64,000 bases of DNA, taken from a virus. The position numbers and the translations under genes are program-made. Shown piece by piece: positions 1 to 64,000 of this stretch (position 1 is the first letter of the stretch; every line of letters begins with the position of its first letter). The notes below the pieces were generated by a model. That model was given only the letters and a program-made list of their open reading frames with translations, was not told the DNA's origin and searched no databases. The stretch spans positions 1 to 64,000 of IMG/VR virus record IMGVR_UViG_3300037245_002806; one strand, given 5' to 3'.

Positions 1-241
1 ATCCGAATCCCGACCCGCTTTCTATATCACTGCCCCCCTTCGTCGGCGCCTTTCTCTGTTTTTCTTTCCCTGGCTTGGCTCCGGCTGTGGTTCTAACCGC
101 GTCCACCAACTCTAACCCCCGCTTGTGGAAATCCCAATGGAATTCGGTGATCCGGTTGGTGCACCGGAAGCAAAAATGATCGTCTTCGCAGTCCTGGCAA
201 TAGCATCGCCCCACCGCCCCGCATGGGAATCTAATCTCCAT
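1..241 (-). CDS. Hypothetical Cys-rich protein, runs off the left edge
   Basis: ATG at 241 overlaps the end of the DUF5131 gene; reads MEIRFPCGAVGRCYCQDC...GGSDIESG with no stop. Confidence 0.6.
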   Translation of the reverse strand, partial: MEIRFPCGAVGRCYCQDCEDDHFCFRCTNRITEFHWDFHKRGLELVDAVRTTAGAKPGKEKQRKAPTKGGSDIESGSGFG

Positions 242-986
242 GTGGGAAGCTCTTTCTTTCCTGGCCGTCGAGCATCGCGCCCGCGGCCTTCTTTCCAACT
301 CTGACCCCTTGGGAATTCCATGCGCCCCACTGTTTAAAGAAAAATGGCACCCCTGCGGCGTTGCATTGATCTCTAAGGCTCCGCACCCAATCGGGGCTCA
401 TCGGTCGCGCCCCTGGCCCGCTTTCCCCACCGACCACCACCCAATCTAGAACCCGTAACGCCTCGGTGGCGTCCACCGGCCCCAGTAACGGCTCGAAAGA
501 AACCCACCTTACCGTAGCCGGCGTTTGGCGCAACCACGGCGCCCGGTAGTCGAGGGTTGGCTGGTCCTCTGCTGAGATGCCTAGCCACGTGTTCGATGGT
601 GCCTCGATATCTTCGAACGCCTTCGCCATACGTTCCGCGCGCTTGGTAAGAATTTGAAAGGTGTGGTGTTTTGCCCTTTCTATACGCACCATTATCGAGC
701 AAAAGAACTGGCTCGGCACCTGCTCATGGAATAAATCGGACATCGAGCACACGAAGATCTTTCGTGGGCGCCGCAAAAGCAACGGCTGTTCTAGGCGCTC
801 GGGGTGTAAAGTAACGTTCCGCTCGGCGTTATTCGCCGTCCACGGGTGGAATTTGTTCCGCCGCCCCGATAGGATTAGGCGTTGATCCATTCGCTCGGCA
901 TAGCAATTTAAGCACCCTGGGCTTACCTTGCTGCACCCGACCACCGGATTCCACACCTCGTCGGTCCACTCTATTTTGGTTCCCAT
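231..986 (-). CDS. Phage Gp37/Gp68 family protein (DUF5131)
   Basis: TKIEWTDEVWNPVVGCSKVSPGCLNCYAE, FVCSMSDLFH, HTFQILTKR, SFEPLLG, DWVVVGGESG, FFKQWG signature motifs. Confidence 0.92.
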   Translation of the reverse strand: MGTKIEWTDEVWNPVVGCSKVSPGCLNCYAERMDQRLILSGRRNKFHPWTANNAERNVTLHPERLEQPLLLRRPRKIFVCSMSDLFHEQVPSQFFCSIMVRIERAKHHTFQILTKRAERMAKAFEDIEAPSNTWLGISAEDQPTLDYRAPWLRQTPATVRWVSFEPLLGPVDATEALRVLDWVVVGGESGPGARPMSPDWVRSLRDQCNAAGVPFFFKQWGAWNSQGVRVGKKAAGAMLDGQERKSFPHGD

Positions 987-993
987 GTGGTTT

Positions 994-1840
994 TTATTCC
1001 GCGTATGGTGGGCCGTTGATTAATTGCGACCGAATAACCGCTACCACTTCTTTGCACACCTTGTCCCGCGCCGGCTTGCTGCTCTTGCATCGCTCGGCCA
1101 TTTCGGTGGTAATCGCAATGTTTACCCCGAGCTTGAGGGTTTCGGTATGCTTCGGCTCGCCGTTCCCCGGCTTCGGTGGCGGTGGCCATTTTTTCGGCGC
1201 CAGGATTTTTCGCAGTTTTTTCATGGCCTTGCCCTCGTTCTCCTCTGCCGGCAAACGCTGCAATCCTGGCCCGGCGGGAAATCGGTACCCTCGCACTCGC
1301 AACGGGTTTCCTCTGAAGGTGGACCTTTTTCGAGTAGCTCGCCTACCAGATCCGCCACATCGGCGCATACCACCGCTCGAACCGCTGGAGACGCCTTGGA
1401 AAGCTCCACCATTCGGTTAGATATTGCGATCGAAACCGTGATCGTTTTCTGGTTTTTGGCTTGGTAGTCCTGGCGCTTTCCGTCTACGCTGTACCCCGAT
1501 ACCGTGATCATTCTTTGCCCCTTCCCGGTTGCTCTAGCTTTTCTTCCGCTCTTTCCGCTCGGGCTCTCCATTGATCCGAAATCGCCACCGCTTTGATGGC
1601 CCGTTCCTGCCACCCGTCGCCCCCGCCGGATTCCGGTGGACGCTTTTCGACCACAACCCGCACCGGCGCGCCCTCTTGGATCATAACCGCTAGATCCTTG
1701 GCTAGCACGGTAAAGGTAACGGCAAACAATTCGCCCACCTTGCCCTCCACCTTGACCCCTCTAACGGGGATCTCCTGGCCGTCCAGCAAAACCCGGCTCG
1801 AATGGACGTGGCCGCCCGGTGCGTATATCTCGACCTTCAT
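994..1840 (-). other. Three small tandem hypothetical phage genes (~994-1224, 1221-1511, 1508-1840)
   Basis: Overlapping ATGA stop/start tiling on the minus strand. Confidence 0.6.
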
Positions 1841-2742
1841 CCCTGGGCCTCATCTTCGGCGTCGGTTGCCTGCTCGAATAGCTTGCGCATCGCCTGGTTG
1901 GCCGTTAGCTCGTGGCCGTAGTGGGATCTCAACCATTCCAGCATTTCGCCCCACTCGATAAACTCCGCCGGCGTCTCGAACCCGAGCACATACCAATCTT
2001 TCCCGACCGGCCCGGCTGAGTACTCGGGATCGGCAACCGCCTTGCTTAGTGCCCCTTGCTCGACAAACCGGATAATCCGGCCCGCCGCGGTTTCCTCGTC
2101 CGGATAGCTCTCTCGAAGTAGCTTTACGAAGTCGTACCACTTCGCTTGTTGCTCCTCATTGTCGAAAATGATCTCGTACCGAATGATCGGCGTGCCTAGC
2201 CCTGGGCTCTTTTTGGGATCGTCTTCGGTGGTCGGTGGCGGTGGCTCGGGCTCGGTCGGTGGCGGTGGCTCCGTCTGCAAAAGGTCCGCGGTGATCCGAT
2301 CCAACGTCTCGGCGTCTATCGCCAAAACGTCGGGGGAAAAGTCGGGCATCTCTTCCATGAGCATTAGGGCTGTTTTGCCTAGCTTCTCTTCGTCTAACAC
2401 GCTCATGTTGGAGATCGTATTATCCCGTACCCGGTAAGCCGCGGCCTCTAACAGGTTTCCCACGAATGGCACTGCCGGCACGTGGGTATAACCGACCACT
2501 TTGGCCGCCCGCAACATCGCATGCCCCTTTTTAAGGGTAAAGCGCCCGTCTCCCGTCGGGAACAATGTAACAGGCTGTAACATGCCGTGATCGGTAAACG
2601 ACTCTGTGATAGCTTGGATCTGCTCTGGGCTGTGGGTGTTCTCGTTTTCTGGATCCTCGTCGATCAACTGCACATCCACTAAGAGCTTTTCGAGACCCGG
2701 CGCACAACTAAAAATCCGCTCTTCAGCTTTCTTCTTTGGCAT
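1837..2742 (-). CDS. ParB/Srx-like N-terminal domain protein with Pro-rich linker and duplicated C-terminal domain
   Basis: DPENENTHSPEQIQAITESFTDHGMLQPV...KGHAMLRAAK...YRVRDN matches the ParB-N pattern. Confidence 0.75.
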   Translation of the reverse strand: MPKKKAEERIFSCAPGLEKLLVDVQLIDEDPENENTHSPEQIQAITESFTDHGMLQPVTLFPTGDGRFTLKKGHAMLRAAKVVGYTHVPAVPFVGNLLEAAAYRVRDNTISNMSVLDEEKLGKTALMLMEEMPDFSPDVLAIDAETLDRITADLLQTEPPPPTEPEPPPPTTEDDPKKSPGLGTPIIRYEIIFDNEEQQAKWYDFVKLLRESYPDEETAAGRIIRFVEQGALSKAVADPEYSAGPVGKDWYVLGFETPAEFIEWGEMLEWLRSHYGHELTANQAMRKLFEQATDAEDEAQG

Positions 2743-4818
2743 TTTTCTTCCCTTTATATTGTTCTTTTAAATAGGCTGTTAGCTTGGTAAAACCCTCGGC
2801 CTCTTCCTGGCCCGAAAAGCCCCGGAAAGAAACCCTAGCCGGATAGGCTTCTGTTACTTCGCCGCCGTCGTCTTCAACAATGAGCACGATAGCCCAACCG
2901 AATAAGTGCAACCCTCGATTAACCCACCACAAAAGCCCGGTTTGGCGGAATTCTCCCCACGTCGCCCGTTTGATCATTGGCTTGCCCCTTCCCGCCCGGT
3001 GCCCTCGCAATAAGGGCATTCCTTCCCCTCACATTCGACGGCATCGGAATCCTTACCCCGGATCGTGGCCCCGCTGTAGCCTGGTTCCCACGGCGACGGC
3101 TCCCCAGGTAAAGTGCAAAACCTCCACACCGGCCCGGATTCTGCCCACGGTTTTGGGTTTGGCCTTGGCTCGGCTTCGAACGCCGCGATCCTCCACCATG
3201 GGATCCCGTGCTCTCCCCCGGTCTCGGCATCTTCCCAAGTCAGGGCCCCCACGGTGCAATTGTGGAATTTGGCGAGCACCTCGAACCTGGTAAACTTCCG
3301 CTCGGTTTCGCCGGTCTCGTCGCTTACAACCTCGTATTGTTGGTCCCAGAGGGAAATGAGTATCTTATACGACCCGGCGGGTGGGGCAGTCGGCTCGGGA
3401 TTGCTCTCGGGCTCGTCGCCCCGCGCCGCCGGGTGTCCCTCGTCAGACTCTTTCCAGTCCTGTGGCCGTGCTCGCATCTTGATCTTTTCTTCGGCCATTC
3501 TATCGCCCTTCTGTTAGATATGTCCAGAGCCCCGCCGCCAGGACACCCGCTATCCACGGGTTGACATTGTAGGCGATATCGAGCACCGCCAGAATTACCA
3601 GAGAAATAACAAAAACGCCGATACGCTCCGCCCATGCAATTCGGAAGCGCCAATATCTCACGCCGCCCCCCTTCGGTTTAGATCGACCGCAAGGCGATCC
3701 AAGGCTTTCCGGGCTTGCTTGATCCTCTGGCGGGCAATGGAAATCCGCTTGCCATTAAGGAACTTGCCTCGCTCGTCTCGTCCTTCCATGTCCAAGGTCT
3801 CGACAACCGCGCCGGCATCGTGGAGAAGGTTGGAGCACTTGATCACCGATTTTCTGGCGATCTGCTCGTCGGTGGGGTTTTGGTATTCGAAATTCGGTTT
3901 AGGTGGGCTCTTTTCGTCGCTTAGCTGCTCCGGCTCCTCCGACGGCTTCGAATAGTTTCGAAATTCGAAATTCTCCTCCGGTGGAGTAGGCGCCGGCCCC
4001 GGAGACCGGGGTTGCTCCGGCGCCTTCATGCTACTCCCCGATGGCTTCGAATAGTCGCCCGCATTTGCAACGCACTTGCCCGTGAATCTCGATTGTTTGT
4101 CCAACGGAAGCACATACCGGACAAGGAACGAACCGCGCGGGATCTGGCTCTTCGCACTTCGGTGGTGTCAACATAACCGGCCCCCTCGTTTTGTCTGTCT
4201 GCTGTGTGCACATCGCGCATATAAGGTACCCCTCTTTTATGTCGGAATCAAGCTAAAACTTACGGTTTTCGCAAAATGTCCACTTTCCACCCTTTCTGGT
4301 GGCAATATCTAATAACGTCTATACGTTTCCACCCGAGCATCCAACGCAAAATCGGTGCCGTCGTGGTGGTTTGGCCTTTCTCTGTTTTGGCTCGCACCAC
4401 GATCCCATCTACCGTAACGAGCGCCGCCGTAAAATGTGGCGCCTCGATTCGGATTACCTCGGTGGACACTCGATCACCTCTCGTATCACCGCCCCAGTCC
4501 TGGGATCTATTCTCTTTACTGGCCCGTGCTCGCCCTCGTTCCTCCATGCCCAATTGCGATACCTGGCCTTTCGGAATCCACTAAGGCCGCCCATCGCCTC
4601 TCTTTTTCTCCTCGCCCGGTGGTTGGCTTGGTTGGATCGCCGCTTATTCATTCGTGGCCGCACTTCTCCGGCGCTCGACCGGCCCACCGCATAACCTGGC
4701 ACCGCCGGCATAGTTTTCGCTTCGGCTTTGGCCGGCGCCGGCCCCGTAAGAATTCGACGAAATCCCAAAACCGCACCAAAAGGCTAACCGGTACTTTCAC
4801 TGGTCCGGCTCCTGCCAT
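2723..4818 (-). other. Cluster of small hypothetical genes (~2723-2977, 2974-3498, 3658-4029, 4031-4213, 4260-4469, 4454-4651, 4648-4818)
   Basis: Tiled minus-strand ORFs, several with CxxC pairs. Confidence 0.5.
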
Positions 4819-5387
4819 GGGATCGTGTCGCCATTTAACTGCCGAATAAGGCGCTCTCTGCACATCGTTCGCTCGAAGCTCGTCCACTCCCGCGCCACGC
4901 CCCGCCAGAATTCGCCGTATCTATTCGGGATCACACCCTCGATCCTTACCGACCCGTCGGGCTCGATACATATCTCCCCACCGCCGTCGGTACTTATCTG
5001 CAAAAGGGCGCAAGTATAGGAAAGCTCCTCGGGCTCGTCTGCGGTAAACGTCCATTGGCCGGGTTGCCCGAGAAACGCCCCAGGTATGCTTTTCTCGCTC
5101 GCCGTGAACCGCCAGGATTCGGTAAACGGTATCGGCTCCCCTTGGTCGGTACCATCCTCGACCCGTTGCCATTCGCCCGCGTCGGTCTGGTACCATCCGT
5201 CGTTTGGCCCGTTGTAAAGCCCCGGCCCAAAATGTATGTTCCCCGGCACCAACTCGGGCTCGAATTTAAGGTGCTCGGGCTCGTTCGCTTGCTCGGCATC
5301 TTTCTCGGCAAAGTAAACCACCACGCTGGCCGCCGCGATAACCGAAAAAAACAGAACCCATAAGCCCCAAAATATCTCTTTTCTCAT
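4797..5387 (-). CDS. Membrane-anchored hypothetical protein
   Basis: Likely start MRKEIFWG after a GGAGG Shine-Dalgarno; N-terminal hydrophobic helix. Confidence 0.65.
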   Translation of the reverse strand: MRKEIFWGLWVLFFSVIAAASVVVYFAEKDAEQANEPEHLKFEPELVPGNIHFGPGLYNGPNDGWYQTDAGEWQRVEDGTDQGEPIPFTESWRFTASEKSIPGAFLGQPGQWTFTADEPEELSYTCALLQISTDGGGEICIEPDGSVRIEGVIPNRYGEFWRGVAREWTSFERTMCRERLIRQLNGDTIPWQEPDQ

Positions 5388-5421
5388 AGCGCCTCCCTCT
5401 CTTGGCATAGTCCTTGCATGG

Positions 5422-5883
5422 CTAGTAACATTCCGGCTTTGCCCCCACCTCGCACCCCGGATGGCCAAAGCACCTCGCCAAGGTTGGATGACCCATAGCG
5501 AAAAGTAGTGCATGGCCGGCCTCGTGCCTTACTGCATGTTTGGCCGCCTTGGAATAATGGATCGTTCTCGGCTTTGAGAAATGCCCCCACACGTAGCCGA
5601 GACCCGAAACCCGGTAAACGTCGGTGTAGGTGATCCCCCCGAGGGTGACTGTAACGGGCTCGTGGCCGACGAATCGGTAAGCTGTGGCGTTGTAGTGCAC
5701 CACGCTCGGGAACTCCTCGACCAAGTAGCATTGTGCAATCGCCCACTCTTCCAAGATCCACGGCGCCGGCGTCGGCGTTGGCCCGAGACCACTGCACCCT
5801 AAAAGCCCGCCCGCGGCCAACAAAAGCGCAACCAAAGCGACCACGTTTAAGGCGATCCAGAGAACATAAGCCCCGCCCTTCAT
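5422..5883 (-). CDS. Putative lipoprotein with HExxH zinc-metallopeptidase motif
   Basis: Hydrophobic signal ending LLGC (lipobox-like); VRHEAGHALL. Confidence 0.6.
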   Translation of the reverse strand: MKGGAYVLWIALNVVALVALLLAAGGLLGCSGLGPTPTPAPWILEEWAIAQCYLVEEFPSVVHYNATAYRFVGHEPVTVTLGGITYTDVYRVSGLGYVWGHFSKPRTIHYSKAAKHAVRHEAGHALLFAMGHPTLARCFGHPGCEVGAKPECY

Positions 5884-5983
5884 CCTAAGCTCCCGCCCGC
5901 GGCCAGCAAAAGGAAAAGCATACAGAGCACCATGGCCAACCACACGAAAAACGGTACGCACCTAAGCTCCAACGGTAACCTGC

Positions 5984-6268
5984 TCATCCCATCGACTCTC
6001 TTTCGACGTCGGAATCCGCCGGCTTATCGAACCTAGCCCGCAACGCTTGATCGAATATTGTGCATATATCGTTCTCGGTATCGGCTCGGGTAATGATATC
6101 CCTGGCAAGTGCCTTGGAAACCACAAGCTCGGCCCGAATTCGATAGGCTACGCTCTGGAAAGCCGAGCCTTCGCTTTTGTCCATCGCCACGATGACCTTG
6201 GCTCTCGATAGCTCCCTCGCTCTCGTTTCCCTCCGCTCGCAGTCGCACCCCTCGCAATGTCGCTCCAT
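5984..6268 (-). CDS. Hypothetical protein
   Basis: Start MERHCEGC after a G-rich Shine-Dalgarno. Confidence 0.55.
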   Translation of the reverse strand: MERHCEGCDCERRETRARELSRAKVIVAMDKSEGSAFQSVAYRIRAELVVSKALARDIITRADTENDICTIFDQALRARFDKPADSDVERESMG

Positions 6269-6470
6269 GGAACCCCCCTTTAAATTGCCGATTTTAGGAT
6301 CTCGACAAGCTGTCGCGCCACCCTTGCGGCGCTGTGGCGTAAGTCTTCGTTTACCTCTCGAAGTCGCCGGATCTCTCTGCACAGTTTTAGCCGGTCTTCT
6401 TTACTGTTCATCTCGTGGCTTTGGAACTGTAGCCGGCCCAACTCCTCGTCGTGTAATGGTTCTTGCATCT

Positions 6471-6704
6471 CTACCCCGCTAGAAAATTCGCGCAGATGTA
6501 TTCGAGCGCCAACCCTTCGGGCATCCCCTTCTCGCCCTCGTCCTCTCGGATTTTTCGGATCGCCGCGATGACTGTTTCGTACTGTTCTTCGGTACACCAC
6601 ACCGTTCGGCCCACCCCGGTGTTGGGCATCTGGCCCCGGCCCCGAGCCCGCTGAAAGCTCGACCGGGTGTTGGCTTTGATCTTTTCGAGCATCGGGTTTG
6701 CCAT
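6471..6704 (-). CDS. Hypothetical protein
   Basis: MANPMLEK... ORF tiled with neighbours. Confidence 0.55.
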   Translation of the reverse strand: MANPMLEKIKANTRSSFQRARGRGQMPNTGVGRTVWCTEEQYETVIAAIRKIREDEGEKGMPEGLALEYICANFLAG

Positions 6705-6942
6705 TATTCCATGTCCATGGCTGGCGCCACCCGACCATAAAAGCCCCGAACCCTCATGCACTTATTCCCACACCACCCGGCAACCCTTTTTCGTAGCTGG
6801 CCGGTATCGTTCCAAAGCACATGCCCCGACCAATAACGCGCCGGCTTGTAGCACCTTACGCACCGGTTGGTTGCGTTGCGGGGTTTCTCGGAAGTCCGGA
6901 TCTCCCCTTGTAGAACCATTTTTCTTTCCCACTCGGCATCGG

Positions 6943-7572
6943 TCATTCTTGGCCCCCGCACTCTCCATCGTGGCCTTTGACCTTTTCGCATTGGTCCGAT
7001 CGGCAACCGATTAGACGGCTTGGCGTTGGGCAGTAATTGCCGGTGCAACGGTCTTCCGGCGCCGGCTTGTCGTCCGCCAACTTGGTAGCGGGTACCACGT
7101 GGCCGCCCGGTGTCCTGGTGATGCACTTGCCCTCGTGGCCTTTTTTTAGCTGGCAACGCTGCTCGTAATCTTCGTCGGTAAGCGGCAACCCGGAATATCT
7201 AAACTCGCATTGGTTGGTAAGGTTAACCGTCTCTTCCGGCGCCGGCTTCTCTTTCCAGTCGAGCGCCGTATTGTATTGCACCCCCACGGCACTCATGATC
7301 TTACATGCCCCGAGGTGCCCGTATTCCCGCTGGCACCGATACTCCACCCCGTTGTATGCCCTTTTTATATAGCACTGGTTCTCGGGGTCAACCGGCTTGG
7401 CCGGCACGGTAAACCCGTGATCTTTGCCGACTAGGCCGGTTTCTATATACCTGGCGAACTTACCCGCCCGGTACATGGTTTCTTCGGGGTGTTCGTCCCC
7501 TGCCACTTGCACCGCCGCGGAAAGCGCCGCGATACGAACCAAGCGATCCTGCATCTCGTCTTCGCTTACCAT
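6943..7572 (-). CDS. Hypothetical protein with three C-x5-H-x-G-x-C putative Zn-finger repeats
   Basis: CQREYGHLGAC, CQLKKGHEGKC, CEKVKGHDGEC. Confidence 0.7.
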   Translation of the reverse strand: MVSEDEMQDRLVRIAALSAAVQVAGDEHPEETMYRAGKFARYIETGLVGKDHGFTVPAKPVDPENQCYIKRAYNGVEYRCQREYGHLGACKIMSAVGVQYNTALDWKEKPAPEETVNLTNQCEFRYSGLPLTDEDYEQRCQLKKGHEGKCITRTPGGHVVPATKLADDKPAPEDRCTGNYCPTPSRLIGCRSDQCEKVKGHDGECGGQE

Positions 7573-8213
7573 GGTGGGCACTCCCCCTCGTGCGCCAATT
7601 GGCAACGGCACGCATGTTTCGACAATCCAAGGTCAACCGGCCCGCCGGCCTCGACCGCCTCTTTTACGTCTTCGGCCCGCATGGGCTGCAAGATCGAGCA
7701 CTCGCCGGGGTGGCCCTTTCGTAGCCGGCACCATAGGTCGATATTCGGAGAAATCCGCTTGGCGCATTCGTTCGGATCGTTGGCTCGGTAGGCAAAGCAC
7801 GGCCCCTCGTGGCCTTTCGGTTTCTGGCACCGGTACACCGCCGTTTCTCTTACCTTTCGCCCTTGGCACATGGCCACGTCGCCCGGTTTCGGCCCCATGG
7901 CGTTTTTCTTCCAATCCCGTTGCATTACGGTTTCCCAAGTCTTCTCGACCGCCGCGGAAAGAGATATCCCCTCCCGCTCGCAGTAGTCCGCCAGGTAGAT
8001 CACGATATCCCCGATGGCGTCCACCTTCATGGCTTGGATCTCTTCCGGGCTGTGTCGGATCCCCTGCTCGCCCTTGAGGTGTGCGTGGTCTAGCTCTCCC
8101 ACCTCTTCCCCCACCCCTAAAAGCGGGCGATAGGACGGCTGGTCCCCGAAATTCCGCCTCGACCACTCACCGACCAACCCTTGCAACTCTTCTAGAAATC
8201 GTCTGCCCTGCAT
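7566..8213 (-). CDS. MazG-like NTP pyrophosphohydrolase fused to C-terminal Zn-finger repeats
   Basis: LGVGEEVGEL...DAIGDIVIYLADYC (EExxE...D-x2-GD MazG-like fold); tail CQKPKGHEGPC, CRLRKGHPGEC. Confidence 0.8.
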   Translation of the reverse strand: MQGRRFLEELQGLVGEWSRRNFGDQPSYRPLLGVGEEVGELDHAHLKGEQGIRHSPEEIQAMKVDAIGDIVIYLADYCEREGISLSAAVEKTWETVMQRDWKKNAMGPKPGDVAMCQGRKVRETAVYRCQKPKGHEGPCFAYRANDPNECAKRISPNIDLWCRLRKGHPGECSILQPMRAEDVKEAVEAGGPVDLGLSKHACRCQLAHEGECPPW

Positions 8214-8439
8214 AATTCTCTAAGCCCTTTCATGCAACCCATGGCGCCGCAATGGTACCTCTTCCACCCCTGCTCGCTTGGGAGATAAAACGCCCCTGTT
8301 ATGGAAATCCCGCACCATTCACAGACAAACCCGACCGGATTAATAGGGTTGCCGCGCTCGTCGGCTTGTGGTACCCGGCGTATGCCTTGGCCGGCTGGCC
8401 CTCGCCCGCCGGCTTTGGCATCGTCCTTGTCGTAAACGC

Positions 8440-8862
8440 TCACGCCCGAAACGCCACGGCCCGGAAGGTCTCTCTCGCCGCGGTGGCCCGGAAACGCTTC
8501 TGCTGTGCCATGTCCATCTCGGCCACGGCCTCTCGGAGAAGTCGCGTCCGCTCTTCCACCACGGCCATGGCGTCGGCCACTACCCGATCGGTTTCGTCTA
8601 TTCGTCGGTTGAGTATTTCGAGTTGGTTCGAAGTGTATTCGCCGGCCTCGTTGTTCCGGCGGGCAACGTCTTCGAGCACCCTTACATGATCCATGGGCGG
8701 GGGAACCTCTTCGCATTCGTTTTGGGTAACGGTTGGCCCGGTGGGATCCGGTTCGATCGGGCTTGGCCCTTTGACCGCTGGCCCTCGCATCCTGTGGATC
8801 TTCCCTTTGATCCCTGGTCCTTTGTGGGGTTTGCCTATGATCTTCTTTCTTACTGCTCTCAT
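8440..8862 (-). CDS. Hypothetical coiled-coil protein
   Basis: ORF with GGAGGAAGG Shine-Dalgarno. Confidence 0.55.
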   Translation of the reverse strand: MRAVRKKIIGKPHKGPGIKGKIHRMRGPAVKGPSPIEPDPTGPTVTQNECEEVPPPMDHVRVLEDVARRNNEAGEYTSNQLEILNRRIDETDRVVADAMAVVEERTRLLREAVAEMDMAQQKRFRATAARETFRAVAFRA

Positions 8863-8953
8863 GCCTTCCTCCCGAATTTGGTTATGGGGGGGAGCGGTAC
8901 AGAACCCAGAAACCGCCCCCCGCCCCGGTGGCGGGATACCCCGCCCCGTTTAG

Positions 8954-9319
8954 CTAACCCTCCACCGCTGTCGGGAAGGCGATCGCCTCTTGGCGCTCCT
9001 CTTCCGTCAAGGTCTCGGTGGATACCGTCTCTCCGGTATCGTTCCGGAAAGTCTCGACCACTCCCCGATCGAAATTCTTCTCGACCCGGCACTCCACGTC
9101 GCGATCCTCCGCCTTGGCCCGGACAATGGAAGCGAGGTGTCCCGTTTCCTCTGACAGGATTTCGAGTTGGTCCCGATAATCCTTCGCCCGGTCTTTGGCC
9201 TCGGTCTTTAACGCTTCCGCCTGGCCGATAAGCTCCGCCAGCTTTTCGCCTTTCTCTCGTAGCTCGTCCTTTGTTAGCTTAACCGGCAGGATTTTTACAA
9301 TGTCCATGCTTTGCTCCAT
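8954..9319 (-). CDS. Hypothetical phage protein
   Basis: AAGGGG Shine-Dalgarno; coiled-coil followed by FRNDTGETV beta segment. Confidence 0.7.
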   Translation of the reverse strand: MEQSMDIVKILPVKLTKDELREKGEKLAELIGQAEALKTEAKDRAKDYRDQLEILSEETGHLASIVRAKAEDRDVECRVEKNFDRGVVETFRNDTGETVSTETLTEEERQEAIAFPTAVEG

Positions 9320-9345
9320 GTTTTGCCCCTTTTATGCTACCTTCT

Positions 9346-9374
9346 AAAGATAGCATTTCTAACGCATGTTGTCT
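9346..9374 (-). promoter_or_regulatory. Putative sigma70-type promoter
   Basis: Minus strand TAGACA-17 bp-TATCTT (TG just upstream of the -10) in an AT-rich intergenic gap. Confidence 0.5.
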
Positions 9375-9380
9375 ATCTTT

Positions 9381-9995
9381 TTATTCGGTTTCGGGAACCT
9401 CTCTCAACCCACCTTCTTTCGGGTTGCCCTCGGGCTCGCCTTCGACCACCGTTCCCGGCGCGTCGATTTCCTCTGTGGTCCCCGCCGGCACCTCGGCGTC
9501 GATAACAGAAAGCGCGGGTACCTCGTCGGGTGGCTCGGCGCCTTTGAAACACCCGTCTTCCCCGATGTACCCCTCGGTCACGGGCTCGCCGGCCTCGTCG
9601 ATCCCTTGCAAGGCGATCTCTTTGATCTCACCCGGCGCCAAGTCGCCGATATGCACCGTTTCCCCCGGTCGCGCCACGAACCCGCCGGGTGGAAGCTCGC
9701 CGGGCACGCTTTCTATATCACTGCCCGCCCCGACGGCTTGGGTTTTGGGCTTGGCCTCTTTTTGTAGCCACGCCCCGAGATAGTCGGGTAATTCGTCGGC
9801 CACCATGTACCCGAGAAACGCCCGCATTGCCTCGACCTTCGCTTGGGCGCATTGGTGCACATCGGTGGCTTTGTACTTCCACGGCAGACTGACCACCCCG
9901 GCCATGTTCTCGACCGCGGTTTGCCATGCCTCCGCTTCGGCATACTCGGTCTGGCTCGTGTCTTCGAGATTAATTTTAAACTCCATCGCCTTCAC
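9381..9995 (-). CDS. Hypothetical protein with acidic C-terminus
   Basis: 204-aa ORF tiled with neighbours. Confidence 0.65.
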   Translation of the reverse strand: MKAMEFKINLEDTSQTEYAEAEAWQTAVENMAGVVSLPWKYKATDVHQCAQAKVEAMRAFLGYMVADELPDYLGAWLQKEAKPKTQAVGAGSDIESVPGELPPGGFVARPGETVHIGDLAPGEIKEIALQGIDEAGEPVTEGYIGEDGCFKGAEPPDEVPALSVIDAEVPAGTTEEIDAPGTVVEGEPEGNPKEGGLREVPETE

Positions 9996-10025
9996 TCCTT
10001 TGATTTGGGTATCTTAACCCGGTTT

Positions 10026-10712
10026 TTATTCGTCTGGCCGGCCAGAGGTGTCTGAAACGGCCATTCCCGCCGGCACTTCTACTTCGATAGGTGGAAGCTC
10101 TTCGCCTATTTCGCTTACTTGTACGTAGCTTATCCGCTGCTCTTTTATTATTGCCTGGAAGATCATATCGGGTGGTTCCCTCGGCGGTGGCTCTCCATAA
10201 ACCCCTAGCCCGAGGTTTTGTACCGATACCATAAGCGCCACCCGGCTTTGTAGCAGGCTGACATTATCGTCGAACGGATCCTCCACCATAACGTTGCCCT
10301 TTTCGTCTTTCTTGGGCTTGCCGTCTTCGCCCTTTAAAACCAATAGGTTGCCGCTCAAGGTGCGTTGGATGTGCTCGGCTTCCTTCGCCAGGATACGCCC
10401 CACCCGCCAGGTTAAAAGCTGAACTTGCCGCGAAAGGAAATCCCGAAATATTTCCCGGTCGTCTCGATCCGCGGGTTTAGCGGATTTGCCAGAAAGCATC
10501 GCTTTCCTATATTCGTCTTTTTTCTCTTTCCACTTGTGGCGCGCGGAATACTTGTAAACGGTCTCTGGCTTGAGTTTATATTTTTCTATTATCCTGGCCA
10601 ACGGTACCTCTGGTCCTTGTATTACCTCCACCTCTAATAGGCGCCAAAAACGCTTTTTATTAGACTTTTGCAACTCTAAAATGTCTTTGTTAGGTGCATT
10701 TGTATCTGCCAT
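10026..10712 (-). CDS. Putative terminase small subunit-like HTH protein
   Basis: LARIIEKYKLKPETVYKYSARHKWKEKK resembles the N-terminal HTH of phage TerS proteins. Confidence 0.5.
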   Translation of the reverse strand: MADTNAPNKDILELQKSNKKRFWRLLEVEVIQGPEVPLARIIEKYKLKPETVYKYSARHKWKEKKDEYRKAMLSGKSAKPADRDDREIFRDFLSRQVQLLTWRVGRILAKEAEHIQRTLSGNLLVLKGEDGKPKKDEKGNVMVEDPFDDNVSLLQSRVALMVSVQNLGLGVYGEPPPREPPDMIFQAIIKEQRISYVQVSEIGEELPPIEVEVPAGMAVSDTSGRPDE

Positions 10713-10721
10713 AGTGGACTC

Positions 10722-11429
10722 TTAATATATTCTATTGTCGAAAGTCGTTGGTGTCCGGTAATCTTCTGGCGTATCTGGCATCTTCTCTGGGAACACGTCT
10801 TCAAAGTGCACCTTTGGGAAAACGGTTAGAGCGGAGTCTAGGTTGCAATTGTAGACTTTAACCCTGCCGCGGAGTTTTCTTGCCGCAAGCTCGAATGCCT
10901 CGGTCTGGGCTTTTAGCATGGATGGCGCCATGGAATGACCTGGGTAGAAATGCCCGGCGCCCCCCCTCGGCTTGAGATCCACGGCGATAAGGAAAACTTT
11001 GTCGAACCCTATGTAAGCCGCTACCTGCAACGCAAAGTACGTGGTCCCCCGGTAGAAAGCCCCCTTCCCAAGATCCCAACTCCACCCAAGCTCGTACTTT
11101 CTTCGGTGGAAAAGCCTTTTCCATAGGCTCGCTCTCTGGTTTAGCCCTGGTACCTCGATACACCCGATCCCCGGTATTTTGTCCCAAAGCGGCGCCCGCC
11201 CGGTGGCGGTAAATAAATACTTCAACGGCTTTTTTATGGCTTCTATCTGTGGTGGGTCCACGGCGCAATGGTAAAGAGAAGCGATACGCTCCCACGATCG
11301 GTTGACCCCGATGGTAGGACAATTAATCCGGAGTAGATCATGATCGGCGAGTGACGGCCCGTTGGCAATAATGGCACACCGCCCCCCGGTGTAGCGGTTT
11401 TTGATCTCTCCCGCCGGCTTGGCAAGCAT
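10722..11429 (-). CDS. Maf/DUF115-like (MptE-like/sialyltransferase-like) transferase
   Basis: CAIIANGPSL, TIGVNR, TYFALQVAAYIGFDKVFLIAVD, HFY, VYNCN...LTVFPK. Confidence 0.75.
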   Translation of the reverse strand: MLAKPAGEIKNRYTGGRCAIIANGPSLADHDLLRINCPTIGVNRSWERIASLYHCAVDPPQIEAIKKPLKYLFTATGRAPLWDKIPGIGCIEVPGLNQRASLWKRLFHRRKYELGWSWDLGKGAFYRGTTYFALQVAAYIGFDKVFLIAVDLKPRGGAGHFYPGHSMAPSMLKAQTEAFELAARKLRGRVKVYNCNLDSALTVFPKVHFEDVFPEKMPDTPEDYRTPTTFDNRIY

Positions 11430-11430
11430 C

Positions 11431-11679
11431 CTATCCCGCTATCTTTCTTAGTTTCTCTGCCCGCTCCGGATCTTGTTCCCCGGTCTCTTTTTCCTCCTTC
11501 GGGAAACGCTTCTGCAATAGGTCGGCCAACCTCTCGGTATACCTGGTAACGGCCTCCTGGTGCTCTACTTCTCTCGCCCGCAAGGTTTTTACCTCTTCGG
11601 CGTAAAGATCCCTTTGGATTCGGAGCCTCGATACCTCTTCCCGTAGTCCCTCGATCAAGTCGTCTAGCTTCTGGGTCAT
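11431..11679 (-). CDS. Small coiled-coil hypothetical protein
   Basis: MTQKLDDLIEGL..., ATGA overlap with the upstream gene. Confidence 0.6.
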   Translation of the reverse strand: MTQKLDDLIEGLREEVSRLRIQRDLYAEEVKTLRAREVEHQEAVTRYTERLADLLQKRFPKEEKETGEQDPERAEKLRKIAG

Positions 11680-12542
11680 CGTTTTCCTTCCTCCACTTCT
11701 TCGATCACTTCCTTTAACGCCACCCGCATGGCTTTGGCGCATGGGATGCAGGTAATAAACTGCCCGCCCCCGGTCGGAATTCTGATTATTGGTCCTTTCT
11801 TGCTCTTGCACATCTCGCATTCGTCCCTGGCTTGGATCGGCCCATGGCCGTGATCGGCGCATACAAAGATCGCGCTGTTGCTGTGCTCGTAAACCGTCTC
11901 GGTGGCCTCGTGGCCGCAATAGTAACAGATCTCTTTCGGCGCCTTAAACTCTGGATGGGAGCACACTTGGCGATGTTGGCATTTTGGGCATACGTGGCCC
12001 TCGGTTTGGAATTCCTCTACCTCGTAAAGGAAACAACAACTCTGGCACACGTGCTCGTGCTCACGTGGCGCCGGCGCCGGTGGCCTCAGGAGATCTAGAT
12101 CGGTCTCCGGTAGCTTCTCGCCCGCGCATTCCGTGCATTCGTAAACCTCGCCGCCCTCTGGCCCCTTGGCGGGTCTCACCCGCCGGGTAAGCTGGTCGCA
12201 CGTAATGCAAGCGCCGCAATATAGCGCCAGACCGGCCTTGTTGCCGTCCGCCGCGCATTCGCGCGCCTCTTGCGCATTCGCCGCCATAGCCGCCTTGCAT
12301 GCCGCTGTTGGTTCGGGGGAGGGGGCAGGGGGGTCATTTTGGCACCACCGCCGAAAGAATTCACGCAACGGTTTGACCATATCGCCAACGTTAGCGCACA
12401 CTACACAAAAGTCGATCCCTTTGGCCCGGCACCCGGCTTGGTGCTCTACCGCGCTGGAAACCACGTCATTGGCGCTCTGTACCAAGTCCATTACCATTTT
12501 GGTATCTGCTAGCTTAACTTCCACCTCTGCATTTTTCGCCAC
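11676..12542 (-). CDS. Multi-CxxC zinc-binding hypothetical protein
   Basis: About 10 CxxC/CxxH pairs; AGGAG Shine-Dalgarno before GTG. Confidence 0.7.
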   Translation of the reverse strand: MAKNAEVEVKLADTKMVMDLVQSANDVVSSAVEHQAGCRAKGIDFCVVCANVGDMVKPLREFFRRWCQNDPPAPSPEPTAACKAAMAANAQEARECAADGNKAGLALYCGACITCDQLTRRVRPAKGPEGGEVYECTECAGEKLPETDLDLLRPPAPAPREHEHVCQSCCFLYEVEEFQTEGHVCPKCQHRQVCSHPEFKAPKEICYYCGHEATETVYEHSNSAIFVCADHGHGPIQARDECEMCKSKKGPIIRIPTGGGQFITCIPCAKAMRVALKEVIEEVEEGKR

Positions 12543-12553
12543 TTTTTTGCTCC

Positions 12554-12613
12554 TAGCTTTTGGTGCACCTTTTGCTATAGCTTTTGGTGTAGCTTTTGCT
12601 GTAGCTTTTGCTC
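12554..12613. repeat. Five tandem 12-bp repeats (TAGCTTTTG[G/C]TG)
   Basis: Direct reading; 26 bp identical to 26393-26418. Confidence 0.9.
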
Positions 12614-13002
12614 TATCGGCCCTTAAAGCAACTGTTGGCGCCCGGTTTATTAACGAGTCTCATCTGGTCTACCTTGTGTAAACACTTGTAATGGTACACC
12701 TCTTCCTCCCCTCGAAACCACCGCGCCGGCTTCCCTTCCCATCGGTGGGTACATGGGATCTCGCACCATTCGAACCCGTCGCCGCACCTGGCGCACTTCG
12801 ACCACATCCACCGCTTTATCTCTTGGATGATCGGTACTTGGAATTCCCAATGCCAAAAGTGCCACCGCGGATTTATTCCCCTGTGTCCCTGGTGCAACCG
12901 CTCGTGGTACGGCCCGTAACAAAGATCCCCGCCCTTCGGGTCTCTGTGCCAGATCACCACCACGTGTCGCATATCGAAAGCCACTGTCATCGGATCGTAC
13001 AT
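12613..13002 (-). CDS. Hypothetical Trp/His/Cys-rich protein
   Basis: MYDPMTVAF...PRWHFWHW...CARC. Confidence 0.6.
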   Translation of the reverse strand: MYDPMTVAFDMRHVVVIWHRDPKGGDLCYGPYHERLHQGHRGINPRWHFWHWEFQVPIIQEIKRWMWSKCARCGDGFEWCEIPCTHRWEGKPARWFRGEEEVYHYKCLHKVDQMRLVNKPGANSCFKGR

Positions 13003-13015
13003 TAAAAAGCCCTTT

Positions 13016-13312
13016 CTATACCTTGGTTCTCGGCCATCTCCACCCATAACCCCACCGCGATCGCCGAAACGGAATAAGCCCGCCGATACGCACGCCGAGA
13101 AAATAAAGCCGGCTGACCGTCCATGCTGCACCGCTCGACCACCCGGCTTGTAAACAAACCTCGTCCATGCAATCTCTTAGCTTACGATCGCTGGCAAGGC
13201 GCTCGCGCCAAGTCCCGCCAGTCCAGTATTCTAGATCGTGCACCTCGCAGCATTTCCGCCAGATCCCATCCGGGGAAAATGTGCACCCGTCGCTTTTAAA
13301 GGGGTAGTCCAT
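13016..13312 (-). CDS. Prokaryotic phospholipase A2-like small protein
   Basis: SDGCT...CCEVHDLEY...SDRKLRDC...GVRIGG (DGC...CxxHDxxY pattern). Confidence 0.6.
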   Translation of the reverse strand: MDYPFKSDGCTFSPDGIWRKCCEVHDLEYWTGGTWRERLASDRKLRDCMDEVCLQAGWSSGAAWTVSRLYFLGVRIGGLIPFRRSRWGYGWRWPRTKV

Positions 13313-13833
13313 TATTTTGCCTTTAGCTGCTCGATTTCCTGCTTTTTCTCGGTAAGCTCTTGCAGTAGCGCCCGGATTTTAACAAGGTGCTTTTGACCGT
13401 ATGGACACGTTTCCACGTTGGAGCACCCATGCGGGCAAGATAAATACCATGGTCTTGTCATCGTTTAACCCTCCGGCGCCACGTACCCGGCGCATTCGAA
13501 CCCATCACGGCCCCACGTACCTTGTTTTCTTGCACCTCGGGCAAACCTCCCAATTTTTATCTGGCCGGATCGAATAACGGATCGTTATCCCTGGCCCCGC
13601 GATCGTCGGGGTTTCTATGTGGAGAATATAACCCCACTTGTGGGAGCACGCCCACCGCTCAACCGTGGCTTTAAGGAAGCACCGTAACGTATATAAGCAC
13701 CCCGCCGGCACGCTTCCCCATGTAATGTTTTGTTCGTTCCGCATTAAATCCCCTTTTGGGCGCCGGTGCCTGCATGTTGGGTTGGGCACCGACGCCCGCC
13801 CTCACGCGCCTACGGTCGGCACATGTTCGGATC

Positions 13834-15357
13834 CTATCTACCGCATTTATCGTCCATCTTATCGCCACTAATCGCGATAATAAATAATCCGCCTCCGGTA
13901 TCCCCTGGGCTCAGACACTCCGAACAAGAGGTATGGAATTCCCCGCTCGAAGTCCCCACCGTAAAGGGGTGGTTGTGTGGTTTACCGATATCGAAAAACG
14001 TCCTCTTGCTTAAAGGGTTGCTTATTTCCCCAAGCGTGATCGAAGTAATACACGGCGTGTGGCATTTGCCCTTCCATTCGCATTTCTTCTCGTCCCAATG
14101 CTGCTCCTGGCACTCGGGCTCGCCAACGGGCTCGCAAGCGCATTTCCCTTTCCATTGGCATTTCTTGTAGTCCCACGTTTGCTCGTCGCACTCTTGCCTA
14201 TGGTCTGGCTCGCATACGCACGGCCCCTCCCATCTACATTTGGATTCCGACCACGTTTGCTCGGCGCACTCTGGCTCGCCGATGGGCTCGCAGAGGCAAT
14301 CGCCTTCCCACTGGCACGTTTTCTCGTTCCACGTCTGCTCGGCGCATTCGGGCTCGCCCACTGGATCGCACCAACAATCACACGTCTCCGGGTGGAGGTG
14401 CTCGCCGGGGTCGCATTCGAGAGTACACCCGCAATCGCCCACCCACTTGCACTTTTCCGGATCCCATACCTGGATCGGGCATTCCTTTTCGCCGACGGGC
14501 TCGCAGAGGCAATCGCCCACCCACTTGCACTTTTTCGGATCCCACTTCTGCTCGGCGCATTCTGGTTCGCCAACGGGCTCGCACTCGCAGTCGCCAACCC
14601 ACTTACATTTAATCGGATCCCATTTCTGCTCGGCGCATTCGGGCTCGCCGTCGGGCTCGCAGAGGCAACCGCCTACCCAAGAACAACTCTCATAGTCCCA
14701 TTTCTGTTCCGGGCACTCTGGCTCGGTTGTCGGTATGCACTTGCACCCCCACTTACATATTTCGTCCCCGAGCCACTCGCATTCGAGACCTGGCCCCGAC
14801 GGATCTGGCCCTTTGGTGCATTCGTCGGGCTCGCAATCCACTTCGCAAGGCTTTTCGCAAAGCCCGGTACCGCGCTCGTAATAGGCCAAAAGCTCGACCG
14901 CCGTGTAATACGGGATCGTTCGCGGGGTTTGCCTTTGTACCGAATCGCACTGGATCTTGCACATGCCGCCGTCTTTGTTTTTCGGCATCTTTAAACCAAG
15001 GCGCCCGGTGCTCTGACCATTGGCCAAGGATCTCCGGTGGTCGGGCTCTAAGATGATCTGATCCTCGATCTGGCCGGTCGGATCCTCGTAGCAAACGAAA
15101 ACGAAATTCTCGGCTTGCCCCCGGTTGTTTTGGATCTCGGTGTAAACGCTTTCGCCGTTCGTCCAAAACCGCGCCGTTGCTGTTCGGCTGGTGTCCGGTG
15201 GCGTGTTGTTTGTCGCCGGCTGGTTCGGCGCCGGCGTCGTTACCATGCTTCCCGGCTGTACGCTCGGCGCTGTCGGGTTGTTGCTGCTCTCGCAAGAGAA
15301 AAGCACCGCCGCGCCAAAAAGTGCCGGCGCCAAAAAGTACAAAACGATTCGCTTCAT
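13834..15357 (-). CDS. Cys-rich repeat lipoprotein
   Basis: Signal peptide with lipobox-like LFSC; eight 26-aa repeats EPxGEPECxEQxWDxxKCxWxGxCxC. Confidence 0.8.
   Translation of the reverse strand: MKRIVLYFLAPALFGAAVLFSCESSNNPTAPSVQPGSMVTTPAPNQPATNNTPPDTSRTATARFWTNGESVYTEIQNNRGQAENFVFVCYEDPTGQIEDQIILEPDHRRSLANGQSTGRLGLKMPKNKDGGMCKIQCDSVQRQTPRTIPYYTAVELLAYYERGTGLCEKPCEVDCEPDECTKGPDPSGPGLECEWLGDEICKWGCKCIPTTEPECPEQKWDYESCSWVGGCLCEPDGEPECAEQKWDPIKCKWVGDCECEPVGEPECAEQKWDPKKCKWVGDCLCEPVGEKECPIQVWDPEKCKWVGDCGCTLECDPGEHLHPETCDCWCDPVGEPECAEQTWNEKTCQWEGDCLCEPIGEPECAEQTWSESKCRWEGPCVCEPDHRQECDEQTWDYKKCQWKGKCACEPVGEPECQEQHWDEKKCEWKGKCHTPCITSITLGEISNPLSKRTFFDIGKPHNHPFTVGTSSGEFHTSCSECLSPGDTGGGLFIIAISGDKMDDKCGR
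14060..14740 (-). repeat. 78-bp coding tandem repeats (8 copies plus one short unit)
   Basis: Repeat periodicity visible in both DNA and protein. Confidence 0.9.
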
Positions 15358-15369
15358 GGGTCTAACCTC

Positions 15370-15657
15370 CTATTGTGGTTGTGGTTTGGGGGATTTGGCC
15401 TCTATCTGGATCGCACCGTTCTCTAAAATCCGCACCGTCTGGCCGTCTACCAATTGGATCACCATTTGGCCCGGCATGGGTGGCCCCTCCTCAACGCTTC
15501 TGGCGTCTTCGATGGCTACATCTTCGATCCCTACTCCAGTGAGAGCCGTAAATAATCTTTCGCACGGATCCACCCCCCTATGAACCGCGAAAGCTGCTAC
15601 CAAAAGCAAAAGGGTAAAGTTCACGCTCGCCATTCGCTTTTTAATTGTTTCTAACAT
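15370..15657 (-). CDS. Membrane-anchored hypothetical protein
   Basis: Hydrophobic N-terminal helix; tiled with neighbours. Confidence 0.55.
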   Translation of the reverse strand: MLETIKKRMASVNFTLLLLVAAFAVHRGVDPCERLFTALTGVGIEDVAIEDARSVEEGPPMPGQMVIQLVDGQTVRILENGAIQIEAKSPKPQPQ

Positions 15658-16076
15658 ATCGAGACCTCTGCCTGGCACTGCTCGCACACGATAAAACCGC
15701 CAATGTCGGGCTCTTTCGGATCGAACGCCTCAACCGTGGTGCACTCCTCGGCGCATGGTACTTTCTCGTAACACTCCGGGCACCCGTGCACGTGCTCCCG
15801 CCGCACTTCTATATCACCACCCGCCCGCGCTTCCAAGTCGATGTGTCGAGACCACCCCGTATGCCCGCAATCGGTGCAATAATATTGCCGTTCATAAAAC
15901 GAATTCCGCTGCCCCCCTTGGAATCGTTTGGGTTGTCGCATCTTCCCGGTAAGCACCACGCGATCACGCTGCCCGCCGCCAACCTGGGCTCGTTTCATAT
16001 ACCCAATGGTTCCCCATTTTTTGCGACACTTCGAACACCGAAAGAAAGTCGGTTGCCCGGTACCTGTCCCGCTCAC
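15651..16076 (-). CDS. Zinc-ribbon hypothetical protein
   Basis: Multiple CxxC pairs. Confidence 0.6.
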   Translation of the reverse strand: MSGTGTGQPTFFRCSKCRKKWGTIGYMKRAQVGGGQRDRVVLTGKMRQPKRFQGGQRNSFYERQYYCTDCGHTGWSRHIDLEARAGGDIEVRREHVHGCPECYEKVPCAEECTTVEAFDPKEPDIGGFIVCEQCQAEVSIC

Positions 16077-16711
16077 AGCGCCCCCAGAGTCTTTATCCGC
16101 CGGTTGGTCTCGATGGCTTTAAACCCGATCAACTTCCTTTGCCTGGCTTTCCGGTTGGCTTGCTCCGCCGTCTTTGTCTTGTGGCAGAAATGGCAAAGCG
16201 TCTGTACGTTGGAAAGCTCGAAGCTGCCGCCCTCGTCCAGAGATTCGATGTGGTCTGCCTGCCACAAGCTCGGGCAAGTGCCATGCCATTCCGGTTTTAC
16301 GCTAAAACCTTGGTCCTTTATAACTTGTAGGGCTTTCTGCATCGCCGGCCACTGTCTAATATTGTTTATCCGCCGGCGTAGCTCGGTGCAATCGATCCCA
16401 CACCCACGGCACACCCCCCGATCCCGTTCGTGCACCTTGCTCCGTAGGAACTGGTTATCCGATACAAAGAAATATGCTTCCATGCACTCGTCTGAACACC
16501 ACGACCGCCGGCGTTTGGGGCATGGATCAAGGCAAAGCCGGCACCGTAGCGGTGGCCTCGGTAGTAGCCGGTGCTTGCATTTGGAGCACTTTTTTAGATT
16601 CCACGGCATCCATTTTCCGCAATTCGGGCAGTGAGTGCTCGTTCTGTTCGGAACTGGGAGCACTTCGCCCCGCTTTAACTGCACCAACCGTTGCCTGGCT
16701 TTATCTTTCAT
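16073..16711 (-). CDS. HNH endonuclease
   Basis: VHERDRGVCRGCG...ADHIESLDEGG...SNVQTLCHFCHKTKT. Confidence 0.9.
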   Translation of the reverse strand: MKDKARQRLVQLKRGEVLPVPNRTSTHCPNCGKWMPWNLKKCSKCKHRLLPRPPLRCRLCLDPCPKRRRSWCSDECMEAYFFVSDNQFLRSKVHERDRGVCRGCGIDCTELRRRINNIRQWPAMQKALQVIKDQGFSVKPEWHGTCPSLWQADHIESLDEGGSFELSNVQTLCHFCHKTKTAEQANRKARQRKLIGFKAIETNRRIKTLGAL

Positions 16712-17133
16712 GCCCTTATACCAGTAGAAGATATTTGATCTCTTTCCGGAGATCGCGCTTTGCCCACCTCGGCTCTAACCTTGAGGTGGGTACGGCGTTA
16801 TCGACGTCGTAAATGGAACCGCCGTCGTCGTAACACACGTCGAGATCTCCCGCCTTCTCTAGAGATACCTTTAGCGTTTCGATCAACTTGGAAGTCTTCA
16901 TCGCCAAGTAGCCCCCTTTGTGATCGCCTCGATAACCTGCGCCACCGCCTCGGTGTATTTCGCAACCGTCGTCCGGTGTATCTCGACCACCTTGGCCCAT
17001 GCTTTTTCTTTGTCCACCTCTGGGTAGGCCGCTAAAATCCTGTCGAATTCTTCGCTAGCCTCGATTTGCCGGACGAACCCCGCCGGCAGGTAACCCGCCA
17101 GCGCCGCGGCTCGTACCTTTAACGCTGGCCACT

Positions 17134-17856
17134 TCACCGGCCCCGGCGCCCCACTAACGCGGTGTCCTCTTCTTCGAAAAAGCGCACGCCCGGCACGTTG
17201 GCCCGTTCGCGGTACTCGTTCATATGTTTCCGGATCTTGCCGGTGTCGGGCTCGCATTTCCGAAAGTCGTGTGGGATTAAGCCCTCGTCTTCGATTTCGT
17301 ATTTCCACACCTTCCGGGGTGTCGTGTTCTCCGTCTCCGGTACTTCGGCCTCGATGGCTTCGACCACATCGGTTGCCATGTCGAGCGCCCGTTGCTTCTC
17401 TTTGGCTTCCTGCCGCAAAAGCTCGGCTTGGGCTGCATCTTCCGCTTGGGTTGCCTTCGCCGCGGCCTCGGCGTCGTCGATTTCCTTTTGCTTGGCCGCT
17501 CGCTCTTTGTCTAGGATCTCCTGGCGCCGGCGCTCTTCCTCCGCGGCCTCGTCCCTTATTTTCTTCCGATAGACGTCCATCTGGCTTTTGGTGCGGCGCA
17601 TGGATTTCTCCACCCGATCGATAAACGGATTAAAAAAAGCCAAGGCCGCTTTCCATGCCGCGCGCGCCGGCACTCCGATCTTGTCTCGCTCAGTCTCGAT
17701 GTCCTTTTTGATCTCGGCCATCCTCCCAAGTGCACGATCTGCCTGTTTAAAATGTGCATCTGTTAAAACGGCAAAGTTTTCGCTCCAGATAACTACGGCG
17801 TCCACTTGTTCGGCTTGCTTCGCCGCTACCTTTTCGGCTTGCTCTACATAGTTCAT
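17134..17856 (-). CDS. Coiled-coil phage protein (Gp157/Gam-like architecture)
   Basis: Long coiled-coil, C-terminal WKYEIEDEGLIP...VPGVRFFEE. Confidence 0.55.
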   Translation of the reverse strand: MNYVEQAEKVAAKQAEQVDAVVIWSENFAVLTDAHFKQADRALGRMAEIKKDIETERDKIGVPARAAWKAALAFFNPFIDRVEKSMRRTKSQMDVYRKKIRDEAAEEERRRQEILDKERAAKQKEIDDAEAAAKATQAEDAAQAELLRQEAKEKQRALDMATDVVEAIEAEVPETENTTPRKVWKYEIEDEGLIPHDFRKCEPDTGKIRKHMNEYRERANVPGVRFFEEEDTALVGRRGR

Positions 17857-18038
17857 TTTTCCTCGCTTCCTTTGTCCCCTGCCGAATAACCGTCTTTCGC
17901 CCACCCGTCCCCGTTAAACTGGATCCCATGGACGCCCACCAATAGAGTTTCGCACCGAATGTGCCTGGTGTAGGGCTCGCCCCGGCCAGGATATACCATC
18001 CGGTTGCACGCCTTTTCGCACCGATCACATGTCCACAT
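17853..18038 (-). CDS. FmdB-like zinc-ribbon protein
   Basis: WTCDRC...HIRC...GIQFNGDGWAKDGYS. Confidence 0.55.
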   Translation of the reverse strand: MWTCDRCEKACNRMVYPGRGEPYTRHIRCETLLVGVHGIQFNGDGWAKDGYSAGDKGSEEK

Positions 18039-18892
18039 CGCGTAAAAACCTCTCTCTAAAAGCCGCCACCGAAAGCCCCTCGTTTGGGTCGCTCCAGTCT
18101 CGCACTTGTCGCCCTTGCACGAATCTCGGCACCGTATCTTGGATCTGGGTGGCGTCTTCCCAGTCGTGGGTTTCCGGCAATCGGTTTCGTGGCATCCTGA
18201 ATTCCCGACCGTCGTGGAAAACGGCGATCACCTCTTCATCTTCCCGGTACCAGTCCCGATCCGCCAGAGGATGTATGCTCACCCCGCCCCCTTTGGCGCC
18301 TTATCGCCTTGTAGTTCTCCCCGAGGGTATCGAGACCTTACGCTTTCCGAAACCGCCTCAACGGCCTTGTCGAAAGTCTCGTGCACCCCTTGGTAAACGG
18401 CCACGGTAGGCGCCCACTCTTTAGGGATCGTCGGGCTCTCCCTCTGCTCTGGGATGTCGGCCCACTCGTAATGCCACCCGTCTGGCTTTTGCTCTACAAA
18501 AATACGGATCATTAGTGCATTCGCTCCGGGGTGTCCTGCTCTAAAAGTCGCCCAACCCGGTAATGCCTGGCCGTTTCGGTGGCCGGGCTCTCTTCGTCTT
18601 TGGCCTCGGGGGCGGTAAGGTGGAGCCAATGATCCACGCAATCTTTGGTGGATCGGTAATTGTCGGCGTTTTCGTAAACAAAATGTGCAAACGCACTAAT
18701 GATCACCCGCGCCACTTCCCCGCCGTACCCGTCAAAGAATCCGATTAGGTTGGATTTGCGCATGTTCCCCCCAGGATCGTTCGCCAACGTCGCCCGGTAA
18801 AGCTCGTCCGGGGTGATCCCGTATACATGGAAGAAAGCCCAAAGCTCTTTCGGATCCTGCAAGGTGCACTTGGGATTATCGCAAAGCCGCAT
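18025..18892 (-). other. Three small hypothetical genes (~18025-18282, 18279-18512, 18512-18892)
   Basis: Overlapping stop/start tiling. Confidence 0.5.
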
Positions 18893-18897
18893 AACCT

Positions 18898-19146
18898 TCA
18901 CTCGCTGCCCCCGTTTGGCTGTACCAACGGCCCCGGTGTGATCTCTCCCTCTTTGATTGCCCTTTGGACCTCCAATGTAAGAATTCGCCGGATTAGATCG
19001 CGCCGGTTTCGGCAATCTCGATACGCCAATTTGTCGAGTCCGTTGATCACTTCCTTGTTGAGCCCAACGCTTACGGTTTCGGCGTCCTTTAGCCTGCTAA
19101 ACCTCTTCCCGCCGAACGGTTTTGCCGTTGCTTCGTTTTCTGCCAC
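18898..19146 (-). CDS. Ribbon-helix-helix (CopG/Arc-like) DNA-binding protein
   Basis: TVSVGLNKEVINGLDKLAYRDCRNRRDLIRRIL. Confidence 0.7.
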   Translation of the reverse strand: MAENEATAKPFGGKRFSRLKDAETVSVGLNKEVINGLDKLAYRDCRNRRDLIRRILTLEVQRAIKEGEITPGPLVQPNGGSE

Positions 19147-19209
19147 TGTGCTCGCTCCTCTCTCGAAAATAGGGGAAGGGCTCTTCCCGGTAGCCCCTCC
19201 CCCCGTTAC

Positions 19210-20232
19210 CTACTCGCCCAAGTTCTCGAAGTCCAACCCGGTGTCATCGTCGGGCTCTTGTAGGTATGGATGTTTATGGATCAATATCTCCAGCGCCACC
19301 GTTAACGCCTTGGTTGCCGCAATCGCTTCCTTGGAAACGCCCACGAATTTTTTAAACTCTGCTATGGCCCGATCCCGTTGCGCCTGCATTGTTCGCCCGA
19401 CGGTCTCGGCCTCGATTCGCAATTTCGTTTCCAGATGTGCCGCTGCTCTGGCGATGTTCCGCTCGTCCCGCAAACTCATCCCATCCACCTTTCCCAATAT
19501 CTAGCTAGCACCGCCCCTTGTAGCAACGTTACCAAAACCGCCCCGGTGGCCATCGCCCACCAAAAGCTCCCCGCTGCAATCCCGACCACCCCCGAACAAA
19601 CCACGGCGCCGGCCATCCACCCGAGGATTAAGCATCCAAAGATCTCACTTTTGGGCTTTTGTGGCATCTCGGGCCTTTCCGGCTGCTCTCGCATGGGTGG
19701 ATCTAAGAGATCGTAAACAGTTCGGCCACTCGACTTTCTGTCCATCGTCCGTTACTCCGATCCAATAAACCGACGGCGCCGGCTGTAGCTGCTCGCTCCC
19801 GATCACCAACGGCGTATTTTTTGTAAACTCGCCCTCTCGTTTTGCCGCCTGGTGCGCGTCGAAGTGCCACCCCTGGATCATGGCGGTACAAACCCGCTTG
19901 CCGGCGCTCTTCTCGATTATCGGGCTCAACGCTACCAGATACCAGAGAAGCCCCCTTACCCGGCGCTCGTCCACGCTTAGTTTGGTACCACCCAACCCGG
20001 CAGGGGTCTCGACCAAAACGCCTTGCCATCTGATATTGGAATAAACCACATCGCCGAATGCCTTTGGCTTGTAAAGGCGCCGCAACTCCGCGATCCCGTT
20101 GCCGCCGAAATGGTACCTGCACCCCGCAACCGCGGCCAACTCGTCGAGTAGGATCGAATCGTTTACCTTGGTAATACGCTCCGCCAGCTTGATCTCTTCC
20201 TCGCCGAGCATAAATACTATTTTGTCTCTCAT
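19210..20232 (-). other. Three hypothetical genes (19210-19497; 19476-19745 with two TM helices; ~19645-20232)
   Basis: Tiled minus-strand ORFs. Confidence 0.5.
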
Positions 20233-20768
20233 CGGCGCCCGCCTTCCCACATCGGGATCAATTTAAACCAAAACATCGCCAACGCCAGGTACTCATGCCG
20301 CCCGATCTGTGTTACCCGCACATCGGCGAAGTGCTTCGCCATTCGCTTGGCTTTTGATCGGTCGCTCGGCATTTCCCGCCCTTTAACCTCGAAATATTCG
20401 CCCCGGATGGTTTGGACACGTGGCCGATCCCTTTTTACCTTGTTGCCGGGAAACGGCATATCTTTCTCCGGTCGCTTCCCTGGTAGGATATCCGCCCACC
20501 CGGCCAAGTCGTTTCCCAACGCGATCGGATTCCACTGCACCAAAAAGTCGGGAGTATACGCCCACGGCCCCCGCCGGTAGCCGGCTTCGGCAAACAAGTA
20601 AACGTGTGGCTCGTACCACCACTGTATGACTACCGTTCGAAGTCGCAAAGCCTCGAAGATCCTTGCAACGTTGGCTTCCATCGCCGAACGAAGAAAAAGC
20701 CCTTCGAGATCTTCCCGCTTCCCGCCCTTTGGCCGAACCGTCCGCCGGTTCGTATGCGCGATTACCAC
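20229..20768 (-). CDS. PD-(D/E)XK nuclease (DUF1064/T7 endonuclease I-like; possible resolvase)
   Basis: LRSAMEANVA...WYEP...YTPDF...FEVKG. Confidence 0.8.
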   Translation of the reverse strand: MVIAHTNRRTVRPKGGKREDLEGLFLRSAMEANVARIFEALRLRTVVIQWWYEPHVYLFAEAGYRRGPWAYTPDFLVQWNPIALGNDLAGWADILPGKRPEKDMPFPGNKVKRDRPRVQTIRGEYFEVKGREMPSDRSKAKRMAKHFADVRVTQIGRHEYLALAMFWFKLIPMWEGGRR

Positions 20769-21773
20769 TGCACGGCCCCCGGTAGATCGGATCTAAACTC
20801 GCCGCGGTACCCGGACAAAAGGGATCGCACTGTCTCGAATGGCGTCCACTCCCGAGGTGCAAAAACATAAAAGCCGAATCCGATTTCTCTTCGCTCGTAG
20901 TGGGTAACCGTTGGCTCTACAAACTTCGCCGCCTTGCCTGGCGGTGTCAACATCGGCCCCATGGCAACCGGCACATCGACCACCGTGGTGGTCTCGTCTA
21001 GGCCAATTACCTTGTTATCCGCCGGCCCGCCAATAAAGAGATAGCTTTTCATCTAAATAAACCCCACTGGAATTCGCATTTTTTTGTACCCTCTGGGAAA
21101 CCATGGGCAACTGCAAAACACCGACCGGCTTGGGTGATCTGGGCAACCGTCGTGGTAGGTCTGCACCGCCGCAAGTAGGCTCGGGTTGGCCCGTTTGCGT
21201 AGGCCGATGCTAAAAGAAGAATGCCCGGCACCGTTCCAGCATTTATTCACCGGCCCGAGTATCACCTCGGCCATGTGCCCAAGCTCTAGGATCTCTTTGT
21301 CCCGCCATATCCTCGGCTTGCTGCCTAGTCTGCTGCTTATGTATGCCTCCCGAAATTCGAAGGTCAGTACCGGTAGCCCCTTGGACCCTTCCGGGCATAT
21401 CCCGAAAACGATCCCCGCTCTCGGCCCTCCCATGGCGGTATGGATCCCGTGGTGTTGCAGTAACGCCCCCGGCGTCTGTGTGGCTTCATAAAGAAACCAC
21501 CGACCTTGCCGTAACCGTTTAAGAAGCTCTTTTGCAACGGGTTGTATTCTCTCTCGTGCCATTGTCTTAATTCTACCAGATAAAAGGCTTTTTTGCTAGG
21601 ATAAAGCGCCTTAATTGTCGCACCAAAGCATGATCTGGCTTTCTATGTTCATTTCGGCTTGTTCGATACGCCTGTAAACGTCGTCGAGATCGTGGTAGGT
21701 CCGGGCTGCCTGCACTGCTCCAGAACCGATAAGCGCCCCCAGGATAAAACCTAAGATAAACTTCACTCTCCAC
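20762..21773 (-). other. Hypothetical genes (20762-21052, 21053-21562 and a small membrane protein)
   Basis: Tiled ORFs. Confidence 0.5.
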
Positions 21774-22155
21774 CCCTTTTGTTTGCCGAACCCTTTAGTT
21801 TTACGAAAAGCTGGTTTGCATGGCTCGCGCAAAGCTGCGTTTTGCTCCGCCCGAGACCGATCCGAACCACCGCGGGATCACCTTCAAAAGCGCAATTCCC
21901 GCTCGAAATCCTGGTAACGACAACGTTTTCCCCGGAAGCCCCGCCCCCGCCGCCGCCGGCGCTACCGCCGCGGAAATCGTCGCTGTTGGGGCAACTCTCC
22001 CAATGGGGTTTTGCTTCTCCGGTGTCCATGGGGATCTTTTTGCCGTTCGGGGTCTCCCACCATGTGATCTCGGCCTCGCACCCTTTGCACTTGCCATCGT
22101 TTAACCGCTTGTAATTGCGATCTTCCATTTCCTCGACCGTTGTTGGAAAGCTCAC
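21763..22155 (-). CDS. Zinc-finger phage protein
   Basis: CKGCEAEITWWETPNGKKIPMD...HWESC. Confidence 0.65.
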   Translation of the reverse strand: MSFPTTVEEMEDRNYKRLNDGKCKGCEAEITWWETPNGKKIPMDTGEAKPHWESCPNSDDFRGGSAGGGGGGASGENVVVTRISSGNCAFEGDPAVVRIGLGRSKTQLCASHANQLFVKLKGSANKRGGE

Positions 22156-22517
22156 GATTTGCCCCCTTTAACTTCCTCGCGGTAGTCGGTACGGCTTTCT
22201 CGGCACGCGCATTCGCCCTCGTGCTCTTCTGGTAGGTTACATGTGCGGGTATGTGGCCATCCGACGGTGTGCGACAAATCCCGGCTTTCTATATCATCCC
22301 CCGCCTCGGTAGATACCCGAAAGCCCTGGGAAACCAAAAGCTCGACCACCGCCCGCTTGGCCCGGCTGTCGGCCCGGAATTCCACGGTTACCGGCTTTCC
22401 GGTCATGCTGTCGAGTAGGATCTTGCCCCGGATTTCGACGTCTTCGCCGCTTACCTGGTTGACTTTTATGTGGATCGATTCGATAAAAAGCTCGCATTCG
22501 GTTTGGATGCTAAACAC
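22152..22517 (-). CDS. Hypothetical protein with one C-x5-H-x-G-x-C motif
   Basis: CNLPEEHEGEC. Confidence 0.6.
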   Translation of the reverse strand: MFSIQTECELFIESIHIKVNQVSGEDVEIRGKILLDSMTGKPVTVEFRADSRAKRAVVELLVSQGFRVSTEAGDDIESRDLSHTVGWPHTRTCNLPEEHEGECACRESRTDYREEVKGGKS

Positions 22518-23133
22518 CGGATTTCCCCGGCGGAAGCAACGCCCGCACGGCTTCGACGGCGCCTTTAACCTTGCATCCGTTGATGTAAACCTCGATTTCC
22601 TTGGGTGGGTGGTTTAGCAGTGGGATCACCGGTAACGGCTTTTTGTCTTCCAATGGCAAGGCCGCTTGTGCAACTGCTTCCGCCGCTGCCTTTGCTCGGG
22701 TAAGCTCGTTCAAAATCGGGCGCCCGAGGCTGCTATTCCATGCCACATCGGCGATCCAATCCTCGTCTAGCTCGCTCTGCACAAAGGTGTAGCTCCTCAA
22801 AAGGTGGGTTGCTGTAATGTGCTTGCACGATCCTTTGGTCTTCCCGCCTGGCCGGCCCTTGGCAACCCGCATAGCAAAGCACTTTTTGCCGTAGCCGCGG
22901 GGATCGTCTACCCCCGTTTTGATCACCGCGATCCGCTCGGTGGCACTCCTCGAAGCTCCAACAAACATCTGGGCACCTTCGTAAATGCCTAGCCGGATCT
23001 TTTTCATGTTGCGTTGGCTCTCTCGCAACCGCGCCGTTCGTTCATCGTCCATTATTCTCCCCTTTCTATTGCCCAATTGTAGCACATCTACCGAATAATG
23101 CAACCGTTTTATCGGTGTTCCAAGGTGTTCCAT
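22510..23133 (-). CDS. Hypothetical protein (possible SWIM-like Zn finger)
   Basis: C...SCKHITA; true start may be internal (MDDERT). Confidence 0.45.
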   Translation of the reverse strand: MEHLGTPIKRLHYSVDVLQLGNRKGRIMDDERTARLRESQRNMKKIRLGIYEGAQMFVGASRSATERIAVIKTGVDDPRGYGKKCFAMRVAKGRPGGKTKGSCKHITATHLLRSYTFVQSELDEDWIADVAWNSSLGRPILNELTRAKAAAEAVAQAALPLEDKKPLPVIPLLNHPPKEIEVYINGCKVKGAVEAVRALLPPGKSGV

Positions 23134-23148
23134 GCTGTTGCTGCTCGC

Positions 23149-25008
23149 CTAATTCTCTGTTACCCACGCCGGCGCGTCGTCGTCCCCGTCTGACCACCCT
23201 TTTGCCTGGCGCCACGCCCCGCGCTTGCCCTTGTATTCCACTTGCTCGCCTTGGTAAAGCTCGCGGAAACGGTGTTGCGCGCCTTCGAGATACAAGATCG
23301 CGTCTTTCTGGCTCCCGAAACGGGTTTTCTCGATACGTACCAACGTATACGGGCTCAATAGCGGTTTTTCGTGGTCTTCTCGGTCGTAAAGCTCCGTGTC
23401 CTTCGGGCTCGTAACCTGCTGCCGGTGTAGGATGATCATATTATCGGCATCCGATAGCAGATCCACCGATTCCTTTACATCCCAGCGGTTCATTATCTTC
23501 CCAAGCTCGATTTTTCTAGGCTGTGCGATTGCGACCACCGTTATATTGTTTTCCATCGCCAGGTTTTTAAGCCCTATGGAAAGCTCCCCGATTATGTAGC
23601 GCGCTTTCTCGCCCCGGCCCAAAACATGCACATTATCGAAAAAAAGTATCTTCAAGTCGAAGCGGTGGATCGCTTCTTGCATTAAATCGAGCACCGCCGA
23701 CACGTCTTTAAACTTGGGAGCATACCCGAGGTAGAACGGTCTCTCGGCGTAGTCTTCGCCGAATCTCTCGATGACCCCGCCGTCGTTCGCCTTTAGCTGG
23801 TGGATGTCCTTTTGGTATCTGGCCATGATCACCTTGGCAACTAGCTCGTCGGCCCCCATTTCCAAGCAATAAAAAAGCGCCGGCTTGTTTTGCTCGGCCC
23901 AAAAGTCGCATATCTGCAACCCGAAAGTCGTTTTCCCGACGTTCTGTGGTGCCGAAAGCACGACCAACCCGTTAAACCTGGCCATCCGGTCGTTGACCAC
24001 CGCCCACGGCGTATGTGCCTCGATAGGCTCGCTACTACCGAAAAAGCCCGCCTTTAGATCCTCGATTAGGTCTGTAACGTGCTTGATCGTCGGGATCTCC
24101 GCCTTGGCGGAACCCTTGATCAACCCGTCCATCTTCGCCTTGGCTTGCTTGCCGTGTTTTACCAGAAATTCGTTTGCGTCTTTTACGTCATCCGGTAGCC
24201 GCACCACCTTGGCGATATCGATCCCGATTTTCTTGGATACCTTCTCCGCGGCCTCTCGCCCGGTTTTATCGGAATCGAAAAGCACGTAAACGGTTTCCAT
24301 CTTCCGCAATTGCTCCATGTGGCCAATGGGCATCGAATTCTCGCCCGTGGTACTCGCCACGACCGACCGATATCCCATGGTCATTAACGAGATTGCGTCC
24401 GTTTCGCCGCTCGCCAGGATTACCGATCGTAGCGGTTGCCCCTCTTTTTGGAAGTCGAGCACATCGCCGTTATACAAAACCGATTTGTACCCCTTTAGCC
24501 GGCGGAACCGGTGGAGACCTTCGCGTAGGTCTGGGGGAAAGATTCGGTATTTGATCCCTCGCCATTCCTTCCCAACTCGCCATGGGAACCCGATCCATCT
24601 GGCGCCCTTCCACTCTTCGAGAATAAGGGACATGCCTTTGATCACCGGCTCACCGAATCCCCGTTGCTGCAAGAGATATTCGCACACGTCGGCGTCGGCC
24701 AAAAGCCGTTTTACCCCGCCTTGGATCCTGCTGTTCTCGATGGGCTCGGGCTCGGGCTCTGGCTCCACCGGTGGCGCCGTATATGCCGGGCGAAGCGAAA
24801 GCATCCCAAGCTCTTGTTTTAGCTGGTAAAGGTTTCCCGCCTTGCCGCACGCCTTGCAGTCCCATAAACCCTCGGCGGCATTGCAATAAAAGTGGTCCTT
24901 TTTCTGGCAAAACGGGCACGCCCCGATATATTGCCCACCGCTCCGACGTACCTGGATCCCCGCTGCTTGCAGAACTGCGCCAGGATCTTCCTTCGGATAG
25001 TCGCTCAT
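23149..25008 (-). CDS. DNA primase-helicase (Zn finger + TOPRIM + SF4 DnaB-like helicase; T7 gp4/Twinkle-like)
   Basis: CPFC..H..C..CKAC; SGETDAIS and FDSDKTG TOPRIM motifs; Walker A APQNVGKTT; FFDNVH; AIAQPRK; EKTRFG. Confidence 0.92.
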   Translation of the reverse strand: MSDYPKEDPGAVLQAAGIQVRRSGGQYIGACPFCQKKDHFYCNAAEGLWDCKACGKAGNLYQLKQELGMLSLRPAYTAPPVEPEPEPEPIENSRIQGGVKRLLADADVCEYLLQQRGFGEPVIKGMSLILEEWKGARWIGFPWRVGKEWRGIKYRIFPPDLREGLHRFRRLKGYKSVLYNGDVLDFQKEGQPLRSVILASGETDAISLMTMGYRSVVASTTGENSMPIGHMEQLRKMETVYVLFDSDKTGREAAEKVSKKIGIDIAKVVRLPDDVKDANEFLVKHGKQAKAKMDGLIKGSAKAEIPTIKHVTDLIEDLKAGFFGSSEPIEAHTPWAVVNDRMARFNGLVVLSAPQNVGKTTFGLQICDFWAEQNKPALFYCLEMGADELVAKVIMARYQKDIHQLKANDGGVIERFGEDYAERPFYLGYAPKFKDVSAVLDLMQEAIHRFDLKILFFDNVHVLGRGEKARYIIGELSIGLKNLAMENNITVVAIAQPRKIELGKIMNRWDVKESVDLLSDADNMIILHRQQVTSPKDTELYDREDHEKPLLSPYTLVRIEKTRFGSQKDAILYLEGAQHRFRELYQGEQVEYKGKRGAWRQAKGWSDGDDDAPAWVTEN

Positions 25009-25235
25009 TCTGCAACCTCGTCGATTTCGAAACGCCCGTTTTCTTCGAGTAGCCACACATCTACGGTCGCCATGTACCGCTCTTTCACCCTACAAAGCCA
25101 CTTAACGTGGCCGGCGAGAAAAACGACCAACTTTGCCGTTATGATCGGGTGTCTCCATCCCGGCGCCGCTTCTACGCAAAACCGCTTTTTGTGGGCGGCG
25201 CACTCCACCCAAAGCTTAATCCGCATGTTCCGCAT
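25005..25235 (-). CDS. Hypothetical protein
   Basis: Tiled ORF. Confidence 0.5.
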   Translation of the reverse strand: MRNMRIKLWVECAAHKKRFCVEAAPGWRHPIITAKLVVFLAGHVKWLCRVKERYMATVDVWLLEENGRFEIDEVAE

Positions 25236-25250
25236 GGTCCCCCCTCTCTC

Positions 25251-25859
25251 TCATATACCGCTCTCCCCGTCGCCGTACCCCTCGTCGCCCCGGTCCCCCC
25301 TCTCTATCACCGCCCCTTCGTTCGACTCCAGAAACCACACCCGCATGGAGTTAAATAGCGCCATTCGCATCGGGGTGTTGGTAATTGGTACCCCTTTCTT
25401 TAGCTCCACGGTGCTTATTTGCAAGGTGTGCTTGTATTTGCCCTCGTGCCGTTCGTCTTCGCCGAGCCACTCCCACGTATCCCGAAACGGCGAGTCAATG
25501 TGCATCCGAACCCTTACAAACCATTTCCCCTCTTGGATCTTCTTTTCCAGAAACGCCCCTAGCAGTTTATCCCGCTTGGCCTCGTGCTCGATTTGACTCT
25601 CCATCGCCGCGTCGAAAGCGCCGTCCGCTGTGGTTTTGGGATCTACCCACCGGGCAAGCTGCGGCGCCGATGGGAAAAACTTCGATCCGGATTCTTTTAC
25701 GAACCTCCGGATCCCGGCCAAAAGGTCTTCGAAGTCGTGGTCCGCCAAAACGTCGTAATAAACCTGGTAGTTTAGTTCGGTAAACTCCGGGCAGTCGGGA
25801 AACGCCGCTATTAGATACGCCAGCGCCTTATTTATCTGGCTGTTTAGTAGTTTTGCCAT
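25251..25859 (-). CDS. Helicase loader/inhibitor (G39P-like N-terminal domain)
   Basis: LIAAFP...YYDVLADHDFEDLLAGIRRFVKESGSKFFPSAPQL; lies between initiator and helicase. Confidence 0.6.
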   Translation of the reverse strand: MAKLLNSQINKALAYLIAAFPDCPEFTELNYQVYYDVLADHDFEDLLAGIRRFVKESGSKFFPSAPQLARWVDPKTTADGAFDAAMESQIEHEAKRDKLLGAFLEKKIQEGKWFVRVRMHIDSPFRDTWEWLGEDERHEGKYKHTLQISTVELKKGVPITNTPMRMALFNSMRVWFLESNEGAVIERGDRGDEGYGDGESGI

Positions 25860-26850
25860 CTTCCAATAACCTCCTTTTCTGCGCTTCCTCGGCTTCGAAT
25901 CGTTTTTGCCGCTCTTCCGCGGCCTTTAGATTTCTGCTGCTCGTGTTATACCGCCCCTTGGCGCCCGTCGTACTCCCCCGGATTCGATCGAGTCGGTCCA
26001 CTTTGGCTTGCTCGCTGTTTAGCCAATTGGTAAAAAACTTGATCGCGCTCTTTTTCCGCCGGCTCCTGGTTTGCGATACGTTCCAATTGCCGGCCCTGGC
26101 TTGCTCGGTGTCGATGTTCAGCTTGGGATAGCTCTTTGCCATGGCATCGGCAAAGTCTGTGGCCATTTCGATCTCTCCGGCAGAATTGAACCAGATCCCC
26201 TTGGATCGATCTGGCGGGGCGGTGCTCGCACCGTCCACCTTCCCCCCCACTCCCCCCCTTTCTACAAAGATCTGATCTTGAATATAATTATTTTCTTTAC
26301 TTGAGGGATCTAAATCTAAATCTATATCTATATCGCTACCCGTTTGCTGGCTTTCGTCGATAGCTTTTGCTGCGTTTTGCTGCGTTTCGTCGATAGCTTT
26401 TGGTGTAGCTTTTGCTGTGGCTTTTGGTGTAGCTTTTGCTACTTCCGGTGGGATTCCTTCCCGGTCTTCGAGTAGCTTTTGCTGCGCCTTTTGCCGCTTC
26501 TTTGCTGTAGCTTTTCCTCCCAGAGCGCCCAACGTTTGCCGCTGCTCAATCATCTTCGCATACTGGCGCCGGCTGTCTTCCTGCACTGGGTGGGTTTGCC
26601 GGCCCGCGCCTTTGGGCTCGAATTTCCCCTTGATCAACTCGACCAACTCGGCAAAGTCTTCGTCGTTTTCGACCTTTAGGAGCTTTCTTACGTGGTCCCA
26701 CTTCGAGGGGATAGATCCTTCCGTCCAGTCGTGGGATAAAATCTTTAGATACATGCCTATCTGGCGGTAATTAAGCAACTGTACCGCCTCGTCTCGCCAG
26801 AATTTATCGGGATAAAATCGAAACCACGGTGGGCTTTTCATCAAGTGCAC
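25828..26850 (-). CDS. DUF1376 (YdaU-like) phage replication initiator
   Basis: PPWFRFYPDKFWRD...QIGMYLKILSHDW...; GGKATA; DIDID linker; C-terminal FFTNWLN. Confidence 0.8.
   Translation of the reverse strand: MHLMKSPPWFRFYPDKFWRDEAVQLLNYRQIGMYLKILSHDWTEGSIPSKWDHVRKLLKVENDEDFAELVELIKGKFEPKGAGRQTHPVQEDSRRQYAKMIEQRQTLGALGGKATAKKRQKAQQKLLEDREGIPPEVAKATPKATAKATPKAIDETQQNAAKAIDESQQTGSDIDIDLDLDPSSKENNYIQDQIFVERGGVGGKVDGASTAPPDRSKGIWFNSAGEIEMATDFADAMAKSYPKLNIDTEQARAGNWNVSQTRSRRKKSAIKFFTNWLNSEQAKVDRLDRIRGSTTGAKGRYNTSSRNLKAAEERQKRFEAEEAQKRRLLEDGKTTKQPDK
26275..26441. repeat. Putative replication origin: 12-bp iteron-like repeats (26361-26441) next to an AT-rich tract (26275-26335)
   Basis: TAGCTTTTG[G/C]T[G/A] x4 in tandem plus an extra copy, inside the initiator gene (lambda O/ori-like layout). 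Confidence 0.65.
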
Positions 26851-26920
26851 CTCTCTCCCATGCCTAACCGTCCTCGGGTCTTACGCTTCCCGAAAGGGTA
26901 GCGCCTCTTGTAACCTGCTG

Positions 26921-27427
26921 TCAATAAATATTTTGCAAGCGCCGGTCGAAAAGCACCGCAATGCTACCGAACTTCGGGGATCCCAATGACTTACCCGTTT
27001 TGGGGTCCACGTGTTTTATTCTCCGGGCAAGAAACGTCCCGCGGCATCCTGGGATCCAGATATTCCTTTCTCGATCGAATATCTGGCCGAACCATATTGT
27101 GCTCGTGTCTGATGGTAAAAGCGCCACGATAACTAACCCGTTGTTTCGGCTCTCTTCCCAGAATTTTCGGATCCACTTCGCCAGCGGCCCCCCGGCTTGG
27201 CTATACGGCGGGTTAACCCAAACTGCCGCGCCGGCGGGCGCATACTCCCGCCACGCCACCTTTAAAGCATCGATCTCTTTGGTAAGGAACGGCGATACGA
27301 TAGCGTTTTCCTTGCTCGCAGCGGCGTCCAACCGGAAGCGCAAGAGATCATGCCACGGCTTCCAAATTTGCTCTGGTGTGCTCCACTCGTCTCCGCACGA
27401 ATTATCCACTTTTTCCGCTTCGCTCAC
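26921..27427 (-). CDS. Phage DNA N6-adenine methyltransferase (Dam family)
   Basis: DEWSTP, LDAAAS, DAL...W, WVNPPYS, ALLPSDTSTIWF. Confidence 0.88.
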   Translation of the reverse strand: MSEAEKVDNSCGDEWSTPEQIWKPWHDLLRFRLDAAASKENAIVSPFLTKEIDALKVAWREYAPAGAAVWVNPPYSQAGGPLAKWIRKFWEESRNNGLVIVALLPSDTSTIWFGQIFDRERNIWIPGCRGTFLARRIKHVDPKTGKSLGSPKFGSIAVLFDRRLQNIY

Positions 27428-28126
27428 GATGTTTTCTCCGCGCACCGGAATTCGAGCACCTTTGTATCCCACCCGCGCCGCTCGGCCTCTTTGTTGCCCT
27501 CCGTCCGGGCTCGCACGGAATTTTCGGCCTTTACGACCACGTGGGCTGGAAGCCCCGCGATCCCCAAGATCCCGAACGTAACGCAATATTCATCCAGCTT
27601 TTTCTTTCCCATGCCGTAACTCCTCCTCTGTGCAATTTAAGATCCCTTTGGCGGGCTCTCGTAGCATTGCCTCGACCTCTTTTTCCGCCAGCGCCCGCAC
27701 AAAGTCGGCAATTTCGTCGCCGAGCGCCTTGGCGATTCTTTCTCGCTGCTCGCCCTCGGCCCCGACGATCCCTTGGTAAACGGTATCGTTTAACGCCATC
27801 GCAATTAAGATCCCGCCGTCGATCCTCCGAATCTCAATCTGCTTTGGGGGCAACGGCCCCTCCCGAGGCAGGAAATGTGCCATTTTCTATCCTTCCGGCA
27901 AAATTATGTGTAGATCTTCCGATTGGTTGCGGTGCACCTTGATCGCCATCTCTGCACCACCGCCGACGATAAAGGGCTTGTCTTGATCGTCGGGATCTTG
28001 GGTGGTAGGCCATTCCACGTAAACCTCCACCCAATGCCCCATGGAACAACTCTCGACCACGATTTCCTCTTTCTTTATGCGGATTACCGCTGCTCTCACG
28101 CCGGCCCCCCCATAAACTTCTCCCAC
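27424..28126 (-). other. Three small hypothetical genes (27424-27612, 27590-27883, 27887-28126)
   Basis: Tiled ORFs. Confidence 0.5.
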
Positions 28127-29427
28127 GCTTCCGCGGGGTCTGGCTCGTCGGCGTCGTCTTTTAGCGCCTTGTCGATCGTCGGCTCCGGCTCGGGGTCGCT
28201 CGGCCCGTTACCCTTTTCCGGCTCGCTTTCTATATCATCTCCCCCCTTGGCGGGCTCGGGTGTTTCGGGTGTTGGCTCGGTTGCCGCGGGCTCTTCGAAT
28301 GGCCCCGCCTCCGCCGGCTTGGTGGGCTCGTCCTCGTCCTTGCCTTTGTTTTTCGATCCCTTTGGCCGGCCCCGCTTCTTCGGCTCGGCCTTCGGCTCCT
28401 CTGTTTTTTTGATTTCCTCCTGGATCGCGTCCTGCACCTTTTCGCCGGTGCTTTTGTTCTCTGTGCCCGCCTGCTCGGGCTCGGGCTTCTTCTCCGACGT
28501 TTTGTCGGCTTCCGCCTTCTTCTGTGCGATAAAGGTATCGAGCGCCGTTCCTGCGGCCTCTGAGCCCTTAATGCCCGCCGGCACCGCCACGGTATCCTTG
28601 CCCGCTTCGAGTAGCTTTTGTGCCACCGCGATCAACTGTTTGTCCATGTTGGCCGCTAGTATCTGGTCTACCCCGGCGTCTACCTTCTCGTCCAGAGAAA
28701 CCGCGCCGGCCAGAGTATCGTCTAACGCCGGGCTCAACTTTAGCACCTGGCGCAACGGGGTTTTCTTCTCCATCCACGACCGGACGAGATCGCTTTTCGA
28801 CCGCCACGGGGAAAATTGGCTTTCGGACCCGTCGGAAAGATGATCCCGGATCTCTTGGATCTGCCATCCCATAACGTAGTCGAAATCCGACTCCCCGCCT
28901 TTGTACCGTAGGATCGCGTAAGCCAATTTCAACTTGCGATCCTTTTTGGCTTGCTCGTCGAGGTTGGGCACGTGTACCAACTTTTCGTCGAGACCCTTTA
29001 CAATCTCGATACCGTCCCCCTCGTAAACCCGCTCGGCGGAAACCGACTTGCCTGGCTCTGCAATCGGCGAGCGTCGGAACAGGTTTACCCAACCGCGATA
29101 CCCGAGCATAAAATTGCATCGGAGCATCCCAAGATCTTTATCGTACCTTGGGACGAGGTATACATGCCCCCGCAAGTCGTCCGGGTAAAGGCTGTACTCT
29201 GCACACGTTTTAAACGCCGCAACTATGCTCATGGTCTCGCACATTACCAACTTTGGATTGCGCGAAAACACCTGCAACGCCATTTGGCCGAACCGATCCA
29301 CGTTGAGATCGATGGTTTTGGCCCACGTCTTGCGGATAACCGGTAGAAAGCTCGGTAAAAAGCTCTCTTCGAACCGATCGAGCCGGCCCATTAATGCAAC
29401 ATCTGTGCCATGCTTAACGTTTCCCAT
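28096..29427 (-). CDS. recT: RecT-family ssDNA annealing recombinase with long acidic/Pro-rich tail
   Basis: GHVYLVP, FMLGYRG, AERVYEGD, AYAI, SPW, MEKKTPLRQ. Confidence 0.9.
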   Translation of the reverse strand: MGNVKHGTDVALMGRLDRFEESFLPSFLPVIRKTWAKTIDLNVDRFGQMALQVFSRNPKLVMCETMSIVAAFKTCAEYSLYPDDLRGHVYLVPRYDKDLGMLRCNFMLGYRGWVNLFRRSPIAEPGKSVSAERVYEGDGIEIVKGLDEKLVHVPNLDEQAKKDRKLKLAYAILRYKGGESDFDYVMGWQIQEIRDHLSDGSESQFSPWRSKSDLVRSWMEKKTPLRQVLKLSPALDDTLAGAVSLDEKVDAGVDQILAANMDKQLIAVAQKLLEAGKDTVAVPAGIKGSEAAGTALDTFIAQKKAEADKTSEKKPEPEQAGTENKSTGEKVQDAIQEEIKKTEEPKAEPKKRGRPKGSKNKGKDEDEPTKPAEAGPFEEPAATEPTPETPEPAKGGDDIESEPEKGNGPSDPEPEPTIDKALKDDADEPDPAEAWEKFMGGPA

Positions 29428-29428
29428 T

Positions 29429-30676
29429 TTAAGCCCCCTTCTTTTTTTTCTCGACCACCTTCCGGAAAACTCTTGGCGGATCCTTCGGTGGCTTTTTGTA
29501 TTCTGCCTTCATCGCCGTTAGCTGTTTGCGCTCTTCCTCTGTTCGGTTGCCTTTAACCGTCCACTTTGGATCGGATTTCTTCTGGGTTCGCCAGGTAAAG
29601 TTCATCCCCCCGCCGTAGGTAAAAGCGGCCTCGGCGGTTTCCATTTCCAATTTTACCCGGTTTTTAAGCCCTTCCAACTCTTTTCCCGCCTCGACCTCTG
29701 CACTGGTAACGAGCATATACCTGGTCTCCAGCGCCTTCGAAAGCTCTTCGGTAAGCTCGACCGATTTTACCTCGCTCTTGGGATGCCGGCGGGCAAGGTC
29801 TTCCCCGGTCTTTTTGTGGTCGTCCGGTGGAGGTGGTACCCCGTCGAAGCACCCTTGCCAGAATTTCCGCTCCTCGTCAAAAATATACTGGATCGCCTCG
29901 TCGTCTCTGGGTAGGTCCACCCAATAGAATTTCCGCCCCATAAGTACGGCAATCGAGCCCCACTGGAACCCGGTAACGCCTAACTGGTGCTGGAATTGGA
30001 TTATCACCGGAAGCGGTGGATCGCCGTTCTCGTCGAAAAACTCCGCCCACATCTCGGTTGTCTTCATCTCCAGAGCGCCCGGCCCCTCGGGGATAACCCC
30101 GCCAGGTAGCAGGCAATCTATCTCGCTCGCTCCGGTGGTGACCCCTGGATCTTCGATCTCCATGTCGATGGCCGCTACCCACCATTGGTGATCCTGGTTG
30201 ACCCTCGTATCCCACCGTCCGCTTGGCTTGTACTCGGCCCGGTCGATTAGCCGGCGCTTGGTCCGGCGCATGTAAAGCTCGGCCACCACGGGCTCAAGTA
30301 AACTCCCCGTCTCTGCTAGCTCCAAGTATGTGGCCGGCGGTTTTGCAACCTCGCCCCGAATCTCGTGGTAAAGGCCGATGGGGCTTTTGTAGGGGCTCAC
30401 GCCTAGAATGATCGGCGCGTCGTAGCTCCCGATCCCCTGCTTCTTTCTTTTAAACGGCCCGATGTTAACGCCCCAGTCCCACCGCAATTCCGGCCCGGTG
30501 TATTTGGCTTTGGTAACGTTGGCCGTCTGCATCGGGTGGCGCTTCTCAAGAGACGCCAGGTAGATCTCTAAAAACTTTTCGTCGGTGGTCCCGAGCAACG
30601 CCGCGGCGCTCTGTAAGGTGTTGCGCTCGCTCTCGGAAAAATTTGCAATCTCTAGCTTTTTTGTGGTATTCTCCAT
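29429..30676 (-). CDS. YqaJ-like viral recombinase exonuclease
   Basis: GIGSYDAPIILGVSPYKSP, GSLLEP, LEMKT, QFQHQLGVTG; adjacent to recT. Confidence 0.9.
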   Translation of the reverse strand: MENTTKKLEIANFSESERNTLQSAAALLGTTDEKFLEIYLASLEKRHPMQTANVTKAKYTGPELRWDWGVNIGPFKRKKQGIGSYDAPIILGVSPYKSPIGLYHEIRGEVAKPPATYLELAETGSLLEPVVAELYMRRTKRRLIDRAEYKPSGRWDTRVNQDHQWWVAAIDMEIEDPGVTTGASEIDCLLPGGVIPEGPGALEMKTTEMWAEFFDENGDPPLPVIIQFQHQLGVTGFQWGSIAVLMGRKFYWVDLPRDDEAIQYIFDEERKFWQGCFDGVPPPPDDHKKTGEDLARRHPKSEVKSVELTEELSKALETRYMLVTSAEVEAGKELEGLKNRVKLEMETAEAAFTYGGGMNFTWRTQKKSDPKWTVKGNRTEEERKQLTAMKAEYKKPPKDPPRVFRKVVEKKKKGA

Positions 30677-30796
30677 TTGCTTCACTTCTTTCTCATGCCG
30701 AAAGAGAAGGCGAGCGGGTCTTGGGGCTGGTCCACTTAACCGTTGGGCCGGCCCCAATTTTTTTTGCCCGGCGCGCTCTCTATATCACCCCCCGCC

Positions 30797-31045
30797 CTAG
30801 CCTGCGGGGTCGGTTGTTACGGCTTGGTTTGGTGCTACGTACCCCTCGACCGGGGCGAGCTTTCCGGCGTGTACTTGCATCTGTACCCACTCTCGCAAGA
30901 TGTATCGGATCAACTCTTTCATCGGTCGATCCTCCACCTTGGCCGCCTGCCTTAACATGTCGTATTCGCCTTGCTCTACTTCGCTGTAGACTTTTTTCGG
31001 CGAAAACATGCTATTAGCACGGGGCATTGTCATTGCTTTGCCCAT
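30797..31045 (-). CDS. Ribbon-helix-helix-like regulator
   Basis: VYSEVEQGEYDMLRQAAKVEDRPMKELIRYIL; AAGGAGG Shine-Dalgarno. Confidence 0.6.
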   Translation of the reverse strand: MGKAMTMPRANSMFSPKKVYSEVEQGEYDMLRQAAKVEDRPMKELIRYILREWVQMQVHAGKLAPVEGYVAPNQAVTTDPAG

Positions 31046-31060
31046 ATCTAAGATCCTCCT

Positions 31061-32813
31061 TTATTCGTCCAGTGTAGCATAAAATGGGTCTTTTGTGTCG
31101 GTAAAATAGTCCTTTCTTGCCCGCGCCCTTTCCTGTAAAAGCCGTTGCTCGGCGAGCGCCATTGACCTTTTTACCCCTTCGAGTCGGCCCCGTAGGGAAA
31201 CCACCTGGCCGTCAAGTAGGCTTTGCAACGCCGTAGCCTTGGCCTCGGCTTCCCACCACTTCGATGTTGCCCCGATCGCGATCCCGATAATTACCAGAAA
31301 CGCCACCAAAAGCGGGCGGACGTCCACCCGCCACCCGGATTCGTGCCAGATCTTGATCCTTAATCCTCCCATATTAACCCCCACTTTTTGCAAAACCGCT
31401 TGGCCCCCTTCGAGTCGGTGTCTCGGTCGAACCCCCGCGGAAACCTGCACCGGTGACCCACATAGTAGTAATCCACCGTCCACGATATCCGGTACCAGTT
31501 TAGCCCCATCTTTCGGCAGCGGTGGTCGGTGGAGCCACTTGGCCGATGCCGTCCCATTACGCCGGCACCAACGCCGCCTGGTTTTGGAGGTAGGCGCCAT
31601 TCTGGGTCAACTGTGCCATGGCCCCGAGCGGAGTACCGCCCACGCCGTATTTGATCTGCGGTGGCGCCAACCTGGGCAACCGTCGAAACGTTGCCATCCA
31701 CCGGGTATCGTCACGCCCTCCCATCTTCTCGACCGAGATCCCGCACCGCACCGCGAATGCAACCAACCCTTCCTCGGTCATCTGCCAACGGGCTTGCATC
31801 CTTCGGATCTGGGAATCGTCGGCCCCCAACGCCGTGGCCTCGATGGCAATCCGCCACAAAGCCCCCATGGTGGTGGCGTCTTCGTCGAAAGCCCACGCCT
31901 TGATCGCGTCGGCTGGCACCGACCGTTGTGTAAACAAAAACCGCTTTCTCTGGTCGATAAAGTAAAAGCCTTTCATCTCGGCCCCCTTTCCTTTTAAAAA
32001 AGCCTGCCCTGTTTTGGTTTTACCGGATGCCCCTGGTTTTTCGCTCGGGGCTCATCGTCCCCCGGTGGCCCCATGTCCGCCGCATGCCGCACCTGGCCCC
32101 GGTAGGTTTCGCAATCCACCATAACCCCGATGGCGTCGGCTCCGCACTCCAGACAAGATTTCGGATTTTGCGATGTCAACCCGAGCGCCCGGTCCGGGTA
32201 AGCCCGGACAAAGCACGGAATGCAGGCGAATAGCAGTCTCACGCCAACTCCTTTCGCGCCTCTTTTAGCTCGGCCTTGCTCCAGTAAACCCGGCAATCGT
32301 TGCACACCCCGTCCGGGTTGGTGGTATGCGCATCGCAATAAATCCGCCCGAGATCGTCGCCGGGGTGGTATCCGCACTCGGCGCATATACAGGTTTTCGG
32401 CACTGTCACGAAATTACCCTCCCGAGCACCTTTTTGATCGCGCGCGGTTTTACAACCGTCTCAGTGGTCCCAAACTGCCCCGTACCGACCCGGAGGTGCC
32501 CGTCTGGGAGCACTTCATACACCGTACCATCCATAACCCCTCGGGCACTCTGGAATCGAATCTGCCGCCCCTCAAACCACTTTTTTAGCCCTTCCCCGAT
32601 CTCGCTCGGCCTGGCCGCCAGGGATTGCCACGGCAGATCGACCTTTTTGGCCAAAAGCCGAATTAGAACCAACTGCCCGTTTGTCACGTGGTATATGGTG
32701 CTCCCCACTTTGGTGGCCGCCGGCCCTTCCGTTAGCCCCTTTTGGACCAACTTGCAATCGTCTGTGTGGGTTGGCTCATCTATCGTCCAAGTGCAATCGC
32801 ATTTAACAATCAT
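31061..32813 (-). other. Cluster of small hypothetical genes (including 31557-31976 and 32406-32813)
   Basis: Tiled minus-strand ORFs. Confidence 0.5.
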
Positions 32814-32822
32814 CGGCTCTCC

Positions 32823-32906
32823 TTAGAGTTGTTCGGCGGCGAGTATCTCTTTTTCGAGTTGGTCGGAATCGACCTCAGGCCAATTAGCTTTCTCTTTGTT
32901 TTCCAT
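32823..32906 (-). CDS. 27-aa leaderless peptide MENKEKANWPEVDSDQLEKEILAAEQL
   Basis: ATG 6 nt after the -10 box; stop followed by GGAG Shine-Dalgarno of the next gene. Confidence 0.5.
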   Translation of the reverse strand: MENKEKANWPEVDSDQLEKEILAAEQL

Positions 32907-32941
32907 ACTTATAATATACCTCTTTCGTGGTCGGTTGTCAA
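32907..32941 (-). promoter_or_regulatory. Early sigma70-type promoter (leaderless)
   Basis: TTGACA-17-TATATT-ATAAGT-ATG. Confidence 0.85.
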
Positions 32942-32968
32942 GTATAAAATGGGTTTATTATGCGGTTT

Positions 32969-33208
32969 TTATCGTCGCCGACCGTCCCCGAATAAACGCA
33001 CGATCTCGGCCTCTTCCTGTGCCAAGGCCGCTTGTATCGTGCTCGGCGGTACGTTCCACATATCTTGCACGCCGGCGTAGTAGAATTCGGCCCGGTGCTC
33101 GGCATCGTGTTCCCCGGCCCACTGGTAGTAGTCTTCCAACTGCTCAGCAGTGTAAAGCCCTTCGCCGTCGATCCCCTCGAAAGCCGGTAACATTCCTGCT
33201 TGCGCCAT
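32969..33208 (-). CDS. Small acidic hypothetical protein
   Basis: AAGGTGAG Shine-Dalgarno. Confidence 0.6.
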   Translation of the reverse strand: MAQAGMLPAFEGIDGEGLYTAEQLEDYYQWAGEHDAEHRAEFYYAGVQDMWNVPPSTIQAALAQEEAEIVRLFGDGRRR

Positions 33209-33253
33209 GGTCTCTCACCTTTCTGGGGGCGCCCGTAGGCGCCCCGTTTCGGT

Positions 33254-33676
33254 TTACGCCGCGGCCATCTGGGCTTTGTGTGCCTTGGCGAACCCTTGGT
33301 GGCGGATATTGGAATTCCAGGTACGGGCAAAGCTCTTTTCGTCGCGCATTTCGCGGCGGTTGCTCACCATCTGGCTGCCTTCCCACTTAATCGCAACCCG
33401 GTAGTATCCGATCCCGTCCATCTGGATGCTCACGGGGTACCAGCCGTCGGCAAAGCCGTTGCAACCGGTGGCCAGCAAAAAGGTCATCTCCGGATCCCGC
33501 ATTAAGTCGGAACGTTGCTCGTAGTAGTGGGCGACCGAAACCATTTTTCGACCGTCGGGAGAAAGGCCGATACCCTCGATTGTCAGGTCCATGTAGGAAC
33601 CGTTGGAAATTTTGATGTGGAAAAACGAGTCGTTTTCGTGGCCGGCGTCTTTAATTATCCGTTCGATTTCTTTCAT
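33254..33676 (-). CDS. DUF1249/DUF6908-like protein
   Basis: YMDLTIEGIG...SVAHYYEQRSDLMRDPEM...WNSNIRHQG. Confidence 0.7.
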   Translation of the reverse strand: MKEIERIIKDAGHENDSFFHIKISNGSYMDLTIEGIGLSPDGRKMVSVAHYYEQRSDLMRDPEMTFLLATGCNGFADGWYPVSIQMDGIGYYRVAIKWEGSQMVSNRREMRDEKSFARTWNSNIRHQGFAKAHKAQMAAA

Positions 33677-33714
33677 TTCGCTTGCCCCTTTTCTGTTTCT
33701 TTGTTGCTTTCCAT

Positions 33715-33749
33715 ACTTATAATATAGCAACATTATGGGGTTTTGTCAA
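33715..33749 (-). promoter_or_regulatory. Early sigma70-type promoter (leaderless)
   Basis: TTGACA-17-TATATT-ATAAGT-ATG. Confidence 0.85.
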
Positions 33750-33763
33750 GAGAAAAAGGTGGT

Positions 33764-34439
33764 TTATTTGATTTTATTTTTGTCCCCCTCGTCCATAATA
33801 TCGAGCACGCTTCCGAGGTAGGTGGCTCTCGAAATTCTGGTCTCAACCACCTGGCCCCGCTTGTTGTACCGCTTTAACCGCCAGCGCATGCCGGAATCCG
33901 CCGGCCCCCTGACTACCTGGGTTTCCCATTCGCCGGCGGAGTAGGTGCCGAGCACCGCCCACGGCTTATCGCTTGTTGGCCCTCTCACTGGCCCCCCTCT
34001 GCCCGCCAGCGCCGGCACCGCTCCAAAACCAAGGCGTCAACCGCTTCCCGCGCGGCCTTCCGGGTTGGGAACACCGTTGGAATCTCGACCCCGCATGCCC
34101 CGTTGGTGACCCACCCGCGGCCCGTCCGGAGTTTTTCGATAAAGTGGTCCGGCCCGTATCCCGCCCACCGGTTAGATAAAACGTGCATATCATGGTTGTC
34201 TAGCATTATCCCTCGCTCCAAGGCCGGAAGCTATGCCGGGTGGTATCGTCGCACCTTACATGCCCGAGGTGGTCGCACCCGCAATCCCCGGTATGTACTA
34301 CAGTCCACCGGCCATCCATTCTCACGTGCATGTGCCCGCAATCCCGGCACGGCCCGGAATCGACTCCCATGCCACCGACGACGCCGCGATTTTCTACTTC
34401 GCCCCCGCACATCCTGCACTCAACTCGCTCGTTGTCCAT
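33764..34439 (-). other. Three small early genes (33764-34018, 33985-34221, 34206-34439) behind a variant promoter at 34440-34473
   Basis: TTGCTT-16-TATTAT-6-ATG; tiled ORFs. Confidence 0.55.
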
Positions 34440-34513
34440 AACCTAATAATAGCATATCAGGCGGATAAAGCAAGTCTTTTATAATTGTTTTTTTGGATTT
34501 ATTCCGGTGGGTT

Positions 34514-34540
34514 GGGAGCCCCCCGTGGGGCTCCCTCTTT
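34514..34540. terminator. GC hairpin, putative intrinsic terminator
   Basis: GGGAGCCCCC-CGT-GGGGGCTCCC followed by TCTTTT. Confidence 0.55.
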
Positions 34541-34795
34541 CCTACTCCTTACGCCGTCTCGAGATCGAGCACCGTTCTACGATGTCAACGATCTCCGAAT
34601 GGCCCTGGCGCCACCGTCTGACTAGGTGGATTACCCGACACGAAGGTCCGGCGCTCTTCGTGTGGCTCTTGGCGAAAAAGCGGCCTTCGTCCGTGTTTTG
34701 GACCCCACGCTCCCAATGACAGGCAACGCACCTGGCAAAGTAAGGCTCTGTAAGAGTAGGCTTTTTGGCGGTCGGTTCTTGTAGCAACGTTTTTA

Positions 34796-35311
34796 TCACC
34801 CCCTTTCGGCTTTCTGCTTTCTGTGGTTGGAGTTGTAGCGCCGGCTGGCCGCCTTGCATCGGTCGCAACGGCAACCTCGGCTCCATTCGCTAGTCGTCCC
34901 ATGGTTGCGGAGATCGCTCGGGCTGTATTTTTTCTTCCGCTTCCGGTTGTAATCCCCATGTGCTCTCGTACAATCCGGACATCTGCACCCGAGCCGATAT
35001 CCACTTGTGCTCCCATGCGTAGCTGTCCGCTCGTGCTTAAATCCCGCGTCCCCCCTCTCCTCGTGCGTCCTGCCGTGACAGGATCGGCATAGCAACATGC
35101 ACTTTGCCACCTCGGCCAGGAAACGATCGAGCCCGTAGGCTACTCCAGAGGATAAAATGCCAAAGCTCTTTGTTTTGGGATCGACGTGGTGGGTGACTAA
35201 CCCTTCCTTCGTCCCGCACCTGGTGCACTTTCCGCCGAGCAAAAGGATCGCCAGCGCCGTCCGGAAAGCTCGCCGGCGGTGTTTCCAGGCTTGGGTTTTG
35301 GAGGTGGGCAT
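34796..35311 (-). CDS. HNH endonuclease with two C-terminal HG-x6-GCRCxxC Zn-binding repeats
   Basis: CTRCG...THHVDP...KCMLLCRSCHGRTH; HGSTSGYRLGCRCPDC, HGTTSEWSRGCRCDRC. Confidence 0.85.
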   Translation of the reverse strand: MPTSKTQAWKHRRRAFRTALAILLLGGKCTRCGTKEGLVTHHVDPKTKSFGILSSGVAYGLDRFLAEVAKCMLLCRSCHGRTHEERGDAGFKHERTATHGSTSGYRLGCRCPDCTRAHGDYNRKRKKKYSPSDLRNHGTTSEWSRGCRCDRCKAASRRYNSNHRKQKAERG

Positions 35312-35363
35312 CTGTCCTTTAAGTACCATATAAGCCGGTAACTTGCAAGGTTTTTATGGAAGT

Positions 35364-35501
35364 CAGCCGGGTGGTTTATGCCCGGCTGCTCCCCAATGGT
35401 GGGCGATCGACAGCGACGATGACGCCCTCAAGGGGGGGCCTTGGGGCAAGCTCTGGGAATAGCCGCCGATCGCCCCTTTGCGCAGGAGGTTTCCCAGAGC
35501 T
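35364..35501. ncRNA. Candidate structured ncRNA (three hairpins plus a 9-bp loop-loop pairing)
   Basis: Stems 35364-71/35381-88, 35391-96/35441-46, 35449-59/35491-501; GGGCGATCG 35401-09 complementary to CGATCGCCC 35467-75. Confidence 0.5.
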
Positions 35502-35582
35502 AACGCTCAATCTGCATCGCAAGATAGTAGCACATTAAGCAAACGCCGCAAGCTAGAAACCCTATGGAATAGGCTTTGCTTT

Positions 35583-37514
35583 CTACGCGAAAAACCACAC
35601 CGCCGCGGCCAACGCCGCCAACGATCCGACCACCGCCACGAATAGCGCCATGCTGCCCGGTCTTCGGTCCATTTGCTCGAAGTCCATGGCCACCGTGTCG
35701 AGGTTCACCTTTTCCTCGGGATACCAGTCCCGCTCTTTCGCCTGGGGATACTCGTCCTCCAGTCGTATCCAATAGATTCTCCCGCCGTCGGCACACCCGC
35801 CGCGCCCGAGCACCTTGCCCGCCGCGGTGTAGTTAATGCCCGGCTTGGGGTTTATGTCCACCCGAACCAGATCCCCGATCTTAAATCTGGCCCCTTCCAT
35901 TGTTTTGCAGTGTTCCACGTACCCTTTTTGCATCTCCATCCCATGCCCCTTTCTGTGTCACCGCCCGCCCGCGCCTTCCGGCCCGGTACCGGCTTTTTAG
36001 ACTTTGCTGGCTACCAACCTGCCGGCCTCGTCGTAAACGTCGATCCACGCCCACCGCGCGGAAGTGACCACCCGGTAATCCCACTCGGGATCGCCCGTCT
36101 GGAAAAGCGCCGCCACGCGCTCGGCCTCTTTGTGCTCGTAAAATTTGTCCGGCCCGTCAATCCGCGGCATCTGCTTCCCCCTTCTGGTGTGCTTCCTTTT
36201 GGATAAAAGCCAAGCTCTCGTAATCCTGGTCGTGGAAAAAGATCCCCATAGCTCGCGGCGCATCGTGCCACTTCAGCGCCGCCAAAAGCCACTTGTAAAG
36301 GGCTTTTACCTTACCGATCCGCGGCATAATACTCCCCTTTCCACTGCATCGCCTTCGAGATACCTTCGAGCCAATCTTGCACGATCAAGGTACCGTTGAC
36401 CCCCTCGTCCCGCGCTTCGCGCACCCGCTTTTGGGTGATCTGCATCTGGAAAGCCAAAGCCTTTATCGTTACCCGGCGCCGGCGCATCATGCGCTTTATC
36501 GCCGCGCCGGCCAACCTCTGCTCTGCAAAACGTCGATCAAACATCGCCCCCCCTATTTGGTTTCGTCGATTGCCGCGAACATCGCCTTGTATCCCGCTTC
36601 CGTCGGGATTCCGTGCTCGTTTACCCACTTGCTCGGCTTGGTTTCCAACCTGGCGATCCTATCGGAAAGCCGGAACTGCCGCGCCGGCCAGGAAGGATCC
36701 TTCTCCCAAAGCCGGCCCGCCATGGCCGCCTCGATCGGTATCGCCTCGTCGTAAAGGTCTCCCAACTCGACCTCCAGATCGGAGATCTCTTCCTCATGGA
36801 GAAAGTCTAGATCGAGGTGCTCGGCGAGATTTTGCAAAGCGGCCTCTACCGCCTCGACCCGATCCGGCGCGATCCCCCGCTTCCGGTCTGCCGCTAAACC
36901 ATCGAGGAAGTACGCCGTTACCATCCATTGCGTTGTTATCTTCACCTGGCGCCCCCTTCGGCCCACTTTGCGTTGATCTGGCCGTCGGCCTCGATCCTTG
37001 CCAATTCGGGAGTATAGGACACGCTCGAAAAGTCGAACCGGTCCCACCGGACCAAAACAAAAGACTCAGACTCGTATGGCGCCGCCGGCCTTCCCGCGGT
37101 AACCGTTCCTTTGTAATCCCACAAGCTCGGGGTTTTGTAGGTAACTCTGTCGCCTTCTTTAAGATTCGGCATTTTCGGCTCCTAGATTTCGGAAACGTCG
37201 ATTTCTGCATCGGCGAGAATTTCCGCCGGCGAAGCAAACGCCAACCCGGCAAAAGGGTTGTGGGTAAGCGCCTCGTCATCGGCAGGATCGAAAAGTAGCT
37301 GCCAACCGGTACCAGGCTCCCCCGTAGGCTCAGGCTCGCCGCAACCGCCGCAACCGACGTCCTGCAAGTAAACCACATCGGCGAATTTGTCACAGCGGTA
37401 GGTGGTTCCGCAAGTGTCGCATTTGGCAAGCAAGTAGGCGTCCACTTCGTCGGTGTGGTCGCTAATCGTAAAGGTGTTCCCCGCGCCGCTCTCGTTTGCT
37501 TTGTTGTTTTCCAT
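35583..37514 (-). other. Early small-gene cluster (35583-35939, 35997-36170, 36311-36544 HTH-like, 36553-, 36942-37172, 37182-37514)
   Basis: Tiled minus-strand ORFs downstream of the promoter at 37515-37549. Confidence 0.55.
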
Positions 37515-37549
37515 ACTTATAATATAGCAACATTATGGGGTTTAGTCAA
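37515..37549 (-). promoter_or_regulatory. Early sigma70-type promoter (leaderless)
   Basis: TTGACT-17-TATATT-ATAAGT-ATG; near-identical to 33715-33749. Confidence 0.85.
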
Positions 37550-37595
37550 GAGAAAAATGGGGTTTATTTGGATTTATTTTACCCCCCCGTGAGCC

Positions 37596-37643
37596 AAAAA
37601 CCCCGGCGCCGTGGATCTGATCTTGTGGCCGGCGCCGGGGTTT
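37596..37643 (-). terminator. Putative intrinsic terminator
   Basis: CCCCGGCGCC...GGCGCCGGGG stem followed by a T-run on the minus strand. Confidence 0.55.
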
Positions 37644-37699
37644 CGATCTATACATACCAAGTATCGCCCGTAGTGGACTAGGATCCACTCATCGCTTGT

Positions 37700-38002
37700 T
37701 TAACATAAAGCCCCCTTTCGTTTTGCTCGCCGGTCGGCGTCCCTCTTAAAGATACAACCGGTACAAAGTACCATAAACCCGAGATCAAGATTTCGTTTAT
37801 GCTCATCCAGAGATTTCGCCCTCGGGAGCCCACCAAGGTCAGGATGTACCGGCCTGGCGTGGTGCCCGCACCTCGGGCGCCCGCAATCCAAGCAACGCCC
37901 GGTCGTTTTCCTTTTGCATCGGGCCATCCCCTTGCCCTTTGGCCCCGCATTGCACCGTTGGGGTTTTCGCCCCGCCGCCGCTTTTGCTTTGTCGTGTTCC
38001 AT
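37700..38002 (-). CDS. Small basic Cys-rich early protein
   Basis: Leaderless ATG behind the promoter at 38003-38037. Confidence 0.65.
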   Translation of the reverse strand: MEHDKAKAAAGRKPQRCNAGPKGKGMARCKRKTTGRCLDCGRPRCGHHARPVHPDLGGLPRAKSLDEHKRNLDLGFMVLCTGCIFKRDADRRAKRKGALC

Positions 38003-38037
38003 ACTTATAATATACGCTTTCTATAGGGCTTTGTCAA
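38003..38037 (-). promoter_or_regulatory. Early sigma70-type promoter (leaderless)
   Basis: TTGACA-17-TATATT-ATAAGT-ATG. Confidence 0.85.
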
Positions 38038-38047
38038 GAGAATAATG

Positions 38048-38839
38048 CTAGATTTTACCGTAGAGCGCCGGGATCGTCTCGGTCAAAAACTCGTGCCTGG
38101 CCGCATGGATGGAAGCAATCCCCCGGCGCCGGCTCTCAAGATCCACCCAACCCCGGAAGCGCCGCTCCGCCCGAGCCCAAAAAGCCAGCTTTTGTAAGAT
38201 GTGCTTTTGTATCCGATTTCGTTTCTTCACGGCATCCCCCTTTTAAAGCTCGTTCAAGGCGTCGGTAAGCTCGTCCGCCGTTTCGCAATTAAGAGAAAGG
38301 GTAAGCTCGTCCGCGTTAAACGGCCCCGCGGTACGAAGTGCTTTCGGCCCCCGAGTCACAATCGCGCCATGCTTGGCGTGCTTTTCCAACTCGGAAATGG
38401 AGCCCACGTGGATTCCATCTATCTGGATTTCGAAAAGATTAAACGAAAGGGTGGAAACCTGGAAACCAGCTTCCACTAAATTGCAAAGCCCCTTCAGCCG
38501 GGTAACGACCTTCGAACCCGAGGTGCAAACGACGTTGGAAACGAATCCCTCAGGCGCCCGGTGGCCTTCGAGCCCGTCGCGTTTCGCTAGAGCCACATGT
38601 AACCGTTTCAGCTCACGTACCGTAGCATTCTCTTTCTGTGCCATTGCCTATGCCTCCTCGATTTCGAGCCCGGTTTCTTTGGCCAACGCCACCGCTTTGG
38701 CTTTCGCGCCCGCCTTGGTTTTGCTAACCTTGGCGTTTACGATTCCCTCGCCATCGGTGATCCCCGTAATCCAACCGTGCATCATCGGGAAGTAAACCAC
38801 CTTGCGGCCCGTTCCGTTTTCGTTTTCTTTGTTTTCCAT
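38048..38839 (-). other. Three early genes (38048-38230, 38243-38644, 38648-38839) behind a promoter at 38840-38872
   Basis: TTGCAA-16-TACTAT-TAAGT-ATG (MENKENEN...). Confidence 0.65.
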
Positions 38840-38874
38840 ACTTAATAGTACCATATCTACCGGCGTTTGCAAGA

Positions 38875-39735
38875 GAATAATGCCCATTATTCGCATTTAT
38901 TCTCATCCTTAATAAGAGTAAATTAACCCCGCCGTACCCCCGTTTTGGCACCCGCCTTGCATGCGGATAGGGCGCCTATATCGGCCAGATGGCAGGATTA
39001 TTTTATGTGTTCCAAATCACCTTTTTAGCCGAATAGTGTTGCATCTTTAAAGGTGGGAAAAACCCATAGTTTTAGATCCTGTGCCACCTCGATCCGGGCT
39101 CGCTACATGACCCATGCCAGGAGAATTGTAAGGCTTTGCTTTCTACCCCATAAACGGCACCAATTATATGGATGGTCCGCCCACATCAAGCGCCATGCCA
39201 ACCCGAATCTACACCTATTATATACCGTGTTTTGGGTGTTTCTAAGTGCGCTTAAAATAAGGGTTTGGTGCGTTAGCGGCGAAATATCGAGATCACCATG
39301 CTAGGAGTCGTTTATATTTATTATCGGCCTTAAACGACCCCTCACGACGTCGAACAAAGCCTTTGTTCTCTAAGGGTTAGCGGGATTGTGGGTGTGGGGT
39401 TTTCACCTTTAAAGATTAAACGTAGAGATGCACACCTTATATGGATAGTTTGTGCGATTTGTCACACAACACATAATAAAAATAAATATTCCCGCGCGGA
39501 GCTTGAGGAAATCCTTTTTGGACTATTTTAGATATTTTAACTCTGACCTATCCGGTCGGGTATCCGGCACACCTCGGGCGGGCTCGCAATGATATAGATC
39601 ACACCTCCGATGTTTTCCTTGTTTTTCTCAAGAAACCGCCCAATGGGCCGCCCACTAATAGAGGATAGATTGCACGCTTCATGCCAACAATAAGGGTATA
39701 TCCCCCGGATAAAAAAGCCCTCTTATTGCATTATT
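38875..39735. other. AT-richer non-coding centre where transcription diverges
   Basis: No convincing ORF; 13-bp inverted repeat at 39043-55/39404-16; sigma54-like boxes at both edges. Confidence 0.6.
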
Positions 39736-39738
39736 TTC

Positions 39739-39773
39739 TTGACGCGGCCATATAAAGATGGTACCTTATATAT
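39739..39773 (+). promoter_or_regulatory. Early sigma70-type promoter (leaderless)
   Basis: TTGACG-17-TACCTT-ATATAT-ATG. Confidence 0.8.
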
Positions 39774-40271
39774 ATGGAAAGCAAGAAAGCGCAAAACGAA
39801 AACGAGGGAGAAACCATGACACACGAAATCCGAATTGCCAAGGGTAAGAAAAGCTGCGATAAATGCTCGGCCCATGGACTCTACTGGCACCAAAGCCGCG
39901 CCGGCAACTGGGTGTTATTCGAGTTGATCGACATCGTGGATGAGGCTGGCGACTCTGTAGATTCCACCCACCGCGCCCACTACGCTTACTGCGGCGCCGA
40001 CGTCGAGCAAGCGCCCGCCAAGGTTACCCCCGAAATCGACGCCGAAACCCGCAACGCTATCCACGAAGCGATCGGGGTTATCTACGATAATTGCGACGGT
40101 GCGACCCGCCGGGATGGCGCTGGCTTCTCGAAGCACGACGCCCGCTTTGGCCACGACCTTGCAAGGGCCGGCAGCCTGAGCAATAACATGGCCGCCGCTG
40201 GCCGCCGCATGGTAAAAAAATACCGCCGCCAGCTTACCGCGGCTGGCTTCGACCTCGACCGCTTGAATTAG
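39774..40271 (+). CDS. Hypothetical early protein
   Basis: CDGA..RDGAGFSKHD...KYRRQL C-terminal domain; alternative Shine-Dalgarno-led start at 39816. Confidence 0.75.
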   Translation: MESKKAQNENEGETMTHEIRIAKGKKSCDKCSAHGLYWHQSRAGNWVLFELIDIVDEAGDSVDSTHRAHYAYCGADVEQAPAKVTPEIDAETRNAIHEAIGVIYDNCDGATRRDGAGFSKHDARFGHDLARAGSLSNNMAAAGRRMVKKYRRQLTAAGFDLDRLN

Positions 40272-40287
40272 AGGGGGGATAGATACC

Positions 40288-40767
40288 ATGGCAAGTTTAT
40301 TCGACGTCCGGAGCAACGCGCTCCGACTCTTTAAAGAGCACGGGCTCGATGAGAAGGGTTGGAGCTTTGGCTTTGACAATGCAAAACGTAGATTCGGCCA
40401 GTGTAGCGCCGGCGCCAAGCGGATCACGATCTCGAAGCACCTGGCCGCCCTAAACACCTTGGAACGGGTGACCCAGACCATTAAACACGAGATCGCGCAT
40501 GCGCTCGCCGGCCCCGTTGGCCATGCCCGTGCATGGCGGATCATGGCCTTGAGGATCGGTTGTCCGCCTGTCCGGTGCTACTCTACCTCGGAGGTTGCTA
40601 CCCCGAGCGCGCCATATGAGGCTAAATGCCCCGGTTGCGGCATGGTGGCCAAAAAGTTTAAGCGCCCCCGCCGGCCTTCGTCCTGTGGTCGGTGCTCGCC
40701 CCGATACGACGCCCGTTTCCTTTTGACCTTTCTCGACGTGCGGGCTCGGCTCCGCCAGGGGAAATAA
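40288..40767 (+). CDS. SprT-like zinc metalloprotease domain protein
   Basis: FDNAKRRFGQC, KHEIAHAL (HExxH), GH..AW, C-terminal CPGC/CGRC. Confidence 0.88.
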   Translation: MASLFDVRSNALRLFKEHGLDEKGWSFGFDNAKRRFGQCSAGAKRITISKHLAALNTLERVTQTIKHEIAHALAGPVGHARAWRIMALRIGCPPVRCYSTSEVATPSAPYEAKCPGCGMVAKKFKRPRRPSSCGRCSPRYDARFLLTFLDVRARLRQGK

Positions 40768-40768
40768 C

Positions 40769-41023
40769 ATGTATCGAACGATACCCAACGGAATCGACCT
40801 TACAGCGATTAGACAATGGATGTGGGATCACGTTGACATGTATCCCACCGACGTGGATCGGTTGGTGCACCTCTACTACCTCGACCACGTTCTAGATACC
40901 GAGATTGAGGCCAGGATCGATACCGCCGCGGGGAAGGTGGACCCCGCCCGGTACGTCGCCTTGGAAATCCAAGAATATTTCGCCCGAGGTTGGAAAAATG
41001 AGAAAAAGCCACCCTCGAATTAA
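40769..41023 (+). CDS. Hypothetical protein
   Basis: Tiled ORF. Confidence 0.6.
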   Translation: MYRTIPNGIDLTAIRQWMWDHVDMYPTDVDRLVHLYYLDHVLDTEIEARIDTAAGKVDPARYVALEIQEYFARGWKNEKKPPSN

Positions 41024-41047
41024 AAGCATAATTATCGCACTTTTTCC

Positions 41048-41082
41048 TTGACAGAACCGGTAGAATATCGTATATTATAAGT
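41048..41082 (+). promoter_or_regulatory. Early sigma70-type promoter (leaderless)
   Basis: TTGACA-17-TATATT-ATAAGT-ATG. Confidence 0.88.
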
Positions 41083-42132
41083 ATGGAAAGCACAAAGAAA
41101 GGGGAAAGCACGATGACAGAAACACAGAGAAACGCTCTCCGCGCAATGGCCGCCCGGAACACCGGCGCCTTATTGGTTGGACCTTGGGGCGACCGTGAAG
41201 GCGCCAGTTGGTGCTGGCCGGAAACGGTACGGCTCTCCGACGATGCCGCCCGCGCTGTGCTCGCCCGCTTAGCCGAACTGGAAAGGAACGGACAATGACT
41301 AACGAAGAAATCGCAATGTTAGCGCAAGAGGTTTACCAACTCGCCGCGGAATCCACCCGCAAGGGCGGATCGTGGAATCCTGGTGACCTAAAAGGGTTCG
41401 ATACCGGTAAGGCGCAACGGGCTTTCCAGATATTGACAAAGGCCGCCGGCGATCTCGATACCCTGGCGAAAGAAGGGGATCACACCGAAGGTGAATGCGA
41501 AGTATGCCAAGGCGCCGCCGCCGGTTGCGTAACATGCGGTGGATCCGGGCAAGCCCTTTACTGCTTGCGGACGGGTTGTGGGAGACCGGCAACCCACTTA
41601 GAGAACGTGGCCGGCGAAAGCCACGCCTATTGCGACGAGTGCACCACTGGAGGTACCCGATGAACTGTAACGAATGTGACCGCAAGGTGGTAAGGCGAAA
41701 CGCCATCGGGCAGTGCCAATGGTGCTCGGCGGAAGAAGCGCGGATCCTAAACCGCGCCGAATCGATCGCCAGGGAAAAGCACTACACCGTCGCGGAAGTG
41801 AACCGCCGCGCGGATCTGGCGCTCGAATCGGTACGGCTGGCCGATGCCGCTTCGAAGGCCGGCCCGCACACCGTACCGCCTTGGTTTGCCGCTGAGAATC
41901 TAATCCTGGGGCCGGCGGAAGTCGCCGCCAGATACCGAACCAACCTGGCGATGGCGGGAGATGTAAAACCATGAGCATAATAATCGAGGTAGAAGAACAC
42001 GATCTTTGGGTAATCCGGTATGCGCTTAAAGTGCTCGCCCGCCGGGCTTTCTTGCCGCCTCTGCCGCCGGATGATTCCAAAACGCAAAAAGAAGCCGTCG
42101 AGGTTTTGCAAAAGCTCCACCGCCAGACGTAG
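41083..42132 (+). other. Four small early genes (41083-41298, 41295-41663, 41660-41974, 41971-42132)
   Basis: ATGA-overlapped tiling. Confidence 0.7.
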
Positions 42133-42236
42133 CGACTAGGGATCTCACCGAAGGGGGATGCTAAAAAACCACCACTCACGCCGGGTATGCTAAAATTTTA
42201 GCGGCAAAATAAATACAAAATAAATCCCTTTTTCTC

Positions 42237-42271
42237 TTGACAAAACCGGTAGAATATCGTATATTATAAGT
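42237..42271 (+). promoter_or_regulatory. Early sigma70-type promoter (leaderless)
   Basis: TTGACA-17-TATATT-ATAAGT-ATG; near-identical to 41048. Confidence 0.88.
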
Positions 42272-42559
42272 ATGGAAAGCAACAAAGAAACAAAGAAAAG
42301 CAAAGGGGAAAAAGCCATGACCCAGGAACAGATGGAGCAACTTATAGTAGCGGTGGACGACGGACGAATAACCGGTGAGTTTTTCGACGCCACGATAAAC
42401 GGTCGGGACCAATGGGTACCTGGCTCGGGCGGAAATGAGACCTGGACCCTGGCGCGAAATGGCCGCTCTTACCTGTACTGTTACAACCCGGCCACCCAGG
42501 AGCACGGTTGGCTGAACCAGAGCGATATAGTCGAGATGGAAAGCCCTTACGGGCTCTAG
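42272..42559 (+). CDS. Small early protein
   Basis: Leaderless start MESNKET; second in-frame Shine-Dalgarno-led ATG at 42317. Confidence 0.7.
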   Translation: MESNKETKKSKGEKAMTQEQMEQLIVAVDDGRITGEFFDATINGRDQWVPGSGGNETWTLARNGRSYLYCYNPATQEHGWLNQSDIVEMESPYGL

Positions 42560-42665
42560 ATAGAAGGGGGGCGAAAGCCCCCACCCCGGCGGACGAGGGG
42601 ATGCACCCCGCTTATTTAGGCTAGCGCCGGGACGGCATAATAAAACCCTGTTAGCTCGAACCCTC

Positions 42666-42690
42666 GGGGCGCGAAAGCGCCCCATCTTTT
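42666..42690 (+). terminator. Intrinsic terminator
   Basis: GGGCGC-GAAA-GCGCCC followed by ATCTTTTT. Confidence 0.65.
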
Positions 42691-42897
42691 TGCTCAGGGG
42701 AGCCCGCCCCGAGCCCGCCGTTTTTCGACCTCCCGCGCCGGCGCCAGGAGCACCGCATACTAACCCGCTGATAAGGTCTGTCTATCCCGATGCTACGCCG
42801 TTCCCAACTGGATAAAAGTGCACCGATTCCCGCCGTAGGCTCAGGGCCCGCCCTCATCGAGCCCTAAAAATAAATCCAAAATAAAGCACCTTTTTAC

Positions 42898-42932
42898 TTG
42901 ACAAAGCCGGTAGATATTGGTATATTATAAGT
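42898..42932 (+). promoter_or_regulatory. Early sigma70-type promoter (leaderless)
   Basis: TTGACA-17-TATATT-ATAAGT-ATG. Confidence 0.88.
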
Positions 42933-43249
42933 ATGGAAAACGAGAACGGGCGAAAAACAAAACTGGAAAAAGAATCCGCCGGCGAAAAGCAGAAATGCCC
43001 GACTTGCCGGTATCGCTGGCCGGGACATAACACAAGCTGCCCGGTGCTACGCTCGAATCGCCTACATGGAAAGAGTGAATAATGGACGAGATTAAGACAA
43101 TGCAGGATGGCAACAAGGTCCGCCACGAAGGGCCGTGCACGTGGTGCAAAACCTTCTCCACCCACCTGAAGCCCTCGGATCGCTGGATGCAACCCGGCGA
43201 ACTTATCTGCAACGGCTGCCAAAACCAACTAACCGAAAGCAAGAGGTAA
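42933..43249 (+). other. Two tiny Zn-finger-like genes (42933-43082 MENENGRK...CPTC...H..SC; 43082-43249)
   Basis: Below the ORF-track cutoff; TAATG overlap. Confidence 0.6.
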
Positions 43250-43253
43250 TCCG

Positions 43254-43916
43254 ATGACCAAAGAATGCACCCGCTGTGAAGGAATGCCCGCGATGGAGTG
43301 CCCCGACGAGCCCGTTTGCAAGCGGTGCGAAGGTACCGGGGAAGAGCCGGCGCCGTGTGGGTACGGGGAAGCCTCGTGCCAGGATGTGCAACTGAGGGAT
43401 CCTTCCTACACTTGCCACGACCACCCGGTGCCTGTGCCATGCGAAAAGTGCGGCGGTAACGGGTTGCTTGGCGAAAATGGCGAACGGGTGGAGCGCACCT
43501 CCCATGCCCCGATGAAAGCCTGCAACCGCTGCTTTGGATCGGGAGTCGAGCCCCCAGAGGATATCCGACGGGCGCCCACGCCGGCTGAGGTGATCGCCGG
43601 CGCCCACCCCGAGGTTGCCGCCCACGCCGAAAGGGTGGCCAACCCGCCGGCGCCGCCACCGCTTCGACCGTATTCCCCCATGGTGCATAACAACGGCACC
43701 GGACGCCAGGAGCTTGAAAGCCAACTCCGCAACGCCGGCGCCGCGGTACAAAATGCGATGGAAGCACTTCGCGCCGCCTACCCGAACGGGCGAGATTATT
43801 ACATCCAAGATACCCTGAAGGCCGCTTGCACCCAATGGGATGCCCGCTTCGAAAAACTGCAAACGGTTTACCGTGAGATCTTCCAGATCTACGAAAACGT
43901 CGCCGATCAAGAATAG
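43254..43916 (+). CDS. Protein with DnaJ-type CxxCxGxG zinc-finger repeats
   Basis: CKRCEGTG, CEKCGGNG, CNRCFGSG. Confidence 0.7.
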   Translation: MTKECTRCEGMPAMECPDEPVCKRCEGTGEEPAPCGYGEASCQDVQLRDPSYTCHDHPVPVPCEKCGGNGLLGENGERVERTSHAPMKACNRCFGSGVEPPEDIRRAPTPAEVIAGAHPEVAAHAERVANPPAPPPLRPYSPMVHNNGTGRQELESQLRNAGAAVQNAMEALRAAYPNGRDYYIQDTLKAACTQWDARFEKLQTVYREIFQIYENVADQE

Positions 43917-43928
43917 GAGTAGAAACCG

Positions 43929-44397
43929 ATGTGCCAGAAAAGCATAAACGAAAGAGAACGGGAACAGGAAACCGAGCGCCGCAAGGTGGAAGCTCTCGAA
44001 AGGATTGCCGCCCGGCTGGAACAGCTAAACGGCACCGTCGCCAAAGCCCTTGAACCCCTTCAAAATCTCGGATACATCGACAACGTAGCCGAAAAGATTG
44101 CCGGCGAATTGGTAAATCTTTCCGCCGTGATCCATAAAAGGAAATAGCCAAATGGATATGTGCAAACTGGACGACCTGAAAGAGTGGGTTCGAGATTGGG
44201 CCGTGCACTACAGTCGAACCCCGGAGAAGTTTTACGCCCGCGTAGCCATGGTTGCCCGTGAACAACGGATCAACATGGAAAACGCCACCTCTGGCGGTAG
44301 ACACCCGACGTGGTGCGACCCGAAAGAATACCGGCGATGTGTCGAGCGCCTCGAAGATATCGCCCGCCGGCGCCCACCCCTCAAAACCCTCTGGTAG
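43929..44397 (+). other. Two small genes (43929-44147, 44152-44397)
   Basis: AGGAG Shine-Dalgarno; followed by a hairpin terminator at ~44405-44431. Confidence 0.6.
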
Positions 44398-44626
44398 TCA
44401 ACGGAGCCCCCCACCCCCAGGGGGGGCTTTTCCCCACCTTGCCCGCGGTGGAATTCATCCCTATCCGGTGAACCCCTTTATCCACACCGCTTAGCCCCGT
44501 GGGGCTCATCCCCCTACGTTTAGTGCGAAATACCCCTTTCTACCCACACCTTTTGCCTTTCTACCAAGCGGCATCACCTAAACCCTTGTTTTACCTTGCT
44601 TTAATTGGATAGATATATGCGCCTTA

Positions 44627-44644
44627 TTGGCACGAAGCGTGCAT
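44627..44644 (+). promoter_or_regulatory. Sigma54 (-24/-12)-like promoter
   Basis: TTGGCACGAAGCGTGCAT, ATG at 44656. Confidence 0.4.
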
Positions 44645-44655
44645 ATATAAGAGGT

Positions 44656-45017
44656 ATGATGACAAAAACAGCAAAAAGCAACGGGGAAGCAAAAGCGGCC
44701 TCGACGGTTTTTGCGCCCACCGGGGATAACGCTACCGAGCCCAAAGGGCCGGTGGTAGGTAACCCGGTGGAGCTTTCGGGGGGATCAAAATGACTTTCGC
44801 AATTATCGCCTTTATCGCAATCGGTGTTATCTGGCTTAACTGCGCCTTCCCCGTGACCCCTTTTGGTCGCCTGGTTCTAACCCTTATCGGAAAATAGGAG
44901 CAAACCATGGAAATTCCAGCGTACTACCCTTTCGGCGAGCCCGAGACCGTTCCGGATTTATGCTACAACTGCGATCGCCCGATGGATGACCACCACCCCG
45001 ATTGCCCGGACGCCTAA
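44656..45017 (+). other. Three tiny genes (44656-44793; 44790-44897 membrane peptide; 44907-45017 CxxC..H..C)
   Basis: Tiled ORFs followed by the GGGGGGC-GAAA-GCCCCCC terminator at ~45030-45058. Confidence 0.5.
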
Positions 45018-45075
45018 ACCCTACCCCTCGGGGGGCGAAAGCCCCCCACCTTCCTTTTGCCCGATCTGACCCTTC

Positions 45076-45415
45076 CCTCTGCGAACGTCGCCTGATTAGG
45101 GGTGTTCGACTTCGCACACCTGGCCGGCGTTTCGAGGTGCTCCCTCTGCGAGCCGATCCGGTGCCCGCCTCTGCGAGCGATCCGGGGTGGCCCCTCTGCG
45201 AGCAAAAATGGGGTGTTCGACTTCGCACACCTGGCCGACATTTCACGTGGTCCCCTCTGCGAGCGTTTCGAGGTGGTCCCTCTGCGAGCCGATCCGGGGT
45301 GTTCGACTTCGCACACTATCTACGTCGATCCGGCGGTGCTCCTCTGCGAGCGTTTTAGGGGTGTCCGTCTTCGCACACCTGGCCGGCGTTTTAGGGGTGT
45401 TCGACTTCGCACACC
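45076..45415. repeat. Non-coding two-motif repeat array: 5x GGGGTGTTCGACTTCGCACAC and 7x CCTCTGCGA(G)
   Basis: Motif A at 45099, 45210, 45296, 45358 (2 mismatches), 45394; motif B at 45076, 45143, 45168, 45193, 45254, 45279, 45341. Confidence 0.9.
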
Positions 45416-45447
45416 TCAACCTACCACATAATAAATGTATTTTATGC

Positions 45448-45482
45448 TTGCCTTATCTACGGGGTTTTGGTACTATATACGT
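45448..45482 (+). promoter_or_regulatory. Sigma70-type promoter (leaderless variant)
   Basis: TTGCCT-17-TACTAT-ATACGT-ATG. Confidence 0.7.
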
Positions 45483-45498
45483 ATGGAGGTTGGAGAAA

Positions 45499-45675
45499 AT
45501 GGTTAAAGTTTTTCTCTGTTGGTTCGAAAACGGCCAATTCGCCGAGTGTAGGGCGCGAAGTGCCGAATCCGCCAAATCGTTTGTAAACTCCTATTACAAG
45601 CGCCCGGTGGTAAGCGTCGAGTTGACCACCGAATACCCTGCGGCGCTCCATGAGGCGCTCTGGAGTGCGGTTTAG
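45499..45675 (+). CDS. Small hypothetical protein
   Basis: MVKVFLCWFENG..., GGAG Shine-Dalgarno. Confidence 0.6.
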   Translation: MVKVFLCWFENGQFAECRARSAESAKSFVNSYYKRPVVSVELTTEYPAALHEALWSAV

Positions 45676-46214
45676 TGCGCATCCAATGCTTTTACTGCCA
45701 AGGAAGTGGAACCACCGCCCTCAATGCCTCGGGGATCTGCCACCGGTGCGATGGGATTGGTACCTTGGACGGTGAGCACCCGGTGGCCTACGCCTACCTT
45801 TTTGCGAAGGATTGCCACGCCGGGCAAACGGATGACGACGGAAAGGATTACCTCGAAGCCCACTGCCGCCACGTCTTCGAGATTGTCCGCGCCGCGGCCC
45901 CTGAGGATACCGCGCTCCATGCCGCTGCTTTCCTGCACGATGTGATCGAGGATACCGAGCACGACTATAGCGAGATCCATGCCGAATTCGGCCAGGACGT
46001 CGCCGATTTGGTGCACGAAGTAACGCATGAGGGCCAGAAGGATTCCAAAGGGTTCTACTTTCCGCGGCTGCGGACCCCCAGAGGGATCCAGCTAAAATTC
46101 GCCGATAGGCTCTCGAATCTATCCCGTATGGAGCCGTGGAGCGAAAGGCGGGTCAACCACTACTTGCACAACTCTCGTTTCTGGCGTACCGGGAACGAAA
46201 AGAGGTTTCGATAA
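45675..46214 (+). CDS. HD-domain small alarmone hydrolase-like protein (RelA/SpoT HD, Mesh1-like) with N-terminal CxxCxGxG finger
   Basis: AKDCHAGQ..D.GKDY..H, AAFLHDVIEDT, FGQDVADLVHEVT, LKFADRLSNL. Confidence 0.85.
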   Translation: MRIQCFYCQGSGTTALNASGICHRCDGIGTLDGEHPVAYAYLFAKDCHAGQTDDDGKDYLEAHCRHVFEIVRAAAPEDTALHAAAFLHDVIEDTEHDYSEIHAEFGQDVADLVHEVTHEGQKDSKGFYFPRLRTPRGIQLKFADRLSNLSRMEPWSERRVNHYLHNSRFWRTGNEKRFR

Positions 46215-46978
46215 TGCCGACACTGACGATTGATCCTAACCTACGCGGTATCCTTGCCAATATGGTCTGGCGAGAAAATGCCGCTAAGATCGTGGCGAAG
46301 CTCGACCGCCCCACCTACGTAAAGATCAACAAGATTTTAGAGTGCCTCGGGGGAAAATGGGATCGGTCGCTCCAAGCGCACATTTTCGAAGGGGAAGCCC
46401 GCGAAGCGGTGGAGGATGCCGCCGAGACCGGCACATACATTGACTGGAAGCGGCAAAACGAATTCTTTGAAACCCCCGAGCCCCTTGCCTGCCGTATGCT
46501 CGACCTTGCCGACGTCGCCCCCAATTTTACCGTTCTGGAGCCCTCCGCGGGGAAAGGCGCCATCGTAAAGCCGGCACTGCAATTCGGCGCCACGGTGCTC
46601 GCTGTCGAGCAATTCGAGCCCTATGCCAAAGTGATCGCCGGCTTGGCTCCGGACGGTTTCGACAGGCTCAAGGTGGCGGTGCTCGATTTCCTTGCCTTTA
46701 AACCTACTCCGGTTTTCGATGCCGTGGTAATGAACCCGCCTTTTAAAACCGACGTCTACCACGTCGCCTATGCTGCCCGCTTTCTTCGCCCCGGCGGAAA
46801 GCTGGTCTCGGTGATGGGGCCAGGTTGGACGTTTCGAACCGCGGCGATCTCCGAACGTTTCCGATATTGGGTTACCACCATGGGCGCAAAATGGGAAAAG
46901 CTGCCAGAGAAGTCTTTTTCCTCGTCCGGTACCTATGTCCATTCCGGGTTGCTTACGATGCAAAGGGCCGACCCGTGA
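46214..46978 (+). CDS. SAM-dependent N6-adenine-type methyltransferase
   Basis: FFETP, VLEPSAGKGAI, VVMNPPF, FSSSGT. Confidence 0.85.
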   Translation: MPTLTIDPNLRGILANMVWRENAAKIVAKLDRPTYVKINKILECLGGKWDRSLQAHIFEGEAREAVEDAAETGTYIDWKRQNEFFETPEPLACRMLDLADVAPNFTVLEPSAGKGAIVKPALQFGATVLAVEQFEPYAKVIAGLAPDGFDRLKVAVLDFLAFKPTPVFDAVVMNPPFKTDVYHVAYAARFLRPGGKLVSVMGPGWTFRTAAISERFRYWVTTMGAKWEKLPEKSFSSSGTYVHSGLLTMQRADP

Positions 46979-47041
46979 CCGAATACCGAAAGCGGGATCG
47001 CTTCGCGCTCGAAGGCCGGGAACTGTTTTTCAGGGAGGAAA

Positions 47042-47954
47042 ATGTGAAAAACGAAAGCGAGATCAAGTGCTCGAAACATTGTGGCCGCGGCTGCACCCGG
47101 AAAGAATACGAAACCGCGGAGAAAGGCGCCCTCAAACTCGCCCGCCGGCTTGGCAAAGGGTGGAAACCCGACGTTTGGGAAAATCTCGGCTGGCACTATG
47201 CCGCCCGCCGCGGTGGAGTGCGAGTGCACCCACATCCTACCGGCCCGCCCGGTTTTACCGCTTACCTTAATTACCAAAAGAGCCCCGGTGGTCGGTGGGT
47301 TGCCTCTGCGAGCACCCCCCAGAAGGCCATTACCGAAGCTCTGGCGATTGCGAGAATGGAGCGAGACGAAATCGCCAAGGCCGTTCGAAAAATCGAGCAA
47401 TATTTAGAGGAAGATTAATGCCCTACCCTAAAATCCGCGATCCCGAGATCACTATCCCGATCCCCTGCAAGCGTCATCGGGAATATGGGGGAAAGAAAGC
47501 CCCGACGAGCGGTTGCACTATCTGCGAGATCTTCTACCTGGAGCGCCGTACCGCCATGGCCGAAGTAAAGGCCGCGCTCCGGTTGCTCGACCGATATGGG
47601 GCCGTCGATTGGTACGAAGGCGGGTACCCAACGCCGGGCCTCTCGGATATGCGGATAAAAACCCCGCCGTGGATGTCACACGGGCGGACCCTGGTAAGCA
47701 ATAGCGGCCACCGGGAACGGCAAAACGACGGGTGTTTGCTGTACGAACGGTTGCGCCGGCATCCGAGGTAACTCTATATCACCCCCCGCTTACGAAAGGT
47801 TGCGGCGATGCAAAAGCAAAAATGTAAACGGTGCGATCGCGTCTTTTGGACGAGGGGGAAAGCCCTCTGCAAGCGATGCCTGCGGATTTTAGAAAGGCCG
47901 TTAACGCCGAATGGCAAGGATCTGATGGTAAATTGGAATCGCGGAATCTTCTAG
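47042..47954 (+). other. Three small genes (~47042-47418, 47418-47771, 47808-47954 Zn-ribbon)
   Basis: Tiled plus-strand ORFs converging on the late operon. Confidence 0.55.
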
Positions 47955-48616
47955 GGTTCCGTCGTTTGGCTCGCTTCCACCTCGACCTCGGCCCACTCGA
48001 TCAAGATGTTGCCCGCGTCTGTAATCGCCGTATATTTTACGGTGTGCACGTTGACTTGGGTACCGTCGTTTAAGGTTTTGGCTTGCCCCGTTACCACATC
48101 GGAACCCACGACCGCCGTGCCCGACGTAAAAAGGATCAACGTGGTGTCCGCGCCGGCGAACTTCTCGACGGCCTCGACCGTCCCGCTGCTTACCGCTTCC
48201 CCTGTAGCCAAAACGTCGGTAAAATCCACCCCCACCGGGAAGGTCTCTTGCTCTTTCTTCGTAACGTAAAGCACCGGTGTTCGTTCCGTTACCACGCTTA
48301 GGAAGATTTCGATCTCGAATTTCGTGCCCCCGTCGGTGATGATCTCGAATTCGACGAGATACTCCCCCACCGTTGTGCCGCCAGGATCGGCGATCACCCG
48401 CGCCGCTACTAGATTGTTTGGGGCATCTATCGTTTTTTCGACCACTACCCCGAAAAGTGCATCTGTGCTGTAGACAATCGGGGAAACCCCCCGCTCGATC
48501 GCCTGCACATTAAACGCGGTGATCGTCTCGCCGGCAGGAATGGCAAACGGAATCGCCGTTTCGAGCCAGAACTTTTCGCCCGTTGCTTTGGTAACCGGTC
48601 CTTTTGATTCTCTCAT
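47951..48616 (-). CDS. Putative virion structural protein (two related beta-sandwich-like halves)
   Basis: VTKATGEKF... and VTKKEQETF... halves; last gene of the late operon. Confidence 0.6.
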   Translation of the reverse strand: MRESKGPVTKATGEKFWLETAIPFAIPAGETITAFNVQAIERGVSPIVYSTDALFGVVVEKTIDAPNNLVAARVIADPGGTTVGEYLVEFEIITDGGTKFEIEIFLSVVTERTPVLYVTKKEQETFPVGVDFTDVLATGEAVSSGTVEAVEKFAGADTTLILFTSGTAVVGSDVVTGQAKTLNDGTQVNVHTVKYTAITDAGNILIEWAEVEVEASQTTEP

Positions 48617-50526
48617 TTCCTACCAGCTTTCCCGGTGGTCCGGAGCACAAAGGAAGCCCTTTTCCTTTTCGGTGCGTTTGCTGTGATCCTGGTAAGCTCC
48701 CAGGTTTCCCGCGATGGCCCCCCAGGATTAAAATCCCACCAAGTGAAAGCCCCTGGTTCCCCGATGGCCGTTGGCGCCGCCAAGGCGTTTGGCGAAATCG
48801 TGATCGCCCCGATGGAAACCGCCGGCTGGCCAATGGCCGTTGGCGCCTCTAACAAAACAGGATCTATTCCGTACCCTCCGCCCGGCTGCCCAATGGCCGT
48901 TGGGGCTGCGAGAGCGTTAGGCTCAATGGTCATCGAGCTAACACCAACCCCAGGGGCCGGTATTGCCGTGGGAGCCTCTAAGGCGCTCGGTGAGAGCGTT
49001 ACACTACCAACGGTAATCGCGGGTTGCCCAATAGCGGTTGGTGCCTCCAAAGCATCCGGGGAAATGGTGATCGCGCCAACGGTAACCGCGGGTTGCCCAA
49101 TAGCGGTTGGTGCCGCCAAGGCGTTTGGCGCGATCGTCGCCGCGCCGGTGGTAACCGTAGGTTGCCCGATGGCCGTTGGCGCTTCCAAGGGATCCGGCGA
49201 AATCGTAGCCCCGCCGGCGGTAATCGCGGGTTGCCCAATTGCCGTCGGCGCTTCCAAAGCGTCCGGGGAAACGGTAACCGGGCCGGTGGTAACCGCGGGT
49301 TGCCCAATAGCGGTTGGTGCCTCCAAGGCGTTTGGCGCAATCGTAGCCCCGCCGGCGGTAACCGTGGGTTGCCCGATGGCCGTTGGCGCTTCCAAGGCGT
49401 TTGGCGCGATCGTAACGGCGCCGGCGGTAACCGTCGGCTGCCCGATTGCCGTTGGCGCTTCCAAGGCGTTTGGCGCGATCGTAACGGCGCCGGCGTCAAC
49501 CGTAGGTTGCCCGATGGCCGTTGGCGCCGCCAAAGCATTCGGGGAAATGGTAACCGGGCCGGTGGTAACCGTCGGCTGTCCAATTGCCGTTGGTGCCGCC
49601 AAGGCGTCGGGGGAAATGGTGATCGAGGTGGTAACCGCCGGCTGCCCGATAGCCGTTGGCGCCGCCAAGGGATCCGGGATCGCGCCAACCGGGCCGACTG
49701 CGATCAATGGTTCCCCGATAGCGGTGGGCGCCGCCAAGGCGCTTGGCGCAATCGTAACCGGGCCGGTGGTAACCGTAGGTTGCCCAATTGCCGTCGGCGC
49801 TTCCAAAGCATTCGGGGAAATGGTTTGATCGCCCGGCCCTGCTGGCGTTAGCCTCCCGCTTACATCGTCGGTACAAATGCCTTTTGGATTTGTTTCGACG
49901 CCACCTATCCCCTGGCTTGTTTTTATGGTGGATTCGAACTGCCCGGACTGTAGATAGAGCTTATCAAACGATTCACCGATCCAAGGGGTGTTTGTTCCAT
50001 CCCAAGAAATATCTCTGGGATTGGCATCGACGGTAATTACGACTAGGCTTGTTTTTAAAGTTGTGGAAAATTGACCACTTTGGAGATAAAGTTTTTTGGC
50101 CTGGTTCCCCGTCCAGGGAGAATTTGTGCCGTCGAAAGATATGCCTTGCAGAACATTATCCACACCGCCAACGGCCAGGCTCGTTTTTACTGTTGCGGTG
50201 ATTTGGCCGCTTTGGACGTAAAGTTTATCTCCGGTATCCGCGCACCAAGGCGTGTTTTCCCCATCCCAAGAAATGCCGGTTGGGCTAAAACCAACTCGGG
50301 CAAAGCTGGTTTTTACAACGGAACTAAACTGGCCACTCTGTAGAAAGAGCTTTTCGAACCAATTCCCGCACCATGGCGTATCTGTCCCGTCGTAAGATAT
50401 GCCGCTCGACCAACCGTCTTTGGTGTTAATCGACTGGCTGGTTTTTAAGGTGGAGGTAAACTGACCGGACGTTAGATAGAGCTTGTCGCCCTGTGTGCCT
50501 ACCCAAGGTGTTGCCGTCGTCGCCAT
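48613..50526 (-). CDS. Putative virion appendage: five ~44-aa propeller-like blades plus a 16x 23-aa repeat stalk
   Basis: Repeats TPW.G...KLYLQSGQF..T.KTS...GISWDG and TI(S/A)PNALEAPTAIGQP.VT.G. Confidence 0.75.
   Translation of the reverse strand: MATTATPWVGTQGDKLYLTSGQFTSTLKTSQSINTKDGWSSGISYDGTDTPWCGNWFEKLFLQSGQFSSVVKTSFARVGFSPTGISWDGENTPWCADTGDKLYVQSGQITATVKTSLAVGGVDNVLQGISFDGTNSPWTGNQAKKLYLQSGQFSTTLKTSLVVITVDANPRDISWDGTNTPWIGESFDKLYLQSGQFESTIKTSQGIGGVETNPKGICTDDVSGRLTPAGPGDQTISPNALEAPTAIGQPTVTTGPVTIAPSALAAPTAIGEPLIAVGPVGAIPDPLAAPTAIGQPAVTTSITISPDALAAPTAIGQPTVTTGPVTISPNALAAPTAIGQPTVDAGAVTIAPNALEAPTAIGQPTVTAGAVTIAPNALEAPTAIGQPTVTAGGATIAPNALEAPTAIGQPAVTTGPVTVSPDALEAPTAIGQPAITAGGATISPDPLEAPTAIGQPTVTTGAATIAPNALAAPTAIGQPAVTVGAITISPDALEAPTAIGQPAITVGSVTLSPSALEAPTAIPAPGVGVSSMTIEPNALAAPTAIGQPGGGYGIDPVLLEAPTAIGQPAVSIGAITISPNALAAPTAIGEPGAFTWWDFNPGGPSRETWELTRITANAPKRKRASFVLRTTGKAGRK
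48750..49825 (-). repeat. 69-bp coding tandem repeat, 16 copies
   Basis: Period seen directly (e.g. 49322 and 49391). Confidence 0.92.
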
Positions 50527-51201
50527 TTAACAAAGCCCTTTTATGGCCCTCGCCACTTCGTTTAACTCGATCTCGCTAAAATGGTTGCAGGGGTAATCAA
50601 AATGCGCCCACACCTCGAAGCCGCAATCCCGCGCCCGTTCGCAAAAAGAGATATCGTTTCCCCGATCAACCGTACCGTTTGGGTTTAGCTTCCTGGTAAA
50701 GGCGCCGTTCTGCATATTCGGGTCTTCGAAAACTCGCCGCGCAATCAAAAAGCACCCCGTCCCGATGGCGTCCACCTTCTGTAACCCGTCGCGCTCCTGC
50801 CATTCGTTGTAACCCTCCGAACCGTCGCCGTGGATTTTGTAAACGTTCCAATAGATCGGGCGCTCGCCAGGCTTGCCGGTGTAGTGCCAGATCGGAGTAG
50901 GCAACCCGATAATATCTTTGTCGAACGCCACAAGATCAAGCGGATTTTCTAAGGGTGGATTGTCCGCGTCCATCGAAAGCCAATAATCGTATCCACCTTT
51001 TAGGAAATCTTTAACGATGTGGTGCAAGTTGTTTTCGTAAGGCTTGTTGCTTGGCCATTCGATTTTAACCTTGTACCTTTTGTCCATAGCCAAAAGGAGT
51101 AAGCACCGGGCTACGGTCTTGTGGATCCAGTGTAAACAAGGAACCGTTATTAGGATGCTTTTTTTATTGTCACGTCCAGAATCTTTTTTGCGTCCCGCCA
51201 T
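50527..51201 (-). CDS. Glycosyltransferase family 2-like (GT-A)
   Basis: DYWLSMDAD (DxD), VDAIGTGCFLIARRVF, GNDISFCERAR..GF. Confidence 0.85.
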   Translation of the reverse strand: MAGRKKDSGRDNKKSILITVPCLHWIHKTVARCLLLLAMDKRYKVKIEWPSNKPYENNLHHIVKDFLKGGYDYWLSMDADNPPLENPLDLVAFDKDIIGLPTPIWHYTGKPGERPIYWNVYKIHGDGSEGYNEWQERDGLQKVDAIGTGCFLIARRVFEDPNMQNGAFTRKLNPNGTVDRGNDISFCERARDCGFEVWAHFDYPCNHFSEIELNEVARAIKGLC

Positions 51202-51674
51202 TTTTTCATCTTATTTTTTACGACACCCGGCGTGGGATCGTCCGCGTCGAGCGCCTTGGCCAATTGGACTTCTGTGCCACCGTAGGCAATGCCCATCTCT
51301 CTTTTCAGATCTCGTTCTTCTCGGAGCCCCCGAAGCTCGGTATCGTTCCGGTCGTAATCTGGCATGTGTGCGTGTGCCCGATCGTCCCAAAACTCCTCTA
51401 GCTCATCCTCGGTAAGCACTGTAATGAGCGTCGGGAAGGTGGCCAACGCTTCGATGGAAAACGCTTCCGTTACCAATAGTACGCCCCACTGCATCCCCAT
51501 TGGACTGTCGGCGCTTGATTCTTGGTGGCCGCTGGTCTTGTCGTATTTCCACCCGCCCGGCATTGCCGCCGCCGCCGTTTCTTTATCGTAGGATGGCAAT
51601 AACTCCCATCGAGGGTGATCGGCGTGCCCGTTTGGCCTAAGCCCGATTTTTACTTTGATCGGTACTAATTCCAT
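51150..51674 (-). CDS. Hypothetical late protein
   Basis: GAGGAG Shine-Dalgarno. Confidence 0.7.
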   Translation of the reverse strand: MELVPIKVKIGLRPNGHADHPRWELLPSYDKETAAAAMPGGWKYDKTSGHQESSADSPMGMQWGVLLVTEAFSIEALATFPTLITVLTEDELEEFWDDRAHAHMPDYDRNDTELRGLREERDLKREMGIAYGGTEVQLAKALDADDPTPGVVKNKMKKWRDAKKILDVTIKKAS

Positions 51675-51683
51675 GGTGTCTCC

Positions 51684-52040
51684 TCACGGGATATCCCGGT
51701 CGAACCCCCAATATTGATATTCTCGCCGAAGCTCTTCCTGCACGCCCGGCACCGTTGCCGTATAGAGTGCATCGAGCCGATCCCGATCTTCCATTACCGT
51801 TGCGCCCGCTTTGCGCCGGTACGGCTTTACAATCTCCACTAACTCTCCCGCGTCGAGTCGTGTTTGTTCGCCCGCGTCAATCCACGGCACCTTGCTTTCT
51901 TGGTTGCGGGCTGGATCTTGTTGTATGGCGGTGCGTATTTTAACGCCCGCTCGATTCGTTTCGTCTAGCACTGGAACATGAAACGCAATCCTGTAAGTGC
52001 GTCCATCGCCTAAGCCGTTTAGCACGTGATAGTCGGACAT
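51684..52040 (-). CDS. Hypothetical late protein
   Basis: Start MSDYHVL after GAGGG. Confidence 0.65.
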   Translation of the reverse strand: MSDYHVLNGLGDGRTYRIAFHVPVLDETNRAGVKIRTAIQQDPARNQESKVPWIDAGEQTRLDAGELVEIVKPYRRKAGATVMEDRDRLDALYTATVPGVQEELRREYQYWGFDRDIP

Positions 52041-52048
52041 CTTTCCCT

Positions 52049-52300
52049 CTACTGCCGGCTGGCAGCGATCGCCCGCACAGCACAAGGCCGGATAACCTGT
52101 GTCGGTGGTTTCTTGTGGTTATCCTTGGCTCTCAAAGTTAAAACGTTCATGGCCGCCCGGCACCGTTTCGCCGCCTGCTCTTGCACGGTTTTAAAACGCT
52201 TGTGGGATGCCTGCACTTCCTCGGTCGCCTGCTCACCGTAGATTTTTTCCAACTCTTCGAGCGTGTAATCCCTCCCCGAAGGGATAATTAAATTCGACAT
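52049..52300 (-). CDS. Hypothetical protein
   Basis: Tiled ORF. Confidence 0.5.
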   Translation of the reverse strand: MSNLIIPSGRDYTLEELEKIYGEQATEEVQASHKRFKTVQEQAAKRCRAAMNVLTLRAKDNHKKPPTQVIRPCAVRAIAASRQ

Positions 52301-52337
52301 GGGCCGTCGCCCCCCTTTCTATATCACCACCCGCCTT

Positions 52338-52748
52338 TTAGACGGCTTGGTTGATTTGGAATACTATACCACTCGCCCACGCGATGATGATATCGCCCCC
52401 GTTCGGCGTAACCGGCATCCCCGCGGAAAAGCTGTCGATGTAGCAGATCAAAGGATCTGTGGATGGCGCCCCACCGGTATCGACCAAAACCGCCAACGCT
52501 TCCGATTCATCCCCGGAAACGGCGGAAAACGTCGTATTTGGTGCATCCACCTCGCCACCCACCGCACTTGTGACCCCGATGACCGCTTCCGACTGCTCGC
52601 CCGAAAGCTCGTCCTCGAATTCGTGTGCGGCGGAATAAGTGTAAACCCCCGTGTCGAGCAATTGGGTTTTTACGACAACGGCGGTAAGATCCCCGAGCAA
52701 CCCCGTCAAAAACTTTTCCAGCGCCTTTGTGTAGAATTGGTTTGCCAT
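52338..52748 (-). CDS. Putative small virion structural protein
   Basis: MANQFY...DPLICYID...PVTPNGGDIIIAW...IF pattern, resembling small phage structural proteins. Confidence 0.65.
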   Translation of the reverse strand: MANQFYTKALEKFLTGLLGDLTAVVVKTQLLDTGVYTYSAAHEFEDELSGEQSEAVIGVTSAVGGEVDAPNTTFSAVSGDESEALAVLVDTGGAPSTDPLICYIDSFSAGMPVTPNGGDIIIAWASGIVFQINQAV

Positions 52749-52776
52749 TTGATTTTTTTCCTTTCCTTCCCTGTTT

Positions 52777-53184
52777 TTATTCCCCGCCGAGCATCCGATC
52801 TAGCGCCCGGAGAATTTCTATCTCTTCGTCGGTAAAGCCCGCTTTGCGTTTCGCCTCGACCCGTTCCATAAAGTCGGCGTAATCGAAATCGCCGGCCACA
52901 TCGGGATCCAAGAGAAGCTCGACCCCGAGGTGCAATTTCTTCACAGGGATCTTGTCTAGTCCCAAGTCTTTAAGCAACGGAAGCGCCAAAAGGATGGCTT
53001 TCTTCGCCTTCGCCTTCCCGCCCCGAGCCTCGACCACCGCAATGGTCCCCCTGAGGATATCGATCACCTGGGATGGGAGCCCGATAATCGGGATAAACTT
53101 GGTAACGGTGTTCGCTATCTTGGCGCCCGTCCAGACGTGTTTGAGCCAGGATTTTTTCGGTTTTATCTTGCTCCAAAATGACAT
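52777..53184 (-). CDS. Hypothetical protein with amphipathic N-terminus
   Basis: GAGGGAAG Shine-Dalgarno. Confidence 0.65.
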   Translation of the reverse strand: MSFWSKIKPKKSWLKHVWTGAKIANTVTKFIPIIGLPSQVIDILRGTIAVVEARGGKAKAKKAILLALPLLKDLGLDKIPVKKLHLGVELLLDPDVAGDFDYADFMERVEAKRKAGFTDEEIEILRALDRMLGGE

Positions 53185-53196
53185 TTTCTTCCCTCT

Positions 53197-55503
53197 TTAG
53201 ATTTGCGTAAGGTGCAAAATACACCCGTACTTCCATTGGGGTTTCGGTAGCTTCCACGATACCTCGCCCGGCCCCACCGTGCCGCTCGAAATAAGCGCCC
53301 CATCTACTTCGTAGGCGTCGATCCGGTAGCTTTTCGCCCCCAGAGCAAAACCTATGTTGCCCTCGGGCTTGAGCACGGTAACGATGATCTCTTTATCGTC
53401 CTGGCCGGCCAGGCAAAACGCCTTAAAAGAGCCCCCGCCGGTACCCGAAAGAGACCGAACCGGGCTACCCTTCCACCCGGAGTTAAACGGCGTGCACCCG
53501 GCAAAAGGAAACGTTTTGGTGATCTTCTGGTAGAAAGCGGCCACCTTGTAGATCGGCTCCGTCTGCGGGAAATCGGGATCTGGCCGGTTTGGTCGCTTTT
53601 TGTTGTACCCCAGGAAAAAGCCCCCTTGGTTGTGGATCGTGGTTCCCACGCCGGCGCAAAGTGCCACAAAGATCGACATTCCATACATTTGCCAATCTCG
53701 GGAGGAGCCCCCGTAAGGCCATTCTTTGTGTTGCTTCTCGGTTTGCAGGAAGATAGGCTCATCGTTTCGCCCGAACCCCTGGCCTCGATTCCCGCCGGCC
53801 ACGAATGCAAACGCCTGGTCGTTTAGGTGCCAGCATGTGCGCACCCAAGGCGGAAAGCCCTCGACCGCGGGGTTTTTGTCCCGGTTGACATGCACGTTCC
53901 AGTAATCGAGCACCTCTTCTCCGTGGTACGCGAAGTTGTACCCACCTTCCTTGCCTTGGTGGTCGATATTCTCTCCCGAGACCGACAAAAGCACATCGGG
54001 AAGGATTTCTTTTATAAAGCGGCCCCACTTGTCGATAAACTTGGCACGGTTCTTGCGACCGATAAGCGCAAGGTGCGATCCGTGGTTGATCTCGTTAAAA
54101 AGCTCGACGTTTACCGCCGGGTGGTCCTTTAGCCGCTGGCAAACTGCCCGAAGAAAGTCTTCGATAGCATCGTTATGGAAGGTTGTATCGCTGCCCGCTT
54201 CCTTGTCGATAAACATCTCTTGGAAAGCGCCCCAGAATACCGTTAGCTGTGGCCGAATTCCCCTGCTCACGGCGTAGGCCAACCGAACCTCCATTTCATC
54301 TAGGAACTTGGGATCCACCTTTCGGCTGTACCCCCAATAATCTGGAGCCCCGCCCTTTTTAAAAGGGATCACCGCTGGCGCCGTCTGGGTTTCCGGCCCC
54401 AGTTTTCCCCATCCAAGGGTGGAGATGTTAAACCGAGCATCGTTTACCAACCCCGCCAGGTTGTCGATCACCGTCTCGTAATAGTCCCTCGGCATCCCGC
54501 CGAGCGCATGGAAAAGCGAATTCCCCAACGGGATCGAATTCCGCACCGGCTTTTCTGGCTCGTGGAACCACCGATGTTTGGCTTCGACCCGCCGTACCGC
54601 CGCAACCGGGCTCACCGGCCCCGCTTCGTCTACCACGGCGATTTCTGGCCCCATGAGCCTGGCGACTAACTTCCACTCGTCCTTGTAAGTGTCTTCGAGA
54701 TCTCGCCACCCGTACCGGTGCCCGGTGTTATTGGGATCCGGCCCGTCGTTTAACTGGTAGTAAGAAACCCCCTCGATTAACTCGGTCTCGTACCAGAAAC
54801 GAAGGTCGTTGATCATTTGCCTGGCGATTTCGTCTTCCGATAGCTCGCGCCGGTCCTGTCGCCAACAATATGGCCATGGCTGGCTGCGGTAATAAACCTC
54901 GCTCTGCCCGGTCTCTGTCATCCAAAGCTCGCGCCCCGCGCCGGCCACGTTTTTTACCGCCTCCACCTCTGCAACCCTGGAAAGATACCCCGATCGGGGT
55001 TTGGAAAGATCCGGCGTGGTATACCGATGGAAAGCAAAACCCACCGCCGCGGGGATCTTGCCGAGCATCTTGGCTGCATACTCCAACTCCGCCGGCCCGA
55101 TATTCGAAATGGACGGAGAAAGCACCTTGATCCCCGTTGGCTCAATCCGCCCCCAGATCTCGGCCACCAACTCGCCAAGGTCTTCCGGTCGGTCGCGCCA
55201 CTCGCCCCCCAGGTTGACCTCGTTTCCCATTTCCAAAATAACGTGTTTCTCGATGCCGTACTCTACCGCCCATGCGGCCAACTGCGCCGCTCTGTCGGAA
55301 ACCTCTTGCGCTGTGGCCCCTTTTACGACGTAGATATGCCGAGATTTAGGCCGCCTGGCCACCCACCTCGCCAACTCTTTCATGGTGGATTTGTGATCGG
55401 CCATTGTCCCATGCCCAACCCGGCACCCACGAAGATTTAAAGCCGCAAACCGGTCCAGCAAAAGCCCGAAGCTCGTTGCGCCGGCGTCTAGATATACCTG
55501 CAT
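53197..55503 (-). CDS. Tandem two-domain clan GH-A-like glycoside hydrolase
   Basis: Domain 1: EMGNEVN, FAFHRY, WMTETG; domain 2: ELFNEIN, WNVH, RNDEP. Confidence 0.6.
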   Translation of the reverse strand: MQVYLDAGATSFGLLLDRFAALNLRGCRVGHGTMADHKSTMKELARWVARRPKSRHIYVVKGATAQEVSDRAAQLAAWAVEYGIEKHVILEMGNEVNLGGEWRDRPEDLGELVAEIWGRIEPTGIKVLSPSISNIGPAELEYAAKMLGKIPAAVGFAFHRYTTPDLSKPRSGYLSRVAEVEAVKNVAGAGRELWMTETGQSEVYYRSQPWPYCWRQDRRELSEDEIARQMINDLRFWYETELIEGVSYYQLNDGPDPNNTGHRYGWRDLEDTYKDEWKLVARLMGPEIAVVDEAGPVSPVAAVRRVEAKHRWFHEPEKPVRNSIPLGNSLFHALGGMPRDYYETVIDNLAGLVNDARFNISTLGWGKLGPETQTAPAVIPFKKGGAPDYWGYSRKVDPKFLDEMEVRLAYAVSRGIRPQLTVFWGAFQEMFIDKEAGSDTTFHNDAIEDFLRAVCQRLKDHPAVNVELFNEINHGSHLALIGRKNRAKFIDKWGRFIKEILPDVLLSVSGENIDHQGKEGGYNFAYHGEEVLDYWNVHVNRDKNPAVEGFPPWVRTCWHLNDQAFAFVAGGNRGQGFGRNDEPIFLQTEKQHKEWPYGGSSRDWQMYGMSIFVALCAGVGTTIHNQGGFFLGYNKKRPNRPDPDFPQTEPIYKVAAFYQKITKTFPFAGCTPFNSGWKGSPVRSLSGTGGGSFKAFCLAGQDDKEIIVTVLKPEGNIGFALGAKSYRIDAYEVDGALISSGTVGPGEVSWKLPKPQWKYGCILHLTQI

Positions 55504-55512
55504 GGACCCCTC

Positions 55513-55878
55513 CTAAACTGGTTTTTCGACCACTTGGGCCGTAAGTCTTCCCGTAACCCCACCGCCGCCGGCGCCAAGGGTGATCACCATGGCGGTGTTT
55601 TCGAGCCCGTAGAGATTCCACCCCATGATCGGAATCGTGCCCGCCACGACCACGGTAACCTCAACATCCACTTCGCCCACGGTATCGGCCCCCTCGATCA
55701 CAACCGTTCCCGCCGCCGCCGGCGTGACGTCGTAGTCCGCCAAAAGGTTGGTAAGCATGTGCCGGAATCCTGGTTTTGCCGGGAATGTGATCGCCACCGC
55801 GGCGTTAGCCGCGCTTCCAACCGCGCTCTGCTGCACCGGGTACCTGTTCTCGTCTTTTGTTAAAGGTGTTGGCGCCAT
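55513..55878 (-). CDS. Putative small beta-rich virion protein
   Basis: GAGGAGG Shine-Dalgarno before MAPTPL. Confidence 0.6.
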   Translation of the reverse strand: MAPTPLTKDENRYPVQQSAVGSAANAAVAITFPAKPGFRHMLTNLLADYDVTPAAAGTVVIEGADTVGEVDVEVTVVVAGTIPIMGWNLYGLENTAMVITLGAGGGGVTGRLTAQVVEKPV

Positions 55879-55883
55879 GGTTT

Positions 55884-56390
55884 TTAAACCTCCTCGTAGG
55901 CTCGTTTGAGCCAACCGTTTAGGAAAACTTGCTTCTCTGGCTCCACCGCTGCCAAAAGCCGGTAAAAGCCTGCTTGCTCGCTCCGAATCGAGGTGATCAA
56001 CGGCACCTCGCTTGCCTTTTCTGCCGCATGGAACGATATCGGCCCCAAGGCGCCGTCGTCATCTACCCAATGGCAACCGTTCGCCCGCAATGCCCGTTGG
56101 AAGATTCGATGTGCTTGCCCCGGCCCCGTGTTTACGGCCATGTCGAAAACTTTGGTCGCAAGGCTTTGGGGCTCAAGCTGCCCGTACCCGTACCGTTCCC
56201 AAAAATGTACTTTGTAAAGCTCCACCGCGTCGGTCCTGGTAATCTCTCGCGGGTGTCTGCTGTCCCCTATCCGGTGGAGAAACCGTGCCGAAATCCCGTA
56301 ATTAGTCGCCCCGCCAGGATCTTTCGGGTGATCGATGTATCCGCCCTCGTTCTTTAAAACCGTCTTGATCGCTTCGTCGAATTCGCTCAT
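55884..56390 (-). CDS. Endolysin, glycoside hydrolase family 108 with peptidoglycan-binding C-terminus
   Basis: NEGGYIDHPKDPGGATNYGIS, FDMAVNTG, DDGALGP, FLNGWLKR. Confidence 0.93.
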   Translation of the reverse strand: MSEFDEAIKTVLKNEGGYIDHPKDPGGATNYGISARFLHRIGDSRHPREITRTDAVELYKVHFWERYGYGQLEPQSLATKVFDMAVNTGPGQAHRIFQRALRANGCHWVDDDGALGPISFHAAEKASEVPLITSIRSEQAGFYRLLAAVEPEKQVFLNGWLKRAYEEV

Positions 56391-56483
56391 TTTTCTTTTT
56401 CTCCGAGAGCGCCGGCGGGCGCGCGCTATCACGCCAATTAGATAGGACGTTAAAGCCCCGCCGGCGCCTCTGCCCGAGCAGGT

Positions 56484-56789
56484 TTACTCGGGACGGCCCT
56501 TCGCCTTTGCTTTAAGTACCTGCGAAGCTCGAAGCATCCCGAAAGCCACCGCCGCGATTCGGTCTGCGATGGCGTCGTCATCCGAAGGATCCCCCGGATT
56601 GCCTCGAACAATAAAACTGACCGTCTTTGCCGATTCCAAAGCAATCTCTGGGATCGCGCGAATGTCGCCCAAGTCGGCCCCGTCGCTGAGCCTTTCCTGG
56701 GCAAGCTGGATCGCCCGGTACATGGGCTCGACCCCGAGGTGCTCGTCTGGCGATAAATCGACATTGCTTGGATCATAGTCAGGTAACAT
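56484..56789 (-). CDS. Hypothetical protein in lysis cassette
   Basis: GGGAGG Shine-Dalgarno before MLPDYDP. Confidence 0.6.
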   Translation of the reverse strand: MLPDYDPSNVDLSPDEHLGVEPMYRAIQLAQERLSDGADLGDIRAIPEIALESAKTVSFIVRGNPGDPSDDDAIADRIAAVAFGMLRASQVLKAKAKGRPE

Positions 56790-57018
56790 TTTTTCCTCCC
56801 GGTTTAAGTAAACGTGCGACAAGTAACCCAAGGATCGCCCCCAGGAAACCCGCCGCCCCTTGTGGGATCTCTATCCCAAAAAGCGTAAATATCCACACCA
56901 CGAAAGCCGTGCTGCCGCCGACGGTCCCGACCAACGCCAGGTCACCACCGTTTAGACGGTAAGCGCCTTTGTACCTCTTGGGCAAAACCTCCACCGCGCG
57001 CTTTAGCATTTCCGCCAT
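56779..57018 (-). CDS. Holin-like two-TM membrane protein
   Basis: Two hydrophobic helices and a basic C-terminus, next to the endolysin. Confidence 0.6.
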   Translation of the reverse strand: MAEMLKRAVEVLPKRYKGAYRLNGGDLALVGTVGGSTAFVVWIFTLFGIEIPQGAAGFLGAILGLLVARLLKPGGKNVT

Positions 57019-57035
57019 TCTATATCACCACCCGC

Positions 57036-57365
57036 CTATTGCCTGGCTTTTATGGTTGTGGTGTCCGTTTTTACCCCGTCCACTGCCGTTTTTAGATCGG
57101 AAACCCGATCATTTAGGGCCGAAAACTGCACTGGAAGGTTTTGCAGTGGTTCCAGAGATGAATTGATCGTCTTTAGCCACTCCACCATTGCTTTGGTGCT
57201 CCCGTTGTTTAGCGGGCAAACGGTAGGCGCTATCGGATTCCCTGTGGATTTCCTGTAAGCATCCCGAACGGCCCCGACGGCGATTTCCGCTAGTTTAACG
57301 GCCCCAACCGCTATTGCGAGCACCACGCCTAATTGTAGCTGGTCCACTTGTTGTAGCTCCGGCAT
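57036..57365 (-). CDS. Membrane-anchored coiled-coil protein (holin/antiholin-like)
   Basis: N-terminal TM helix and C-terminal coiled-coil. Confidence 0.5.
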   Translation of the reverse strand: MPELQQVDQLQLGVVLAIAVGAVKLAEIAVGAVRDAYRKSTGNPIAPTVCPLNNGSTKAMVEWLKTINSSLEPLQNLPVQFSALNDRVSDLKTAVDGVKTDTTTIKARQ

Positions 57366-57388
57366 TTGATGATCACCTTTCGCCCCCC

Positions 57389-59344
57389 CTAACTTGTAAC
57401 GATCCCGTGTGGGCTTTCTACTATGTCAAGATTGGTCGTCTGTATATCTGCCGTTCGTTTCTTTAGGCTCGTTTCTGGTTTCGTAACCTTGGCATGTAAA
57501 ACCACATTCCCTTGGTCGTCGGGAACAAAGATAACCCCCCGGCCCCCGAATTCCGAACGGTACCAAAACTCCTCGCTCCAACGTTGTTGCTGTTCGTCGG
57601 TTTGTCGGAATCTGAGCCGGTACCCTCTGCGCCGCAATTTCTCTTTCTTTACGTTCCATCTTTCTGCCACGAAGGCCGTTTCCAACTGCTGTTGGCTGAA
57701 CGCCTCGATTATTTCCACCTCTTGCTGTATTGGGTTTCGGAGAAGCGCCAGGGGATCCCCTACCGCCCATTGCCCCACCGAAACCGACTCAACCGGGTTG
57801 GTCCCTTGGAACCGAATCCGATAAAACCGCTGGTATTCCCCTGCAAAGGAAATAAAACTAGCTTGGCTCTCGGCTGGAAACTCGTCCCCCGCGATCCCGG
57901 TGGTCGGTGTGCCGTTGACCGTAAAGGTGATCCCGCCGCTGGCCGCAACCGCGTAGGCTGCCGGCGTCGAGCCAAAAAGATAAAGGGTTGCATCCGACCC
58001 GGCCACCAACTCGCCTCGATCCCCTAGCTGCACCCAATTGCCAGATCCGTTGATAAAAAGTCGCCGGTTGGCCGTTGTCGAGATATTGATCTGGATCCCT
58101 TGGTAAAGCCAAAGGTGCCCGTGCTCCCCTTCCCACCCGTTCGCCGGTCCGCCGGTATCGCCAACCGTCCACCCCGATCGCGTAAAGTCGATGAGGCCGT
58201 TTACGATACTCCCGCTCATGCTCTCCAAGCTGTCGTCGATATAAACCTGCAACGTCGCTGTGGAAACGTCCGCCGATATGATCGCGTTGTGCCAAACATC
58301 GTCGGCCAAAAAGGTCGTGGTGGAGGTGTGATCGAGCAACGTAGTTGAGGCTGCGTTTTGCGCGAAAATGTGTAACTGGTTCGAAGCGTTTATCTCGATA
58401 AGGAAAAAGCCGCCCGAATTCCGGATAATGGTCCTCGCCTGGCCGGCCCGCCCGGTGCACTGGAACCACACCGAAAGAGTAAACTTTGCCGAATCCACCG
58501 ACCCGTTTGGATCGCTGCCCACGCTGAGATAATCGCCGGAACTGGCAAAGCGTATGCTGTGATCCACCGGCGCCGTGGCCCCCAAGCTGTAATCCGACCG
58601 CGCGAGAATAACCCGCACCGCCGGCGCAACGTTGTGGCTGTGGAAGCTCGAAAGGGTTTGCCGTGGCAGGATAAACAAGTCATCCACCCAAAAGGTACGG
58701 TTGGCCACCGCGGAATCCATGTGGATCCTAACCTGCAAAGTGCTCGTGTCGGCTTGCCCGATAACGTAGCTCTCGACCGAAAACAAAAGCTCTGTTTTCC
58801 CCAAGGTCGTTATAACGCTTTCGACCGCGTTTACCTTTCGCCTTGTCCATGCCCCAAGCGCGTCGAGATAATCGCCCGTCCGCTTGTTGTAAACCTCGAT
58901 GGTCACCGGGCTGTCCGCGTTGCTGGTCTCGGAGTAAACCGACAATTTGAGCAACCGCCCGGTCTGCACGTCGATATCTTGTTGGACTTCGACATTGCCG
59001 TTGGCCCCGTTGGCCATTTCGGCGCTCGACCCCGATACCACCGGGGTGGAAACCTCTTGCGTGATCGCGCCGGTACCGGTAAGGGTGGTTGTAAAATTGC
59101 CCGGAAGCCCGCCGGACCACGAATCGAAAGAGCCCCCCAGGATAAGGTTGACATCCACTTGGATCCAGTCGTCCTCTTGGGAAGCCGGGAAGATAAACCG
59201 CTGGCTTGGCCTATCATCTGCAAGGCGAGAAAGGGGGAATATTGCATCCGGCGTTTGGCTGGCCGTTAGAGAGGAAACCTTGCTTTCTAGGACGTTGGAC
59301 CCCTTGCCGGCCAAAACAAGGGCTTGGTGCACGTCTGTGCTCAT
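57389..59344 (-). CDS. Tail-associated protein with carbohydrate-binding and LamG/ConA-like domains
   Basis: NLILGGSFDSW CBM-like start; FTLSVWF...WHNAIIS...QVYIDD LamG-like strands. Confidence 0.65.
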   Translation of the reverse strand: MSTDVHQALVLAGKGSNVLESKVSSLTASQTPDAIFPLSRLADDRPSQRFIFPASQEDDWIQVDVNLILGGSFDSWSGGLPGNFTTTLTGTGAITQEVSTPVVSGSSAEMANGANGNVEVQQDIDVQTGRLLKLSVYSETSNADSPVTIEVYNKRTGDYLDALGAWTRRKVNAVESVITTLGKTELLFSVESYVIGQADTSTLQVRIHMDSAVANRTFWVDDLFILPRQTLSSFHSHNVAPAVRVILARSDYSLGATAPVDHSIRFASSGDYLSVGSDPNGSVDSAKFTLSVWFQCTGRAGQARTIIRNSGGFFLIEINASNQLHIFAQNAASTTLLDHTSTTTFLADDVWHNAIISADVSTATLQVYIDDSLESMSGSIVNGLIDFTRSGWTVGDTGGPANGWEGEHGHLWLYQGIQINISTTANRRLFINGSGNWVQLGDRGELVAGSDATLYLFGSTPAAYAVAASGGITFTVNGTPTTGIAGDEFPAESQASFISFAGEYQRFYRIRFQGTNPVESVSVGQWAVGDPLALLRNPIQQEVEIIEAFSQQQLETAFVAERWNVKKEKLRRRGYRLRFRQTDEQQQRWSEEFWYRSEFGGRGVIFVPDDQGNVVLHAKVTKPETSLKKRTADIQTTNLDIVESPHGIVTS

Positions 59345-62300
59345 GTGAAGAGCCTCCTAATTGCCGTCTGTGGTAAAGCAAACTGTTTGATCTCTAATTT
59401 CCGTACCCATGCGTCTATCATCTCACCATCGGTACCGTCTTTGCTACCGAGATAAAGTAAGCTCTGGGTGGGAAGTGGGAATTTCTGCCCGACCACCGTG
59501 GTGGTACCTTGCTCGCCGCCCACGAATATTGAGATAGAAAACGGGGTTTCGTCCAAGTCGCCCTCGGAACTAATCCACCTCGTAGCCACTTGCACCGGCT
59601 GCCCCGCCATTATGTGCGGCCAATATTTTTCGCAAGAAAACGTTGTGCCCGCTACCCGGCGCTCGTAAACGAACTTCTCATTGTCGCAATCGTAGTAGCA
59701 AACATCCCAATTAAAGGAATCCACCACCACCCCGTAAACGTACCGCCTCGACCCCGCCCGGCGTGGTAGCTGCGCGGTGTTCCATATCGTTTCCAACTCC
59801 ACCCCGAAGGTGCCCCGGCCCTCGGCTGGATATGTTGGCCGGTCCCGGTTGTTTTCGAGAAAGAAGGCGAGCCCATCCCGAACCACCGGCCCCGTCCGGG
59901 TAAGGATAAAATTGCTCATGTACCGTTGGTCGCGCCCATCGGCGATCCGGCCCCCTTCCACTTGTACCCCATAGATCCGGTTTTGGTGGCCGACGGTGGT
60001 TTGCACCCCTAGATTTAGGTTTAGGGTCTGGTCGTCCTGCACCGGGCTTGAAGCGGAATCCTCGGCGTTTTGGAGCGTAAATTTAAATTGGTCCTTGGTA
60101 ACCTCGCTCCGCACCGGTAAAGGATGCCATTGCGTATCGCCCGCGTTGGTGCAATTGCCCCAGACGTCCCACCCGTAGGCGCCGAAAGCCGGTGGATCGA
60201 ACCAAAGATTTATATAAAGCGGTGTCCCGCTCGGATCTTTGTGGATCACCGATACCGCATAGTCGCTCCCCTGCGGCGAAAAAGGTGCATCCCCCTTCTC
60301 AAAGGCCATCGTGGTGTTTATAAAAGTACGGTTGGCCGGTACCGTTGGCGTGGTGAGCACCACCGTTCGCGGCCTCGTCCCCTGTAGATCTTCCTCCCAT
60401 ATATCATCGTCGAGATCTTCCGCAATCGCCCCGCCGGCGCCGATGTTTTGTGCCCACCCGGTAAAAACGTCTGTGGCCCCCTCGGAAAACGCCGAATTGA
60501 CCACCCGGTTGGTCGTTCCGTTTATTACCAGGATCCCCTTGATCCCCGTCGGTGGCTCCCCGCCGTTTAGCTCTTGGAACTGCCCCGCAAAATCGTCCCG
60601 TAGATAGTCGTTTGTGGTGCGGACGAAGTTGAGGGAAACCCCCGGCGTAAGCACGGCCATCCCCGTTGCGCTGGCCCCCTTGGCTCGGGTGGAGCCCGTG
60701 ATCCAAAGGGTTGTAAGAAACTCCCGCACATCTAAGAAGGTCGTTTCCACCTGGTCGGTCATCATGTTTACTTTTTTGCGGAAAAGCCGCATGAGAGACC
60801 GATCCCACCGTTCGAACCCCAAGGTTGCCGATAATCTTGGGATCGCGTTGTGGATGCAACCCACATCGTCGAGCATCCGAACGTCGCCGAAAGCCGGTGG
60901 CAGGCTGAGCTTTAAAAACGGCTGTGGCTTCCGGAGTAACCGGAGCTTTCGAGAAACGATATCCCGCGCCGCGTCGATTTTCTCGGGGATTAAGTCTAGA
61001 TCGATTTCGAGAACTAGATTCGAGATCTGCTTGTAATAAAACTTGTTTTCCCCCATCGCCTCCCAGATCACCACCAAAACGTTAACCTCTGCCCGCGTCC
61101 ACGCGAGACCGGTAAACGGGCTCAAAGATCTAGCAAAAGGCTTGTCCTCGAAAAGCTCGTTTAACTGCACCGATTCGGAAACGTCGGTACCGCCGTCGGT
61201 GCCAAGTCGCCAGGTAACCCGCCACCCCGCCGAAGAAAATTGCTCGGCCCTTGCCCGGCAGATCGCCGTCACGCTCGTTATTTGGGAAACCTCGGGAATG
61301 CCTGCAAAATCCACGCCAAACTTCTTGTTTCCGCTGTGCTGACTCTCCATATATTTCGAGTCGTCTGGCGAGTCGGTTGGATCGTCGATTGTAAGATGGT
61401 AATACAATTCCCCACCGTTGGGCTTGCGTCGATACTCGCACTTGGCGAAAAGCTGAGAGATGCGGGTTTGCCCAATATTGTTTTCGTTGTCGATTCCAAC
61501 CGTTGCCGCGTTTACATTCGCAACGGTGATCTCGGCTGCCGACGAATTGATAGTGCGAAAAAGCGCGAGATCTGTAAAATTGCCAAAGCCGATGTCGAGC
61601 CCCGGATAATCGCCGTTGGTGCCGCACCCGGCAGGATCGTCGCCCGGCCCCACGTGGGTTCGAGCGGTAGAAAGTATGCCCGTTAGCCGAATTATGGTGC
61701 GAAACCCGCCATCGTTGCTTTGCGCGGGCGGCCCATCCATTAGGCTCAAATAATCGGCGGAATTCGCCCTCGGTGGCGTGCCGATGCCGCAAGGCGTGTC
61801 CCCGGCTTGCGCCCCCAAAGGATCCCCTTGGTTTAGCATGGTGTGCCGCCCATGCCCCGCAAAAGAGATCACGCTGATAGCTTCCGCCGGCAGGTTGTCC
61901 ACATGCGCCTCTGTCCGGTCGGTGCTCTGGTTCATTAGCAAACATTGCGTGTTATCGTCGCTCGGCGTCGAAAACGTGTCCTTTGTTACCACCTCGTGCG
62001 CCCGATCTTGGTTCGCTATCACCGCCCCATCTATACTCGGGTGGAAGAAACCTTGCTGGAAAGCAACGAAAAGCCGAATAAAGCCCCACCGCTTATCCTT
62101 TGCTGGCGTCTCCCCCAGGAAGTTAACCCCTAGCTCTAAGGTTTCCAGATCCGCCAGAGTAAAAGGGTTCCCTGTTTTCGGGTTGATCGAAAGGGTAACC
62201 GGAGTGAGCGTGCCGTAATTCGTCGCGTTGCTGTGCCCGATAACCCAATCCGAATCGCCAGATCCGAACCGCATCAGTAAATCTAAACCCGCGGTGGTAC

Positions 62301-63081
62301 CCGCTTCGTTCCCGACGAAATAATGGATCGTAAGGGCCGAAACTGAGAGGATTTGCCAAGGCGCCAAAGAAGGGTAAGAAACGTATGCCCGTTGATCACT
62401 CGTCGAGGTTGCGCCTGCATAGGAACCGTTTGGGGTATCGCCCGCAACGTTGGGATCCCCGGCCAAAACGCCCCCCAATATAGTGCCGCTCGACCCGACG
62501 ATCTCGTAAATCGTATCCGCACATGCCGGCCCCACAATAAGCGTATCATCGGACATTGGAGCCCCGCCGCCGGCTGCATCGAACCCGGTACCCACCACGC
62601 TTGTGATCGATTTTACTTTGAAAGAGGTGTAGTGCGGCCCCTTGCCAACCGACCCTAATTGCCAAGCATCCACCCGCCCGTTGTCGCCGTCATCGGTATA
62701 AGTGATCGTGATCGTACCGTCGCCACCACCGCCAATGATCGAGTCGTTATTGTCTACAAAAAGCGCCGCGTAAAACTCCGGAAAGTTGGGAACCTCCCCG
62801 CCCCTGAGGGTAAAAGTCTTATTGCCTAACCGCTCCCCTAGTAGCTGGCGCTCCCCGACCCCCGCCGCGGAAACCGCCGGCAGAGAATTCGGTCTGTGCC
62901 CGCGGTTGCGGACCCGAACGATCCCGCCGTCTTCGAGTGTATCGGCATTCGGCCCGATGGTATCGCTTGCCGGGTATCCGGTGCTCGTCCATCCCGCCGA
63001 CATACTTGTTGGCTGTAGGTGGATCCAGTTTTCGTTCTCAAAAACTCTAGTGCTGCGCGGTTTTAATCGTAAAATAGTCAT
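59341..63081 (-). CDS. Large multidomain tail/host-recognition protein (1246 aa)
   Basis: G/T/S-rich beta domains, repeated NP.TG.(P/A)(F/W)T.A motif, TNRVVNSAF CBM-like and C-terminal LamG-like segments. Confidence 0.65.
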   Translation of the reverse strand: MTILRLKPRSTRVFENENWIHLQPTSMSAGWTSTGYPASDTIGPNADTLEDGGIVRVRNRGHRPNSLPAVSAAGVGERQLLGERLGNKTFTLRGGEVPNFPEFYAALFVDNNDSIIGGGGDGTITITYTDDGDNGRVDAWQLGSVGKGPHYTSFKVKSITSVVGTGFDAAGGGAPMSDDTLIVGPACADTIYEIVGSSGTILGGVLAGDPNVAGDTPNGSYAGATSTSDQRAYVSYPSLAPWQILSVSALTIHYFVGNEAGTTAGLDLLMRFGSGDSDWVIGHSNATNYGTLTPVTLSINPKTGNPFTLADLETLELGVNFLGETPAKDKRWGFIRLFVAFQQGFFHPSIDGAVIANQDRAHEVVTKDTFSTPSDDNTQCLLMNQSTDRTEAHVDNLPAEAISVISFAGHGRHTMLNQGDPLGAQAGDTPCGIGTPPRANSADYLSLMDGPPAQSNDGGFRTIIRLTGILSTARTHVGPGDDPAGCGTNGDYPGLDIGFGNFTDLALFRTINSSAAEITVANVNAATVGIDNENNIGQTRISQLFAKCEYRRKPNGGELYYHLTIDDPTDSPDDSKYMESQHSGNKKFGVDFAGIPEVSQITSVTAICRARAEQFSSAGWRVTWRLGTDGGTDVSESVQLNELFEDKPFARSLSPFTGLAWTRAEVNVLVVIWEAMGENKFYYKQISNLVLEIDLDLIPEKIDAARDIVSRKLRLLRKPQPFLKLSLPPAFGDVRMLDDVGCIHNAIPRLSATLGFERWDRSLMRLFRKKVNMMTDQVETTFLDVREFLTTLWITGSTRAKGASATGMAVLTPGVSLNFVRTTNDYLRDDFAGQFQELNGGEPPTGIKGILVINGTTNRVVNSAFSEGATDVFTGWAQNIGAGGAIAEDLDDDIWEEDLQGTRPRTVVLTTPTVPANRTFINTTMAFEKGDAPFSPQGSDYAVSVIHKDPSGTPLYINLWFDPPAFGAYGWDVWGNCTNAGDTQWHPLPVRSEVTKDQFKFTLQNAEDSASSPVQDDQTLNLNLGVQTTVGHQNRIYGVQVEGGRIADGRDQRYMSNFILTRTGPVVRDGLAFFLENNRDRPTYPAEGRGTFGVELETIWNTAQLPRRAGSRRYVYGVVVDSFNWDVCYYDCDNEKFVYERRVAGTTFSCEKYWPHIMAGQPVQVATRWISSEGDLDETPFSISIFVGGEQGTTTVVGQKFPLPTQSLLYLGSKDGTDGEMIDAWVRKLEIKQFALPQTAIRRLFT

Positions 63082-64000
63082 TCGATAAACTGTGGCAGGC
63101 TACTCGGAAGCCAAAAGGCTTGCAGGTTTTCCGCCGCTCCGTCTTCGATTTCGATGTCTTCCACATCCACGTTGGCAAGGAACTGATTTTCCGCCTCTTG
63201 CCGAAGATACGCTATCGAGATTTTATTTAGGATCTTTCTGCCATCCTCCTTATATTTCGGATCTGTTAGGTCGTGCAATCCCTCTTCTATAACGTGGGTG
63301 GTCGGATAAACGTCGATCGTCGCATGGTCGTTTACCCCGATGGAAACCAACCCCAGGTTGTCGAACCACACCTTTATCTCAAGGTTTTTCGAGAAACGGT
63401 TGATCTCTTGCAGAATCCCCGATGCCGCCGTTTTTCCCCCGATATACCTGGAGCCGGCTTGCCCGGTCCTATTGAAAAAGTCCCGAGCCTCGGTAAACCG
63501 CACCGTGTTTACCGGAAGCCCCGTTGTGGCCTTCCAATTGCCGCTGGCGTACTCGCTAAAAACGAAGTTAACGAACCAATGTAGGAACTGCAAAGCCGGG
63601 TTTGTAAGCAAAAGCCCGGTACCGTCGCCGGTCTCTTCGTACCCCTTCAGATCGGCCCGAATTTCCTTTTCCTTGTTGGCCGCCGCGCCGGCCCCAACCA
63701 ATTGCGCCCCGCTGTATTGCCGCCCGTTCTTTATTGGGTACCACTCCACCCAATCGGTTGTCGGGGTGAGTAGGGCAACCGTCGGGGGATCTCCGCTCTC
63801 GTATGTATAAAGGTTGGTGTGCTCTTTGATCCGCCCGTAGGAAGAAACGAAAGCGGCATCGGCCACCCGGAATAGCTTGACCATGCCGTCGTTATTTAGC
63901 TCTTGGCTACTGTGGACCCCATAAATCTGCGGTACATAAATGTCGTAGATTTTAGGATCCGGCGCCGCGGGAAAGTCGGGCTCGGTAAACTTGGGCTGTA
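63078..64000 (-). CDS. Tail protein (5' end beyond the window)
   Basis: Frame stays open upstream of the annotated Met to the window edge; LTNPA...WFDNLG...LNKISIAY. Confidence 0.6.
   Translation of the reverse strand, partial: QPKFTEPDFPAAPDPKIYDIYVPQIYGVHSSQELNNDGMVKLFRVADAAFVSSYGRIKEHTNLYTYESGDPPTVALLTPTTDWVEWYPIKNGRQYSGAQLVGAGAAANKEKEIRADLKGYEETGDGTGLLLTNPALQFLHWFVNFVFSEYASGNWKATTGLPVNTVRFTEARDFFNRTGQAGSRYIGGKTAASGILQEINRFSKNLEIKVWFDNLGLVSIGVNDHATIDVYPTTHVIEEGLHDLTDPKYKEDGRKILNKISIAYLRQEAENQFLANVDVEDIEIEDGAAENLQAFWLPSSLPQFIE

Follow-up and report, generated by a model that had tools for sequence, protein, structure and literature searches.

A short polar sequence recurs throughout the genome of an uncultured phage, and its distribution raises the question of what such a dispersed, orientation-locked signal is for. 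The record in which it occurs (IMGVR_UViG_3300037245_002806) is 99,905 bp long and is the complete genome of a tailed phage, and its 24-bp terminal repeat shows that the assembly is circular. The lineage is that of a siphovirus without cultured relatives; the genome also carries a ParB_N-like gene, because of which a plasmid-prophage lifestyle may be considered. The original prediction concerned bases 1-64000 of the record (the window), and the genome-wide counts given here take in the whole record. It listed nine occurrences of TCTATATCAY on the plus strand, all of which are exact; our gene calls, however, place five of them between genes (21, 30779, 47773, 52318 and 57019) and four within genes (9712, 15808, 22288 and 28229), rather than four and five. 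The description of the intergenic copies as lying just after a stop codon does not apply to those at 21 and 47773, which are found 191 and 159 nt past the stop.

The conserved block is 23 nt long, RGGSGGGNRRTGATATAGAAAGC, and contains ~30 bits of information. Strong copies number 14 in the whole genome, all of them on the minus strand, with nhmmer E values of ≤0.004, and are separated from marginal ones at E ≥ 0.4. The five minus-oriented copies beyond the window are located at 67259, 75461, 80894, 85559 and 96479; the features of the window are collected in Table 1. The count is well above that of shuffled controls, as dinucleotide shuffles give an expectation of 0.05 for the 10-base core, with a maximum of 1 per shuffle. 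About 90% of the genes sit on the minus strand, and the strong copies run with the surrounding genes, the copy at 47769-47791 being the sole exception. Over ~83 kb of co-directional genes, the spacing between copies is 2.5-17 kb, and mostly 4.5-11 kb. Strong terminators are few in this stretch.

Table 1. Motif copies, early promoter cassettes and a candidate binding protein within the window
Feature	Position	Strand	Bits	Context	Downstream
Strong copy	17-39	-	34.3	Intergenic, 191 nt after DUF5131 gene	Putative small-terminase ORF, ~43 nt on, across circular junction
Strong copy	9708-9730	-	34.1	Within 204-aa ORF; G-S-D-I-E in linker	In-frame GTG starts at +4 and +34
Strong copy	15804-15826	-	31.8	Within 141-aa ORF; G-G-D-I-E	Next annotated start 15687, 121 nt on
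Strong copy	22284-22306	-	34.6	Within 121-aa ORF	Next gene start 22155, 133 nt on
Strong copy	28225-28247	-	32.0	RecT low-complexity C-terminal tail	Next gene start 28126, 103 nt on
Strong copy	30775-30797	-	32.5	First copy past early-left block; touches stop codon of RHH-like gene	Heads YqaJ exonuclease / RecT / Dam / primase-helicase genes
Strong copy	47769-47791	-	28.1	159 nt after last late gene; faces 3' end of plus-strand block	No ORF
Strong copy	52314-52336	-	36.9	Fills gap after stop codon (52338)	ATG at 52300
Strong copy	57015-57037	-	35.4	Overlaps stop of upstream gene	ATG right after TATAGA (79-aa ORF)
Degenerate copy, GGTGACACAGAAAGG	35948-35970	-	23.5 (nhmmer E 0.67)	Inside early-left block	ATG at 35939, 12 nt on
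Marginal copy, uncertain significance	26323-26345	-	17.8 (nhmmer E 0.58)	In gene	
Core-only copy	39580-39602	+	9.6	Divergent non-coding hub	First plus-strand early gene, ~180 nt on
Early block	32913-43000			Seven near-identical promoter cassettes	
Early cassettes (starts)	38037, 37549, 33749, 32941	-		Early block	
Early cassettes (starts)	41048, 42237, 42898	+		Early block	
Putative RHH (Arc-like) protein, 82 aa	30797-31045	-		Last early-left gene; speculative candidate binder	

The motif itself is asymmetric and without internal repeats. Its upstream part is a G-rich block, GGSGGG, which is followed by an A+T core of 9 bases, in a genome of 56% G+C, and by an AAGC tail. TG-A-TATAGA is invariant in 14 of 14 copies, so that the TG stands one base ahead of the hexamer in extended -10 geometry (TGnTATAGA), and the base right after TATAGA is a purine in every copy. 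No -35 element is discernible, as no position between -50 and -10 ahead of the block carries more than 0.6 bit, and the flanks show no conservation further upstream or downstream. Predicted folds leave the motif unpaired in most cases and reveal no common RNA structure around the copies (z from -1.85 to +1.29).

Placement of the copies follows the genes closely. Measured to the next start annotated in the same orientation, the median gap is 88 nt, as compared with ~540 nt for random positions, and 9 of the 14 copies lie ≤130 nt from the next start where 2.0 are expected (P < 5e-5, 20,000 simulations). Eight of the 14 are non-coding, in a genome with 16% non-coding DNA; half of the 14 abut or overlap the upstream stop codon, and seven fill a tiny stop-to-start gap. 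The remaining six are within genes, two of them mid-gene. As had been claimed, the in-gene copies read GAT-ATA-GAA or GAG (D-I-E), the remaining two frames containing TGA or TAG. ATA, at 17% the least used Ile codon, occurs in every in-gene copy, and motif copies account for 6 of the proteome's 10 DIE tripeptides. When synonymous codons were shuffled, in-gene copies averaged 0.17 with a maximum of 2, versus the 6 observed. These codon data suggest that the in-gene copies are under constraint at the DNA level, which we count in favor of a promoter function. To the same line of evidence belong close relatives of a 969-aa protein (95% and 74% identity), which retain G-G-D-I-D and G-G-S-D-I-E within a linker where indels otherwise abound, and RecT homologues of ≤59% identity, from which D-I-E is absent. 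On the other hand, the motif-coded residues are not kept in relatives of ≤57% identity, which counts against that function.

The region between ~31 and 47.7 kb is occupied by early genes and contains no strong copy. The earlier statement that 31-47 kb is empty holds for strong copies only, as a degenerate copy of 23.5 bits is present at 35948-35970. An opposite-orientation core near 39590 is also present as described (39589-39598), and it is not partial, since the 10-base core is exact; there the G-run is displaced, and the PWM score is far below the 28-38 bits of strong copies. What the early block does contain is a TTGACA-17-TATATT-ATAAGT-ATGGAA cassette, with 6 nt between TATATT and ATG, which is confined to 32.9-43 kb and is found on both sides of the ~39-kb hub. 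The cassettes read as near-consensus host sigma-70-type -35/-10 promoters, with a predicted start on the ATG. None of the seven overlaps any copy of the motif scoring ≥8 bits. Some 40 of the early proteins are without annotation.

These observations support the original view of a genome-wide cis-acting signal, and among the functions proposed for it a late promoter fits best: copies cluster upstream of starts, the core is of extended -10 type, and the block with host-type early promoters holds no strong copy. We infer that the 23-nt motif is probably a second, phage-specific promoter class, for middle as well as late genes. It would drive middle genes for recombination and replication and late genes for head, tail and fibre, with host RNA polymerase presumably shifting, after early expression, from -35/-10 promoters to the -35-less class. 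Some early phage product would bring this change about: it may be a sigma-like factor that has diverged strongly, or else a protein blocking region 4 together with an activator, and the activator would read the GGSGGG block, while TGATATAGA would act as an extended -10-like melting element. One possible start point lies ~7 nt after TATAGA, where 9 of the 14 copies have a G, and the other is the purine that comes straight after the hexamer, which would yield two or three leaderless transcripts; the two copies in which ATG directly follows TATAGA do not fit a start 7 nt downstream. The in-gene copies would be internal promoters. One of them, ahead of an in-frame GTG in the 969-aa protease-scaffold gene, could allow the C-terminal 342 aa to be made as a scaffold-like product of their own.

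Several findings stand against the promoter reading. The searches described below detected neither a phage RNA polymerase nor a sigma factor to read the motif. The hexamer ends in A, not T, in all copies, so that it departs from the TAnnnT form, which the TATATT of the phage's own early promoters has, and the T at -7 needed by sigma-70-type -10 elements is missing. The portal gene, past the plus-strand SNF2 gene that interrupts the late block, has no strong copy upstream. Finally, the copy at 47769-47791 has no gene to drive, and a promoter fails to explain it unless a short RNA is made there; a minus-strand hairpin with a U-run is found ~100 nt downstream (47683-47667).

The closest precedent for such a promoter class is the Thermus phage P23-45, in which gp39 switches the host polymerase from -10/-35 to extended -10 promoters (PMC3950348), the middle and late promoters being of the extended -10 type and read by host RNA polymerase modified by gp39/gp76, and the -10/-35 promoters being the class that is shut off (PMC3950348, PMC10770324). 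Like our phage, P23-45 is a long-tailed siphovirus with a -35-less class for later genes and a TG one base before a TATA-type hexamer. Unlike in P23-45, the hexamer here is TATAGA and lacks the T at -7, the GGSGGG block and AAGC tail extend the element to 23 contiguous nt, and -35/-10 promoters serve the phage's own early genes besides those of the host. Nothing resembling gp39 or gp76 was recognized. For late promoters that depend on a phage sigma factor, as with T4 gp55 or SPO1 gp28/gp34, a sigma-like protein would be expected; sigma-70 regions 2 and 4 (r2, r4_2) have no match in six frames with working controls, though models of this kind would miss sigma-like proteins that have diverged far. 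Among the early proteins, Pfam and PHROGs name no regulator beyond one weak Arc-like match (E 0.0027).

In a less likely version of the promoter reading, the promoter is T7-style and its reader is a phage RNA polymerase from an unrecognized family. The T7/SP6-type promoters of single-subunit phage RNA polymerases share with the motif ~23 contiguous conserved bases and a TATA just before a purine; they too recur many times in a single orientation, placed in gaps or where the preceding gene ends, and terminators are few in both cases. The motif also loosely resembles the SP6 promoter (GGTGA...TATAGAA); the likeness is out of register by 3 nt, however, and the upstream part is G+C-rich here rather than A+T-rich. 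Nor was a T7-like polymerase found: PF00940 has no match in a six-frame search whose control genomes are unable to show this family, hmmscan of the ten largest proteins is negative, T7-type motifs B and C are absent in any frame, and there is no convincing DxDxD signature of a two-barrel polymerase. We regard as unlikely a contiguous T7-style promoter that initiates at the TATA or beside it and has a transcription enzyme or specificity factor of an unrecognized family as its reader. Its reading factor would be encoded among the unannotated early proteins and, if true, it would amount to a new phage takeover of transcription without a known RNA polymerase or sigma fold.

The original prediction had named two RHH proteins as candidate binders of the motif, a proposal that finds little support. 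The protein encoded at 30797-31045 is the one with the weak Arc-like match, and its model has two helices and no fold match; the one around 18898 has no match at all. An asymmetric 23-mer without internal repeats would also be an atypical RHH operator, and binding of the motif by an RHH protein is speculative.

Two other explanations treat the motif as a site met by elongating polymerase, and we consider both improbable. In the stoperators of Cluster A mycobacteriophages such as L5, a phage repressor bound to an asymmetric site blocks the elongating polymerase in one orientation, and the published pattern of dispersed, asymmetric, transcription-oriented sites in short intergenic gaps (PMC9283540) resembles the one found here, with copies often in very short gaps after stops. 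A roadblock would even be sensible at 47769-47791, where the copy closes the late block opposite the converging early-right genes. However, L5-type stoperators measure 13 nt and act in addition as operators of the early lytic promoter, in phages that are temperate, whereas this motif has 23 nt with an A+T core of melting type, occurs six times within genes (twice in mid-gene), and is found at none of the seven early promoters, which would leave the supposed repressor unable to silence early genes. No HTH or immunity repressor was recognized, and the integrase is absent from the complete genome by searches with working controls (tyrosine PF00589, serine PF00239); the missing integrase and the uncovered early promoters weaken the stoperator proposal. 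An ops-like pause or loading site, in which the motif in the non-template strand recruits an antitermination/processivity factor along long operons, would suit copies at intervals along ~83 kb of genes that run one way and in which strong terminators are rare, and a -10-like sequence could induce sigma-dependent pausing. The 5' half of the motif contains the GGCGG of the RfaH ops element GGCGGTAGCGTG (PMC5995543). Against the 12-nt ops GGCGGTAGnnTG, though, only 8 of 12 positions match; the two differ at T6, at A7 and in how the final TG is spaced, and A7, which is T here, is essential for RfaH (PMC5995543). Known ops sites belong to operon leaders instead of recurring every few gene junctions, an ops-like role does not predict the strong link with downstream starts, and no NusG/RfaH-like protein (NGN plus KOW) was found. 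A 135-aa protein with a sub-threshold KOW match was rejected, as it matches a repeat unit of giant proteins and not NusG.

Still less probable, in our judgment, are site-specific nickase sites, which would place localized interruptions in one strand of the virion DNA as in T5, phiKMV-like phages and tf. Phage tf has 14 nicks, on one strand and at a fixed consensus (PMC3517423), and all 14 strong copies here are likewise on one strand, including the 47769-47791 copy, irrespective of the local gene direction; at least two HNH endonucleases are encoded. Strand exclusivity hardly discriminates, however, because most genes lie on that strand. Why copies should be enriched ahead of starts, and why the minus-strand early-left block has no strong ones, is left unexplained by nicking. 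Published sites are not reported at gene junctions. Their consensuses are shorter, at 7-19 nt (PMC3517423). A Chi/KOPS-like signal, also suggested originally, is unlikely because the motif has 23 nt and is tied to gene junctions. An RNA-level signal, be it a strong, extended Shine-Dalgarno or start-associated element or a site of mRNA processing, seems highly improbable. In its favor, pairing with the 16S 3' end would be possible for 9 of the 10 bases of GGGUGGUGAU; ATG or GTG follows GGTGAT by 5-9 nt in four copies, and predicted folds mostly leave the motif unpaired. The other 10 of the 14 have no start codon at Shine-Dalgarno distance, so the copies are not all Shine-Dalgarno sites. Several downstream genes have AAAGG or GGAGG sites of their own, and GGTGA precedes only 2 of 103 gene starts, the usual sites being AAAGG, AGGAG and GGAGG. 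Conservation of TATAGAAAGC has no Shine-Dalgarno reason, a shared RNA structure is lacking, and cleavage within six coding regions would be costly. Pope et al. are said to have described in 2011 start-associated sequences in Cluster K mycobacteriophages, motifs repeated ~10-20 times just upstream of starts. Like the motif, they are conserved, asymmetric and co-oriented with genes and have a ribosome-binding-like part; they lie a few bases from the start every time, unlike the 0 to ~130 nt seen here, where 4 of 14 copies fit.

Across the 99,905-bp IMG/VR record of this phage, the minus-strand core of the motif, RTGATATAGA, occurs 14 times on the minus strand and once on the plus strand. The plus-strand form, TCTATATCAY, is found at all nine positions listed in the original prediction, against a chance expectation from shuffles of 0.05 copies. 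Alignment of 14 copies gives RGGSGGGNRRTGATATAGAAAGC, a single contiguous block of 23 nt carrying ~30 bits, and no conservation is seen outside this block from -50 to -10 upstream or past +14. An HMM built from the copies returns 14 strong matches (E ≤ 0.004) and a few marginal ones (E ≥ 0.4), and the single reverse copy of the core, at 39589, has no G-run at the correct spacing. The motif is a real, highly non-random, DNA-level signal. A literature search with the core sequence returned unrelated primers only.

The window covers bases 1-64000 of the record, which carries a 24-bp repeat at its ends, indicating a complete circular assembly. It encodes a siphovirus-like gene set with a large terminase, a portal with a MuF domain, a 969-aa protease-scaffold protein, a major head protein, a 1757-aa tape measure and fibre-like proteins, together with a YqaJ exonuclease, RecT, Dam, a primase-helicase, HNH nucleases and a DNA-modification operon. 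Scans of the genome for tRNAs and Rfam families gave no match. No cultured relative was found (best portal identity, 27%); portal searches found no close relative in IMG/VR or in GTDB genomes and returned three short JGI contigs only, and exact-motif scans of viral and genome contigs gave single chance matches only.

Six of the copies lie within genes, where TGA or TAG in the two alternative frames forces them to read D-I-E, as had been claimed. All six use ATA, though it is the rarest Ile codon (17%), and in 300 codon-preserving shuffles the in-gene count averages 0.17 and never exceeds 2, versus the six observed. The constraint acts on DNA, not protein. In the linker of the protease-scaffold protein, relatives at 95% and 74% identity retain G-G-D-I-D and G-G-S-D-I-E while the residues beside these vary, with gains and losses; since these residues are kept, the motif, as assessed from protein alignments only, appears to be conserved among close relatives. 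The motif-coded linker residues are absent in relatives at ≤57% identity, and the D-I-E in the RecT tail is absent from homologues at ≤59% identity.

The copies are also placed close to gene starts, with genes taken from codon-score calls and start codons predicted. At the median, a copy is 88 nt away from the next annotated co-oriented start, versus ~540 nt at random, and nine of the 14 lie within 130 nt of that start versus 2.0 expected; neither value was reached in 20,000 simulations. Eight of the 14 are non-coding, as compared with 16% of the DNA. At seven junctions the 5′ edge of the motif touches or overlaps the stop codon of the upstream gene, and 0–36 nt separate TATAGA from the next start, with ATG immediately after TATAGA in the copies at 80903 and 57028. 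Four in-gene copies (15817, 22297, 28238 and 96488) are 73–133 nt ahead of the next gene, and the mid-gene copies at 9721 and 85568 have in-frame GTG starts just downstream.

The 969-aa protein, in which the 85568 copy occupies a variable linker, is encoded between the portal and major head genes and has distant homologues that contain an S78 prohead-protease domain. The GTG, 16 nt past the copy, would open a C-terminal product with a predicted length of 342 aa, and the arrangement suggests a nested, scaffold-like protein. Nested scaffold genes occur in lambda (C/Nu3) and Mu (I/Z), which the putative product presumably resembles.

Coordinates of the motif copies, early cassettes and other features
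Feature	Position	Strand	Remark
Cores in the original prediction	21, 9712, 15808, 22288, 28229, 30779, 47773, 52318, 57019	-	TCTATATCAY on the plus strand
47782 copy	47769..47791	-
57028 copy	57015..57037	-
Marginal copies	35949, 26327, 25301, 67929	-	HMM
Core-only copy	39586	+	HMM, marginal
Early cassettes	starts 41048, 42237, 42898	+	window 32913-42926
Early cassettes	starts 38037, 37549, 33749, 32941	-	window 32913-42926
RHH candidate	30797-31045	-	window
135-aa early protein	32406-32813	-	window
220-aa early protein	43254-43916	+	window
Hairpin with U-run	47683-47667	-	window 47640-47775
Weakly coding ORF	47295-47771	+	window
Lone TTGACA-16-TATTTT	82256-82283	-	genome
969-aa protein gene	84514-87423	-	genome
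Divergent gap at SNF2 gene	90578-90765		genome
Hairpin with T-run	~93092-93124	-	genome

The early block is organized differently. Seven near-identical TTGACA-17-TATATT-ATAAGT-ATGGAA cassettes of ~50 nt, with a T-rich stretch ahead of TTGACA, are confined to 32.9–43 kb and all are directed outward from a non-coding hub at ~39 kb. By sequence, these are near-consensus sigma-70-type promoters with the ATG at the expected transcription start; a cassette transcript would thus begin on the ATG, and the early genes are predicted to be leaderless and to start with Met-Glu. No strong copy of the 23-mer occurs on either strand between 30.8 and 47.7 kb, and the 23-mer is spread through the remaining genome, where it follows gene direction every time.

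The geometry of the motif, its regional split from the early cassettes and its proximity to starts make a phage-specific middle/late promoter class the most economical reading, and we consider it moderately probable that the 23-mer is a new consensus of this class, an element of a familiar kind in a new lineage. We infer promoter function, start site and trans-acting factor alike. Within a genome of 56% G+C, the motif has an A+T core of 9 bases, and a TG exactly one base ahead of TATAGA, which is extended -10 geometry; no -35 element is found at the copies. The base after TATAGA is always a purine, and nine of the 14 copies carry a G 7 nt past TATAGA. The host-type leaderless cassettes would be used first, followed by the 23-nt class. 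Transcription might start 7 nt past TATAGA, which would fit sigma-type geometry, or directly past it, which would fit the ATG-adjacent copies and also match the leaderless early design of the phage.

The closest worked precedent, though the fit is imperfect, is Thermus phage P23-45, in which an early protein displaces sigma region 4 and shuts off -10/-35 promoters while extended -10 promoters remain active (PMC3950348). In contrast to TAnnnT, the TATAGA hexamer of the 23-mer lacks the final T, and the unaided host holoenzyme should therefore use it poorly. The conserved G-rich block and AAGC tail likewise call for a reader, and if the promoter reading is right some early product must read a -35-less promoter with such a hexamer. 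The motif is of interest mainly because the genome was found to encode no known polymerase or sigma factor for this task: a PF00940 search and regexes for T7 motifs B and C were negative for a T7-like polymerase, as were Sigma70_r2 and Sigma70_r4_2 searches of the genome for sigma-70, and a scan for the two-barrel DxDxD signature, which revealed the cryptic P23-45 polymerases (PMC10770324), gave acidic linkers only. The early proteins showed no informative Pfam, PHROG or PDB match (PDB sequence search of four). If the promoter reading is true, finding the early reader is a concrete search problem, and the 23-mer, being compact and highly specific, is a usable handle for pull-downs, reporter assays and factor searches. 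The genome would then have a two-class transcription programme, with a ready-made operon map for a ~100-kb phage lineage of mostly unannotated genes and no cultured relative.

Several individual candidates were set aside. In the ESM Atlas, a 1246-aa orphan considered as a hidden polymerase resembles a lectin-type fibre protein, and a sigma-54 reading of the motif fails by hand check, the GG-to-GC spacing being one base off. The 135-aa KOW-like early protein is not NusG-like; it matches repeat units, up to 28 of them, in giant proteins of 2,000–3,000 aa from the representative library, and by sequence looks like a single free-standing repeat module. As a side observation, a 220-aa early protein contains four CxxCxGxG repeats resembling the DnaJ zinc-finger region ahead of a C-terminal domain that is helical, and has no family match.

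A stoperator, in which the copies are repressor-bound roadblocks, would produce a pattern similar to the published one (PMC9283540), but neither an integrase nor a repressor was found in the genome, the early promoters carry no copy, and two copies are mid-gene. One-strand breaks at the copies would recall phage tf, which has 14 nicks, all on one strand (PMC3517423); nicking does not predict closeness to gene starts, however, and the one-strand exclusivity means little because ~90% of genes share that strand, the exceptions to the minus-strand arrangement being a 39.8–47.8 kb block and one SNF2 helicase gene. Should the copies nonetheless be nick or roadblock sites, their close association with gene starts would itself be a novel feature of such systems. 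In the case of an ops-like loading site, the motif has GGCGG in common with GGCGGTAGCGTG (PMC5995543), yet essential ops positions differ and the sole KOW-like protein belongs to a repeat family.

Among readings at the RNA level, a structured RNA or RNase III site is opposed by the folding of 13 copies with their flanks, which gave no shared fold. A Shine-Dalgarno or start-associated sequence fits only four of the 14 copies, and the usual sites of this phage are AAAGG, AGGAG or GGAGG. The genome-wide cis-acting signal originally proposed stands as a non-random, DNA-level signal; of its suggested roles a late promoter is preferred, with the moderate confidence expressed above, and the evidence is against a stoperator. 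Of the two RHH proteins put forward as binders, the 82-aa candidate has one weak Arc-like match and a single-sequence model of two helices (pLDDT 73) with no Foldseek match, and the protein near 18898 has no match.

The promoter reading leaves the 47782 copy unexplained. This copy lies beyond the final late gene, pointing at the 3′ end of the plus-strand block, with a minus-strand hairpin and U-run ~100 nt beyond it. It could give rise to a short antisense RNA or, at 28 bits, be a copy that is weak or in decay; the hairpin could bound a ~100-nt RNA antisense to a weakly coding plus-strand ORF, or could alternatively be the late-block terminator. The predicted RNA downstream of the copy is not unusually structured (z = 0.03). 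No strong copy precedes the portal gene, which lies downstream of the plus-strand SNF2 gene. The A+T-rich divergent gap between the SNF2 gene and the minus-strand gene preceding the portal contains GTGGTGGTAGAATGAGG, which resembles the motif minus ~4 bases (GATA) and, on this likeness, may be a decayed copy.

Two further elements were observed in the genome. A strong hairpin with a T-run, directly 3′ of a fused sucrose-phosphate synthase/phosphatase-like gene, is the likely terminator at which the terminase-modification unit ends; it lies opposite the end of the SNF2 gene. Finally, the lone TTGACA-16-TATTTT of the late region, which lies in an 824-nt stretch (81595-82417) where no genes are called, may represent a promoter of host type or a small gene that escaped calling.
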